Shown one piece after another: positions 1 through 64,000 of a stretch of DNA of 64,000 nucleotides. Position numbers and translations under genes: made by a program. Within the stretch, counting starts at the first letter, position 1; each line of letters begins with the position of its first letter. The notes beneath the pieces were generated by a model. The model saw only the letters and a program-made list of their open reading frames with translations, was not told the origin of the DNA and did not search any database. The DNA is taken from assembly GCA_043228905.1 (NCBI GenBank), contig JBHGNT010000006.1, positions 20,522,001-20,586,000 on the forward strand, given 5' to 3'. The DNA comes from Azolla caroliniana (lineage: Eukaryota > Plantae > Polypodiophyta).

Positions 1-780
1 TAGATCCTTGTGGGTTTGTCCCGATTCTTAAGGTAACCGGCTTCCCAACCATCCTACCCCTATCCCATTGAAATTACTTATAGAATTGGTCCTTAAGACG
101 ATGTGTATAACATATGCCAGGTTATTGAAACATTGACTTCTTCCAATGATAAAGTTGGATTTAAGAAAATGCTCTTTCTCCTGTGTGGTATCACACAAGT
201 TTGATCTTGTCCATTTAATTTTGAACTCTCATATTTGTTTAGATATCAATTGTTTAGTTTGAGCATTGAAGATTTTTTCTAGCAAATGAAGTTCAGAGGA
301 TAAATCTTTTTGATTTACCAAATAGCAATGGGCCCATTGGTATTACCAGATCTTTTAATAGTTACTATGTTGTTGAAACCCACTAGTTCTTTCGAGGGTA
401 ACTAACATATAAAATCGGATGAACGTCAACATCAATAAGAAGATTGAGGCAATATGTAGATGAACCAATACACTTCAAGACTATGAAGTGTCCACAATAG
501 CGTGGATTAAGGGCCATCGATACTTAGGGTCGAGTTCTTATGTATATTAATTCATAGACTAAAAAATGGAGAACTAATAATGTGTGGAGCAAGGGAAGGG
601 GGTCCACCATGTCTGCAATGAAGATGGAGATGAAGACAAAGACGAAGAGGGCATGATTCCATCTTGTCATCATTGTCACGAATGAGGGATTATGTGAAAT
701 GGAGGAGGCCAATATTGACTCAAGAATAGAGAAAGGAAAACAATGGCTAAGAAAGAAGAGAATGAGAGGAAAGGACTTGA

Positions 781-1048
781 ATTATGAATTTTGTAATTGG
801 TCTTTAGGGTTTAGAGAGGCATGCATACAAAGAAATTTCTAGAAGATTCTAGTGAATCAAGAGGGCGTGTAGGAGACCTACAATGATAATAGGGGACGTG
901 GCTTATTGATTGTAAGATTTTCCAAAACTTGATAATCTCCTCCCAAGAAACTATCATCTTCCTTGATCCCTTTTCATTATATTCACAACAATTTTATTCC
1001 AGTCATGTATCTTGAAATTTGGCCATTAAGAATGATTGAAATAGGGTA
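781..1048. repeat. Dispersed repeat, copy 1 (diverged copy at ~2715-3089); probable old TE remnant
   Basis: Colinear blocks shared with 2715-3089: TTATGAATTTTGTAATTGGT, GAGAGGCATGCATACAAA, TTCTAGAAGATTCT, TCATCTTCCTTGATC, TTGAAATAGGGTA. Confidence 0.7.
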
Positions 1049-1427
1049 ATTTTTTGTTAAATTTATTTGCATCTTGCCCTTAAGCTTTTGAAAGTTCAAT
1101 GCAAGAGTTCGAGGTTTTCCTCAAAAATCTATGTACCAAAATTTCTTGAATTTGGGAGAAGAGATGGAATCATAAACTTGAGTTCATCCAATTCTCCATC
1201 TAGTAATGACCAAAGCAAAATTTTTGGGTCGAAAATATGCACGATAAATTACCTTAATTTTGATGGAAGGAAGATTTCGAATCTACACATCGAAGTGCTC
1301 AATACATCAACTCCTTGAGATCTTCGTGATGTTTTTGACAAAATTTTCAGGTCGCAAATCTAAGCTTTGATCGAGAAATTATAAAGACAATAACAACCTT
1401 AAGGAGTTTTGTCGAAACTTGGTGTTC

Positions 1428-2450
1428 CGTCGTGATGTGGTGTGGCCAAAGGTAAAAAATGGAAAAAAGAAGGGCGGAAGCGTGTTGAGAAAAAGGGAAA
1501 AAAGGTGAAAAAGGAAGAGAAAGAAAAGGGGCGCGCTAGTACATGTGAATCATGCTTACACAAAAAATGAGGGTGGAGATTCCAAAATCCCTATTGAAAA
1601 TCAAGGACAAAATTGTATTCTCCTATCATTTTGAAGTAACAACATCTAAGGCTCTCCCCCCTTCCCTATAAAAGGAGGTGAAGAAGGCATATTTTGGTTG
1701 TCTAGTTCGTTGCTGGGCATTTTGTTGTTGTTGTTCTGCGTTTCGAATGCTCTTCTACGTTCTACATGTTTGGAGGCTTCAAGGAGTCATAGTTTAGCAA
1801 GCACTTATGCTAGTCGCTCGAAGGGAGTATGGAGTGGCTTGTGAACTCTAACTCGGCTCGTGAAGTCGTAGTGGTAGCTGTGGCCTCGGCGACCCACTCG
1901 GCTCACCTTCATTGGGAGCTTCAACCCTCCTCTCCTACCTTTCTTTCCATCTTCGTTGCATAATTAGTGGTTGGCATTGCCACCACGGTTGTATTCGTCC
2001 ACTCAAACCAATGTAACCCCAAAGTTATAAGGGGTTTTCTTGTTTAATTGAATGTTTTTGACCTAAAACTTAAGCTTCACTTTCTTAATCTTGTTGGTCA
2101 ATCCTTAATTTCGTGTCTATTACATTAATCACTTGTTTCTACTCTAACCTCTTGCACTAATCACCACCTACTTGTGAGAGAGTGAATGAGAAAAGAGGAC
2201 ACACATACACACACTCTCTCTCCGATTCTACTTACCATTTGACTCTACTCTCTCCTCAACTTTGGGCTCCTCTTGGCTCTAGGCTCTCATTGACTTTGGA
2301 ACTCTGGTGAATCTATGTCACTTAGGAGCTTTGACTCCTAAGAGCCTACAAGTCCCTTATCATTTGTGCTATCTTAGCCCTTGTGTCCTCCCTAGTCCAA
2401 GACCCTCATGACCTCGCGCGAGTAGCTCACGCATGTGCGTTTTCAAGACA
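1428..2450 (+). mobile_element. Degenerate Gypsy-type LTR related to the 34413-35744 LTR
   Basis: The start (c)GTCGTGATGTGG, TATA motif CCTATAAAAGGAGG and end CTCCCTAGTCC...GACA resemble 34413-35744. It is followed by a degenerate PBS-like TGGTACACATGACG. No TSD found. Confidence 0.6.
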
Positions 2451-2714
2451 CTGGGATGGTACACATGACGAATAGACTCTTCAAGGGTGGGCCATGATGA
2501 CCCAAACCCTTCATGGAATTTAAACTCCACAGAAGGGGGAAATGACCCCCTCCCTCTACTGCACACTGATGAGGAGTACAACAAAAGAAGAAAAGGACGA
2601 GTATAGGTGGAGTAATTGTTGTCGCTAGAGGTAGTTCATCGATCGATGCTCGTCATAATACTTGAAACCATGTGACGTGTCGACGTCACTTCCACATCAC
2701 ATTGCTGTTTTGAG

Positions 2715-3089
2715 TTATGAATTTTGTAATTGGTGTTATTCCCCATAAAGGGATGCACACATATTTATACAAGGTTTGAGAGGCATGCATACAAACAAAG
2801 TTCTAGAGATGTGCATGCTCTAGTGGATTCAAACGAAAGTTCTAGAAGATTCTGGCAGATCAAGAGGGAATGTAGGAGGTTGACAATGACAAGAGGGGAC
2901 GTGGTCGTCGATTGTAAGCTTTCTATACCAAAACTCAAGGATCTCCAAACAACACATTGTCATCTTCCTTGATCTATATTCATTTCATTCATCGTTCTTT
3001 TATCCTAGTCACCCCATGTGATGGGGTTGAAGATTTTATCCTTAATTGCATCTTGAAATTGGCTATTTAGGAATTATTGAAATAGGGTA
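2715..3089. repeat. Dispersed repeat, copy 2 (of 781-1048)
   Basis: Colinear similarity to 781-1048; the solo LTR at 3091 follows immediately. Confidence 0.7.
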
Positions 3090-3090
3090 G

Positions 3091-3564
3091 TGTTGAGATA
3101 TCAAGCTCAACTAGGTTTAACTATTTCGTCAACCATGTAACTTAGTAATTACATAACTTGAATCTAGTTAGAAGTGTTGACCTTAAACCCTTAAATAGGA
3201 TCTTGTACTTGTACGTTAGTGGGGATACATTCTAGATCCTCCACTACCAAGTATATTTAGTATAGGACTTACATCCTTGTACCTATATTCTACTCACACA
3301 TGTGCACCCTTGCACATGAGTTGTATATATATCTCATTGTGGGTATTTTTGTAAGTTGATGATGCTTATTAATATAGAGGAAAGGTCTTTGGCTACACTC
3401 TTGTTAATCATCCCCCATTTATATTATTGTTCATAAGTGTATCTTCCTCTCTCTCTTCCTCACACACACACACACACACACAAATCATATAATATTCTGT
3501 TGCTTTATCAATACTCACATAATTAGATCCTAATTAACCCTATTTAATTACCTAATTATTAATT
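3091..3564 (+). mobile_element. Solo LTR of the Copia family at 4617-8910, in the opposite orientation
   Basis: Begins TGTTGAGATATCAAGCTCAACTA, the reverse complement of the LTR ends at 5042 and 8910. 5-bp TSD GGTAG at 3086-3090 and 3565-3569. The terminal CA is mutated. Confidence 0.85.
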
Positions 3565-3571
3565 GGTAGAT

Positions 3572-3626
<55 letters not shown>

Positions 3627-4116
3627 TAAGGGTCGATATTAATCAATAAACCAAAATAAAGTAAAATAAGGTAAATATATTGGATAGAAGAACCCGTTCC
3701 ACCCGACCACCCTCGAGCTATGATCAAGACATAGCCAACCTACCATTGGCGTCCTATATCACCGGATATTAGGATGACTAATACCTTGGAAGAGATTAAC
3801 GCGATCATTGTGATGAAAGCCTAACCTATACCACTAGTGTCTGAGACTGTTCTTCGGACGTAATGTCCTTATGAGGGTAGCTAAGCCTCATATTTATACC
3901 TCTTCCTAAGCCCCTTGAATAGATGTGTCTTTCTAAAAGACTTTCCATTCATTGGTTGTTTAGATCATGATAGTGAATGCACCTATCATTCCTTCTATCC
4001 AATCACATTAGTCCCTTTTTAACATTAATGAACATACCCTTCATTTATGTAAATATTAGTGACCTACCCTCACCTACGTTATGTGTACATAACACACACA
4101 CACACACACACACACA

Positions 4117-4147
<31 letters not shown>

Positions 4148-4616
4148 TAAAACAATTGAAGTCAAATTAAGAACATCTAAAGGAAATTGGGACTAACTAT
4201 AATCGAGATTCGATAGTGACGAGGGTCTAAAAGTCATCGACTTATGCCAAACTCATCTTCCCTGGTTCAAGTCACTAGTGGTCTCAATCACATTTCACAT
4301 GCATACACATACCTTTGCGACAATGTCAATAACCCATCACTCAACTTTAATATCTTTTTTATTGGGCAACCTAACCAAAAACACTTGCCCTTCTAAATTG
4401 GTCCAACAAGTTAATATTGTATATTTAATTTTCATATGGCTTCTAGTTGTTTCACACTTGTCAAATGGCCATCATACACTAAAGTGATTAGACTCCCTTA
4501 CACACCACACAAAATGAGACAAAATAATCTTTCTCAATGGGCACTCAATAAGCGTCTCAATAGGAATACCGATTCCTTAAGTGGAATACAAAAGCCTCCA
4601 TACGTTGTAAGCTTAT

Positions 4617-7600
4617 TGTTAAGAAATAGGTAATTAACTACGAGTTAATTAGTACCTAATTATATGATTAAGCTAAGCGTAAGATTAAGTGATATGTGTG
4701 TGAGAGGAAGAGAGAGAGGAAGTTAACAGTATGAACAATGAGACAAGATGGAGGATGATTAACTATATTAAAAAGCATCATCAAATACAAAAATACCTAC
4801 AATGAGGTATATATAGATTTCATGTGCAAGGGTGCATATATGTGAGGAGAATATAGGTACAAGGGTGTAAGTCCTATATTAAATGTAATTGGGAGTCACG
4901 AAGGATCTAGAATATCCCACTTAAGTACAAGGTCTTATTTAAGGCGTTATAGTCAACACTTCTAACTGCATTCTATCTAAGTAACTACTAAATTACGTGG
5001 TTGACTAACGAACTAACTATAGTTGAGCTTGATATCTCAACACGCCCCCTCAAGCTCAAGTGTGAGGCATCCAACGTCCGCTTTGGCTTTCGTCGGCTTC
5101 CGTTTGGCCTTTGGCTTTCTTCGGCCTTTCCACCAGTCTCAGTTCCTCTCCCTCAAGCCGGTGATGAAGGCTTGTAGTGTGAATTGGGCGAAGGCCGACT
5201 GGTTCCACCCATCATGGGTCATGAGCTCTTGGGCTCTCGGGCTCTTGTTGGGCCGCTACCTTCATCGTGAAGGCTTAATGATGGGCCATGTACTCGTTGT
5301 AGCCGAGCTGAGTGACAAGATTATTCTCTCTAGAAGAGCGTTGAAGTTTTTCGCTTGCTGATGTGAGCTCCTTCTTTACTTCGGGTGTATGCATGATGGG
5401 TACACCAAAATCACTGTCTAGTGAGGGAGCCGACACATCTGAATCATTGTCGTCGGGATGATCGACTTCGTACTCGGGCATCTTACCTTTTTGCCTTTGT
5501 CCAAGTTCGAACTTGGCCGCGACGTGCTTGGAAGGCTTGAAGGCTCCTGTGGTCCACTTAGCTCGGTAGAGCTTGGACGGTCCTTTGGTGAACAAAGGCT
5601 TGGCCGAATATCATCCTCTGAGTTGACGTTCAACTCTTCCTCGATTGGGTCGGGTGAGGCTGAATCAAGTCTATACCATGATGCTGATTTGTCGAAGACT
5701 ACGTCTTGACTCACCCAAACCGCTCGGGTTGAAGGTTTATAACACTTGTATGCCTTCTTCTCGGATGAGTATCCTATGAGGATACATTTCTCCAACTTCA
5801 TGTCAGGCTTTTGTCGGTTTTCGTTGGGGATGCATACATTTGCAATGCTTCTGAACACCTTGAGGTGCGACATGATCGACTTCCTTCCGACAAGGACCTC
5901 GTATGGAGTTAGCTCATGCACTCCATTAGTGGTGCACTAGTTCATGAGATAGACGGTTGTGGATGCCGCTTTGGCCCAATAGAAGTTCGGCATGTGCTTC
6001 TCATGCATCATGACGTGTGCTACCTTGAGTATTTGCCGATTCTTCCTTTCGGCAACTCCATATTGTTGGGTTGTGTGTCGGCACGAGAATTCTCTCCGGA
6101 TGCCTTGGCCTTGGAGGTAGGAGATGAATTCGTCAGAGAAGTACTCCTTGTCTCCATTTGATCGTAGGCATCGTGTTAACTCTTAGGGCCGGACAATGGC
6201 CTAACACAGGGTGTCTACGGAAGTCACTTCACCAAAGGGTGTTACGGCAACCGGATTAGACTCAACGCTTAATCCGACTTCATTAAGTTACTTAGCATGA
6301 TCGTCTTTCATAATCACACGCGTAAGATATAACAATTAAGACAGAACGACAATTAACACAGAGAGATAACAACGCTAGGCTTTTATTAATTAACCGCTAT
6401 CCATTACATTGTATTCGGGCCTTTAAATAGGTTTCCGGTCTGTATTACAAAATGGTGCCATCCGCACCTGTTCGGGATCGGTCCAGATCCGAAACGGCAT
6501 ACCGATTCCGGTCCGTCCGTCCACACTCATAGCTTAATTACAACCACATTCCTACTACTTAAATAACTCTCCGTTTCCCACTCTGGACTCCTTTGCCGGC
6601 CGGTAACACATCGAATGTGTCGACCGATTTCTTTCTCCACTTGGCCCTTGAGCTTTTGGAAGTGGGAGAGCACTTCGCTCCTCTTCTTCATCGTAAAGAT
6701 CCATGTGTAGTGGGAATAATCGTCGATGAAGGTGACGTAGTATCGGTACCCACCGATCATCGACGTTTGAGCCGGTCCTCATACATCCGAATGTATGACG
6801 TTGAGGAGGTCTTTGCTTTTGTAGCTCTCCTTCGGGAATGGGAGTCGATGTTGTTTGCCAAGTTGACACGCTTCGCACACTCGGTCAACTCATTTTGACT
6901 CAAAGGTCCCAATGACGACTCCCTTTGTTTGCATAGCTCGGAGCCGTTGGAGGTTGATGTGGCCGATTCTCTTGTGCCACAACTCGATGCTTGTCTCGGT
7001 TTTGAGACCTTTGGCATACATGGCCGATTTCATCGCGTTCGAATTGAGGATGAACATTCGACCGTCTCTCCGTCCTTTAGCTATGAGTCGGCCATCTTTC
7101 TCGATGAAACAACCTTCATTGTTGAAGCGGACTTGCATGCCTTGCTCCACAATTTGCCCGACCGAGACCAAATTCTTCGTTATTGTGGGCACGGGCAAGA
7201 TATTCTTGATGCAAGTTTCTTCACCTTCTTTCCCGAATGGGACATTGCCAATGTGCCGAATCAGATGTGTGGTGTCGTCTCCCGTCTCTATGAAGTCAGG
7301 TCGGTCTGGCGTTCTTAAGTCACGAAACCACCCTTGGTGTGACATCATATGATGCGAAGTGCCGGAGTCGACGAACTACAATTGGAGGTGCTCGTGGAGT
7401 CGAAGACCGACATAGAGTTCACTTTATGTCTCATTACGAATAGACCATCGTATTCGGAGTTGTTGGCGTAGTTTGTGAGTTGTCGGCTTGTGGAAGCTGA
7501 CTCGTTTCTTCTTTTTCAGCACTCCTCGCGGTGGTTGATTTTGCTGCAATAGTTGCAAGTTGCGGGCCTCATTTGCCGACCTTGTTCGGCATGGAAGCTC

Positions 7601-8910
7601 CCTCTTCTTCCGAAGGTTCCTTGATGGCTTTCGTCTTGTTGTCAAAGGTTTGAGTTCCCTTCGTGAGATGGGTTGAATCGACCTCTTCTACCGCATCGAC
7701 CTCGTCCTTGACCACCATCCGAATTCGAGAAGAACATTTGTCCTTCTAACGTCTTGGTTCTCTTCAACCAATAACATTGATTGAAGGTCGAAGAACAAAG
7801 GGTTTTCCCTCGCCAAGATTTTCGTCCTTAACGAGTCGAATCGTTGTGCGAGGCCGTCCAAGCATACTTGAACCATCTCGTCTTCTTCGACGTTTATGTT
7901 GATGGAGCCAAGCAAGTCACAAATGCTCTTGATCTTGGCGGTGTAGTTGAACACGAAGATATCTTTTTGCCGAATATTGTTCAACGCTTGTCGGAGTTGA
8001 AGCTTTTAGGCGGTCGTGTTGGCAGTGAACGTCTTCTTTAAGTTCTCCCACGCCTCTTTCGACGTCTTGGTGTCTCGAATGTGGCTAAACATGTGGTCGT
8101 GGACACATGTTGCCAAGTAATACATTACTCGACATGCTCCTTGCTCCCACGTTGGGTAGTTGAATTTGTAATGTCAGGTTTGTTTTCAAGTGCGTCGTTG
8201 ATGTAGCTCTAATACCCTTAGCTGACAAGGTATTGGTTCATCTTGTACTCCCAAGATGAATAATTGCTCTGGTTCAACTTTTGACTAGGGAGTGAGCTAC
8301 CCATTTGTGTGTTCATGTTGATTAGTGTCTTCTCTTCTTTTACTTTTCTTCCTTTGACCACGTACATGTGCTATGTAGCGGCACTACGGTAGCGTATAAC
8401 CGGATTTTGTCGTTGGCATCTCGAACACATAATCACGGAGTCGAGTGGGCTTAGTGGTAATTTTAAACCACACACTCTGATACAATGTTAAGAGATAGGT
8501 AATTAACTACGAGTTAATTAGTACCTATATGTGATTAAGCTAAGTGTAAGATTAAGTGATATGTGTGTGTATGTGTGTGAGAGGAAGTTAACACTATGAA
8601 CAATGAGACAAGATGGAGGATGATTAACTATATTAAAAAGCATCATCAAATACAAAAATACCTACAATGAGGTATATATAGATTTCATGTGAAAGGGTGC
8701 ATATGTGTGAGGAGAATATAGATAGGTACAAGGGTGTAAGTCCTATATTAAATGTAATTGGGAGTCATAGAGGATCTAGAATATCCCACTTAAGTACAAG
8801 GTCTTATTTAAGGCGTTATAGTCAACACTTCTAACTACTTCTATCTAGGTAACTGCTAAGTTACGTGGTTGACTAACTAACTAACTATAGTTGAGCTTGA
8901 TATCTCAACA
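4617..8910 (-). mobile_element. Ty1/Copia LTR retrotransposon, internally deleted (gag, protease and integrase present; RT/RNaseH absent)
   Basis: LTRs at 4617-5042 and 8486-8910 (TG..CA). TSD CTTAT at 4612-4616 and 8911-8915. tRNA-iMet-like PBS TTGTATCAGAGTG next to the 5' LTR; PPT TGAGGGGGCG. Protein remnants: UBN2-type gag, DSGTSHHM protease, LWHKRIGHIN pre-integrase, YYVTFIDDYS integrase. Frameshifts and stops present. Confidence 0.95.
6174..6608. mobile_element. Solo LTR nested in the Copia integrase
   Basis: TGTTA...TAACA termini; 5-bp TSD CATCG at 6169-6173 and 6609-6613; the host integrase sequence resumes on both sides. Confidence 0.9.
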
Positions 8911-10699
8911 CTTATTTTATCATTAAGATTTTGGTTTGTGAAAGTGCCATAATGCATTTGAAGATTCTTGAAACCATAAAGATAGGAATACTAATATCAT
9001 CTTCTTCAACATTCAATCATGAATAGTTTATTTTCTCTGTAAATAAAGAAGGCGTAGCTCAGGGGAAAAATTTGACAGGTGTCATGCTTGTCAAAGGATG
9101 TTTTGCCCATAAAAAACATACACCCAACAAAAATGTTTTTCAAGTGACATATAAGAGTTAAAATTTTTCATTTTCAATGTGAAAGGTCCCTAAAAATTAT
9201 ACATGTCAAATGACATGCTAAAATTTAAATTTCCATGTATATATATATGCCACATATAAATATATACATACATGTATTATGACGTGTGTATAATAATATA
9301 TTATATAATTTAGTACAACACACTTAAAAATAATATTATGTAATGATGTTATATATTCTCAAATCTTTATTCTTTTTTATTTTATTTTTCCAAAAAAACA
9401 TTACTTCACATTAGTTAGCAAACGAAGTACATCAAAGTTCGTATCCCATCGACTCTTTTTACATGGTAACTTACTTGTACCGCAACTATACATATTTACA
9501 TCTCCTGTCCACTAATGGAAGCCATTGGTAGAAACAACCATCTTGGTGCTTGGTAGTTCCATATAGGCCTTATCGATGATTTTACTATTATAGGAGAACC
9601 ACCCCAATTCAACAAAAACTTTGACCAAGCCATTTCTGCTTCATCGGAGTTCCCTTCAAGAGAATTTGATTTACACAATCACCTCAAGAATGAATTATGA
9701 TAGTCGATACATTGTATATTGTTTGTGCTTTGGCTTACAAAACAGTAACACAATATTTACTTAATGTATTTCTTTATCTTTGTGAGGTAGTTATGGTGAT
9801 TTGTGTATCTTTGCATACTTTTTATAGTAATGAAATGTATAACAATGTTGCATCACATGCACACCACAATATAAAGTTTTTTAAATTTTATATGTCAAAC
9901 ACATGTTAATTTTTGCACTCTTATGTCATATGACATACATCTTTCAAAAATGTCTGTAAAAAAACTTTAATACTAACCCGTCCAATTTAGGCCTTGGGGG
10001 AGGTAATTAGGGGAGTGCCAACTCCCTCACTTTATAAGTTTACTCCATGTTGATGTGTGTAAATGATGGGGCCCTAGATGATTACAATATACCATGACAT
10101 TGAAGCTTAATAAGTAGCATTGATCATTTAGGACCATCCTCACATCCTTAATGTATTTCAACCCTTCTTTGCTACGAGAAAACATTTCCAACTTTCTTGT
10201 TGTCTAACGATCGTGGAAAGGAAGCATGCACAACCAAATTCATTCGTTCCACACTTTCAAGAGAATGATGTGTTTATTGATGCAAACCAAAACTTGCGAT
10301 GATTCACTCACAAAGTTCGAGTGAACACTATAGTAAACATTGACAAAAAAAGTACATATTTTTAAATGAGAGTTTGGACACAAGCACTGTGCAAATTGCA
10401 AAAAGTGTTGTCATACGTGGAGTATATGCCTAGGATGTTGTCATTTTGGTGTCGGGCACAACATCAATTCTTGTTACAATTTAATGTTAATGTACAACAT
10501 GTAAACAGATGCGCATGCATGCATGAGCGGAGGAGGCGGACAAGTTCCAGAGCTATATACATATACAGTCTGGGGGACAAGTGGCTCAAGCACGACATGT
10601 ACATATGGACACTCAACCGACGTTGAGGCCATCAATGTATTATATTGTCTTGTGTGTATGTATGTCTAGACTCTATACATAACAACTCCACCCATAGTA

Positions 10700-11440
10700 T
10701 GAACCATACATACATACATACACACCATAGTACACACAATACAATGCAATACATACATACATACAATATATATACATACACACCATACAATACAATACAA
10801 TACACACACACACACACGTATTGCAATACATACATACACACCATAGTACACACAATACAATGCAATACATACATACATAAATACAATATATATACATACA
10901 CACCATACAATACACACACACACACACGTATTGCAATACATACATACACACCATAGTACACACAATACAATGCAATACATACATACATACATACAATATA
11001 TATACATACACACCATACAATACAATACAATACACACACACACATATTGCAATACATACATACATACACACCATGGTAGTAGTACCATACAATACTATAC
11101 ATACATAAATACACACCATAGTAGTAGTACCATACAATACTATACACACATACATACTATACATACTTGTATACATACATACATACACACACAATACATT
11201 GCAATACATATGATACAGTACATACATATATGATATATACATACAAACATACGCACAATACATACATACACACGCACGCACTCACAAGCACGCACATTAG
11301 ACAATGCAATACATACACACAAGACGATACAATACATACATATACATACAATAAAAATACATACATATATACATGCATACATACACAATACAATACAATA
11401 CAATGCAATGCAATACAGTACAATACATACATACATACAA
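10700..11440. repeat. Compound (CATA)n/(TACAA)n/(CA)n microsatellite with ~110-116-bp higher-order repeats
   Basis: CACCATAGTACACACAAT recurs at ~10723, ~10839 and ~10949 with the same succession of microsatellite blocks. Confidence 0.9.
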
Positions 11441-11694
11441 AAATTCAGAATGCAGGGCAATATACTGTGTGTTGTGTATGTACATGGTGATGGAGGAGGG
11501 GAGCAGGGGTCCACCATGTCCAGAATGAACATGGAAATGAAGAAGAGATGGAGCAGCCATGACTCCATCCTGTCACCATATGTTTCTCACTTCCCCCCCC
11601 TCAGAATGGCCTCTTCTTCTTCTTCTTCTTCTTCATTCTTCCCCTGCTTCCTTCACTACATGAGCCTCCACTGATTTGTTGTATTGCTCCTACC

Positions 11695-12402
11695 ATGGAT
11701 TCTGTCGTTAACAGTTCCGATGAATCCCGACAAGCTTTCCTTGTCAGGTCAAGAAACGAAGAGCATGCGTATGATAAAGAAGAGCAGATCGATGTTGATG
11801 CCATCCTCCTCCATAGCTCGGAGGATAAGCTCTCCGCGTTGGAAGCTTTGGGAGGCGATGGCAAGGTCCCCCCTTTCTCATGGAAGAAGCTATGGCTCTT
11901 CACAGGCCCCGGATTCCTCATGAGTATCGCATACCTGGATCCTGGGAACATCGAAAGCGACTTGCAGTCAGGTGTGGTGGCCGGTTACTCTCTATTATGG
12001 CTCCTCCTGTGGGCCACTGCAATGGGTCTCGTTCTTCAGATGCTTTCGGCTCGAGTCGGAGTTGCTACAGGATGTGACCTGGCTCAGCTCTGTAGAGACG
12101 AATACCCTGTCTGGGCTCGAATTGTTCTATGGATCATGACCGAGTTTGCCATCATCGGAGCTGATATCCAAGAAGTCATCGGCAGTGCCATTGCTCTGCG
12201 CATCTTGTCCGGGGGTTACATTCCTTTGTGGGCTGGTGTGCTCATAACTGGAGTAGATGGGTAAGTACTATCTTCTGCGCACTGCCTTCACCTTCACTTG
12301 GGAGTGTGAATTACCTGTCAATTTCTTTGAAGCTAATTCCCACGAAAACTGATGCAGCTCTCTAAAGGTGTATGCACACGCACGAGAACCTGTATGTGTG
12401 TG

Positions 12403-12434
<32 letters not shown>

Positions 12435-14352
12435 TGCATGCATGCATGTATTGTATTGTATTGTATAGCATTGGATGTATGTATGTATTGCATTGTATTG
12501 TTGTATGTATGTATGTATGTATGTATGTATGTATGCATGTATGTATTGTATTGTATTGTATTGTATTGTTGTATGTCTGTCTGTATGTGTATCTATGAAA
12601 TAAAAGAGAACTAGTAAACCAAGCATTGGGGAAGTTCATTTGATGAATAGTTAAGAGCACCCATTCTTTAGTTGATATCTCACTAGGCTTGGCTTCTTTC
12701 ATTTCATTTCATTTCCTGGGTTTAGGTTTATCTTCCTTTTCCTAGAAAACTATGGGATCAGGAAACTGGAGGCCTTTTTTGGTGTTTTGATCTCAGTCAT
12801 GGCAGTTTCTTTTGCTTGGATGTTTGGCAAAGCTCAACCAGATGCAAGAGACTTAGCTGTCGGTGAGTGTGGCATGTCCGTGTGCCCCAACTCTTACAGT
12901 TCCAACTATTTATTTTGTTTGAGATAATCTCAAAACAGTGACAAATGCTTCTTTCTTTCCTATGGCTATGCAGGTCTCATTGTTCCACGTATACCTTCGG
13001 TTGCGGTCAGCCAGGCTGTGGGAGTAGTGGGTGCGTTAATTATGCCGCATAACATTTTCCTTCACTCTGCATTAGTTCAATCGCGATCGATCAATATCTG
13101 TAGCAGCTCCCATGTGAACGAAGCCTTGCGATATTATACCATCGAATCTTGCGTGGCACTCTTCATTTCCTTCTTGATCAATCTGTTTGTCGTGTCAGTA
13201 TTTGCCAAGGCTTTCTTTGGGAGTGACATCGCAGAATCCATTGGTCTAGTCAATGCAGGAGAGTATCTTCAAGAGCAATATGGTGGTGGATATTTCCCAA
13301 TATTATACATTTGGGCCATTGGCCTATTAGCCGCGGGGCAGAGTAGTACAATGACAGGAACATATGCAGGGCAGTTTGTTATGGCTGGTTTCCTCAATTT
13401 GAAAGTGAAGAAATGGATGAGGGCCTTTGTCACGCGAGCAGTGGCGATTATTCCGACAGTGATAGTTGCCCTCATATTTAATGGCTCAGATGACGAGCTA
13501 GATCGACTGAATGAGTGGCTTAACATCCTTCAGTCAGTCCAATTGCCATTTGCATTAATTCCCCTCCTATCCATGGTATCAAAAGAGCATATCATGGGGG
13601 TATTTAAGATCGGACCTTTATTACAGGTATGTGCTGTTCTTATATACATTGTAGATCTGGTTAATTTGGTGATGATGAAGCACTAATAGTAATTGGGTGT
13701 AGTTCGGAAAATGTGGCCTATGACTCTGATGAGGTTTAGACTAGGAACTATGTATGATTTTGTGACTTCAATAAACCTGGGCCAAACCAGAACGCTAAAT
13801 ATGTTACGAATTGAGAAAGAAAGAAAGAAAGAAAGATATATTAACGTCTTCTAAGACCAAAATTGGCCCATGAGTCAATTGGTTTACAACAAAAATGGGG
13901 TATTTACCCATTCATGAGAGTTGGGGATTATTAGGGAGAATGAGGTGTTTGTAGATGCTGGAACCAGGACTTCCAATGCTCATACTCGAACTCGTGGGAT
14001 TCAATGTGTCCTACATTGGAAATGTTGTAGATTTGCCTTGCCATAGCCAGGTTTTTCATTCGCGAGATTTGCTGATTGAATTGAAGACACTCACAGTATG
14101 CTAATAGTTTTTTTGTTTTTTCTGTTGCAGGCTGTATCCTGGTTAATAGCTGCATTAGTTCTGACCATTAATGTCTATCTTCTTGTGGAGTTTTGTACGA
14201 CATACATTGCCGAAACAAATACTGTGATTTCAATTCTCGCAGTCCTGACCACATTGTATATATTGTTTATCGTTTACCTGATTGTACAATCACACTCCCA
14301 GAGCCGGATTCATCTAGCACTCAAGAAATGGATCCATAGCTTGCATCGGTAG
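11695..14352 (+). CDS. NRAMP: NRAMP-family divalent metal transporter (NRAMP2/3/4-like); exons 11695-12260, 12726-12862, 12974-13626, 14131-14352; ~525 aa
   Basis: Motifs [40 protein letters not shown] and [20 protein letters not shown] introns keep the frame (1578 nt total). Few introns, as in the NRAMP2-5 clade. Confidence 0.97.
12390..12596. repeat. (TATG)n/(TATTG)n microsatellite in NRAMP intron 1
   Basis: Seen directly; composition is the reverse complement of the 10700-11440 array. Confidence 0.9.
13812..13876 (-). mobile_element. Short LINE/SINE 3'-end fragment with (TTTC)n tail in NRAMP intron 3
   Basis: The minus strand CTCATGGGCCAATTTTGGTCTTAGAAGACGTTAATATATCTTTCTTTC resembles the LINE 3' end at ~54290-54350 and the copies at 51480-51693. 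Confidence 0.55.
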
Positions 14353-15640
14353 CTCCAATTTTGTGTAGAATTTCCAAATGTGAAGTTCATCAATTTGTTG
14401 GCTATAATCTTGATGAACCATTAATATGTCCAAATGTGAAGTTCTACTCGTACTTGTACTCTAAAATTAGACATCCCTTTCTTCAAACTTGTATAATAAT
14501 ATTGTGACAGCAATTATTTCATTTCGACATCCACAATTCGTTGCTACTAAAATTTATCTGCATTTTGTTAATAAACTCGATTACTATCATCCTTGATACC
14601 ACAATGTTAAGTAAGTTAGGAAACTATAGGTGAATGGGGAAAGTAGAAGCTCTAGCTTCAATGGGGTTTGGGACAAAAAGCAAAATTGTAACCAAATTTA
14701 AGTAAGGTTCTAGGGTTTTAGGGAAGGTTTTGGGAGATTGACAATTGTTAAGGTTTACTCTCAGCAAATGCATTATGACTCCACCTTTTATTATTATCAT
14801 ACATGCTTCTTTTTAGTCCATTAAGGTAATTCAACCAAATATGTTCGTAGTCTAATTGCACATCACACCTGATACAATTATTCCTACCATTTCGGCCTCC
14901 ATGACATTAGCTTTACATCTATTCTTGTGCATAACTTTCAAGTTGAATACTTCACTCGTAATTCCAGATTGTTTCTGATTTTATTTTCTTAGACATTGAG
15001 GGTTGACATACAACATGTTTATTTTTTATGGTCAACAAGATACTATGCATCAAGTGTCTCTTGATGATATTCCTTGACACACAATCTCATGAACTTCAAT
15101 TTACCAAACAAAGGTGCTTGTATGTCATTCAACACAACCACATAAGGAGCATATCTCTCTCTCAGTGTTACATTTGTAATTGATGTAATATACTTGATTA
15201 TACGATAATGATCTTCTTAATTTGTATAATAATGGCTGATAATAATTATAATATTGTTCAAGTAATAATAATAAAAAGTATCCCTAAGAAGTTAATCAAA
15301 TCCTAGTCTATGTAAGTAGGGAGGTTGGGATGATGAAAACAAAAACCTTGGCCAATGTGAGAAGCGTGCATGACAAAGGAAAAGAGGCCAATAAAACATT
15401 GCCGGAAGTTGAGCTTGGTCTGGAGAGAGTCATATTTGGCGTTGTTGAGGGAGATGTACCCAGTACAATAAAGAGGGGCCTCATAGGCCTATGCAACATT
15501 GGTACCATCATCGGAGGTAGATGTCAATGGGGTACCCCAAGCAAGGTATACATAAAGGAGTCCTTGGGAGGAGATGAACACGCTAACATTTTTTAGCAGG
15601 AGTCCCAAGTACACATGGGGACTTGGGGACTAGACCTAGG

Positions 15641-15936
15641 AATCGACAATGGTTCGATTTCAGCTTAACCTGTTTGGCCTTGTCCAAACCAAACCGGTTT
15701 GAGAACTTCAACCAAACAGATTCCTAAACCAGTTAAGGCTTAACCAATTTGCCTAACTAGTTTGAGAGTTTTCAAACTTGAACCGGTTCCTAAATTGGTC
15801 AAGCCTTAACTCGTTTGGTCAAACCATTTAAGCATTAACCGAGTTGGCCCTAAATGGTTCTTCTGGCTTGAGCCTTGCCAAACCTAGTTCAAACCGGTTA
15901 AGGAACCTCAAGCTTGAGCTGAGCCATTGCTGACTT
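15641..15936. mobile_element. MITE-like element with imperfect terminal inverted repeats
   Basis: AATCGACAATGGTTCGATTTCAGCTT pairs imperfectly with AAGCTTGAGCTGAGCCATTGCTGACTT; internal AACCGGTT-type repeats. Confidence 0.5.
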
Positions 15937-15975
15937 GAGAGAGAGAGAGAGAGAGAGATAGATCATCGGGAATGC

Positions 15976-17090
15976 TAGCAATTGGCATGGTTCGGTTTCT
16001 TGGCCTTGAAACCAAACCATTTATTTATATGAAAAACCAAATCAAACTGTTTAAATTTTATGAAGCCATTTAAACCAAACCGTTTATGGAAAATTTAGAA
16101 CCAAACCAAATCGGTTTATCATAAATCAAAACCAAACCAAACCAATAAACTGATAAACCTTTAAACCAAACCACATAAGTCGAAATTGCTAAACTGTGAA
16201 ATTCAAATCCAAACTGAACTGAAACCAAACCAAGGCCCGAACCCGTCTACGATAAGCCAAAGTAAAGGTAGATGAAATTCGCCTAATTGGACTTGCACAA
16301 TTGGACAAGGAACAACGAGATCTCGTTGATGCAACTGCGAACCCGCTCCTCCCATCGCTGAAAGATGAGCAAAGAATCTCGTTACATAAAATCAGAGGCT
16401 ATTTGGAATACCCGGTAGGTTCGGTGGAATACTAGAGAGTTCTTCCCGTCGAGTGTTATTCCTATGTCTAAGTCCGAGATCGAATTCGATAGTTGGGATT
16501 AAATAGATGGTTTAGAAGACCTCTGTCCTATCCATTAGATGATGGACACACTTTTCTATCTGGTCGATAGTCAACTATCAAGAAGCTGGGAAATCTTTCC
16601 AGAGGTTTTCTAGAACTTTGTTTGTTTGAAAAGTTTTGTCCTTATCATCGTCCTTCGAAAAGCAATTCTATTTCTTAATTGTGAAGCAACGTGTTCCGCT
16701 AGGATCTTTGGTTCCCCGTACGTGATTGCGGTAGAAACGATATCGTTAGTTGTCAGATGCCAATCAATAGTTATTAATATTAAAAGTATTCATCACGTGT
16801 TTAACAACTGAGTGATAATTTAGTCTACTCCAAGTGAGATAGAGACATATAGATTGAGTGAAAGGTAATGGAGAGTAATTCCATGCAACTCAACGCACCT
16901 GATGAGTTGTACTATACGTCAACCCAAACAACATCCTCCTCCCCAGGTAGACGAAAGGACACTTTTGGAACAAACCGGATCATAATATCTGAAACCAAAC
17001 CAAACGGTTTATTTATCTTTCAACCAATAAACCGTTAAGCCATGGCTTATCGGTTCGGTTCGGTTCAAGCCGAAACAGTGCCCATTGCTA
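15976..17090. mobile_element. Non-autonomous hAT-like DNA transposon just upstream of the PPR gene
   Basis: TIRs TAGCAATTGGCA...TGCCCATTGCTA; 8-bp flanks GGGAATGC and GGGAATAA (6/8 match); many subterminal AAACCAAACC/AACCG motifs. Confidence 0.7.
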
Positions 17091-17255
17091 GGGAATAATG
17101 CTATAAGAGCATTGAAATTTGAGAGTGAGAGGGAGGAGTCTCTCCTCTATACTCTGAAGGGAGAGGCAGAGGAAGCTGACAGGTTCAAAACAAGGAGTGG
17201 AAAAAGCACACAGGGATAAAGCCAGAGACCAACAACTCATATATTGACCCGGGGA

Positions 17256-19777
17256 ATGCCTTCCACAGCTGCCTTATGCAGCAATTTGAAGAGCAGGAGT
17301 AGTAATGCATGGAAGGAAATGAAGTTGGCTTTGTGTAAGCCCGATGCTATTGGTCCCCATCAAAGCTTTCACCTTTCTGCCCTCCGAGATGCTTTGCGAG
17401 GCCTCGATCGCCATGTTGCTCGGCCTGACCACAACACCTTTGCCCTGCTCCTTGAACAATGCTGCAAGCTAAAAGCCCTCGGCGAAGGTAAACGAGTTCA
17501 TGCACACATGTCACGACTCCGCCTCGACAACAACACTTTCCTTTCCAATTTCCTCATCAGTATGTATGGCAAATGTGGTAGTGTTGTCGACTCCCGGCTT
17601 GTGTTTGATACTATGCCTCGCAGGTAGGGGAATAATGTTCGTACTAACGTTTTGGCAATTGTTTTATGATCGATGTTTCAAAATATTCACCATTTTCTTA
17701 TGAATTTACGAGCAGTATGATCAGATTGGTATTTCATTCCGTGGTGGGTGGAATTGTTTTGTGTAGTTTTTAGGAGTAATGTTTTCAAAAGAGACATCAA
17801 GCTTACAAAATCCTTAAATTGTTTTGGAAGGTTGGCCTAAAGTTTCCAAAAAACTTGAGCATTTCCTTGTGATATTTCTCAGAAATAAGCTAAATGTTCT
17901 GGAAAGTTACAACATTAGTTCAACATTTCTATTCACTCACAGCTTCATTAGCTATAAGTCTGCTTGTCATTTATACGTTGGGAGATGGGGGAGTTCCTAA
18001 TGTCTACCTTGATCTGATTCACAGGAATGTGGTATCCTGGAATGCCATGATCTCAGTATATGCTGAACATGGACAAGGGAAGAAGGCATTACGGCTTGTT
18101 CAGCAAATGCTGGAGCAGGAGGAGGGTATGCAACCCAAAAAGAGCACTTACCTCTCAGCACTGAATGGCTGTGTTAGTCCTGAGATTTTGCCAGCACTCC
18201 GGGTTTTACATGAAAGTGTCGAGAATGGTGGATATGAGAAGGACTTAGTTATTGGGAATGCACTCATTAATGCCTATGGTAAATGTGGCAGTCCAACCGA
18301 AGCATGCAAGATGTTTCGAGAGATGAAAGTACGGGATATTATCACATGGAACTCAATGATTGCTGCCTTTGCCCAAAATGGGCATGGAAAAGACGCCCTC
18401 AGGCTATTCTATCGGATGAAGGCAAAAAACCTGGATCCTGATAAAGTTAGCTTTGTCAATCTTCTCTCTGGATGTACAAATGAAACCCACCTTGGAATAG
18501 GCAGAACAATCTATGAGCTCATTAAAGAGTATGGATATGAATGTGATGTCTTTGTCGGTACTGCCCTTATCACTATGTTTGGTAAATGTGGGTCAGTAGA
18601 GGAAGCTTATAAAAGCTTCGAAAGCATAAAGCGCCGCACCGTAGTCTCTTGGAATGCCATGATTGTGGCATATGTACAATGTGGTTGCAAGAAGGAAGCC
18701 ATTGGACTCTTCCAAAGGATGAAGAAAGAGCTTGTGAAACCTGATAAAGTTACCTTTGTTACCGCACTCGATGCTTGTACAGACCCTGCAGACTTAGAGG
18801 TGGGCAGAGGTGTCCATTCCTATGCTAGGGAATGCAAACTGGATGGTGATGTTCGGGTAAGGAGTGCACTTGTTAACATGTATGGTAACTGTGGGTGTCT
18901 TCAAGCGGCAGTCTGTGTTTTTAGGACTATCCAACCACCTGATTTAGTCTCATGGACTGCAATGATTGGAGCTTATGCTCATCTTGGGCATGGCGAGGAA
19001 GCTTTCGAACACTTCGTTAAAATGCATCAAGAGGGTATGAAACCAAACCAGGTTACTTATATAAATCTTCTCTCTGCATGTGCACTTCTGTGTGCTTTTG
19101 TGGAGGGTAAAATAATCCATGCCTGTCTCATCGAAGGGGGCTTCGATTCATTTTTAGAGGTGGCCAATGCATTGATCAACATGTATTCGAAGTGTGGCAG
19201 TGTTTATGATGCGCGGAAGGTCTTCAATAACTTACCTAATAAAAATGTGGTTTCATGGACCTCCATGCTTGATACTTATTCTTCTCATGGTTATGGGAAG
19301 GATGCACTTCAGGTATTCAGACACATGCAACAAGATGGCATAAAGCCAGATGACGTGACCTTTGTTAGTGTTCTTACAGCATGTAGCCATTCAGGTATGT
19401 TACAGGAGGCACGAGAGACATTCTTTTCTATGAGCTTAGAACATGGTATCATGCCAAAGTCTAGCCATTATGCTTGCATGATTGACATGTTTGCTCGAGT
19501 AGGAAGACTCGACGAAGCAGAACGTTTTATTAGCAACATGCCTTTTAAATGTGGAGTTGTGGAGTGGATGGCCTTGCTTGGTGCATGCAAAAGCTGTGGT
19601 GATGTTCATCGAGCTGAACGTGCAGCTGAGCAGGTCATTGCTTTGGATCCTCGGTGCTCTGGAGCCTATATCAGTTTATGGAATATATATACAGAGAACG
19701 GTAGGTTGGATGATGCAGCCCGATTGAGAACTTTGATGATGAAACATGGTGTCAAGATTGATCTCGATCACAAATGA
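17256..19777 (+). CDS. PLS-class pentatricopeptide repeat protein with E1/E2 extension and no DYW domain; exons 17256-17623 and 18025-19777; ~706 aa
   Basis: Repeated VVSWNAMI / VTFV..L.AC / NALI.MY.KCG triplets, HYACMIDMFARVGRLDEA (S2), W.ALLGACK (E1). The GT-AG intron rejoins DTMPR-R-NVVSW in frame. Probable organellar RNA-editing specificity factor. Confidence 0.93.
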
Positions 19778-21646
19778 TGTGGGAACATCGAATATAAATC
19801 ATAACCACATGAAAACAGAAGCATGAAATGCCTGCTTGAGGATTGGCAGTTCCATTGTGATACAAAATATGTGGAGAATTCAGGAGTTGGTTACCCATGC
19901 GAGGATTGAGTGACTCAGGTACTCAAAGTGGTCGGTGTTCAAAGTTGTAACTTGGATATTATCTATATCTTGAAGAGTTTGGAAAGCACAGTTGAAAAGT
20001 GATATTAAGATCATTGATATAATGTACTTCAATGAGCTTTTGCTGAGGATTTACTGCTGTTAATGGAATGAATTTCCGAATTGCCTCAATGAGTTACGGT
20101 GATGGGTGGCAAGGACCGGCTAGTTGTAACAAGTAAACTAATCAGAGGAATATGAAACAATATAAGTTGATAGGCATGCATATTCATTGAATGATTAATG
20201 ATGATAAAGCAACGTGACAACCAATTTCAATTTATCTTCATTGAATGATTAATGATGATAAACCAATGAAACCAAGAGTTTTTGGGTTTGATAAACCAAC
20301 AACCAAAATTATTAATGAAAAATGCCAAAGAGTTGAGCATTATAAAGCAAGTCTTGCCTTTACATGCAAAGTCGTATCATGAAATATCTTTTCAATGGGG
20401 TTTCTTCATATGATAAACTTATTTAAATTGAGAGGGAAACAAAACACTCATTAGAGCAAGAAAAGGAGAAGGATATGCTGCAATAAATTTTTTGTTGATA
20501 GTTTGAAAAAGGTATGATCTTTTTCCCTTTGGACAAGTGAACAACTAAATTACATGGAATGAATTAAAGGATAAAGTTATCCTGTTGTATATTCTAAGGA
20601 GTACGAAACAACATAATAATGGCCATCTTGAAAGTAAAAAAATTGGGTGTTTGGAAATATCAATGGACATGGAACAAGTTAAATACAAGAATCCTTTTCA
20701 AATAAGTGGTATATGTTGGGGATATTCAAGAGCCATGTAAAATCCATCATGGTTATGATGCATATAGTCTATAGCAAGGTGGATACTTACTACAAAGTAA
20801 GTGTTTTGAAGGGGCATCTTGCAAGAATAGCTTCCAAATTTGGGTGTTGATGAAAGTAATGACTCCTATTTCTGCATGCCGACGGTGTGATATATCTCCA
20901 TCGAAAAGTATCCCAAGTGTGGTGGGATTATAGTAAACAAAGCTAATAGACCAAAAATAAATTTCAGGACCCTTTATATCAGCTCTCAATTTTGAAGCTA
21001 ATCAACTAAAATCTAACCTTGACGTATATATATCCATCCATCCTTAAAAACTTTACTATGAGGTATCCAACATCTAGGAAACTTGAGGGGATGATGCACT
21101 AAAAGACTCTCCATATATCCAACCCTCAAGGATAGGCATGTGTCATTTGTACTTCCTATAAAGTGTTATTTGTGTCTCTATTCGTTAAATCATATGCTAT
21201 TATACTCTTTCAACATCAATAACACCTTCGTTTTTTTTTCGCGGCATTGAAGCATGAATGCCCAATAAATTTGTCTACTTCTGATTCGCCTTGTTCAAAA
21301 TGGATGCAATTTGACACAAAAACCCTTTGCTTAACATTTGCTCGGCAATCCGACCGACTAGGTTCCTTCCGACTCATGTAGCCAGAGCTCTCTCTATATA
21401 TATGTCATCATTGAAGGACATAAGAGGAGAAAGAATGTCAAGTGATGGAGGCTGTAGGAAAAGATACAGAAATGGCCGGAGCTAATACATGGTGTTGAGA
21501 GCCTAGAGAGCTGAGTGTAGACGAGAGATCTTTTGTTTGTGCATGTGTGTCAAAGCCTCTCGAGAGGTAGAGGATTCCCAGACCAGATCGAAGCAGAGGC
21601 TGTCGAATCAAAAGGTGAGTCCCACGACCCCCCCTCTGTTTCTGTA

Positions 21647-22138
21647 TTGCTTCAGATCCGGATGTTTTACAAATCTGTGTCTTATTTGTTGAATTCTGTT
21701 CCACGTTTGTGTGTGCTATATCAATATATATATTTGATGACTTACAGAGCATGCGAATGACCCGAACCATTGCATATCTATATCGTTCGCATGATATAAA
21801 ATATGCAAACCTGTGTTTGCTTCAAATCCGGGTGTTTTACAAATCTGTGTCTTATTTGTTGAATTCTGTTCCATGTGTGTGTGTGTGTGCTGTATGGGTA
21901 TATATATTTGATGATTTGCAGGGCATGCGAATGACCCGAACCATTGCATATCTATATCATTTGCATGATATAAAAATGCAAACCTGTGTTGCTTCAGATC
22001 CGGATGTTTTACAAATCTGTGTCTTATTTGTTGAATTCTGTTCCGTGTGTGTGTGTGCTGTATCGATATATATATTTGATGACTTACAGAGCATGTGAAT
22101 GAGCCGAACCATTGCATATGTATATCATTTGCATGCTA
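21647..22138. repeat. ~171-bp tandem repeat, about 3 copies, in the putative OST4 5'-UTR intron
   Basis: TTGCTTCA(G/A)ATCCGG(A/G)TGTTTTACAAATCTGTGTCTTATTTGTTGAATTCTGTTCC recurs at ~21647, ~21817 and ~21989. Confidence 0.9.
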
Positions 22139-22789
22139 TGTAAGTCATCAAACAAGGCGTGTATGTGTTGGATTTGTTGTATCCTGAATCACTTGCTTAG
22201 CAAGGGACAGGATTGATCCATGCTCAGAGATCATCATCATCATCATGAGAGGTTTCTGAGAAACCCTTTCTTTATTTTCGTTTTGTGTCGCCTTGGAAGT
22301 AGTATGCTGATGCACTGTTACCCTCTCGGCTGACGATAATGTATATCTTTTTATATATAAGATTCTTCCATCATTGTATATGGTAATGAGAAGGGAAGTA
22401 AATTATGATTTTACGGTGAGATGCAGTGCCACAGCCATAGATTTTCTTATTTGGGAATGATCCTGTGGTAACACTGTATAGAGTTTTCCTGAACAAGAGA
22501 GATGGGGAAACGCAAGGCTAAAACATGTAGAAATATCGAGCTCAAATGACAACACATGTATATATAGCTTCCACATAGACAATGTTCATAGTTCATAGTT
22601 GAAAACTACATCACAAATAAAAAAACACTGGCTGCAGTATGCTGGAGTAAAGATGAAGAGGAAAAGCTTGTCAAAAGGCTGACCAAAATTTTGAAAAAGC
22701 TCAGTTGTGAAACCATGTATGATATGCCTGCAGTATGTACCTGCACAAGTATGTTAGGTTTACATCAATTCACTATTATCGTGACTTCA

Positions 22790-22821
<32 letters not shown>

Positions 22822-22870
22822 GTATGTATGTATCCTACATTCACTAATTAAATTTTTGCTTTTGGCACAG

Positions 22871-22978
22871 ATGATTGACGATCAGGAACTTGGTTTCTTT
22901 GCAAATTTCTTGGGAATATTCATCTTTGTACTAGTAGTTGCTTATCATTATGCTGTAGCAGATCCCAAGTATGAGTGA
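22871..22978 (+). CDS. OST4: Oligosaccharyltransferase 4-kDa subunit OST4 (35 aa)
   Basis: [35 protein letters not shown] closely matches plant OST4. The ATG lies directly after a 3' acceptor (TTTTGGCACAG|ATG); probable 5'-UTR intron donor AAAG|GTGAGT at 21615. Confidence 0.95.
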
Positions 22979-25394
22979 ATACCAGCAGAGAACTTTTGCT
23001 GGAGCATCTCAAATATTTTGCAATCATGTAGTTAAATTTCAACAGATACACTCTTCTAGAGTTTTACAAGCTTCCTAAAATGTAAAGTGGGAAGAGTGAT
23101 TTGAAAACATTTTCTTCAATGATTGAACTAGAACTTATGAATGTTGCCATTTTTTCTTAATGTGGCGTATAGTCAATAAAGATCTCTTAGGAATGCAATC
23201 ACATGTTCAGATGTGATGTTTCAAATGTAAAGAGTGATGATTATTCAACTTGTTAAGATGCTTACTTTTGCAGTTAGTGATGTTCATGTAGTCTTGCCTA
23301 TTTCTGGAGGTGGGGATGAAATTGTCAAACGATTCTTCAAATACATGGATATGGACTTTGCTACTAAGATTGAGTATTTTTAACATTTGCTTGAGTGAGA
23401 ATCATTACACAATTTGACAAACTTATGCCAACTCTCCTGTTGTATGTGTAGATCATAAATGTCTTGGGATTACTTTTTGGAGGTATTTGATTAAAATCCC
23501 TAATTGATTCGTTGTCTTGTAAACTAGTTATGATGTATATATTCACATGCACTTGACACATTCATAGCTTCACCTTATTGGCTTGCCCAAGCACATCTCA
23601 TAATTCAAAAACCTATAACTTAAAAGAACAATATATGAAGAGGCAAAGTGAATATTGTTTCTGCCTATTACCTTATCTTACATTTAATCCATTAAAGAAA
23701 AACATGAATCGAGAGTAATGATAAGCAAGTTTTCTCATTATGACGAGTTTCTATAAGCCGAAAAACCAATTTTAAATCCATGCGAGAAAAAAGTTGTATA
23801 TACCACAGCTTTAGCGTAGATTTGTACAATGGGACGCTCCGTTTCTATTTCTTTCATTGAGCAAGTTGATAAAGATAAAAATCGACTTTACTCATAATCA
23901 TTCACTACATGAGCCATCTTCATCTGCGTTTGCAATTTCAGATAGTCTTGTTATTTTCCTGTCACAATTTCATTCCTTCACTACATGGAAGTGAGTGATA
24001 TTAAAATGGCACAAGACGCTCATTTTCACCTACAGCGATTAGCAACATGCCACCAACAGTAGAGAAACTTAAACACTATCATACGTGGATAAGGAAAGTG
24101 ATTGTTAATGGTAGAAATGAAAGGTTGAATGTAAGTTCAGTACTAACTAATTTACTAGAGGGTATGAATTAACTCCTGATAGGAGACCAGAAAAGTTGCC
24201 CAAATTCAGCTAAAATTCCAATGGTCTAGGTTTATTTTCAAACGCTTATGATCATAATTAATATGTACGCACAGAACTCATCAACTTCAACTTGCATAGC
24301 ATGGTTGAAAGATTATCAAATCGCTATGCACAACCTCATAAATAGAACCAATGAACCATATTTCTTTCCATCACTTCCACAAAACAGTGGTCTATCCAAA
24401 CACTTGGCTTAATCATAATTTAGATGCCAGCATACAAAACAGATGTTCTTAATTTGGAAGCTCAATTAACAGATCTTGCACCTTAAAGCTTACCTCGCGT
24501 TCATTCAAAAAATTAAGAGTCCACTTGCTCCTTTGAATAATGAGAAAAGTCATGAAAAGGGCTCACCCAAAACTCATTTAGAAATCAAGCAATTTAATTA
24601 GAGATCTTTGTCCTATTTATAGATAAGCTTGTCACAAAACTACCATTGTTTTGGTTCAATATTACTATGTTGTCGATGGCTATTTAGGTAAGGTTGCCCC
24701 AAAACTAATCATTCTGGTTTCACATAGCCATGTTGCAAATGGCTACCCAAGAAACAGACAGAATGTACAATTTTGCATACAGATAAAAAAATCCAGCTTT
24801 CACCTGCAGGTAAAGCTACTTGACAGTTGTTCAATGGTGGCAGTCCAGATTTTCGACTATTGTCAGGCAACTTTAGTAAGCTCAAAATATCATCTGTAAC
24901 TCTCAAAAATAAAAAAATTAAACAAATCTACAGAAAGATGTGTAAATAGCTGAGGATAATGAAAATACTACAAACCTCCATTATGCAGCAGGTGGTTGCA
25001 AGCTCCCTTTACTTTGTTTTATGAAGTGCATTACATGATTATCTTCAAATCCTCTATGTTCATAGCTAAGCATCACAAACATTCAACAAATGCATGACAT
25101 TAGGATGCTGACATTCACAGAATATATGATACAACTTACAGCTAGCATAAATTAAATGATCCATAAGAAAATGTTATGCTAGCACATTTATAATGTTAAG
25201 TTTCAGGATCATTTAATATAAACATTGTTCTGATCCCTGTCATCTTCCTTTCATGCTCCAGTAGGGAGAGAGTTCCATGAGGTGTAATAATGTGGCATTG
25301 TTTTACACGTTTCCCAATGAAACTTTCCTTATCCAATAAAGAAATAATGAAAATATGAAACTAGAAATATTTTTCATGTGCAAGTATACTGTAC

Positions 25395-28300
25395 CTTATT
25401 CAATGGTTGGGACCTGCTGTCATGTCTGCCTAGTGTAGCACCCATTGGCTGAGGATGAGCAATAGAAAAGTGGCTACCTTGATTAAAACCTACAACTGGT
25501 AGATCATGATTATGGATATATTCCAACTCACCCTCCTCTAAGTCCCCAGACAACTGCACATCAGATCCTATTCTCTGATCTGTCGGTTGATCCATTGCAC
25601 CACCAGTAGGATACTGCGGCAATCCTTGAGCCTTCCTCTTTGCCTCCTCTTCACTGATAAGAACCTGCATAAATGGTTTAGATAGGTTAGAAATCTCCCC
25701 CCTTCTTTAATCATTTTTTCCCCATAAAAGCACTGTAAATATTAGAACATTAACAAAACAAAAACTCTTGCTGTCCTGCTATAGGCAACTCCTCCGAGGA
25801 CAAGGTCTTCCTCTTGTTACAAGTCACGAAAGGGCTACACATGTAAGGTCTTGATCAAAATATCAAAACGGATTCGTGTAGGCCACATCCATCTAGATTA
25901 CAGCCACGTCACCCTTCATAGATGAATCAATGTCGTTACCACGTATAACAAAGATGCTTCCCTCCCTTCCTTCAGAGACCTCTTCATCTTGGATTGGCCC
26001 ATGTAAGAGATCTTTGGAAGGTGGGTGCTTTAGTCCATCTAAGGTCAAAATGACTAGTTTTCTTCTAAAACTAGTGACTCAATTCTATCCTACAGTTTCG
26101 ATGGGATGAAGACATGATAACATTTTCATTTCATCATAGATATGTGCTATCATTCAGAGAACTAGAATGAGTGCTGGCCAGAAAATGGAATTCACCTTTA
26201 AACCATGGTTCTTAGCCATATACACAACAGATTTATTTGTTAAGGTTCCTCACTTTAAGATTGTAAAGAAATATGAGCAAACACTTCGCAGATAATTAGC
26301 CAAATCCAATATTAGAGTGTAATGTCAACCAATGTTAGTCATGCAACATGTTGCAATTTTCAAAACTTGCAAAAAGATTCACTGCATGTTTTTATATAAC
26401 TATTTTGCAATCAGCCAATTATGAATGGGTTTCTGAGTTTCTGAGTGCTGCAATTATGAATGGGTTTCTGGGCATGGGCAAAGAGATATATCATATGACC
26501 ATGTGCTGTACTCATAAAAATTCAAAATGCATACTTGGGAGTATGACTTACCTTATCAAAATCTATGGACTGGTATCTTGAAACGGTTCTGAGATGTGAG
26601 AATGAAAAATGCTTCATGCATGCATTGTTCTTTGCATAAACGAATCTGTAAAAGACCAATACTTTTGTTGGGCCAGGTGAATAGTAGGACAATAGAAAAA
26701 TAGAAAGTAAAATTAAGGGGCCAGGTGAATACATGAAGAGAAACTAAATTGGAAGGAAAGTATATCCTTCCTAATAGTCTAACAGGCCAATACCCAGCCC
26801 TAAAAAAAGCCCAGTTTTACCACCTTTTTTAGGTGAAAGCTAAAAATGTATACAATGCATACAGGTAATGACAATCTATATAATTATCCAAAATATGTGC
26901 ACACATTGTTGGCTTCATAGACTTCTAATCCAGATAGGAGATTACTCATATGAAATTTCTTCTTATTTCTTTTAATATTTCCTTTTTTTCTACCCCTTTT
27001 TCCTCTCTTTCGAAGAATGATAGGAATTGATCTCTCTGTGATATGAGTGCTATAAGTTAAAAACATATTGGTCCATGTCATGATTCATATGATGGAGAGC
27101 TTCAGCTCCTCCTTGTGCTGGGAAAGTAGCAGGAGCCATATTATTCAGTTGGTGAGAGGTGCCAGCTACAGACAAAAACATTTGGCACAATTCAACTCAC
27201 CCACAGCCAAATAAGTATGTGGGGTTTGAATTCTTCTACAAGAGAATTCAGCTAGGAAAGGATCATAAGAGTTTCTTTCCCATTAGTAGATATGTACGGA
27301 TCAAGCTGGTGGTGTCCTGAATACAATTTATATCACGACACAAATTTGATTTTAACATATTTAAGAAAAATCATTGTCCTAACTAATCTGCCTCTCAACA
27401 ATGTGACAAAACAGTTATATCTTCTTCAGGTACCTATACCATTCTACTTTTCTATTTGTATCCAAAACAGGGGTTAAATCTGTGAGTTTCGTAATTATGA
27501 GTTGGGTACTTTAATCGCTCAGCCCAAACAATCAACAGATCATCTTGATTTGAATGAGGTAGATGCTGATGCTGCATAGTTATATACATAACTTCAGAAT
27601 CCAGAAGCTCAGTGGAGGTTGTTTCGAGCAGCAAATCAACAAGAGCAAAGAGCATTGACTTCCCCACTGTTCAGAGACATTTTTGTGGTATTTACCCCGA
27701 CACAGATGCTCACATTGATTTCGTAGCATTCCAAAAGTTGAGGAATTGAACTACAAATGTGAGAATAGAGGTAATAGATTAAGGAAAATGTAACGTTTAT
27801 GGACTTCTCATATTTTTGCCCTTACCAGCTGCCTTTGTAATGCAATAAGTTCATTAAAATAGTGAACAAGGATTCGTTCAGTTACTCATAAAATGCCGGG
27901 ACTGAATAAACTGGATATGTCAAATGCTCCAAAAGCAAAAAAATACTGAAAAAATCATTTTCTATTATCCCATAATAATTATTTTTCTTCTAAGACGGTG
28001 CCCTCATTTTATGTATACGAATGTATGCCTCTCAATAAGCAGTGTTCCTTTCCTTCACTTTACAAAGACCCATAAAAAACCAGACAAACATAGAATAACG
28101 AAATTCACCTGTTTAAGTATCTGTACGAGCTGATGTTTTGTTTCCTGTAACCCTTTCAACTTTTCCTCAAGCTCTGCTTTTTTCTTCGCTTTCCACAAAG
28201 ATAATGAAGTTTCTTCTGTTTTCAAACCATTAGAAATAAGGCAACCATCTAATCCTGCAGTTACCTGCATGAACAAATCCATGTTTCCACACTTGTGACA

Positions 28301-28982
28301 TATGAAGACGTGATTAATCAACAAGTGTTAGTTCCCATAACCCAAAAAACGTACAAAATGTGCTGGAAAAACCTACTCGTTCAGCCGGTTTGATGCATTC
28401 CTCATCTTTGGCTGCAGGTGTACGAGGAGCTTCTAGTCTTTCTGCTTCTTTTTCTTTGCTGTATTCATTCTCGGCCATCATATCATCTCCAGTGGCATCA
28501 GTTCCATGTGCAATCTTGGCATCCTCTGACTGTAGACAGGATTCCTGAGGTTCAACCATCCTCTGGTGATCAAGTCGATCTGGGAAATCTGAGACCGTGG
28601 CTTGTCCATCTTCTTCGGAGCAGGCGGATGGCTTCCTCTCTCCAGAGCCGTTTTCTTCAGTTTCCAAAGCTTCGATGTCCTCTCTCTTCCTCTTCCTGAC
28701 CGGCTCCTCTCCAAGCTGTTCCAAGTGATCGTCGCGATCGCTCTTCCAGGTGACTTGACCCTCAAGGCAGGCGTGATCTGCAGGGGGTGAAGCTCGGATC
28801 GGTTCTTGAGAGACTGCAGGAGGGCCATGGCCATCATGGCGACGGGATCGATGGAGAGCTTCCTGTCGTTTAGCAACGGCCTTCTGGAAGACATGGAGGG
28901 ACATGGAGGGCCTGGAGAGGGGCCATCGCCGGGGGATGTCGGGGACCTTGTGGAGCTTGCCTCGGTACAGAGAGAAATTCAT
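25395..28982 (-). CDS. Conserved land-plant protein of unknown function; exons 28982-28377, 28264-28109, 25664-25395; 3' exon(s) not resolved
   Basis: The N-terminus SLYRGKLHKVPDIPRRW and the coiled coil ELEEKLKGLQETKHQLVQILKQ|VLISEEE resemble an uncharacterised plant family (recalled, not searched). GT-AG phase-0 junctions preserve the frame (344 codons so far). Confidence 0.8.
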
Positions 28983-29124
28983 CGCTCGTATGTAAAAGGA
29001 AGAAGAAGAAAGAAGAAAGAAGAAAGAAGAAGGAAGAAAGAAAGCCTGGTCTGTCTGTCTGTGTGTACTCTGTGAGGAGAAGAATCTCAAAGGGCTATGT
29101 AATTTGTTGGGCAATACATAATGG

Positions 29125-29485
29125 GCAGGTGACCACTCGATCGATCGGTTGGGTGACCGGTCGGTCAGTAGTTTGGACAAGCAATTGGTCGAATCAGTAG
29201 ATCGGTTGACCAGACCATCGATCAATCGGCTGACCATCGGCTGGCTGAACAATCGGTCAATCAGTTGAGCAGTCCGTGGATCGACAGATCAATCTGTAGA
29301 TCAGAGAGGAAGTTTGCTAGTAGATATGATAGGCAGTCTGTCGGTAAGATCATACGGCCGGACAATCGGTCAATCGGTTGGGTAGTTGGTGGATCGGAAA
29401 ATCAATCACTAAATCAGACGGGAAGTCTACTGGTAAATAAGACATGCAATCTGTTGGCAAGATCATACGGGCGGGTGACGGATCT
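29125..29485. repeat. Degenerate GATC/TCGG-rich short-period repeat immediately upstream of the minus-strand gene
   Basis: Dense run of ATCGG, GATCG, TCAATCGG and GGTC motifs; GCAATCTGTTGGCAAGATCATACGG-like unit present twice. Confidence 0.6.
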
Positions 29486-31819
29486 GCCAATTCCTTTTTC
29501 TTGGTCCTCTTCAATCATCGCCGTTATGTGATCCGCTCTACCTTTCTACGGCCCACAAACAATAAATATGTTGTAGAGATAGTTCCGCCTTGTTACTCTA
29601 GGACCTCCATGTTTCAATGTCTAGGTCATCAAATGGCTCTCATGTTGTTGCTTTCTAAACCCCTTGTGGTCACAACGTGTGAGGTAGGTATGGCTTCATG
29701 GTCCAACCATACTTGGAAACACATAGGAAAATTTAACCTCTCTTCTTAATTTGAAGAGATCTCAAACCAATTGATGCCTACTACCGATTACAAACTTGAA
29801 CCTCGACCCATAACTTGCATGTCGTTATTTTTCGTGACATTCTCCCATCTAAGTAAAAAGCGATATAAACCCCAAGAAATCCCTTCTAATGTGTGTGACC
29901 CATCGTCGGTTGTTCCATATTGTTCAAGCATATCAATTGAAGATATCAAACGTCAACGCAAATACTCGAAACTTTAATCACAGACCCATTGTTATGGCAA
30001 CATGTTGTGGTTGGTTGCAATTATACGACAATCAACAACATAGGAATTAGAGGACATTGAAAACATTGATGCCCTCGAAGCCCAAGTGTTTCTTACAATT
30101 AGGGGCTCTATGAATCCTTACTCTTTATCAAGCTTGACAATATGAAACATTATGATTGGAATCAATTACAAGTAAAGACAATGTGAGGAATATGACCCAA
30201 ATTTGCTCCCAAATTTAATTACACAATGTTGAATAAAACTTCCCTAAGTGCAATTTGTGGGAGAAACTAGAGAAATTATGCATGTCAAAGTCATTGATAG
30301 TTAGGATATTTCACATCAAACAAGTGCAGCATTCAACTTCTTAATTTTGAGATTAAAATTGACAAAACATGACCGACCCATAATTTGGTTGGCTTCTTTC
30401 ATATCAATTAAGAGACTTTGATGACCACATTACTAGTTGGGAGACAAATTGTAACAATGGATGAAGCGTCAATAAACCTTCTAGAAACAAAAAAGATCGA
30501 ACAACCAACCAATGGATGAACATTTAAGTGTCAATAAATCTAATGGACAAATTATTGTTCCAAGGCATATCAATGGTGGTTGTATATAAGGGAACCTGAA
30601 TCTACAACCTATGAACATGAATATATCATGGATGTTGATGAGCATGCAATGAAATTTCTTCCCATAATGCAAACATCTAGGGAAACTTGACGTCACAAAT
30701 CAAGGGTCATGAACCCAAGCTCACGGCTTGGAGAAAGCAAGGAATGTACAAAAAACTATGTGTGGCTATTGTATATACTCATCAATTCGGCCATGATGAG
30801 AGTACAAGCGAATCTGTTGGTATATTTGTTTATCCAACACAACTTTTGCAGTTCTTATGATTTTATCATACCAAGGCGTATCTTTCTGGAAAAAAAAAGG
30901 AATGATTGGAGTGTCATTATTGCTACACTAAGGGACATATCGAACGATTTTGTTACGAATTCAAGCAAGACCCCGTAGAAACAAAATAATAATATCAAAA
31001 GCCAATGTAAATAAACAAAATCAAGAAAAAAGCCAATGACTATGAAACTACTCATATGTTGTTGGCATCAATGAATGCATAATCTCTAACAAATTCCTAC
31101 ATACTTGGCTTGAGATACACAAACCGGATTCTTGGACCTACCAACGTTGCGATATGGGCATTGTTCCTATGTGCACTGATTGTATTTGCAAGGTTGTCAA
31201 AATAAGTGCAATAAAGATCAAAATGCATGACTAGATTTTCAAAACATTTGGGCATTTGTCTACCATAGCATTGAGTTGAGAAAAGAGTGGATCTCCTTGG
31301 GAATGCTAGTCTCTCAGTTATAGTTTATTAACCAACGGTGGATTGTGAAAGATGTAGAGAAAGACTGAAGAGTTCTTGTGTGATGAAAGGAAAGAAAACT
31401 AGAAACATGTGAAAGTTGCTTAGACACATACTAAATCCAATAAGAGTAAACATAATATACAAAAACAAATGCAGTTAGGCAATATTGATTAGCATGATTG
31501 GAATGATTTTTTTAATTTACTTATTTTTTTAAACCCTAAGAAAGATACTACTACATTATTATTAAGAAACATCATAAAGTTGTACATGAAATATGTATAT
31601 ATAGGTAATTGCTCTCGTGTTAAGTTCTAATTATCAGCTTAAATAAATATTTTGGAGTAAAAGACTCCACCTTGCCAAAAATTTGCCAATAAAATGTTGA
31701 CTAATGTACCGACTGAGCGGAAGCAAATATAGATGGATCTTGTTTAACAGGAATCAAGCAAGCATGCATCAAGATGAGAAGAATATGGTGTATTGTTCTT
31801 GTCAAGAAGAAATGCACAT

Positions 31820-31850
<31 letters not shown>

Positions 31851-34412
31851 ACATAGAGGCAGTTAGAGCTCAAGAAGATTGTTGCATTACTATTCCCGTT
31901 GAACTACTTTACAAGGCTCATTTTCTCACTTTTATAATTAGGGTGACTAAGCCCTAACTATGAGAATGTGTTCACACTAGGAATACAATTGGGTGGAGTA
32001 GGGCTTTTAGTCCAACAAACTCCCCCATAAAATGTCTACTCTAATTGTTACAAAAAATTAGAGGTTATCTCCCCCGTAAACTTAAATTACAGTTTAATTT
32101 AAATTACAATTAGAATATATACAAGCTAGTTGGTTAATTGCCAAATCAAAAGTGGTAGAGTCGACTCGGGTCGGCTCCTGGGTCCTTTGGCCTTCAATTC
32201 TTCTGGTTAACTTGTTCTCGTGCCTCCTTTTGGATCTACGATTGTCTTTCGTCTTCTTCTACCCTTCACAGCTTTCTGCCTTTCGCCACTAAGTTTAGAC
32301 TCTACCTGTTTAACCATTTGACCCTTCCGATTTCTAACTCTCATGTTGATTCTTCAGATTCAACTGCCTTTTGCTCCTCAGCTTAATGTAGTCCCATTCA
32401 TCTCCTTAGTGCTCTAAAGCCATGATTTGGGAATGGCTTTGTTAGGATGTCAACAATGTTCACCTTAGTATCAACTTTCCAAACTTCGAGCTTCATGTTA
32501 GTGACGAGCTACCGGATATGTTGATACTTCACCTCAATGTGTAGCTTTCATCTTGGCATGATAGACAGGATTCATACGAGGTGGATTGCGCTCTGTGAAT
32601 CGCAATACAAAGTCCGAGTGGGATGGTCGATTCAACTTTTTGCCGAAAAGTCAACCGCCAAATTGCTTCTTTTGTTGCTTTCGCCACGGCAATGTACTTG
32701 ACCTTTGTTGTTAAGAGTGTTGTACATTCTTGGAGCTTTGACCTCCATGATATTGCTCCCCCTTGGTAGGTGAAGATGTAGCCTGATGTCGATTTTTGAT
32801 TGTCAAGGTTGTCAGCATAGTCGAAATCAGTAAAGCCTTTGACTTCGTTCAAATGGTCTAATATGAATGTCAGTTGTATGTCCTTGCTTCCATGAAGGTA
32901 GCGGGATATGTGTTTACAACTTCCTAGTGCTTCTTTCTGGGATTAGATATGTAGCGAGTGGTGGCGCCTATGGCATAGGCAAGGTCGGGTTGGGTGGCCA
33001 CCATTGCATACATGAGACTTCCTACGACCGATGTGTAGGGTATTTTGCTCATGAGCTTAGTCTCAACTTCTATAGGGGGAGACTCCCTGGTTGATAGTCG
33101 GATCGACGTCGGGAGCGAAGTTGGTGCCGACTTCGATTTATCCATCTTGAATCGCCTCAACACCTTACAGATATAGTAATATTAGGAGAGGTGTAGGATC
33201 TTCTTCGTCTGATTTCCCTCTATCTGCATGCCCAAAATATGTTCGGCTTCTCCGAGTTCCTTCATCGAGAATTTCTCGTGAAGTTGTTGTTTCAGTTTCC
33301 CAAATTTGGCTTTATTGCTTCCGGTGATGACAATGTCGTCAACATACAGGATCAGGTAGATCCGAGACTCGAAGTCCAATTGTCGAATGTACACACATTG
33401 GTCAGAGTCAGACCGATTGTACCCAAGCTGCCGGATGTAGGAGTCAAACTTCTAGTACCACATCCTTGACACTTGCTTTAAGCCGTAAAGGCTTTTCTTC
33501 AGTCAACATACGATGTGACCTTACTCTCCCATCGCCATCAAGCCTGCCAGTTGAGACATGTAAATGTCTTCTTCTAGATCTCTGTGTAGGAATGTCGTCT
33601 TGACGTCCAATTGCTCAAGCTCCAAATCTTTTGTCTCTACCACTCCTAGTAGGAGCCGAAGGATCTTCATCTTGACTACGGGAGACAATATCTCATCGTA
33701 GTTGAGGCCTTATTCTTGTTTGAATCCCTTCGCTATGAGACAAGCTTTATACCTGGGTTGATCTGAATGAGATACATATTTGTAGCAGTAAACCCATTTT
33801 AGGGTAGTAATTTCCTTCTGACTGACAATTCAACTACTTCCCATGTGTCATTTTGTCAAATTGAGTCCATCTCAAATTGCATGGCGTGTTGCCATGTTTT
33901 GGCATCCGGTGCAACTATTGCTTCTTCATAAGTGCAAGGTTCGCCTGCATCCCTATAGCTGACGTAGTCCATCCCCAGTGGTTGAACTCTATCGACTTTC
34001 GTACTCGTCCAGATCTCCTCAGTGCTAAACTGTTACATTCGGATTCTTCGACTTGAGCGCTTGGTCGGTCGGCATTCTGTGAACTCTTGTTCAAATTTGG
34101 AGATTTACTTGGGGATATCCGCTCTAGCAATGATATTGCTTCTGTGTAGGATCTACCCCTTCTTCGGGAGTATTTGAATAGTGAGTTGGTGCCTTGACCG
34201 GTTTGGATCAATTATTTAGCATTGTGGATGATTTGGCCCTGGTCATTTTCTAGCCAATTGGAATTCGGTTATTGAACCATTTGCCGATTCAGGTTCAGCT
34301 TGGGGTTGTTGACTGAATTAGGTTTGACATTGGGAGAGATCAAAACTAACTCTCTTGTCGATTCAGGGTTGTGTTTTGCCCGCGATGATCGAGTCTTCAT
34401 TGAAGACCACGT

Positions 34413-36390
34413 TGTCATGATGTGGCGTGCTCGAGGGTGGGAAAAACCGGCGAAAAGGGGGTCAAAAATGTGCATGTGCAATGTGTGTGCACACAAAAGC
34501 GATTAATTGTGCATATGCAAAATAAAAAGGAAAAGAAAGGGTAAAAGGGAGGTATAGAAGCTCGTGCAAAAAGTAAGAGAGAGGTGAGATAAAGGGTAGA
34601 GGGGAGACAACCTATAAATTTATAGAGATAGAATTATATATTATATAAGAAAGAGTTAGTGGGTTAGTGGATGGTCACATTGACTACTAGCTAGAGATGC
34701 ACGGTTCAAATCTAGTCTTATAATGTAACGTGATTTAAGGAATTTTATTCCTTTTTCATTGAAGACAAATTTGGCGACCCCTCCCTTCTTTTTTTCCTAT
34801 AAAAGGAGGTCGAGGGGGGCTCATTTGGAAGGACGTTTTGGGAGGAGGAGACTATCACCAATTTTCCTTCGAAGCTCTTCATCTCCTTATTCACCACTTT
34901 TCTTCATCTCATACCCCTTCATCCCCCCATCGCCACGTGCTCGTGAGCCCAAGCTTCGTTGGCTCGACGTTGCTCCTCCCCATTCGTCGTTGCAAGCCCG
35001 TGTGCTTGCCGTTTGGGTGGTCGTGATTCGTTGGGATTGGCATTTTGGTGGTGCTCGTGTGTTCGTCTTCGCCGTGTTCGGTTTTGCCTTGTCTCTAAGG
35101 GCATTTAATATTTATGTTTTGATTGAGCTTGTGGTTAACTATAAGTTGCCATTGTAAACAAAACCCTATTTTATAAACGGTCCTCTTGCATTAGAATCAA
35201 ACACGTATTTAACTCTTTGGTCAATATCGTTCGTGTTTCTTTCTCTCCTTCTTTCTTTATTCGTGTCTTGTACGTTCAGTCGTCTTGTGACGAGGGGACC
35301 GTTCGGGCTTGCCCATGCACCTCTCCTCCTCATAAAGGCATACGAGCATTTTGTGCGTGTGTTTTGTGTCTTCCTCGTACGTTCGACGTCTTGTCACGAG
35401 GGAGCGTTCAGGCGCGCGCCCATGCACCTCTCCTCCTCATAAAACCGTACGGACATTCGTGTTTGTGTTATCGTCCCCTTGTGCGTTCATGTTGCGTGCT
35501 CATCTTGCTTGTACTCGTTTGGTCACTTGGCTCGTACGGTGATCTCGGAAGGTCGACGAGTCGTGATCAACGAGAGCCACCGGCCTCACAAAACAAAAGG
35601 GGAACGAGACCTTGCTCGGGAAGGGGTGGGGAAGTAGTATTGTCATAAACCAAACCTCGTGTCTTCTTTATCCCTTGAGTACTCCCTAGTCCGAAACCCC
35701 CGTGGTCCCGCCCAAGTAACACGCGCGCGCGAAACTTCGTGACATAAATTGGTGAACCCGACGTGAAAGGGCGGCAAGGGAGAACCAAGATGCGAGGAGG
35801 AGAACTCGTTGAAGCGATGGCGGCGGCGGCGGACCGCTTGGTAAATGCCCGAGAAGGCATCACCGGTCTAGACCGGGCCATAGAGACGATGGTTAGCACA
35901 ACGGAGCGGTTCAATGGAAGAGATATCATGAGCTACTTGGATGCCTATAAGGCCGAAATGCTTATGCGAAACGTCCCCGAAGATAGGCGGCTAACCAGAT
36001 TCGCTAGAGTGGTAACGCCGAGTATCCACGCGGAGGTATTCGAGATCCAAGCGAACTGTTGCAATTGGGTGGAGTTCGAAGAAAGACTCCTCGAGAAGTA
36101 CGGCCTTGATGACTCACTCAGAATTTCGAAAAGGGATCTAATGGAGTGGGTTGAGCTTCCCGGCAAGGGGAGAAATACTATGGTACTTTTACAAGAAGTT
36201 GAGAAGCGCTTCGCGCGACTCTCGACGCTCGATAGGATGGTGCTTGACACAAGCAAGGTCCTGCTATTCATAAAGACTGTTGATGCACGAGACCGAGAGA
36301 AGGTGGGGTCCCTCCTCGAAACTGATGATGGGCTCACGACGGATTGGGCTATGGTAAAACGGGTTTGTAGCCGCTTCAATAAGAGAAGGG
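34413..36390 (+). mobile_element. tRNA-Trp-primed Gypsy, 5' part: LTR 34413-35744, PBS, gag N-terminus (35790-36390)
   Basis: TGTCATGA..CGTGACA LTR with CCTATAAAAGG. PBS TGGTGAACCCGACGTGA is complementary to the plant tRNA-Trp 3' end. Gag is clearly homologous to 61070-61627. Confidence 0.9.
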
Positions 36391-36889
36391 AATTGCAATG
36401 AACTGTCCCCATCGACCAAGAAGGCAGGTAAATCAAATAACCGCTAGTACTAATAGTACTAAACCCGAGTCTATTTCTCTAGGTGTGTCTGATAGTCCTA
36501 ATAGCCCAAGCCTTTCAAACAAATTTGAAATCCTTAGTCAGCTAGAAGAAGAGTTAAATGATTAAGTCCAATCGAAATAGGAGTTCTTTGGTTGGACAAC
36601 CCTAGATCTGTGCAACCCATTAGTGGTTCCATTTCCTCTAACCAAGTTAGCAATGTGTTCTTAGCTTAAGTAATGGTTAGTACTAAAAGTACTCCTCCAG
36701 TACATGAAGCCAACTCTTGCTTCCGAAGCCAACTCTTGCTCATCAGATATCCCTAAGAAAACTTTCTTGCCCAAGATTTGTAGTAGTTATTGATGGTCGT
36801 CCCATTACTTCCAAAAAAATCGTAGAGGAGTCAAAGCTAATTCAAGTTGTCCTACATAACTTGGTGTGTGTAGTATCATTTAATATAAT

Positions 36890-37329
36890 TGTTGAGCGGC
36901 AAGCTCAACCGGATCCGGATCGGCTGGATAAGCCTGAGCCGGATGGGCATCCGAAACCAAGAGCCGGATCGGTATCCGGGTCGGAGAGCCGGATTCGAGC
37001 ACGAACCGAAAGCCCAATAGTAGCCTAGACTACTAGGTAATCATTGTCTCGTAGTTAGTATCAATCGCACGTAGGAACATTGAAGTACACTGTACTTCTG
37101 TTAGTCCTTCTGAGGACTTGTATAAATAGTGTTGTGTAAGCACATTGTATGAAAAGAGTCTACAAAGTTTTTATTTTTTTGAATCTACATTTACGTTATG
37201 GTCTCTCTGTCTCTCTCTCCCGCGTATACTCTCTGTGTATTAAGCTTCTCCATTAAACCATCATCTTATTCTCTGTTGCTATCCGGCTAAGTCGGTTTTG
37301 TCTAATGCTTCCGCACGTTAACATTCACA
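36890..37329. mobile_element. Solo LTR nested in the chromovirus protease
   Basis: TG..CA termini; TSD ATAAT at 36885-36889 and 37330-37334; host reads SFNII|SSLDHPIVLG across it. Confidence 0.88.
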
Positions 37330-38008
37330 ATAATTAGTAGTCTAGATCATCCAATTGTCTTGGGGTTACTGTGATTCGAATTACATAACCCATACATAGA
37401 TTGGAGAACAAGAGAAATCCGGTATCGACAAATCTGAGAATCTACTCATAAGATTGCAACCATTTCGCTACAACGATTGCGTGAGGAAGGACGCAAGGAA
37501 GCAATGTTTATCTTCGCGGTATCAGTAAAACCTTCCAACACTATTAAAGAGAAATCCATAGTTCAACTTCCATAGAAGTATCGTCAGTCTGTCGATGTGT
37601 TCAATAAGGTACAAGCCAATACGCTTCCTCACCACCGACCGTATGATTGCCCCATCGATTTACAACCGGGAAAAGAGCCACCACGGGGACCGATCTACAA
37701 TTTGTCACCAACCAAGCTAGAAGTCCTTCGAGCCTATATAGAAGAGAATTTGGCAAACAGTTTCATTCGACATTCCAAATCTCCATCCGGCACACCCATT
37801 TTCTTCGTCAAGAAAAAGGATGGATCACTTCATCTCGTCATAGACTATCGCGGCTTGAATAAGGTCACCATTAGGAATAGGTATTCACTTCCCCTTATCT
37901 CAAGTCTTTTAGAATGGATCAATGGTGCAAGGTTCTTCACAAAGATCGACTTACGAGGAGCATATAACCTCGTACAGATCCGACCAGGAGATGAATGGAA
38001 GACCGCGT

Positions 38009-39106
38009 TGTCGTGAAGTACGAAAGCTTCACATTAAAAGTCTACAATAAGATAAATACGTAACTAAAATAACATTTGATAATGTTTTATATATAAAGAT
38101 AATATTAACAACACATATGATAATATTATATATATGTAAAGAAAAATAATATATATATATAGATAAATATATTATATTACACGAACAAGAGAGGACTTGA
38201 ACCAATAACCCCACCCTATGACTCTCAAATCTTACCATTTACTCTATACTAGTAATAGACATAAAATAAAGCATACTTTATATTTACTTTATATTACATA
38301 AAGGATTTGCTTCATGATATAAAAATAAAGTTGTATGTTGAATTCAATAGTATTTTGAGACTCAAACCCACAACCTCATACACCAAAGTCAACACACCTA
38401 CCATTAGGCTAGGCCCTTTCTCTTTAAGATTATATTTTCATGTTTATTCTTATTGCATATATTGTTTCATACATAAAAGCTCAAATGAGCGAGATGTTTA
38501 TCATGCATCACATGCATTTCATGCACTACTTGCATGACTTGTACCCTCCAATGCATCATATGCATGGGCACACCTATTTAAATGGTGAAAGAGAAGATCA
38601 AAGAGATATGTATGAGATATCAATCAAATTATGTATTACATAAGAGATACCATAAAAATAGAGAAAGAGGGGAAGAAGTTGAACATAAACATGGAGCTCT
38701 AGCTTGGCGGTCGTGGTGGTCAACTCTCAACAAGAGGGAGGCGGTTCGAGCCTTATCTTCATCAAAATATTGAAGTGAAGATTATAGTGGTCTACGATCA
38801 AGAAAGAGAAGAGCGATTACCTTGCAAGACAAAGTTCGGAGGTTCAACGACGTGCACAATCATTTTGTAACTCTTTCATGAAAATGATTATAAATTTCAT
38901 ACACTTTCTCATATATTATTTTATATCTTATCTTGTCTTATCTTATATTCCTTAAAAATCCTATTTTGTCATATCTTATTGATCTCTATTCACTCCATCT
39001 CTACTCTTTCGTCTCTTCCGTCCATAATCCCAGTGATTCCTTCCTCACTTTCACGTTATCCTTTGTGTGCGCAACGCTACGCTTCTAGGCGAGCCACGTC
39101 ACGACA
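38009..39106. mobile_element. Solo LTR nested in the chromovirus RT
   Basis: TGTCGTG..CACGACA termini; 4-bp TSD GCGT/ACGT; removing it restores [15 protein letters not shown]. Confidence 0.9.
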
Positions 39107-42100
39107 ACGTTCCGTACTAGATATGGGCACTTCGAGTATACAGTCATGTCAGTCGGTCTCACTAATGCACCAACAGTCTTCTAGCACATGGCAAATGATA
39201 TATTCCAAGATCTCTTGGATGTTTGTTTGATCATCTATTTGGATGATCTACTGGTTTATTCGAAGACCCAAGAAGAGCATGATTCTCATGTATTGTTATT
39301 ACTAAAACGGCTTCGAGAACATTGTCTTTATGCAAAACTAGAAAAATGTAGCTTCGAGTGCAACCGGGTGGAATTTCTTGGCTATGTCATCTCCTCGGAA
39401 GGCATCTCTATGGATACAGCTAAGGTCAAAACTGTGGTAGAGTGGCAAACTCCACATGTTCATTGTAAGATGTGCAATGCTTTTTAGGCTTTGCCAATTT
39501 CTACCACAAGTTTATACATGATTACTCAAAGCTTATTCTGCCTCTCACACAACTTACGAAGAAGGCGCAGTCGTTTTTTTGGTCTAAAGAAGCGGACATG
39601 GCTTTTGAGAGTCTTAAGAAGGCATTTACATCAGCTCCTATTCTAACTCATGTTGATCCGGCAAAACCATTCATCATTGAGGCAGACGCGTCCAATTTCA
39701 CCTTGGGTAGCATTCTTTCACAACAAGGAGATGATGAAAAGCTACATCTTGCAGCTTTCCACTCACGCAAGTTTAACGCCACCGAAATCAACTATGAAAT
39801 TCACCATAAAGAGCTATTAGCAATAGTGGACTCTTTTACGCAATGGAGGCATTTCCTAAAGGGATCTTCTCATCAAGTCACTGTATTCAGTGATCACAAA
39901 AATCTTGCCTACTTCCAGAATGCTCGTGTATTAAATAGACGCCAAGCTCGGTGGGCCCAATTCCTCACTCGTTTCAACTTCAAAATTATATATCGTCTTG
40001 GGAAGCAGCAAGGGAAGGCAGATGTGTTATCGCAGCGCTCGTATCTAGCACTGCGACCTGGTGAGCCAACATTCGATAACCAAAACCAAGTAATCTTGGG
40101 ATCGGCACGACTGCAAGCAATGCGGATTTTCGATATGTCATTGGATTCCCACATTATCGATACCCTATGTGAGGACTTGAAGACAGATGCTTTCGCTCAA
40201 GCCATTCTAGCACAAATTGATCCCTCTCAGGCATCTTGTTCACAATCGTAACAACCAGGTACGGATTATCGACAATTCGAATGTCATGATGGATTACTAT
40301 TCTTTAAGAAACTCGTGTATGTTCCTAATGGTTCTTGTCACCTTCGAGAAGTCAAAAAATGTCAGACACATATAGAGATGGGCATTTTGGTAGTACTAAA
40401 ATGTTAGATTTAGTACAAGGATAATTCTGGTGGCCTCATATGCGACGATTTGTCGAAGATTGTGTTCGGACATGTGATACATGTTGAAGAGCAAAGATGC
40501 CAAGACACCATTCATATGGTTTATTGGAACCATTACCAATTCCAAGCAAGCCGTGGCAATCCATTGCTTTAGATTTCCTCACATATATTCCAGTCTTTAA
40601 GGGATTCAATGCGATCTTAACAGAAGTAGATTGATATACAAAGATGACCCATTTCTTGCCATGTATTAAGGAAATCACTAGTGAAGAAACCGCTGAAACT
40701 GTCATGCGTGATGTATGTCAGCATCATGGCCTCCCTGACAGTATCATCAGCGACCGTGCACCCCAGTTCGTCTCGAAATTCTGGAAGCACCTCTTCAAAA
40801 TGCTCAAGGTCACTTGTAACCTCTCCTCATGCTACCACCCGCAAACAGACGGACAAGCAGAACGAACAAATCAATATGCTTGTTTGATGATAGCTTTGAT
40901 TTGTTCGTTCTTGTGCAGAGGATCGTTTGGAGTGGCTACACAAGATACAGGTGGATTTATCTATTCATTTACAACAAGCTCAACAAACACACAAGGATTA
41001 TGCAGATCGTCATCGGCTTCCATCCAGTTTTAACATTGGAGATCGGGTATGGCTATTACGACGACACATCAAGACTACTCGGCCATGCGATAAATTGGAT
41101 TATTGGCGTCCTTTCCATATTATCAGATAAATTAATGATGTCACTTTTTGTCTCGATCTACCTCCGCAACTACGGATACATCCGATATTTCATAACCCTA
41201 TTAGGAAAGCTCTATCCTAGGTCGTATCAAACCACCTCCACCCCCGACCGAACTTGAAGATGGACTTGAGTACAAGGTTGCCACCATCCTCGATTACAAT
41301 ATTGTTCGCAACAAGCTCTACTATTTGGTCAATTGGCTAGGATATAGTCCCAACGAGCGTACTTGGGAACCAATAGAGAATGTGACCAATGCTCGTGCTC
41401 TTCTCATCCTCAATCCAGAACAATTGTAACACTCGTCATTTTAAAGGGGGGATAGTGTCATGATATGCCAAGATTCAAACCCATGACCTTATGTTAAATG
41501 GGTCGAGCCCTTGCCATTAGACTATACATTGTAATACGAAGGATATTATTTTCATTAATTATTTCACTATAGAAAATTGATGTATATTCCAGATTTCTTT
41601 GGAACATTCTAGAAACTTTAGGAGTACTCCTGAAAACACTATATAAGGAGGCACAAGGCATTATTTCGAACCAAATCGATTCAACGCCAGTCTTAAGCCT
41701 CCTAGCTACTACTGTATATTCTCTTCACATAATATATATCTTTTGTTATCATCATTCTCTCTCTCTCTCTCTCCCTCTTTCCCTTTCTCGAGAGTTCTAC
41801 ACCTCTCTTAGTACTAATCGTCATCTTTTAGTACTAATTATTTCTCTGTCTTAATATTGTTCCTGACAAGATTCTTCAACCTGAGCGCTTGGTCGGTCGA
41901 CATTCTGTGAACTCTTGTCCAATGGAGATTTATTTGGGGATATCTGCTCTAGCAATGATATTGCTTATGTGTTAGATCTACCCCTTCCTCATGAGTATTT
42001 GAATAGTGAGTTGGTGCCTTGGCCGGTTTGGATCGGTCATTTGGCATTGTGGCTGATTCAGCCCTGGTCATTTTCTAGCCGATTGGAATTCGGCTATTGA

Positions 42101-44225
42101 ACCATTTGCCGATTCAAGTTCGGCTAGGGGTTTTTGACTGAATCAGGTTCGACATACGACATTTTAGCCTCTGAATCACATTGGGAGAGATCAAAACTAA
42201 CTCTCTTGCCAATTCGGGGTTGTGTTTGGCCCAATATGATCGAGTCTTCATTGAAGACCACGTCACTACTCCGAATTAATTTCTAGTTCTCTAGATCCCA
42301 TAGCTTGTAGCTAAATTCCCTGACCGTGAACTCTATCGCATTTAGGACTTGTCCAGATCTCCTCAGTGTTGAATTGTTAGGTTCACATTCTTCGACCTAC
42401 AGCCATGTTGGATCCAATATATGCATCTCGTTTATTTTTGCTCTCCGTACTTAGAATATGCTTTCATTTTGTTTACATCCCACTCTTTCTAATGTGTGCA
42501 TAGATTTAAAGTTCCTGAGCGCTTGGTCAGTCAGCATTCTGTGAACTCTTGTCCAATGGAGATTTATTTGGGGATATCCGCTCTAGCAATGATATTGCTT
42601 ATGTGTTGGATCTACCCCTTTCTTGGGAGTATTCGAATAGTGAGTTGGTGCCTTGGCTGGTTTGGATCGATCATTTGGCATTGTGGATGATTTGGCCCTG
42701 GTCATTTTCTAGCCGATTGGAAATCGGCTATTCAACCATTTGCCAATTCAGGTTTGGCTAGGGGTTGTTGACTGAATCAAGTTCGACATACAACATTTTA
42801 GCCTCTGAATCACATTGGGAGAGATCAAAACTAACTCTCTTGCCGATTCGGGGTTGTGTTCGGCCCGAGATGATCGAGTCTTCATTGAAGACCATGTCAC
42901 TACTCTGGATTAATTTCTGGTTCTCTGGATCCCATAGCCTGTAGTTGAATTCCTTGTCCGTCCCGTATTTGAGAAAAATTCATTTTGTAGAATGGGGTAC
43001 TAGCTTGATCCGTTTCTCCCTTGGTATGTATGTGTATGCATCAAACCCGAATATGTGAAGCCGATTGTAGGGCGGCTACTTTCCTGACCATAGCACATGT
43101 GGCACTTGAAGCCTAATTGCTTTTGATGGCCATAGATTTATCAAATACATAGCCATATCCAATGCTTTTGCCCAGAACTCCAGCTTCAGTCCTGCTTACT
43201 GGAGCATTGTCGTCACTCGTTCTTGGATTGTCTAGTTCATCCGTTCCACTACACCATTTTGCATCGGGGAGTATGGATCGTCCTTTGGTGCCAGATCCCT
43301 TTTTCAGACAAGTACTTGGTGAAGGCGTTGGAGGTATATTCCCCTTTGTCGTCCAATTGTAGCATTTTCACTTTGTAACCGAATCAGGTTTCGACTTCCA
43401 TCAGCCACCGAGTGAAAATCTCAAGCGCTTCATTCTTGGACTTAATTGAGTAAGCCCAAAATTTACATGTACAATCATCAATGAATGTGATGAAGTACCA
43501 TGAGCCTCCTAGAGATCTTTTGGGCATTATCCCGTAAATATCTATATGGATCAATTCTTGGGGTTGTCGTACCGTCTAAGCCCATAGATATCTGGCAACG
43601 TTAATTTGGTTGCCGGATGGGGTGCGATTAGATTCGGAAGAGCTTGCATCCCAATCTAATTTACGACCCTTTTTGTTTATCGACAAACCATCATCAATAT
43701 TATGGTCAGCCTTTCTACAATGTGTGCAGAAGGCATTTCACTTGCCATTCCATGACTTCGACTGTGGAAATTCATTTCTCCTCCTCGTCTAGCTTTGATC
43801 ATAGTTGGTCTTTTGAGCCATTCCTCTAGAGAAGTGTGCTTCGACATTGTCGTTGATGGTGAGTCCCATCGACTTTCTTCGAAGGTCTTCTTATAAGATC
43901 TATCTGATTCCTTCGTCAAGCATCAGCTTCGCCGAACTGTTCGTGACAGTCGTGCAAAAGACATCCCAACTTGCCACGAGACTCGAAAGGAGTGCAAGGG
44001 CTTTAATTTCCTTTGCAAAGTTCAATACTTGTGAGGAGAGTTCGGTCAACACCGAATTGAACGTGTTGATAGGAGAGGTTGTCGGCTCGGTTTCATTCAT
44101 CTTCATATTGAAAAATTGTTGAATCAATATAAGTCTTGACGAGCTCAACGTCTTTTCGTATACGGCTTGTAGCTTCTCCCACATGGCAAATGTCATCATC
44201 TCTTTACCCATATGGAAGTAGACGT

Positions 44226-44811
44226 TGTCGTGAAGATTTTCTGCAACAGTGTGAAAATTGTGTGCAACAAACGAAATCAAGAAGGTGCAATGTGCATGTG
44301 AGAAAGGGGTGAAGGCCACACGCATATGTTAGCATGTTGTAAATAGTACTGAAATGAGAATCGTAAAAGAAATGCTAGATGTAAAGTTAAACATGTGCAC
44401 ATGTGATGTGCGCTCAATTGTAAATATAAAATATAAGACTAAAGCCTATATTTTCTTTTCATATTCAGTATTTTGTAGGAAGCAAACATATAGAAACCGT
44501 GGGCACAAAACCATGGTTTTTGCATGGAGAGGCCTATAAAAGCCTATACTTGGGCTTGTGTAAGGGAGGGAAGTGATGTATGTAAAAAAAGAAACTCTTA
44601 ATCAAAGATCGGAGTTATCCTAATGGTGATGTATCTTGTCTCGTAAAATTAAAGTCAAGGGTTCAATCTCTCTCTCTCTCTCTCTCTCTCTTCATCCATC
44701 TATCTATCTTCAATACTTTCTCGCTTATGCTGCTAAAAACATTGAATCCTTCCAGTCCAGGACCCCGGTGGTCTCGCTTCATTTCGCAAACACACGAGGA
44801 TTTCCTCGACA
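44226..44811. mobile_element. Solo LTR nested in the Copia gag
   Basis: TGTCG..CGACA termini; 4-bp TSD ACGT/ACGC; internal CCTATAAAAG; removing it restores HLAE(S/N)VYFHM. Confidence 0.88.
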
Positions 44812-45309
44812 ACGCTTTCGGCCAAGTGCATTCAAATGGTCAATCTAACTATTTCGTCAAGGGATTGCCATTCGTCAGTTGTCATCGTTGCCATCCTAGA
44901 GTTGTGCCGAATTGTCTCGATTTGGCGTCAGATGATCCAGAGGGCAAAATTTTTGCCATCAAACTTACGTATTTTGCAGCCGGTTTCGGATGTCGAAACC
45001 ATGGTTCTAATGGAGATACAAAGAGGTTTAGGCACCATACAAGAGATGGAGATTAGGGTTTGGCTCAGTTCACACTTAACCCTAATTTCTCTTAGCTCTA
45101 ATGAAGGCTTAGGGAGATAGAAGAGGAGTTCTAATGGAACATTGGAAGGATAAATCTCAAGAATGGAGAAGGGCTACAAAAGACACCAAAAGGTGGCTTT
45201 TATAGCCTTTTACAAAGTGGTGTGCTTTTCTTCCACATTAGATTATCCCTCGGACTACATTGCGTCCTATTTGTTTTCTTCTATCCCCCCTTTCCTATGG
45301 CTAGTTGAG

Positions 45310-46535
45310 CTCTTTATCATTCATTGGTGCCACATTCTCCAAGACCGTTTTGTTAAGTGTCAAATTCTTAACAATAACTTCATCCAATTGTGTCCTCCAC
45401 ATGTCGAGGAATGTCTCCACACCTTCATTTTCTTTTAATTTTAGAGAAGTGAGTTTCTTGAGATGAGTTAGTACCTGTTTTGGTAAGTCAATATGTGAGT
45501 ATTTCATCTTTATAATTTCCCACATTGCATTTGCTAATTGTTGATTTTCCAAAATGTGAAGTTGCTTGTTTGCAACATTCAATATAATCTCTGATTGTGC
45601 AAAATTGTCATTAGCACCAGGATATTTTTCAAAGCCTTTGATGACATCCTACAGATCTAGTCTTTTGAGATAACTCTCCACTTTTACTCTCCAAGCGTGG
45701 TAGTTTGTATGATTTAATTTTTCGAGGCGGATTGATCAACACACCATTGTAGTCACCAATTGCCTTGGTGGTGTAGTTGTTGTTGGAGTGTCATGTGATG
45801 TAACACTTGGTGTTGGGCTCGCCATTGAATTATGAGAGAGAGATTTTCTCACTAAGTGACCTTGTTGTCTGGATCAAGAGAACCAAGGAATTGGTATGCA
45901 ATCTTCGTGATTTCTAAGGCTTGAGTGCTATCTGATACCATGTGTTAATAGAAGAAACAAAAGATAAGAGCATACAATGAATGATGAAATGATGGAATTG
46001 TATTAAGCGGAATAATGATTCTAACACTTATGATGAGTGTTTACACAAAACTTGGTGTTAAACCATATTTGTACTAATCACAAATGTGTCTTTTCATGAA
46101 GAGGTGTCTCATCATGTTGGTGCTATTTGATACCATGTGATAATAGAAGAAACAAAAGATAAGAGCATACAATGAATTATGAAATGATGGAATTGTATTA
46201 AGCGGAATAATGATTCTAACACTTATGATGAGTGTTTACACAAAACTTGGTGTTAAACCATATTTGTACTAATCACAAATGTGTCTTTTCATGAAGAGGT
46301 GTCTCATCATGTTGGTGTCTTTTCACATTATGCAACTCCAAGAGTTGCATTTTTTATTCATTAGTAAATAATTAATTAATGTTCGCATTTATTATTGTTC
46401 ATAACGACAATTTAAAAACGTCGTTAAGATAGTTAAAACTTCATAATAATGTTACATAATGTATAAAGGTCATTCATATATTTAAGGAATATTGCAAAAA
46501 TGTCCCAAAAAACATTAAGTTGTTCCTTTTAATCA
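45310..46535 (-). mobile_element. Truncated Copia 5' end: LTR (~45941-46535), tRNA-iMet PBS, gag; includes a 195-bp tandem duplication spanning the PBS/LTR junction
   Basis: PBS TGGTATCAGA at 45931-45940 (minus); gag LEKLNHTNYHAWRVKVESYL...AMWEII; duplication 45925-46119 / 46120-46314. The outer LTR end is approximate. Confidence 0.75.
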
Positions 46536-48894
46536 GGTAAAGGCTCAAATTGAACCAAAATGAATCAATGAACCCCCCAATCCAAACCAAACCCCAAATT
46601 GAAATGTTTACAAATTTCTAAACATGAATGGAACTAATTAAGGCATCTATAACTGAGTTAAAATCTTCCATTGTTCACTTATCACAAAGGAGAGACAAAG
46701 AAGATTGGTCTCAAGTGTAGGTGTTAATTTATAGACAAGAATATTTATGCTTGAACTCTAAGTCTCATTAAAAGTTGTTAGGATCATCCGGATTTGACAA
46801 ATGCAAACCCTTATTTGACATAATGAAATCACACTTTGATTTGATGTGTTAGAGTCTAACGAATTATTTAAGCAGAGCATAAGCATTTATAGACCAAAGA
46901 AAGAAAAATGCAGAGCCAAACCATCTTATCACCCCCTAACAATGGTGTGAGATGGACTCCGACCTCCTCAATGTCCCACACCATCAAATGTTGATGCTAG
47001 TATTTGTTGGTATTACAGTGCATCTATCAACATTGATTACCTAACATACAAAACTAAAATTGTGATTCCTCAACAATTCCCTATGGTCAAGGTGACCTAA
47101 TATATGCCCAAATATTGGGCATGGAAACCCAATCGTGACTTATGCAACTTTAAGCCTAAAGGAGATATCATGCACAGTTTTTGTGTTAGGCCGCACATGT
47201 AATGTTCCATTACCCTATTTAGGGCATTGATATTTTATTATTGCCATCACCTCCTTTTGTACTCGATATATGTACTTACCCAATTGTGGTATACTTTGTG
47301 AACAACAATACCTTGATTGTGTTTCCCTTTCTGATCGTAAGCTTCTACTATTGTGGTGTAGCATATGGTTCGATCTAAGTGGATAAAAATATTGTTTTCA
47401 TCATGGTCACTCGATGAACAAAATATGAGTAGATCTCTAGTCTCACATGATCACCCTAATAAGCTACCTGAGATCATGTAATATATAAAATTATCACCAA
47501 AATTATACACTAGAACCTAGATGTGATTAAATAAACTATTGTGAATCATGGTAAAGATATCGTAAGTAGATTGGCAAACATATCGAGATTGACTTGATTG
47601 ATTTTTTAGTATTGTTATGGTAGTGTATTTTGTTCATCAACAAAAGCTCAATTATCATTTGGGGGAAGACTAACACCACATTTTTTATTTTACTAGGTTC
47701 CACCACCATGGCATGTCTACAGCATACACGAAATTCTAGAGAAGTTTGAATTGACTTATCATAATGGTTAACCATCGTTAGATGCACAAGGAATCCGAAG
47801 AGCGATCTTGTATACACAAACACAAAGTGACGCATTTGCGCATGTAACATTGGGTTCAGTTTGAAAAATCCAATCGCCGATGAAAGTAGGAAAATGTTAA
47901 AAACAATGATAAGGTACAACTAAGCTATATGTAAATACATGCCTTCTTACCTGCGTGGAAAAAGAGATGTCAAGAAAGGAGCATCTTATATCTAATGGAT
48001 GGAGAGGGTGGGCTATTTAATACCTAAAGATTTATTGGCATGATATGGGGTGTAAAAAAACCCATAGGATTTTTAGGTGGTTGTTTCCATATTAGTTAAG
48101 TTGCAATGACACCCAAATCAAAGCCCCAAACAAAATAAAAATTAGGGCTTGAACTTGAGACTTAGATTCAAAGCTAGGGTACATTTCGAAGCATTTGCAT
48201 TGGAGCCATGCATCTAAACGTGTACATCAAGTGTATCACAATTGAACAAGTAGGTATATTGGGCACCATGCAACATAATCAATACACTCAACTTAAGAGT
48301 AAATGAATCGATTGGGCAATAATGGCAGGATAAGATCTTATGCTATTAATCGTGGCTTCGATCTTTAGTTTAGTTAGCACATTAGACGCCCTCCTATGTT
48401 TGACACAAAGCCCCATGCGAGGCATGTACAACCCAGAAAATTCTCCCCACGTTTTCTAATGTGAAGTCATGCCAGATCTCTCTATTTGGACGCCGAATCA
48501 AGATTGGGTTGGCTTTCCTAAAGACGTGCAAACGCGGCTCTCTAAAAAACAGGCCATGCTAAGAACAAGTGGCAATGCTCCTTCTGATGATGACCACATT
48601 GGGACTGACTACTGACTACTGCTACTACTGCACGTAGAAAACTACCAACATGATCACACACACACAAACCCCGAGGTTCGAGGATGATTGTGCGATACAT
48701 GAATATCCGATTTTGTCCGCGGTGGGCCAAATGCAGGTTATGAGAAGCGAGCTGCCCGCGGGTCGGTTGTATATTAGGCCGAGTGTGGAAGGAGGCATTG
48801 TCCGGACAAAATCCTTCTATGTGTGGTGTCCAGGTGTGAAAGCAAAAAGCTTTCAGGCCGTGTGTGGAAAGGAAGCATTGTCCGGACAAAATCC

Positions 48895-48927
<33 letters not shown>

Positions 48928-49462
48928 TGTTCAAGTGTGAAACCAGAGTATGGAAGAACTGAGTCTGAGACTGTTAGGTCCAAAACCCTAAACTCTGTCT
49001 GTGTCTGTGTCTGTGACTGTGACTCTGTGCTCTGTGGATGTGTATGTAGGCCCCTCCACCATGAAACAAAAGAAAGAAACCCTATTTAATGGGTTATACA
49101 GTTAAAAATAAGGTTAAGCAAAAAACAAAACTGATGTGTGTATGTCTACTCTACTTAAATGCTGTTTTCAGTTTTAAGTTCTCTGCTTCTCTGTGGCCCC
49201 AATCAAAACCAAAATACCAGAAACTGTGTTTGATTTGCAAAACAGTTTCTGTAAATGCAATGACTGCATGTTGATGATGAATGCATGCATGCATGCAACT
49301 TTAGAAATCGAAGCTATGATTATTGTCATGGTGATGATTGATTGATGATGATGATGATGAAGAAGACGAAGATGATGATGAAGATGATGATGATGATGAT
49401 GGCGATGGCGATGATTCTTTGATGATGATATGTAAGCAGTAAGAGTACAGTGCCATCGCTTC

Positions 49463-50931
49463 ATGATGATTGATCATCATGTCCATCGTCTGTCTATTCA
49501 AGGCGAAGAAGAGCAGGGAGAGTGCAGGCCTCGCAAGCAGAAAAGCTTAGATCGATCCATGGCCATGGCCTCCTTCTCCTTCTCCTCCTCTACCCTTCAT
49601 GCTACTAGCCAAGCCCATCACCGCGACTGCAGAATTCCCAGAAAAGTTTTATTCACCAATTCTCCCCCCATGGATCAAGACCTAGTAGCCATGGATATGG
49701 CGACTAGCCCTCCTGCCAATCGTATCATTCTCCACTCCACCTCTTCTTCTTCTTCTTCTTCTGCTTCTGCTTCTGCTTCTTCTGCTTCCTCCTCCTCCAC
49801 GTCTGAGGAAGACGAGATCCGCCATACCTTCTGCCGCACCCTTCCCACATACAATTCGCTCACTGTAAATCGCAGCGGCGGCGGTTCTTCCTCCTCCTCC
49901 TCCTCCAAAGAATTCCTGCTTACCAAGCTGGAGAAGCGCTCTGATCTGCACCTCCGCTCCGCCTCCATGAGAGAGCCCTGCGCAGCTCTGTGCAGGAGGA
50001 GCTCTGTGAATGCGGATCAGGACCTGGAATCCACGAACTTAGAGGCTGTCAAGCGCGTGCTGCGATCTGCATACCTCAGGCCATCTTCTCTGACGGGGCA
50101 AAACGGTAGTCCCTGTAGCACCACCATGGCCAGGTATAATTCTGTGTGGGAGACATCTGTGCGGAAGAGTCCAGCCGAGAAGAGATGGGAGGAGGCAGAA
50201 GAGATGGAGATGATGAAGATGAAGAAGATGCAGGAAGAGGAGGAGATGGCGAGGTCCACGAATGAGCGGCGGCAGAGGCGGCGCCGCCTGCAGAATCCAG
50301 CCGGGCTTTTGAATCAGAGATCGCAGTCCATGAGATTGGACAACCATATCTCACCTGGCCTTAGCGGCTGCGCGCAGATGAAGCAGAGAGACTGGAGATG
50401 GGAAGCAAAATCCGAGGCAGGACATGGCGGTGCGAGAACAGCAGCTGCTGCAGTGAAAGAACAGGAAGAGGAGAACACTCTAGGCTCGCAGCAGCAGCAG
50501 AAGAAGAAGGGAGGAGTAATCATGGCGATGGATCCAAGAAGTGGCGGCGATGGAAGGGATGCTGCAGGGATTAAGGATGGATACGCGGTGGCGCAGCAGG
50601 GAGCAGCGGGACAGAGACAGCAGCGATCGTCTGTGCTTCGGGCCATGTCCATGTCGATGCGAGCAGGAGAAAGCTCGGCGTCTGATCCGGCTATGGGGTA
50701 CATTGTCCTGGGATGTGCGATCTGTGGGGCGGCGGAGGCTCCTCTGGTTGGGCCACCAGTAGTAGCAGGCGCCATGGCTCCTGCTCTTCCTCCTCCTCCT
50801 CCTCCTCCGCCGCCGCCGCCGCCGCCAGGTTGCGGGCACTGCACATGCAGGTGTGGGAATCAAGAGCAGGCCAAAGATCACAGCCATGGCGTTCTTCCTG
50901 CAGAAGAGGCGATGGCGGCAGCACCATCAAT

Positions 50932-50964
<33 letters not shown>

Positions 50965-51088
50965 GGCGGCGAAATCAGGGGTGAAGAAGAAGGCAGGGGG
51001 TAGTCCAAGCGTCGGCGGCGGGAGGCTTCTGGGGGCCTGCCGCCGCATGCTGGGGCAGCTGGCCTTCAGATCGAAGCGGATCCCATGA
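49463..51088 (+). CDS. Intronless low-complexity protein of unknown function (up to 541 aa; true start uncertain)
   Basis: Long GC-rich ORF whose trinucleotide runs (poly-S, poly-P, poly-Q) stay in frame; no TE domains; family not recognised. Confidence 0.75.
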
Positions 51089-51479
51089 AGCTCACTCAAG
51101 AATATGAAGCCGCCATAGCTAAATTCCTGCATTCTCTGCTCTGTTCTGTTCTGCCCTGTTCTGTTCTGTTCTGTTCTGTTCTGTAAGTGGTACATAATAA
51201 CACTTTGGTTCTTTGTTTGGATATTGGCCTTCCATTTTGGGCCCCCAATCATTGTACTTGTACTTGCAAATACCAAATAGATGGTCTTTTTCTTCTTCAT
51301 ACATATTATGAAGAAGAAGAAGAAGAAGATGCTCCCCGAGTACACACATGAGATGGGCGACCACGACCCGGCCATTTGGACGTTGAACCCGTCCCCCCGC
51401 CCCTTTCGGACACCCAACAACACTTTCCGCACGAATCCGCCTCCTTGTGAAGATTTAACAACTATCGAGCCACACGACA

Positions 51480-51693
51480 AAGAGAGAAAGAAAGAAAGAA
51501 AGATGTATTTAGCGTCTTCTAAGAGCCACACGACAAAGAGAGAGAGAGAGAAAGAAAGAAAGAAAGATGTATTTAGCGTCTTCTAAGACCACATTCGCAT
51601 CCTTGTGAACATTAACAACCATCAAGTTCCATGAAGACGAGAGAAAGAAAGAAAGATGCATTTATTGTCTTCTAAGACCGCATTTGGCCCATG
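51480..51693 (-). repeat. Three partial tandem copies of a LINE/SINE-like 3' tail
   Basis: AAAGAAAGAAAGATG(T/C)ATTTA..GTCTTCTAAG three times; same motif as 13812-13876. Confidence 0.6.
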
Positions 51694-51968
51694 AAAGAAA
51701 GAGACAAAGAGAGAGGAGTTGTCCATCGCCTTTTTTGGGCTATCGATTGCAAGCTCGATTAGCCTGGTACTTCTCTCTTATAGGCGTTCTTTGTATTGTG
51801 CCCGCCTTATAGGCCTCGTCGATGAATCTTGTGGCTCTGAATCTGTAGCTACATCGAGTACACAGTTGAAATCGTCTTACCGAACCGAGAGCTCATAACT
51901 CATGACCTTGGTTGTCATAGTGCTTTTGTCCATGTTACATCAGCCATGTTACATCAGCCACACACTTA

Positions 51969-52024
<56 letters not shown>

Positions 52025-52299
52025 ATATGTCTCGAATAAGAAATGTTTTTTGACATGCTTCCCAACTTCAAGAGAAGTGTAGTTGACTTTTTTTTATGAA
52101 AGAATGTGATGCATCCATGTGAACACAATTCACAAGTACTTATGCTTGTACATTTTGCAACTAGAAACTCACACATTGAGAGATATATTATGCAATCTTG
52201 CTATGACGAACCATTATTATACGCAAACGAGGTGAACTGGTAAAGATGTGAAAGCAAATTTGGAGGATTTGAATTATGTCATTCTTAAGGTAAGGTAAT

Positions 52300-54350
52300 T
52301 AAAGACTATTAATGCCTCTCACTTAAACGTTGAAGAAAAGTTGAACCCACTTCACCAATGGATTCCCCACCCAGCCATCCAACCAAAATTTCATTTGGAA
52401 GAGAGATTTGTAAGGTATCAATATTTCACTCCATGTGTAGGTGGACATTGAATGCATAGTTTCTCATGTAATGTTTTGTTCATCTCGCAAAATATAAAAA
52501 GGAAAAGACTCTTAACATAGTACCAATATAGAAGATTGTTGCGGAGAACGAGTAGGAAACATTATCAATGGAACAATATGTACTAATGCATGACAAACTT
52601 ATGCCTATGACATTGAGTGTGGAAACACCATAGGATGCACTATTGAGGATGTTAATGGAGGGACAAAAAAGATGTCCAATCAAAGCATCAGATGCAACTT
52701 TAATGACAAGTGAGTTTTTAAAGTAAACAAGACCACCAACTCGCCTGTGGATAGGAATTGTCATAGATCAAGTTATCGATTGGTTCATGAATTCGATTTC
52801 ACCGATTCATAAAAGAGGAAATAAAAATTTGATAGCCAAATATCATCTTGTTGTGGTTATGGCCAATTTATGTGGCACTATCATGGAACAAGAGATTAGC
52901 TTAGGGGATTAACATGATCACAAATGAGCATTCCTCAAGCAGACTTTAGACTAAACAATCCTACTATCAATCATTTGGCTACAATAAGAGTAATTATGGA
53001 ATAAAGTTACTTAAGTTAAACACTAAATTATTGTTTTGGGGACTTCATGAAGCCTTTAACATTGTACTAGGAATTGCGTTTGCCGGAATGTGATTAAGAG
53101 TATAGAGTGGGTATAGCATGATTGTAAGAACAAGTTAGATTATGGTTTCTCAAAGTGCTTATTGAGCAATCAAGAGATCAAGCAAAGATGTCCAATCTCC
53201 CACATTCTTTGATATATCCATTGGTAAACTAGAAGAAATTGTAAACAACGTTAAAGAAGAATTAGATGGCCCAAAATTGCTGCAAGAGCTTAATTTTATA
53301 ATCATATATCTTAATGTTGTTTCATTATTTTCATGTTATGTGAATATTATGCAATGATTACGTGTAATGTGGATACTCATATATTCTTGGAAACATTTCA
53401 TCAAAACTATGGGCTAATTGCAATACTTAATGGTGGGATGTAAGATTGATCTTTTTCATTGATATGGTGGTCCAAGTGTTGATTTATTGAGACGTGGGGG
53501 TGTGGGATGACATTGTCTCTCTGAGTGCACTTGTTTCTAATAGCATGACAAGATAAGATGTTGAGTTTTTAACTCCCAATTGTCTATAGAGGTGTTAACT
53601 CTACAAAATGTTTAAAAGTATATGACAAAAGTCAAGAATGTTCTTTGAACCAAGTTTCCTTGAACGGTTATGACTAATAACTTGGTGTGTTGCACTTCAA
53701 GCGTCACTACCAGGTCCCGAGGTTGGGATGCAAGCAAAAAGATCCGAAAAACACATAAAATCAAAATTTTGTCATCTGGTTAGATGCAAGATATGGAAAA
53801 ATGGTTTGGTAGATGGGATGCAACACACTTGTTTCATAATGCATCACTAGATTCCTCTGTAAATAAGGCCTTTTTGCAACGCCAATGTATCATAACATGG
53901 GACAAATGCAACAACTCACACTTCACACATTATATTACACATGTCGCACCTAACTACAAAACCATATTCTTCACGAAAGCCATTCAAGCCATTGCTTCCA
54001 TGTGAGTTAGCTCACATGCATTGTGAACATTGTGATGTGAGTCGAGGCACAAGGGATGGGAGTGGTCAACTATGCAAATTTTGCCCTAAACAAGTTCAAG
54101 AATCGAAGTATCACACTTTGATACAATGCTCTGCCTTTTATCATATTCAACCATGCTTTCCACATATCTTCGACCAAACCCAATCTTTGCATGAAATCCT
54201 CACAACCATGATGTGCACTTTCGATTGGAACATTCATTGGTAAAAGTTACTCACTTTCACATGTACTATGTGAAATGTAATATATTTGGTCTCATAGGTC
54301 GTACTTGACCTTTGAAGACAATAATATAATCTATCTCTCTATCTCTTTCT
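52300..54350 (+). mobile_element. Highly degenerate LINE (non-LTR retrotransposon) ORF2 remnant
   Basis: Frameshifted DF.KAF..V (~53040), KQRCPIS (QGCPLS-like, ~53180) and C-terminal CKFC....ESKYHTLIQC zinc motif, ending in a pyrimidine-rich repeat tail. Left boundary approximate. Confidence 0.65.
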
Positions 54351-55172
54351 TAAGCACTCATAATCTATGCAATCATTGACATTGGACTCACAAAAACTCA
54401 TAACCTAAAGGTTGCAAAGCACAAGACAATTATATCTCAACTACCGAAATGGCCTGTCAAGTGCCTTCATTTTGTTAGTGGCTTTGAGTGACCATATGTA
54501 TCCTTTGGTTTGTGAAATATATTTTGGCAAGACAATTTGACAAACAAATAGAAATATTGTTTCAAATGACAAGGTTTTTGTTAAGTTTGAATGTTAATCT
54601 TAGGGCTTGCAAACCCTAAACCTACCTCATTGACCATTATTTGGTTTACATAATGTCTCAAATATCTATCACAATGACTAGGTAGGGGAACTCTTTTTAA
54701 GTTCGACCATTATCTTTACCAATGCAAATGTTAGTCATTTGGTAGCATACACTCACTTTCAAGTACTACCATTATATTTATCAATTCTAAAACCATGGTA
54801 CTTTGCCAAGCTTGGAGACAACAATGGTAGAGGATCAAGACCTCTTCACAATGCAGTCATCTTACCACTAGCAAACTTCCAACCTTCAGCTCCTCATAGC
54901 TGAGGATTTTGTCAATTACACACATCACTCTTAAATGATAGTGTTTAGAAAAGCTTAATTCGCTTCCAAGGGTTGAATACCTTATTTAAAACAAATCTAG
55001 CATAAAACACACATTAAACATAACCATCTTTTGTAATTCCCATATACCTCCAACTACTATATCCTTTTTCATGCAAGAAACTCTCATGAACAAGTAGAAC
55101 TCAAATTTTATCTAGCTAAGATGTTGCATCTTTCAGTTTTATCCATTCCTGTTATACATGATGCATTGTTTT

Positions 55173-55660
55173 TTTAATTTTCAGGTGACTACAAGCAGAA
55201 CATATGGAGCTGCTAATATGAGATTATAGATAAGATATGATTATAGGGGTCCATGTAGACAAATTCTCCAGGCCAGCCAACTTGGTATTGCTCACAAACA
55301 ATAAATCCCTTTTAACTCTGATTGCAACATTGGTTTAATTTTCAGGTGACTACAAGCAGAACATATGGAGCTGCTAATATGAGATTATAGATCAGATATG
55401 ATTATAGGGGTCCATGTAGACAAATTCTCCAGGCCAGCCAACTTGGTATTGCTCACAAACAATAAATCCCTTTTAACTCTGATTGCAACATTGGTTTAAT
55501 TTTCAGGTGACTACAAGCAGAACATATGGAGCTGCTAATATGAGATTATAGATAAGATATGATTATAGGGGTCCATGTAGACAAATTCTCCAGGCCAGCC
55601 AACTTGGTATTGCTCACAAACAATAAATCCCTTTTAACTCAGATTGCAACATTGGTTTAA
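55173..55660. repeat. 161-bp tandem repeat, 3 near-identical copies
   Basis: TCAGGTGACTACAAGC at 55181, 55342 and 55503; only about 2 substitutions seen among the copies. Confidence 0.95.
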
Positions 55661-56669
55661 CCACATTCCATACTGGAATTCAGTAGTGATCATTTAAGAA
55701 ATCTGAGGGCATCCACTTCAGAGGAGATATATTTCTAAGAGTATATGTCTTTATGCTGCTATTTGAGATGTATTTCAAACTATCGATGACTTAATTTGAG
55801 CCTCGCTCTGACCAATCAACTATCCAAAAGCAGATTTACAGGTTCAATTCTACATTCGAATAGTAGGGACATTTCATTAGCCGATATTGTTCAGGTTCAC
55901 CTAGGGTGGGGTACCTAACCAGAGAGGAATAACATACATTACTCCAGTCTTGTCTACCTTTTTGTACATGAATAAGGAATACCACACCAGGTTGCGCTTA
56001 TTCAAATATATGATCTCTTGCCCCACACTCATGAATGGATCCATGTGGACAGAAATTCCAAGACACATGGAACAAAGTGGTTACCACGCATAATCATACA
56101 GAATGTTGTTACTTATTCGCCATCTCAGAAACTTCCATTGAGCTAATGTAGCATTAGATTGAATAAGGGGTAGTCAAGATAAATACATTTTACTGGTCAT
56201 GCCACTAATTCAGCATTCCAAAGAACTACATTCAAACATCCATAGCTCCTCCTCAAACATCCTGGAGATTATCAGGAAGCTATAACCAGATGCTTGCATA
56301 ATTTAATCCTTACATAGAAAGAGGCTCCCTGCCAAGCATAATACCTTCCAGAAACACTTGGAATAATAGAAGATTCAGCGCTCCCTATTCCCAACAAAGG
56401 GAAGACAATCAAATTATGCGGGTAAAAGTGAGCACGAAATTATCAGGAAAAGCCCACAACAACCAATTTGCACGATTAACATGATAAATTTCGGTGTCCA
56501 AACAATTCGCTTCCATTGGAAAGAAGGTATTCATGATTCATCTCTCAGAAAATGAAACCCAAAGAAATATCTTTTTCCAAAAATGTGTAGCAACATGATC
56601 TCTATTACAGAGGGGAAACAAACTCCATTACAACTACGCAAACCAAAATTTAAAAATAAAATGCCTTAT

Positions 56670-56976
56670 CTACTCATCGCCACCGGACTCTGATCCAGCG
56701 GCCCCATCAACCTTGTTGTGCTTCTTGGCGTATCTCTGATTTCTCAGGAACTTGGGATCCATCTGCAAATACAGAGATGTGGGAGAAAGGTAGAAAACCC
56801 CAAGAATCAAATATCAACAACGGGAAGAGATCAAAGAGGGGGTAAAGATGGATGGGGAGGAAGGAGCAACTTACCCCTTTGGTGGAAGTATATTTGGTCT
56901 TCTTCACCTTCTTGATGCCATTCCTGTGGGCCTTGTAAGACTGATTGTGGGCGGTGTGGTTCTTCGACTTCGCCAT
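56670..56976 (-). CDS. RPL29: 60S ribosomal protein L29 (eL29); exons 56976-56875 and 56762-56670; 64 aa
   Basis: [23 protein letters not shown]...STKG|[17 protein letters not shown]; GT-AG intron. Confidence 0.98.
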
Positions 56977-57060
56977 AGCTGTAACTGTGGGGTGGGTGGG
57001 TAGCGTCTGGGAGGAAATGGGGGAGAGAAAGGCAGGCACAGGAAACAGAGAACACAAGAC

Positions 57061-57071
57061 CTAACCCTAAA
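57061..57071. promoter_or_regulatory. Telo-box-like motif near the RPL29 5' end
   Basis: TAACCCTAAA, one mismatch to AAACCCTAA; telo-boxes are typical of plant ribosomal-protein genes. Confidence 0.5.
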
Positions 57072-58687
57072 CTTGAAGAAGAAAATGCTTTCACACTGAG
57101 TGCCCGGACATTGAAAACATGTGTCCGGCTTTGGCCAACATTACGTCGAAACCCCTATTTTACGTTAATGTTTGCCTCCAAGAGAGAGAGAGAGAGAGAG
57201 AGACTGCCCTGTCTTGTTAGGCTTGAAGTCTACAGAGATGTGTGTGCCTGCCTCATTAGGTTCTTCTATGGAAGTCTGATCGACCTGGTTTTTGGGATCC
57301 TGCATGGTTCTCGATCTGCCGGGGGCTCCTCGAATTGTTGTCGACTACTGCGACCAAGCAAGAGACACCAGGTCGTAAGCGTGATGAGCAGTCTCGAGTT
57401 TGAGCATCTCTATAAGGCTCGGCACTAGTTCGAGTGCTCGAACGCATTGTTCTTGGTTTGGCCAACATTACGTCGAAAGCCTTGTTTATGTTAACATACA
57501 CATATACGTTGTCGCGTTGTTACGCGCGTGCGTGGAGAACAAGGTGGAACCACCGGGGTCTTGGACCGAGAAATAGCTGAGAAGGAGGAGAACGGAAAGA
57601 CAACGGACACACTTGCACACGCACAGAAACGGGAGCACACAGGAATCACAGTCCAACAACACAGCAAAATGAGACGACTAGAAGTCCGAGTATATGAACA
57701 CGTATGTATATATATATATCAAGACGGTTACAACTAATAGGCCGGCAAGGCGAACACCGACGCCTGTTCACTCACACATAGAAGAGCGAGATGGAGACTC
57801 TACCGGAAGCACAAGGGCGTTCCACAAAGCAGAGTCAGCCTCCCGAAAACCTACGCAAAATGGCTATGGAGAGTGGCAGAGGAGAAGGGCTCGGTCCCAG
57901 TCCGGCAGCACTTCGTCCTCTCTAACGCGCGATACCCTTCCCATTCCTCTCCCTCTCTTTTATAGCCCAAGGAGGGAGGCCGTTATCATCCGTTACATCA
58001 CATTAATTCTCTATCCTTTCGGATAGAGATACACCTCGATTCTCTCCCTATTGACTGCGTGTTACCTAGGATTTCACCTCAACCGACTTGTACCTACCTA
58101 CTTACCATACAACGAAAAGTGTGCTCGCATGTAAGGGCCGGTTTACACATGCTAAACTCGGTTTCCGCCTAGGGACGGTTTTCTTCACGACATCTGCCCC
58201 CACCTAACCGCGCATCCACTAGTAGGCGCCAAAATTGGGCTCTTGATGGAGAAAACCGGTCCATGCTTTACTCCTCGTCTTTCGGATCGTCATCCGCCTC
58301 GGACCGCCCATCATCGTCGTCGATGCTTTCCAAATCCGGCTCGCGCTCATATCGTTTCTTAAATGCTTTGACCCTCTTCCCCGCTACCGGTATTGCCATC
58401 CTCGTACCGTCGAGCTCCGCAAGATGGCAGGTCCCGTTGTCGTTGGCGCCTGTCAACACGTAAGGCCCGAACCACCTCCTTGCAAACTTCCGCATTGCCA
58501 TGTGCTGGTTGTCGAGGCTGTTGTCATACACTAGGACCCAGTCGCCTTCCTCAATCTTCTTCAGTCGCAGTTGGTGAGTCCGGTCAAACCGCCCTTTGTT
58601 CTTCAACCTTGCCAATCGAAGCTTCTCCGCGGCTCGTTCCACGTCCTCCGGCCTTCGCTCGAGCTGTCGAATCTATGCCGCTAGCAG

Positions 58688-59147
58688 CTCCACTCCACCT
58701 CTTCTTCTTCTTCTTCTTCTTCTTCTGCTTCTGCTTCCTCCTCCTCCACGTCTGAGGAAGACGAGATCCGCCATACCTTCTGCCGCACCCTTCCCACATA
58801 CAATTCGCTCACTGTGAATCGCAGTGGCGGCGGTTCTTCCTCCTCCTCCTCCAAAGAATTCCTGCTTACCAAGCTGGAGAAGCGCTCTGATCTGCACCTC
58901 CGCTCCGCCTCCATGAGAGAGCCCTGCGCAGCTCTGTGCAGGAGGAGCTCTGTGAATGCGGATCAGGACCTGGAATCCACGAACTTAGAGGCTGTCAAGC
59001 GCGTGCTGCGATCTGCATACCTCAGGCCATCTTCTCTGACGGGGCAAAACGGGAGTCCCTGTAGCACCACCATGGCCAGGTATAATTCTGTGTGGGAGAC
59101 ATCTGTGCGGAAGAGTCCAGCCGAGAAGAGATGGGAGGAGGCAGAAG
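58688..59147 (+). pseudogene. Captured copy of 49730-50201 (coding fragment of the 541-aa gene)
   Basis: Near-identical sequence: 3 substitutions plus microsatellite-length differences, counted by eye. Confidence 0.97.
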
Positions 59148-61898
59148 TCCGTTACAGAAGTCGGCGATGACTTCGTACATCCCTTCCGAACATACCGGAA
59201 TCGTCCGGTCCTCTTTAAGGCCTCCTCCGACCACCTCTCGTAATTGTCCCAAGGTGTCGTCGAAAGAGACCGCCTCCACGGCTCCGTTGATTTCCTCTCC
59301 AGGGCCGAGGACTCCGCATGCCCGAAGTCGCTCCTCCGCCCTCTTCTTCTCCTTACCAACAATGCCGACAATCGTACAACCCCCGCTGTCAGAGAACCAA
59401 AATTTCCTACCTATAGTACAAGTCTTCTTCCCTACTGTACATTTGTGGGGTTTTTCCGGGGTGTCCGGACTATCGCGGCCCCACGCCTTGATAGCCCTCT
59501 CTAAATATCCCCTCGGGTTTCGCCACTGAGGGTCTCGCGGTTACGCTCATGGTTTGGTCGCACCGTCAAGAACTGGACCGAGTGACGCTCGTCCTGGCTC
59601 TTGACTCTTGCATAGGCCGAACCGTTGTCCAACACCTTGGTCTCCATCCGTGCCGCCATGATGTATGGTTCTCCTAGTATAACCGGATGTGAGGACGTCT
59701 CCTGCACGAAGAAGTGTTGGTCAATTTCGACATTGCCGATTTTCACCCGTACGTTCGGGCATGCTCCATGTAGTTCTTCCGTGGCGCGCGTCGTTGCCCG
59801 TATTTTCTAGCCGTGTTTGGTGTTGATCGGCCATTTCCCCTTTTTGTAGAAGTCCATGGACATCAAGTTGATTTCTGAACCGTGGTCCACCAACGCCACC
59901 ACCGGCTCCTGGACATCCCCGACCTTAACAAGGGTCTCCGTGGTCACTCTGGCCTAGTGCGGCCTCGAATAGTGGCTCTCCGCCAACTCGTCTTCTAGCG
60001 CCATGTCCTCTATGTGCGTCGTTCGCACTTCCACCGGTTTCTCCGGCTCTAGCTCTATCGACAGCCTCTTCCTCTTCACCAAGTCTACGACGGAGTCGTG
60101 GAACTCCTTCTTGGCGATCCCGAGCACTTCCTTCAGCGACAACTCCACTTTGCTGTCGAGGATACGTTCTTCCAAGACCTTTCGCAGGTCCGTGGTCCTT
60201 TCGATTTCCGTGCTCAACCGGTACCTAGCCTTCTTGGCTTTATCCAGTGCGCCGGTCGCACCGGCCTCATTCTGCCTTTGACCGAATCAGGTCTCGTACC
60301 GTTGCGAGGGCCCGGCCCCTCCGGTTTTACCTACTCGCTTGTCTTCCACCAGAGCCTCGTAGTTCTAGCATGCGGCTTCAACGAAGCCCGTCTTCTCTTC
60401 GACCGGGTCACTCCACCCGGTTACCTCCCGGACCCGTTTTTCCGCGCGGTCTGCTTCTTCTTTCCTTAGCCATGCGCCGGCGAGGCCTTCCAGCATCAAC
60501 GGCCAGAATCTGGCTTCGTTCATCTTCCATGCCTCACCACCTCCGACCCGGATCCCAACCGACGCCGAGTAGTGGACGGTCTCCGCGTGGCGAGCCGCCG
60601 CTTTTTCCATTAGTCATTTCATACCCCCTTGTCTGACATTCAAGTCCAGGGCCCTTCGGGTCTCGTTAGCGTGCACCCGACCGTTCCATAGGTACACCAC
60701 GTTGGCTCTCATTCCCTCGGTGAAGTCCCCGCAGTCCTTCCGAACGTGGCCGACCGCGTCGCACCACAAACACTGGTTTCGAGCCAGAGGCCTTCGGTCA
60801 TGGGCCTGTTCACCGCCGTCCCTCCGTGCCTGTGCAATCTGGAGGTCCTTTACCATCCTAGTCAGCTCCTCTAGAGCTACTCCTCCGGACGAGCCTTTGA
60901 CCATGCCGGTCGAAGTCGATCCGGTCTCGAGCCAGTCTCGGGTCTCTTCCCTTCGCGCTGGCGGGGTTGGCTCGAGTTTCCTTGTTGCTATAGAGCCCGC
61001 CCCTATTGATCCTTTATCGACCCACTCTCGCCGTTTGTCGAAACGGCCACTAACTCTCTGCACCACGGCCTAGTCAGTCGTCAGCCCGTCATCAGTCTCC
61101 AGCAGGAGACCCACTTGCTCTCGGTCCCTCGCATCCACCGACTTAACGAACAACAGGACGCGACTTGTGTCTAGTACGGTCCGGTCGAGCGCCGAAAGAC
61201 GCGCGAAGCGTTCTTCAAACTCCCGGAGGAGCACCGACGCGTTTCTCCCCTTTTCGGGGGTCTCTACCCATTCCATGAAGTCCCGTTTCGAGAGCCGAAG
61301 CGCGTCATCAAGCCTGTATTTTTCGAGGAGCCGACCTTCAAACTCTTCCCAGGTCTGGCTCTCAGCCCGTACCTCGAGCACCTCCGCATGGATGCCCGGC
61401 ATCGCCAACCGAGTGAATCCGGTCAGTTGCCTTTCTTCCGGAATGTCTCTCATTACCATCTCGGCCCGGTAGGCCTCCAAATAGCTCGTGGCGTCCTTCC
61501 CACCGAACTGGCCTATCGTGCCGACGACTGCTTCAATAGCCCTATCGAGGGCGCCTGCACCTTCGCACGCACTCACTATCCGATCCACAGCCGAAGCCAT
61601 GGTTTCCGCGAGATCCGACCCCCTCATCTTTCTATTCCTCTGCCGCCCGTTTCACGTCGGGTTCACCAAATATGTCGCGTTGTTACGCGCGTGCGTGGAG
61701 AACGAGGCGGGACCACCGGGGTCTTGGACTGAGAAATAGCTGAGAAGGAGGAGAACGGAAAGACAACGGACGCACTTGCACACGCACAGACATGGGAGCA
61801 CACAGGAATCACAATCCAACAACACAGCAAAACGAGACGACTAAAAGTCCAAGTATATGAACACGTATGTATATAAATAAATAAATAAATAAATATAT

Positions 61899-62195
61899 GG
61901 GTTGCAGCATGGGAATGGGAACAATTAGTTATGTCCTTGACATAGCTAATTAGCTATCTAAAAAGCTACATGTAATTTGTATATTTTGGCAATTTTAGGG
62001 ATGATTAGAATTTGAACTCAAATAAAGACTAGCTAAACGGTGGAACATAAATGGTAATATTTCCATCCCCATCATAAATGATACATATCTTTAAGATCTT
62101 CCTACGAAAAATTAGCTATAAAAAAAACTATTTAGCTATGGTCAATTTACCAGCTAAATAGCTATAATAGTGTTTCCATTCGCATGCTTTCACCC
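61899..62195. mobile_element. MITE inserted in the (TA)n tract of the 5' LTR
   Basis: Absent from the sister LTR; imperfect ~28-bp TIRs GGGTTGCAGCATGGGAATGGGAACA / TGTTTCCATTCGCATGCTTTCACCC; TA-repeat flanks. Confidence 0.85.
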
Positions 62196-64000
62196 ATATA
62201 TACTATATATATATATATATATATATCAAGACGGTTACAACTAACAGGCCGGCAAGGCGAACACCGACGCCTGTTCACTCACACATAGAAGAGCGAGATG
62301 GAGACTCTACCGGAAGCACAAGGGCGTTCCACAAAGCAGAGTCAGCCTCCCGAAAACCTACGCAAAATGGCTATGGAGAGTGGCAGAGGAGAAGGGCTCG
62401 GTCCCAATCCGGCAGCACTTCGTCCTCTCTAACGCGTGATACCCTTCCCATTCCTCTCCCTCTCTTTTATAGCCCAAGGAGGGAGGCCGTTATCATCCGT
62501 TACATCACATTAATTCTTTGTCCTTTCGGACAGAGATACACCTCGATTCTCTCCCTATTGATTGCGTGCTACCTAGGATTTCACCTCAACTGACTTGTAC
62601 CTACCTACTTACCATACAACAAAAAGTGTGCTCGCGTGTAAGGGCCGGTTTACACACGCTAAACTCGGTTTCCGCCTATGGACGGTTTTCTTCACGACAA
62701 TGTGTGCCTGCCTCGTTAGGTTCTTCTCTCAACGACTGACCAACTTGCTCTGTGGGATCCTGCATGGTTCTCGATCTGTCAAGGCCTCCTCGAATTGTCG
62801 TCGACAACTACGGCCAAGCACGACACACCTAGGTGTAAACGTGATGAGCAGACTCGAGATTGAGCATTCTGATGAAACTCAACACTAGTTCAAGTGCTCA
62901 AACATTTAAGCATGTGTCCTGCTTTGGCCAACATTACGTCAAAATTCTTGTTTACATTAACGTCCACTGAGAGACTACCTCATTAGGCTTGAATCATAGT
63001 TGTGCCTCCCCTGTTGGGTTCTTCTATGGATGACATATCAACCTAGTTTTTGGGATCTTGCATCTATCAGGGGCTCCTCAAATTGTTGTCAACAATTGCT
63101 ACCAAGCAAGAGACACCTTGGCGTAACGCAAAGAGCATTCTCGAGATCGAGCATCCAATGAGACTTGGTGCTAGTTCTTCTTACGATCTTGATCTCTAGA
63201 CTATACATATAGAGGAGCATTGATTGAGACTCGATGGTCAAAAGAATAATGGATCAATCTTATCTTATAAGTCATCACACCCAAAAAAAGTAGTCGTATC
63301 GAAAAACAAGTAGCATTGAGAATAACGCAATAGATTATGAGATTCCACATGGTATCAAATAGATTGATGTCTTGATTATTAACGTTAACATCAAGAGTTC
63401 AAGTATGAGGCATTGCAACTCATGTGTTATCTTCTCTATAAAGAGTGATCTTCTTTTTTCTTTTTTTCCAAAAAAAGATACTACATTAGTATTAGAAAAT
63501 GCCATAAGGCTAAACATACAAGATATACCACAGATCTCCAATATTTTTCTAAATTCTAATTTCTAACCATCGGCTTAAATAAATACTTTGGTGTTGAGTA
63601 AAACCACTCCACCTTACCAAAAAGCCATCTATAAAATATACCTATGTCCCAGATGGCATGAAACTCCAAGCGCTCAAGCTCCGCTTGGTGCATATTACCT
63701 TTTATACAATCCAACAACCTTATGAGATTATGCACAATCTCTATCCAAATTCCCGAATTTATTTGGGCAGGTCTTTCAGTCACATTTTGAAATACCTTCA
63801 AACATCAAGCCTTCCAAATATACCAATTTGTAATACTACTTACCAATTGCCATATTTGAGGTTTATCAATTTGTATTTGTGGATTCAAAGGTATCAATTT
63901 TTTTTCCATCAAACCATGTCTCATCACAATAGCATCTACAACCTCCTCTTGTTCATATACCATAGGTTTATCATGTACCACTGGCCATAATACTGCACCC

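What the first reader, a model, noticed from the sequence alone, without database searches (positions are those of the whole stretch)
34409..62703. Four independent LTR insertions share an (A/G)CGT 4-bp target site
Seen: 34413 has left flank ACGT (right end lost), 38009-39106 has GCGT/ACGT, 44226-44811 has ACGT/ACGC, and 57510-62699 has ACGT/ATGT. All have TGTC...GACA ends but otherwise dissimilar LTRs. Every TSD mismatch is a transition. The other LTR insertions here have unrelated 5-bp TSDs (CTTAT, CATCG, GGTAG, ATAAT). Established: most plant LTR elements make 5-bp TSDs with weak sequence preference. Inference: a Gypsy lineage with an integrase preferring a CpG-centred palindrome (the ACGT core of bZIP/bHLH sites), which could bias insertion to methylatable TE DNA or cis-elements. 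The sample is only four sites.
Basis: partly seen in the sequence, partly recalled or inferred. Interest (0 to 1): 0.7.

Follow-up and report, generated by a model that had tools for sequence, protein, structure and literature searches.

The report
CG-targeting Phygy-type retrotransposon insertions
These four insertions come from one group of related plant jumping genes that duplicate four bases with a CG in the middle where they land; they are most likely Phygy retrotransposons, for which this habit is already published, so the finding is real but largely ordinary.

Summary
All stated ends and flanks are in the window. A 4-bp duplication beats 3 and 5-7 bp at all three two-ended elements. Empty sites in public runs skip element + 4 bases (1102 in 4 of 4 runs; 590 in one contig). 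The four are separate insertions of one lineage: two carry the same 18-nt primer site and related gag, and both solo LTRs match LTRs lying before that primer site elsewhere. Relatives encode gag-protease plus RT-RH-INT without extra RNase H or chromodomain. Of 26 outside flanks, 25 are NCGN, 12 RCGY and 4 ACGT. The motif is therefore CG-centred, not the ACGT cis-element core. This matches Phygy: 4-bp NCGN duplication and tRNA-Trp primer (PMC6317226), a lineage also reported in ferns (PMC13477047), the likely host. Membership could not be tested by phylogeny. One small addition: targets avoid 5' T and 3' A (VCGB, 24 of 25 versus 41% expected). All three mismatches are C-to-T changes in CG/CHG context. 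Verdict: real, and a new member of a known kind.

The parts
34409..34412 (+). Left target-site copy ACGT of element A, inside a Copia-like coding stretch; right copy lost
   Evidence: uninterrupted paralogues at 42260-42267 and 42894-42901
34413..35744 (+). 5' LTR of element A (1332 bp, TGTCATG...CGTGACA)
   Evidence: 97% over 813 bp (LTR end into gag) to L016
35750..35767 (+). 18-nt primer-binding site, likely tRNA-Trp (tRNA identity recalled)
   Evidence: exactly 18 positions conserved among 121 outside junctions
35790..36413 (+). gag N-terminus of element A, truncated; Tcn1-like sequence follows
   Evidence: 93% aa identity to L016 gag; 68% nt identity to element D gag
38005..38008 (+). Left TSD GCGT of solo LTR B (matches the empty site)
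38009..39106 (+). Solo LTR B (1098 bp) in the RT of a Tcn1-like chromovirus
   Evidence: 3' end 85% over 169 bp to the L115 LTR end before the same primer site, E 7e-46; host RT and RH by Pfam
39107..39110 (+). Right TSD ACGT of B (G-to-A beside the LTR's CA, CHG context)
44222..44225 (+). Left TSD ACGT of solo LTR C (C-to-T before the LTR's TG, CHG context)
44226..44811 (+). Solo LTR C (586 bp) in a minus-strand Copia-like gag
   Evidence: start matches LTRs in L077, L056, L001, L075 (E 1e-38 to 3e-15) and end matches L109; host frames
44812..44815 (+). Right TSD ACGC of C (matches the empty site)
   Evidence: joint 44221->44812 with 3 letters fitting either side
57506..57509 (+). TSD copy ACGT of element D
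57510..58192 (-). 3' LTR of element D (683 bp)
   Evidence: 24 substitutions in 683 columns against the 5' LTR
58193..58205 (-). Polypurine tract of D
   Evidence: the same tract precedes 11 of 34 candidate LTR starts in outside loci
58271..58690 (-). Integrase C-terminal remnant of D
   Evidence: 66% aa identity to L016 pol 1037-1176; 74% to L014 pol
58688..59147 (+). 460-bp filler copied from 49730-50201, in place of RT, RH and most of INT
   Evidence: 96.6% identity; junctions
59504..61630 (-). gag-zinc knuckle-protease ORF of D with six stop codons
   Evidence: DUF4100 at E 7e-5, weak Asp protease match; 84% aa identity to L015; stops
61651..61668 (-). Primer-binding site of D, identical to that of A
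61673..62699 (-). 5' LTR of D, carrying a roughly 324-bp secondary insert at about 61886-62209
62700..62703 (+). TSD copy ATGT of D (C-to-T at CG)

Best explanation
The four LTRs are separate insertions by related families of one Ty3/gypsy lineage, most likely Phygy, that duplicate a 4-base target with CG at its centre, and the integrase itself likely picks that site. Shown: 4-bp duplication, CG centre, a shared 18-nt primer site, TGTCG...CGACA ends, and a two-ORF gag-PR / RT-RH-INT build in relatives. Inferred: the integrase cuts the two strands 4 bp apart, which needs a sharp bend at the central base step, as in foamy-virus integrase (the best solved match). CG is a flexible pyrimidine-purine step. 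The near-exclusive choice of CG over TA, CA or TG, and the avoidance of 5' T and 3' A, imply added base contacts. After insertion the copies were likely methylated, and deamination at CG and at the new CHG made by the LTR's terminal TG/CA likely produced the three mismatches. Unequal recombination likely left B and C as solo LTRs; A was truncated, and D lost RT-RH-INT.
For: TSD length. One lineage. Motif in outside loci: 19 of 22 under the fixed rule (p about 1e-21); 25 of 26 curated, or 25 of 28 with the two doubtful calls kept; VCGB 24 of 25 against 41% (p 1e-8). In the runs that hold this window, contigs with unrelated flanks (agreement 0.34-0.41) stop aligning at 44222, four bases outside LTR C (44, 52, 45, 11 contigs in 4 of 4 runs), more often than at the LTR end 44226 where that row is listed (27, 23 in X1, X4; X7 is the exception, 11 against 13). 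Domain order with no aRH or chromodomain at E <= 0.01. Phygy features in PMC6317226 (passages, section 3 part 2, Additional file 5). Bend mechanism in PMC4422553 (abstract and discussion part 1); foamy-virus integrase match E 2e-21. Methylation-type decay: 19 of 22 LTR-LTR transitions in CG/CHG context.
Against: No REXdb or Physcomitrium Phygy sequence was in reach, so no tree places these elements. The 120 listed pol homologues (of 219) named only Riccia sorocarpa, and the cluster look-up gave no organism. TatI also has a 4-bp TSD and a Trp primer (n = 4). The tRNA-Trp identity of the primer site is recalled. Outside flanks are one-sided and come from metagenome contigs of unnamed hosts; only 33 of 121 junctions yielded an LTR start. 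The start rule was set, though it uses no flank letters except to drop PPT and reversed-PBS cases. Family D (about 7.1 kb if whole, estimated) is slightly below the published Phygy range of 7.7-10.0 kb. The bending and base-contact steps are by analogy only.
Confidence: 0.85

Rival explanations
1. The elements are a separate Trp-primed, non-chromovirus sister lineage (or TatI-like elements without aRH) that shares the CG-centred target with Phygy.
For: No Physcomitrium-named hit among the 120 listed homologues. TatI shares the 4-bp TSD and Trp primer. Phygy was defined from one moss only.
Against: TatI has aRH in 100% of its 4 elements, and none was found in the six pol ORFs scanned. Every Phygy trait that could be tested is met. 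Homologues run continuously into a liverwort (66% aa over 750 residues), and Phygy is reported in a liverwort and in ferns.
Confidence: 0.1
2. The site is chosen through methyl-CpG or through chromatin, steering insertions into silenced TE DNA, rather than by naked-DNA sequence and shape.
For: Three of the four window copies sit in other retroelements' coding DNA and the fourth in a repeat. At least 6 of 24 outside left flanks are TE sequence, 4 of them this lineage. Phygy nested in Tcn1 was the commonest of the repeated nested pairs reported in P. patens (PMC6911290 passages). CG is selected far above other flexible steps.
Against: No chromodomain or other reader domain in the relatives' pol. 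Outside flanks are not CpG-depleted (o/e 0.90 against window 0.69). The window is TE-rich and there is no genome baseline. In retroviruses local base preference is largely independent of chromatin (PMC4422553 abstract).
Confidence: 0.12
3. The integrase targets the ACGT core of bZIP/bHLH elements or strict RCGY.
For: All four window targets are RCGY. RCGY is enriched among outside CG sites (12 of 25 against 18%, p 5e-4).
Against: 13 of 25 outside CG sites are not RCGY (CCGT 4, ACGG 5, CCGG 2, GCGG 1, TCGC 1). ACGT is 4 of 25 (p 0.064). VCGB describes the data better (24 of 25).
Confidence: 0.03
4. Chance, or 5-bp TSDs read with shifted boundaries.
For: Each two-ended TSD has one mismatch; a shifted 5-bp reading with one mismatch exists at B and C.
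Against: Empty sites skip exactly element + 4. The TGTCG/CGACA ends recur in outside copies (CGACA in 111 of 121 LTR ends). CG lies at -3/-2 in 19 of 22 flanks and at no other offset in more than 4.
Confidence: 0.01

Closest known systems
Phygy (Ty3/gypsy non-chromovirus lineage, REXdb; PMC6317226)
   Same: 4-bp TSD with NCGN preference (100% of 186 elements), Trp primer (81%), no aRH, chromodomain or extra ORF, size near 8.6 kb (family A about 8.4 kb, estimated from its LTR and L016), nesting in Tcn1 (PMC6911290).
   Different: Defined from Physcomitrium patens; the host here is probably a fern. The finer VCGB bias is not in the passages read. Placement by tree was not possible.
TatI (OTA superclade; PMC6317226 Additional file 5)
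   Same: 4-bp TSD and tRNA-Trp primer.
   Different: TatI carries aRH in all 4 elements; none found here. No NCGN preference is listed for it.
Selgy (PMC6317226 Additional file 5)
   Same: 4-bp TSD, short non-chromovirus.
   Different: tRNA-Ala primer, about 5 kb, no listed motif.
ZAM of Drosophila (PMC2527525, abstract)
   Same: Gypsy-type integrase that itself binds a CG-containing target (CGCGCg).
   Different: Insect element with a longer and stricter consensus; no sequence relationship was tested.
Prototype foamy virus integrase (PMC4422553)
   Same: 4-bp stagger with a flexible central YR step; best solved sequence match to the relative's integrase (E 2e-21).
   Different: Retrovirus with a weak palindrome that accepts any YR step; here CG is nearly exclusive.

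Membership tests
Phygy | RT-RH-INT phylogeny groups with the Phygy clade (the formal definition) | not testable with these tools
   REXdb fasta and Additional file 1 too large to read; no named P. patens homologue among the 120 listed; two searches gave no useful taxa.
Phygy | 4-bp TSD | tested here: met
Phygy | NCGN target motif | tested here: met
   4 of 4 window targets; 25 of 26 curated outside flanks, 19 of 22 under the fixed rule
Phygy | PBS complementary to tRNA-Trp | tested here: inconclusive
   An 18-nt TGG-starting site is conserved at exactly 18 positions, and its complement occurs in a cloned P. patens small RNA (PMC1838911 Table 1 passage). The Trp assignment is recalled; no call named the tRNA.
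Phygy | Gypsy order GAG-PROT-RT-RH-INT, no chromodomain, no aRH | tested here: met
   Pfam on six pol ORFs and two gag ORFs of relatives; the window copies themselves lack RT and RH.
Phygy | Length 7.7-10 kb, interior nearly all polyprotein | tested here: inconclusive
   No whole element was held. Family A about 8.4 kb and family D about 7.1 kb, estimated from window LTRs plus about 5.7 kb of interior in L016 and L014.
TatI | Additional archaeal-type RNase H | tested here: not met
   No second RNase H family hit at E <= 0.01 in any of six pol ORFs, four of them full or near full length.
Selgy | tRNA-Ala PBS and about 5 kb length | tested here: not met
   Estimated lengths of 7-8.4 kb exceed the 4.4-6.7 kb range; the primer site reads as Trp by recall.
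Chromoviruses (Tcn1, Galadriel, Tekay) | C-terminal chromodomain | tested here: not met
   No chromo family hit; the integrase tail ends in a short acidic stretch.

The most novel reading that the evidence does not exclude
This integrase reads a VCGB palindrome and prefers it methylated. That would give a chromodomain-free plant retrotransposon a direct DNA-level route into silenced TE DNA, conserved from bryophytes to ferns. It also avoids TCG and CGA, the triplets in its own LTR termini.
Probability: 0.12. Interest if true: 0.7.

Novelty: new member of a known kind. Interest (0 to 1): 0.22.

Why it matters
Mainly as annotation. It shows that the one plant LTR lineage with a published target motif is multi-family and keeps that motif in a probable fern. 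A 4-bp CG-centred TSD that decays by deamination is easily missed by pipelines demanding perfect TSDs; all three pairs here are mismatched. The VCGB refinement gives a sharper motif for a structural test of how a Gypsy integrase reads DNA. It would matter more if CG choice depended on methylation, which is untested.

Tried and rejected
No genome was held, so the genome-wide TSD logo could not be built. The primer-site pattern found 0 matches in viral contigs. Seeking a named P. patens Phygy protein failed; 'DUF4100' found 0 papers, and its link to Physcomitrella is only recalled and not used. The NRAMP tree left the host unresolved; 'probably a fern' rests on best named near-full-length hits (Adiantum 77%, Ceratopteris 76% and 74%). 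A longer palindrome was dropped: position -5 was pyrimidine in 17 of 22 left flanks, but the matching +5 position was mixed in the six right-hand or empty sites seen. The GAAGACC shared upstream of A and B did not recur directly before any flank printed. Three window frames were off by one and are void (redone). Rows dropped before counts: L013 (duplicate of L014) and L060 (bacterial-looking chance match); 11 PPT-preceded and 1 reversed-PBS starts; two doubtful starts (L024 GCTC, L046 AGGA), kept and in the 25 of 28 count and left out of the 26; L009 (ATGT) and a second L051 candidate fell outside the rule. The loose-end table listed no LTR terminus. PMC13469084, PMC9916801, PMC11358816 and PMC12877858 (passages only) added nothing. 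Earlier scan notes returned nothing.

Full report
Observation. Testing duplication lengths 3-7 at the three two-ended elements, 4 bp leaves one mismatch each and 5 bp leaves 4, 4 and 5. The four control elements have perfect 5-bp duplications. Laying public contigs on 34300-39300 gave an empty-site joint skipping 1102 bases, the 1098-bp LTR plus 4, in 4 of 4 runs; the ATAAT control skipped 445 = 440 + 5 in 3 of 4 runs. On 44140-44900 one contig in 1 of 4 runs skipped 590 = 586 + 4. These joints keep GCGT at B and ACGC at C as the original targets. At 34413 the right end is lost, and two paralogues in the window show the uninterrupted site.

Anatomy. Element A is a 1332-bp LTR, an 18-nt primer site and a truncated gag. 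B and C are solo LTRs in a Tcn1-like RT and a Copia-like gag; the host labels rest on Pfam RT/RH hits and on motifs I recognised by recall. D is a minus-strand element with two LTRs, primer site, polypurine tract, gag-protease with six stops, and only the ends of pol. A and D share the primer site and 68% nucleotide identity in gag. The four LTRs do not align with each other beyond short words (best E 0.006), but B, C and D begin with the same 10 bases on their sense strand.

One lineage. All four window LTRs match LTRs in these loci: A to L016 and L070, B to L115 (85% over 169 bp up to the primer site), C to L077, L056, L001, L075 and L109, D to L064, L035, L041 and L046. Relatives encode gag-protease (DUF4100) and a second ORF RT-RH-INT, with no extra RNase H or chromodomain at E <= 0.01. 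L016 is 93% identical to A's gag, and L015 84% to D's gag-protease. The only named homologues among the 120 listed of 219 were from the liverwort Riccia sorocarpa.

Target motif. Among 121 junctions, 33 had an LTR start (TGTCGTG 450-1400 bases upstream), giving 34 candidates: 11 preceded by the polypurine tract, 1 by a reversed primer site, 22 by flank. CG lay at -3/-2 in 19 of 22, against 5.5% in the same flanks further out. The rule was set after viewing. Adding four starts found by similarity and two right flanks and dropping two doubtful starts gives 26 sites: 25 NCGN, 1 ATGG, 12 RCGY, 4 ACGT. With the doubtful two kept it is 25 of 28. No two left flanks aligned with each other at E <= 1e-5. 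Of 25 CG sites, 24 have no T first and no A last (VCGB), against 41% of NCGN words in the window and 42% in the flanks (p 1e-8); the four window targets also fit. In the runs holding this window, contigs with unrelated flanks broke off four bases outside LTR C, at 44222, in 44, 52, 45 and 11 contigs. At 44223 they broke off in 21 and 28, and at the LTR end in 27, 23 and 13, where the majority letters resemble the polypurine tract. The table is cut and the aligner's mismatch tolerance is unknown, so this supports a shared CG-containing flank but not exact proportions.

Mismatches. At B and C the changed base is a C (or G on the other strand) placed in CHG context by the LTR's own terminal TG/CA; at D it is the C of CG. 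D's LTRs differ at 24 of 683 columns, 22 by transitions, 19 of those in CG or CHG context. Five of D's six stop codons are TAG or TGA directly after a C. Deamination of methylcytosine is inferred, not shown.

What is known. PMC6317226 (passages, section 3 part 2, Additional file 5) states that Phygy alone among plant lineages prefers NCGN: 186 elements, 4-bp TSD in 100%, tRNA-Trp primer in 81%, no extra domain. Its Additional files 1 and 3 could not be read and may bear on both membership and VCGB. PMC6911290 (passages) reports GC-rich centres in 4-bp TSDs and Phygy nested in Tcn1 in P. patens. Phygy is reported in a liverwort (PMC12885004, passages) and in ferns (PMC13477047, one passage). 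The host's NRAMP has ferns as best named near-full-length hits, but the tree was unresolved. Searches for 'NCGN' with 'retrotransposon' (3 papers) and 'Phygy' (18 papers) showed no finer motif in the listings or in the passages read.

Mechanism. Shown: 4-bp duplication, CG centre, VCGB bias, one lineage. Inferred: intrinsic site choice by the integrase. In retroviruses a 4-bp stagger needs a severe central bend and favours YR steps, largely independent of chromatin (PMC4422553, abstract and discussion part 1). The relative's integrase matches foamy-virus integrase best among solved structures. Bending alone does not explain why CG is chosen over TA, CA or TG, so base contacts are likely; ZAM integrase binds CGCGCg directly (PMC2527525, abstract). 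Methyl-CpG reading remains open: at least 6 of 24 left flanks are TE sequence, but flanks are not CpG-depleted (o/e 0.90 against 0.69) and there is no baseline.

Verdict. A correct observation and a largely correct inference that rediscover a published property of Phygy. It works like Phygy on every trait tested; formal membership awaits a tree. New member of a known kind, interest 0.22.

Noticed in passing
window 58688-59147 and 49730-50201: Element D lacks about 900 codons of pol (RT, RH, most of INT). In their place is a 96.6% copy of part of a host-like 550-aa ORF lying 9 kb away (49436-51088, no Pfam hit), with short shared words at both joints. Likely templated filler repair in place.
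   Followed up: partly
window about 61886-62209: A roughly 324-bp insert with imperfect inverted ends (TGGG...CCCA) sits in a TA-rich microsatellite inside D's 5' LTR; MITE-like.
   Followed up: no
window 34402-34408 and 37998-38004: The targets of A and B are both preceded by GAAGACC although they lie in unrelated host elements; not repeated in outside flanks, so probably chance.
   Followed up: partly
L014, L075, L056, L026, L071 and others: 11 of 34 LTR starts are preceded by the polypurine tract while the same LTR is followed by a primer site: tandem elements or collapsed assemblies.
   Followed up: no
window 35750-35767: The complement of the primer site occurs in a cloned Physcomitrella small RNA listed as a miRNA candidate (1-39 in PMC1838911). 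By recall this is ppt-miR894 and probably a tRNA-Trp 3' fragment.
   Followed up: partly
window 11563-13686, 17894-19777, about 56860-56980: Host genes: an NRAMP metal transporter (+), a PPR protein with an E motif (+), and a short minus-strand stretch that reads like ribosomal protein L29 (recalled, not tested).
   Followed up: partly
window 3091-3564, 4617-8910, 6174-6608, 36890-37329: Control LTR insertions with perfect 5-bp TSDs; the 3091 solo LTR is an inverted relative (73%) of the 4617 element's LTR and ends in TT.
   Followed up: yes
L008, L034, L035, L078: Four outside copies are inserted into gag, protease or integrase of their own lineage.
   Followed up: no
window 45925-46317, 55162-55660, 21642-22139: Short tandem duplications (195 bp x2, 161 bp x3, about 170 bp x3).
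   Followed up: no

What the first reader, a model, noticed from the sequence alone, without database searches (positions are those of the whole stretch)
58688..59147. LTR retrotransposon whose pol core is replaced by an antisense copy of the neighbouring gene
Seen: inside the Gypsy element (57510-62699, minus strand) the sequence goes from just after the protease to the integrase C-terminus (ELLAA*IRQLERRPED). The gap holds 460 bp copied from 49730-50201, the CDS of the gene ~9 kb upstream. The copy has the same chromosomal orientation as the donor, so it is antisense to the element's transcript. By eye it differs from the donor at 3 substitutions (~0.7%), while the two LTRs differ at ~24 of ~680 sites (~3.5%). 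The left junction has CTC microhomology. Inference: the capture post-dates insertion and arose in situ by double-strand-break repair using the nearby gene as filler template, not by RT template switching. With LTRs, PBS and PPT retained, the element could express antisense RNA/siRNA against the donor gene and could be mobilised in trans.
Basis: partly seen in the sequence, partly recalled or inferred. Interest (0 to 1): 0.85.

Follow-up and report, generated by a model that had tools for sequence, protein, structure and literature searches.

The report
Repair patch inside a dead retrotransposon
A plant jumping gene has lost 2.7 kb of its copying machinery and carries in its place a 460-base copy of a gene 9 kb away, likely patched in during repair of a DNA break after the element had landed; this is a clear example of a known process, and any silencing effect on the gene is untested.

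Summary
Confirmed. Window 58688-59147 is a copy of 49730-50201, lying antisense inside a Phygy-like Gypsy element (57510-62699). It differs from the donor by 3 substitutions and 12 nt of microsatellite length. Undeleted relatives show that it replaces exactly 2,712 bp (RT, RNase H, integrase core). The joins have 3-4 and 2 bp of microhomology and no extra bases. A 4-bp NCGN target-site duplication (ACGT/ATGT) shows that the LTR pair comes from one insertion. All 24 LTR differences lie at C/G sites. At that rate the insert should carry about 8 changes of its own; it carries 1-2, so capture likely post-dates insertion. One difference is an allele seen in other samples, so the template may have been the homologous chromosome. 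The insert is not amplified. No contig bridging a junction was seen, but one sample's depth fits an extra copy. This matches repair-mediated duplication or gap-filling capture (Pace 2009; Tan 2021). An RPL29 gene lies between donor and element, so the donor is not the nearest gene. Antisense or siRNA action and trans-mobilisation are untested. The scan had not noted this on other DNA.

The parts
49436..51088 (+). Donor gene: single open frame of 550 codons, low-complexity protein with no known family
   Evidence: homologues P0001/P0002 keep the frame; 6 hits among 1.84 billion representatives; no Pfam match above cut-off
49730..50201 (+). Donor segment that was copied (472 bp, inside the open frame)
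56875..56976 (-). RPL29 gene, first coding exon; lies between donor and element, about 530 bp downstream of the 3' LTR on the same strand
   Evidence: Pfam PF01779 E 1.4e-16; translation
57506..57509 (.). Left copy of the 4-bp target-site duplication, ACGT
57510..58192 (-). 3' LTR (683 bp, TG...CA)
58193..58207 (-). G-rich polypurine-tract-like sequence (11 of 15 purines)
   Evidence: a similar tract precedes the LTR in L001, L007, L013, L027
58268..58687 (-). Integrase C-terminal remnant, with one premature stop next to the junction
58688..59147 (+). The captured 460-bp copy, replacing 2,712 bp of pol; microhomology at 58688-58690 (3-4 bp) and 59146-59147 (2 bp)
59148..59540 (-). Surviving 5' part of the second (pol) frame, upstream of RT
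59501..61630 (-). gag-protease frame, broken by six premature stops not shared with relatives
61651..61668 (-). Primer-binding site, 18 nt; tRNA-Trp type (the isotype is recalled, not from a call)
   Evidence: the same 18-mer is listed as a gypsy-mapped small RNA (miR894) in PMC5846777 Table 3
61673..62699 (-). 5' LTR
61893..62201 (.). MITE-like insertion in the TA tract of the 5' LTR (terminal inverted repeats 27 of 34 alike)
62700..62703 (.). Right copy of the target-site duplication, ATGT (one C-to-T change at the CpG)

Best explanation
A Phygy-like Gypsy element carries a 460-bp copy of a gene 9 kb away in place of 2,712 bp of its pol region, likely because a double-strand break inside the already inserted element was patched by copying that gene. 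Inferred steps: the element inserted at an ACGT site and decayed under methylation. A break and resection then removed RT, RNase H and the integrase core. One end likely primed on the donor gene through 2-4 bp of microhomology, copied 460 nt and rejoined the other end (synthesis-dependent strand annealing or polymerase-theta-type end joining). The template was either the cis copy, which has since changed at 50107, or the allele on the homologous chromosome. The product is most likely an inert, single-copy relic. If it affects the donor at all, the likely route is TE-derived small RNA over the shared 460 bp.
For: Shown: the copy and its orientation. Deleted length is 2,712 bp in 2 of 2 loci that span both junctions. 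28 of 31 loci extending past the right junction continue into native pol, and 0 of 39 hold insert sequence. Microhomology at both ends with no untemplated bases; P 0.01-0.03 for a summed length of 5-6 by random joining. The TSD ACGT/ATGT fits the Phygy 4-bp NCGN rule, and 4 of 5 relatives' LTR flanks are NCGN. 24 of 24 LTR differences are at C/G sites, 0 at 327 A/T sites; the insert is expected to carry 8.0 changes and shows 1-2 private ones (P 0.003-0.014). Neighbouring pol DNA carries 69 private changes in 1,664 sites. Depth over the two bins wholly inside the insert is 13-69 against thousands to hundreds of thousands on element DNA in 4 of 4 runs, so it is not amplified. The X1 donor-segment contig has depth 62.8 against 44.5 +/- 4.4 for 7 other contigs, and 60-67 is predicted for one extra copy on one haplotype. 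Proximity, deletion and microhomology are the published signature (PMC2671141 and PMC8277862, passages).
Against: No contig bridging either junction was listed, although the left junction was skipped as a repeat and the tables were cut. X2 shows no depth excess (15.5 against 13.4-16). Contig depth is, by the tool's own statement, no copy number. Charging all 3 differences to the insert weakens the age test (P 0.04; Fisher 0.17). The G at 58816 also occurs in a diverged copy in X3, which could mean an older template or another allele. The deletion (2.7 kb) and distance (8.5-9 kb) exceed the typical vertebrate cases (1-15 nt; under 5 kb). The locus before capture was not seen directly.
Confidence: 0.75

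Rival explanations
1. Assembly or chimeric-read artefact: a piece of the other haplotype's gene was joined into the element.
For: No junction-bridging contig was listed in runs X1-X4 or X12. All three differences are synonymous (about 0.03 by chance) and one matches an allele of X2 and X3, as another haplotype's gene copy would. The window carries upstream alleles not seen in the main contigs of X1-X3.
Against: It needs two false joins, both at microhomologies shared with independent relatives, plus the loss of 2,712 bp. One insert-private change is a CpG C-to-T, like the element's own decay. X1 depth fits an extra copy. An X1 contig runs from the left flank 22 nt into the LTR (under the 31-nt bridging bar). 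Junction contigs next to a very high-copy repeat may be pruned by assembly (inference).
Confidence: 0.1
2. Capture by reverse-transcriptase template switching to a co-packaged donor RNA, followed by insertion near the donor, with later gene conversion keeping the copy similar.
For: Microhomology also fits template switching. The segment lies within one exon, so an RNA origin cannot be excluded by introns. LTR elements do capture genes (204 of 6,200 Sireviruses; 10.1101/777037).
Against: It requires landing 7-9 kb from the donor by chance. The insert would be as old as the LTR pair (8 changes expected, 1-2 seen). No amplified insert-bearing subfamily was seen. The copy is antisense to the element's RNA, so it would need an antisense donor transcript (inference).
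Confidence: 0.05
3. Old capture by the same repair route, near the time of insertion, with the insert shielded from methylation or refreshed by conversion from the donor. The two G letters would then be ancestral and the donor would have changed.
For: G at 59053 is shared with X2 and X3; G at 58816 is shared with the diverged X3 copy. Two donor-side synonymous changes in about 120 synonymous sites is about 1.7%, close to the LTR per-lineage rate.
Against: A at 49867 is present in 4 of 4 near alleles seen (window, X1, X2, X3). Near alleles differ from each other by about 2 substitutions in this segment, so an allele difference explains the pattern without age. DNA right beside the insert is decayed (stop 15 nt from the junction).
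Confidence: 0.1

Closest known systems
Repair-mediated duplication by capture of proximal DNA (Pace et al. 2009, PMC2671141; passages read)
   Same: Single-copy insert that interrupts a TE, donor nearby on the same chromosome, deletion plus microhomology, no polyA tail; the authors also suggest templates on the homologous chromosome.
   Different: Vertebrates; donors mostly under 5 kb away and deletions of 1-15 nt. Here a plant, 8.5-9 kb, a 2,712-bp deletion and a coding donor.
Single-copy Pack-TIRs made by transposition-independent gap filling (Tan et al. 2021, PMC8277862; passages read)
   Same: Post-transposition capture into the inside of a TE; 56.9% of parental copies within 15 kb; median 2-bp microhomology; single copy.
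   Different: DNA transposons of animals, with small gaps (median 4.6% of the TE). Here an LTR retrotransposon losing about 38% of its length.
Filler DNA at spontaneous deletions in maize (PMC2686159; passages read)
   Same: Deletion with filler copied from nearby DNA, in a plant.
   Different: The fillers cited there are 1-131 bp; this one is 460 bp and sits in a retrotransposon.
Gene capture and epigenetic conflict in maize TEs (Muyle et al., 10.1101/777037; abstract, section list and passages read)
   Same: LTR element holding an exon fragment, with possible siRNA cross-talk confined to the captured region.
   Different: Cross-talk was measured there; none could be measured here. A section heading there states that capture does not affect expression of syntenic donors.
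Phygy non-chromovirus Ty3/gypsy lineage (Neumann et al. 2019, PMC6317226; passages and one supplement row)
   Same: 4-bp NCGN TSD, tRNA-Trp-type PBS, compact body.
   Different: Undeleted length is about 7.1 kb against 7.66-9.97 kb; RT phylogeny was not tested.

Membership tests
Repair-mediated duplication / gap-filling capture | Insert interrupts a TE whose relatives lack it | tested here: met
   28 of 31 loci continue into pol at the right junction; 0 of 39 hold the insert
Repair-mediated duplication / gap-filling capture | Donor close by on the same chromosome | tested here: met
   8.5 kb from donor end to insert start; within Tan's 15 kb, beyond Pace's 5 kb cut-off
Repair-mediated duplication / gap-filling capture | Deletion and/or microhomology at the breakpoints, no polyA, no insert-specific TSD | tested here: met
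   2,712-bp deletion, 3-4 and 2 bp microhomology, no extra bases
Repair-mediated duplication / gap-filling capture | Only one other copy in the genome | tested here: inconclusive
   No genome held. Depth excludes amplification. At 85% likeness only one contig covers 49916-50117 in X1 and in X2, but contigs merge close copies.
Repair-mediated duplication / gap-filling capture | Capture later than TE insertion (orthologous TE without the insert) | tested here: inconclusive
   The mutation load says later; the orthologous undeleted allele was not seen
Phygy (Ty3/gypsy non-chromovirus) | 4-bp NCGN TSD | tested here: met
   ACGT/ATGT; 4 of 5 relatives' LTR flanks are NCGN
Phygy (Ty3/gypsy non-chromovirus) | tRNA-Trp primer-binding site | tested here: inconclusive
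   An 18-nt PBS is present and conserved in L002, L006, L014. The tRNA isotype is recalled; a scan for the tRNA found nothing.
Phygy (Ty3/gypsy non-chromovirus) | Gypsy domain order RT-RNase H-integrase filling a short internal region | tested here: met
   Met in relative P0025 and by the 2,712-bp span in L013 and L027; this copy itself lacks these domains
Phygy (Ty3/gypsy non-chromovirus) | Length 7.66-9.97 kb | tested here: not met
   About 7.1 kb before the deletion; hence 'Phygy-like', not filed as Phygy
Phygy (Ty3/gypsy non-chromovirus) | Placement in the Phygy clade by RT/RH/INT phylogeny | not testable with these tools
   No reference domain set held; RT is deleted in this copy
Gene-capturing, amplifying non-autonomous LTR element (Bs1-like) | Captured fragment spread in several copies by retrotransposition | tested here: not met
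   Depth inside the insert 13-69 against thousands or more on element DNA in 4 of 4 runs
TE with siRNA cross-talk to its donor gene | Small RNA and methylation over the captured part of the donor | not testable with these tools
   No RNA holder on record; only contigs were available

The most novel reading that the evidence does not exclude
A single repair event built a new cis-linked antisense or siRNA locus: an LTR promoter driving 460 nt complementary to a lineage-specific gene 9 kb away, copied from the homologous chromosome and still segregating. Haplotypes with and without it would form a natural experiment on how TE gene capture starts silencing a donor, and would show that gene-carrying LTR elements can begin by DNA repair rather than by reverse transcription.
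Probability: 0.12. Interest if true: 0.6.

Novelty: new member of a known kind. Interest (0 to 1): 0.3.

Why it matters
The 2026 review of plant gene capture (PMC13317346, passages read) describes transduction, abnormal template switching and transduplication, and its main text has no occurrence of 'double-strand break' or 'filler'. This locus is a well-resolved case where a gene fragment likely entered a plant LTR element by DNA repair after insertion, the route already described for vertebrate TEs and animal DNA transposons. It is a caution for surveys that read every gene fragment inside an LTR element as an RT product. As a single locus it does not change a model, and the regulatory claim is what would raise its value.

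Tried and rejected
No whole genome was held, so genome-wide copy and paralogue searches were not possible. No RNA holder was listed. X12 (RNA by guess only) had low-depth contigs on parts of the donor gene and none over 49916-50117; this is not used as evidence. No junction-bridging contig was listed; the left junction was skipped as a repeat, and 2,857 and 73 loose-end rows were not shown. I first read the flanks as having no TSD (5-bp TACGT against ATGTG), which would void the LTR clock; I rejected this after finding the Phygy 4-bp NCGN rule. I suspected a templated insertion at the right junction because CAGAAGTC occurs twice; L002 and L010 show that the stretch is native. DNA pattern scans found nothing. 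Donor function stayed unresolved: no Pfam match above cut-off, Atlas hits under 0.9 for homologue P0002, and 0 of 8 exact look-ups found. CpG content gives no sign of donor methylation (observed/expected 0.65 against 0.73 in the rest of the frame) but has little power. In one search, 15 of 25 fuzzy LTR-start matches were dropped by eye as internal chance matches; 5 were preceded by the PPT and 5 by flanks. The 'tRNA end replaces PPT' families noted elsewhere in this genome do not apply here, because a G-rich tract precedes this LTR. Paper searches showed no report of this locus, but most subscription papers are not covered. Supplements of the bioRxiv preprint were not seen.

Full report
Observation. 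Window 58688-59147 matches 49730-50201 on the same strand over 460 columns. There are three clean substitutions and 12 nt of microsatellite length difference; a fourth mismatch inside the microsatellite depends on the alignment. The donor segment lies in a 550-codon open frame on the plus strand. Two homologues keep that frame, only 6 related proteins were found among 1.84 billion representatives, and no family matches. It is therefore a lineage-restricted, low-complexity gene of unknown family. It is not the adjacent gene: an RPL29 gene lies between donor and element.

The element. The LTRs are 57510-58192 and 61673-62699 on the minus strand; the 5' LTR carries a 344-nt insertion in its TA tract, bounded by inverted repeats 27 of 34 alike. 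An 18-nt PBS and a G-rich tract are present. The flanks show no 5-bp TSD, but they read ACGT and ATGT. Neumann et al. (PMC6317226; passages and one supplement row) give Phygy elements a 4-bp NCGN TSD in 100% of cases and a tRNA-Trp PBS in 81%. Four of 5 relatives' LTR flanks are NCGN (15 of 25 fuzzy matches were dropped as internal and 5 were PPT-preceded). I read the site as a 4-bp TSD with one CpG change, so the two LTRs come from one insertion. The undeleted length would be about 7.1 kb, below the Phygy range, so I call the element Phygy-like. Named protein relatives are from the liverwort Riccia. The host was not identified; an unchecked note of this scan calls the genome a fern.

What was lost and how it is joined. 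A metagenome scan returned 39 related loci. Thirty-one extend past the right junction: 28 continue into native pol, and 3 have other interruptions (L022, L028, L029). None of the 39 holds insert sequence. The two loci that span both junctions give the same span, 2,712 bp, covering RT, RNase H and the integrase zinc finger and core of relative P0025. At the right junction, 13 of 13 loci at 79.8% identity or more share 2 bp with the start of the insert, and L002 and L010 show that the bases before the junction are native. At the left junction the overlap is 3 bp against L027 and 4 bp against L013. Random joining gives a summed overlap of 5 or 6 with P 0.03 or 0.01. These are relatives, not this copy's parent, so the lengths are estimates.

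Timing. The LTRs differ at 24 of 683 sites. All 24 are at C/G sites, 22 are transitions, and none lies among 327 A/T sites, which is the pattern of methylation decay (established knowledge). At those context rates one lineage of the insert should carry 8.0 changes. Laying public contigs polarises the three differences. G at 59053 is also the donor letter in X2 and X3, so it is an allele difference. T at 58825 is a CpG change seen only in the insert. G at 58816 is absent from 4 of 4 near alleles but present in a diverged copy in X3. The insert therefore has 1-2 changes of its own (P 0.003-0.014); charging it all three gives P 0.04, and a context-blind Fisher test gives 0.06-0.17. The surrounding pol DNA has 69 private changes in 1,664 sites where at least three relatives agree, and seven premature stops against about three expected (P 0.03), so it is at least as decayed as the LTRs. 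All three insert-donor differences are synonymous (about 0.03 by chance), and near alleles differ from each other by about two substitutions here. This is why the homologous chromosome is a plausible template; X1 and X2 show signs of two haplotypes. A cis template with one later donor change fits as well.

Is it real, and has it spread? Depth in the two bins wholly inside the insert is 13-69, against thousands to hundreds of thousands on element DNA, in 4 of 4 runs from 3 samples: it has not been amplified. No junction-bridging contig was listed, but the tool skipped the left junction as a repeat, cut its tables, and warns that contigs show presence only. In X1 the contig over the donor segment has depth 62.8, while seven other contigs along the gene have 37.1-49.7 (mean 44.5, sd 4.4). 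One extra copy on one haplotype predicts 60-67. X2 shows no excess (15.5 against 13.4-16). An X1 contig also runs from the left flank 22 nt into the LTR. Contig depth is not copy number, so this is a hint, and I leave 10% for an artefact.

Mechanism. Shown: the copy, the deletion, the microhomologies, the TSD, the low mutation load and the lack of amplification. Inferred: a break inside the resident element, resection, microhomology-primed copying of the nearby gene and rejoining. Capture by reverse transcriptase would need a chance landing 7-9 kb from the donor and an insert as old as the LTRs. Orientation does not decide the matter, since Sirevirus captures show no bias.

Function. Nothing here tests antisense RNA or siRNA; no RNA holder was listed. 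The element is decayed and probably silenced (inference), its 5' LTR is interrupted downstream of the TATA-like box at 62471, and it encodes no RT or integrase. Small-RNA cross-talk over the shared 460 bp is possible by analogy with maize (10.1101/777037; abstract, section list, passages), where marks stayed within the captured region. Trans-mobilisation is possible in principle because the PBS, PPT and LTR ends remain, but it has left no trace in the runs laid.

Comparison and verdict. The locus works like repair-mediated duplication (PMC2671141, passages), gap-filled single-copy Pack-TIRs (PMC8277862, passages) and maize filler DNA (PMC2686159, passages). It differs in the host element, the size of the deletion and the length of the filler. 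A 2026 review of plant gene capture does not use the terms 'double-strand break' or 'filler' in its main text, which gives the case some value as an example. It is a new member of a known kind. Interest 0.3.

Noticed in passing
window 56875-57964 (minus strand): The 3' LTR, with a TATA-like box at 57964, points at the RPL29 gene about 530 bp beyond the LTR end; read-through could reach this gene in sense.
   Followed up: partly
window 61893-62201: MITE-like insertion with 34-bp imperfect inverted repeats inside the TA microsatellite of the 5' LTR; no other copy in the window or in the 39 loci.
   Followed up: partly
window 57099-57509 and 62700-63177: The element sits inside an old tandem repeat with units of about 260-330 bp, 69-80% alike.
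   Followed up: no
window 61651-61668: The PBS equals the small RNA annotated as miR894, which maps to gypsy elements in a conifer (PMC5846777); probably a tRNA 3' fragment (recalled).
   Followed up: partly
window 59501-59503: The stop ending the gag-protease frame is shared by 8 of 8 relatives checked, and pol lies in a separate overlapping frame, so this family has a two-frame polyprotein layout.
   Followed up: no
window 35688-36377 and 44753-44811: A second, more distant element of the same clade (68% to the gag region) on the plus strand, and a short LTR-like fragment.
   Followed up: no
L022:861: A related LTR is inserted into pol of a relative about 24 nt past the position of the window's right junction, at an NCGN site.
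   Followed up: no
window 49805-50509, run X3: X3 (organism B) holds a second, diverged copy of the donor gene (39 differences in about 310 bp), like a homoeologue of a hybrid or polyploid.
   Followed up: partly
window 55173-55660; 45925-46317; 21642-22139: Near-perfect tandem repeats of 161 bp x3 (99%), 195 bp x2 (98%) and 174 bp x3 (88%).
   Followed up: no
window 11563-13686 and 17220-19777: Open frames that look like an NRAMP metal transporter and a PPR protein (labels recalled from the translations, not scanned).
   Followed up: no
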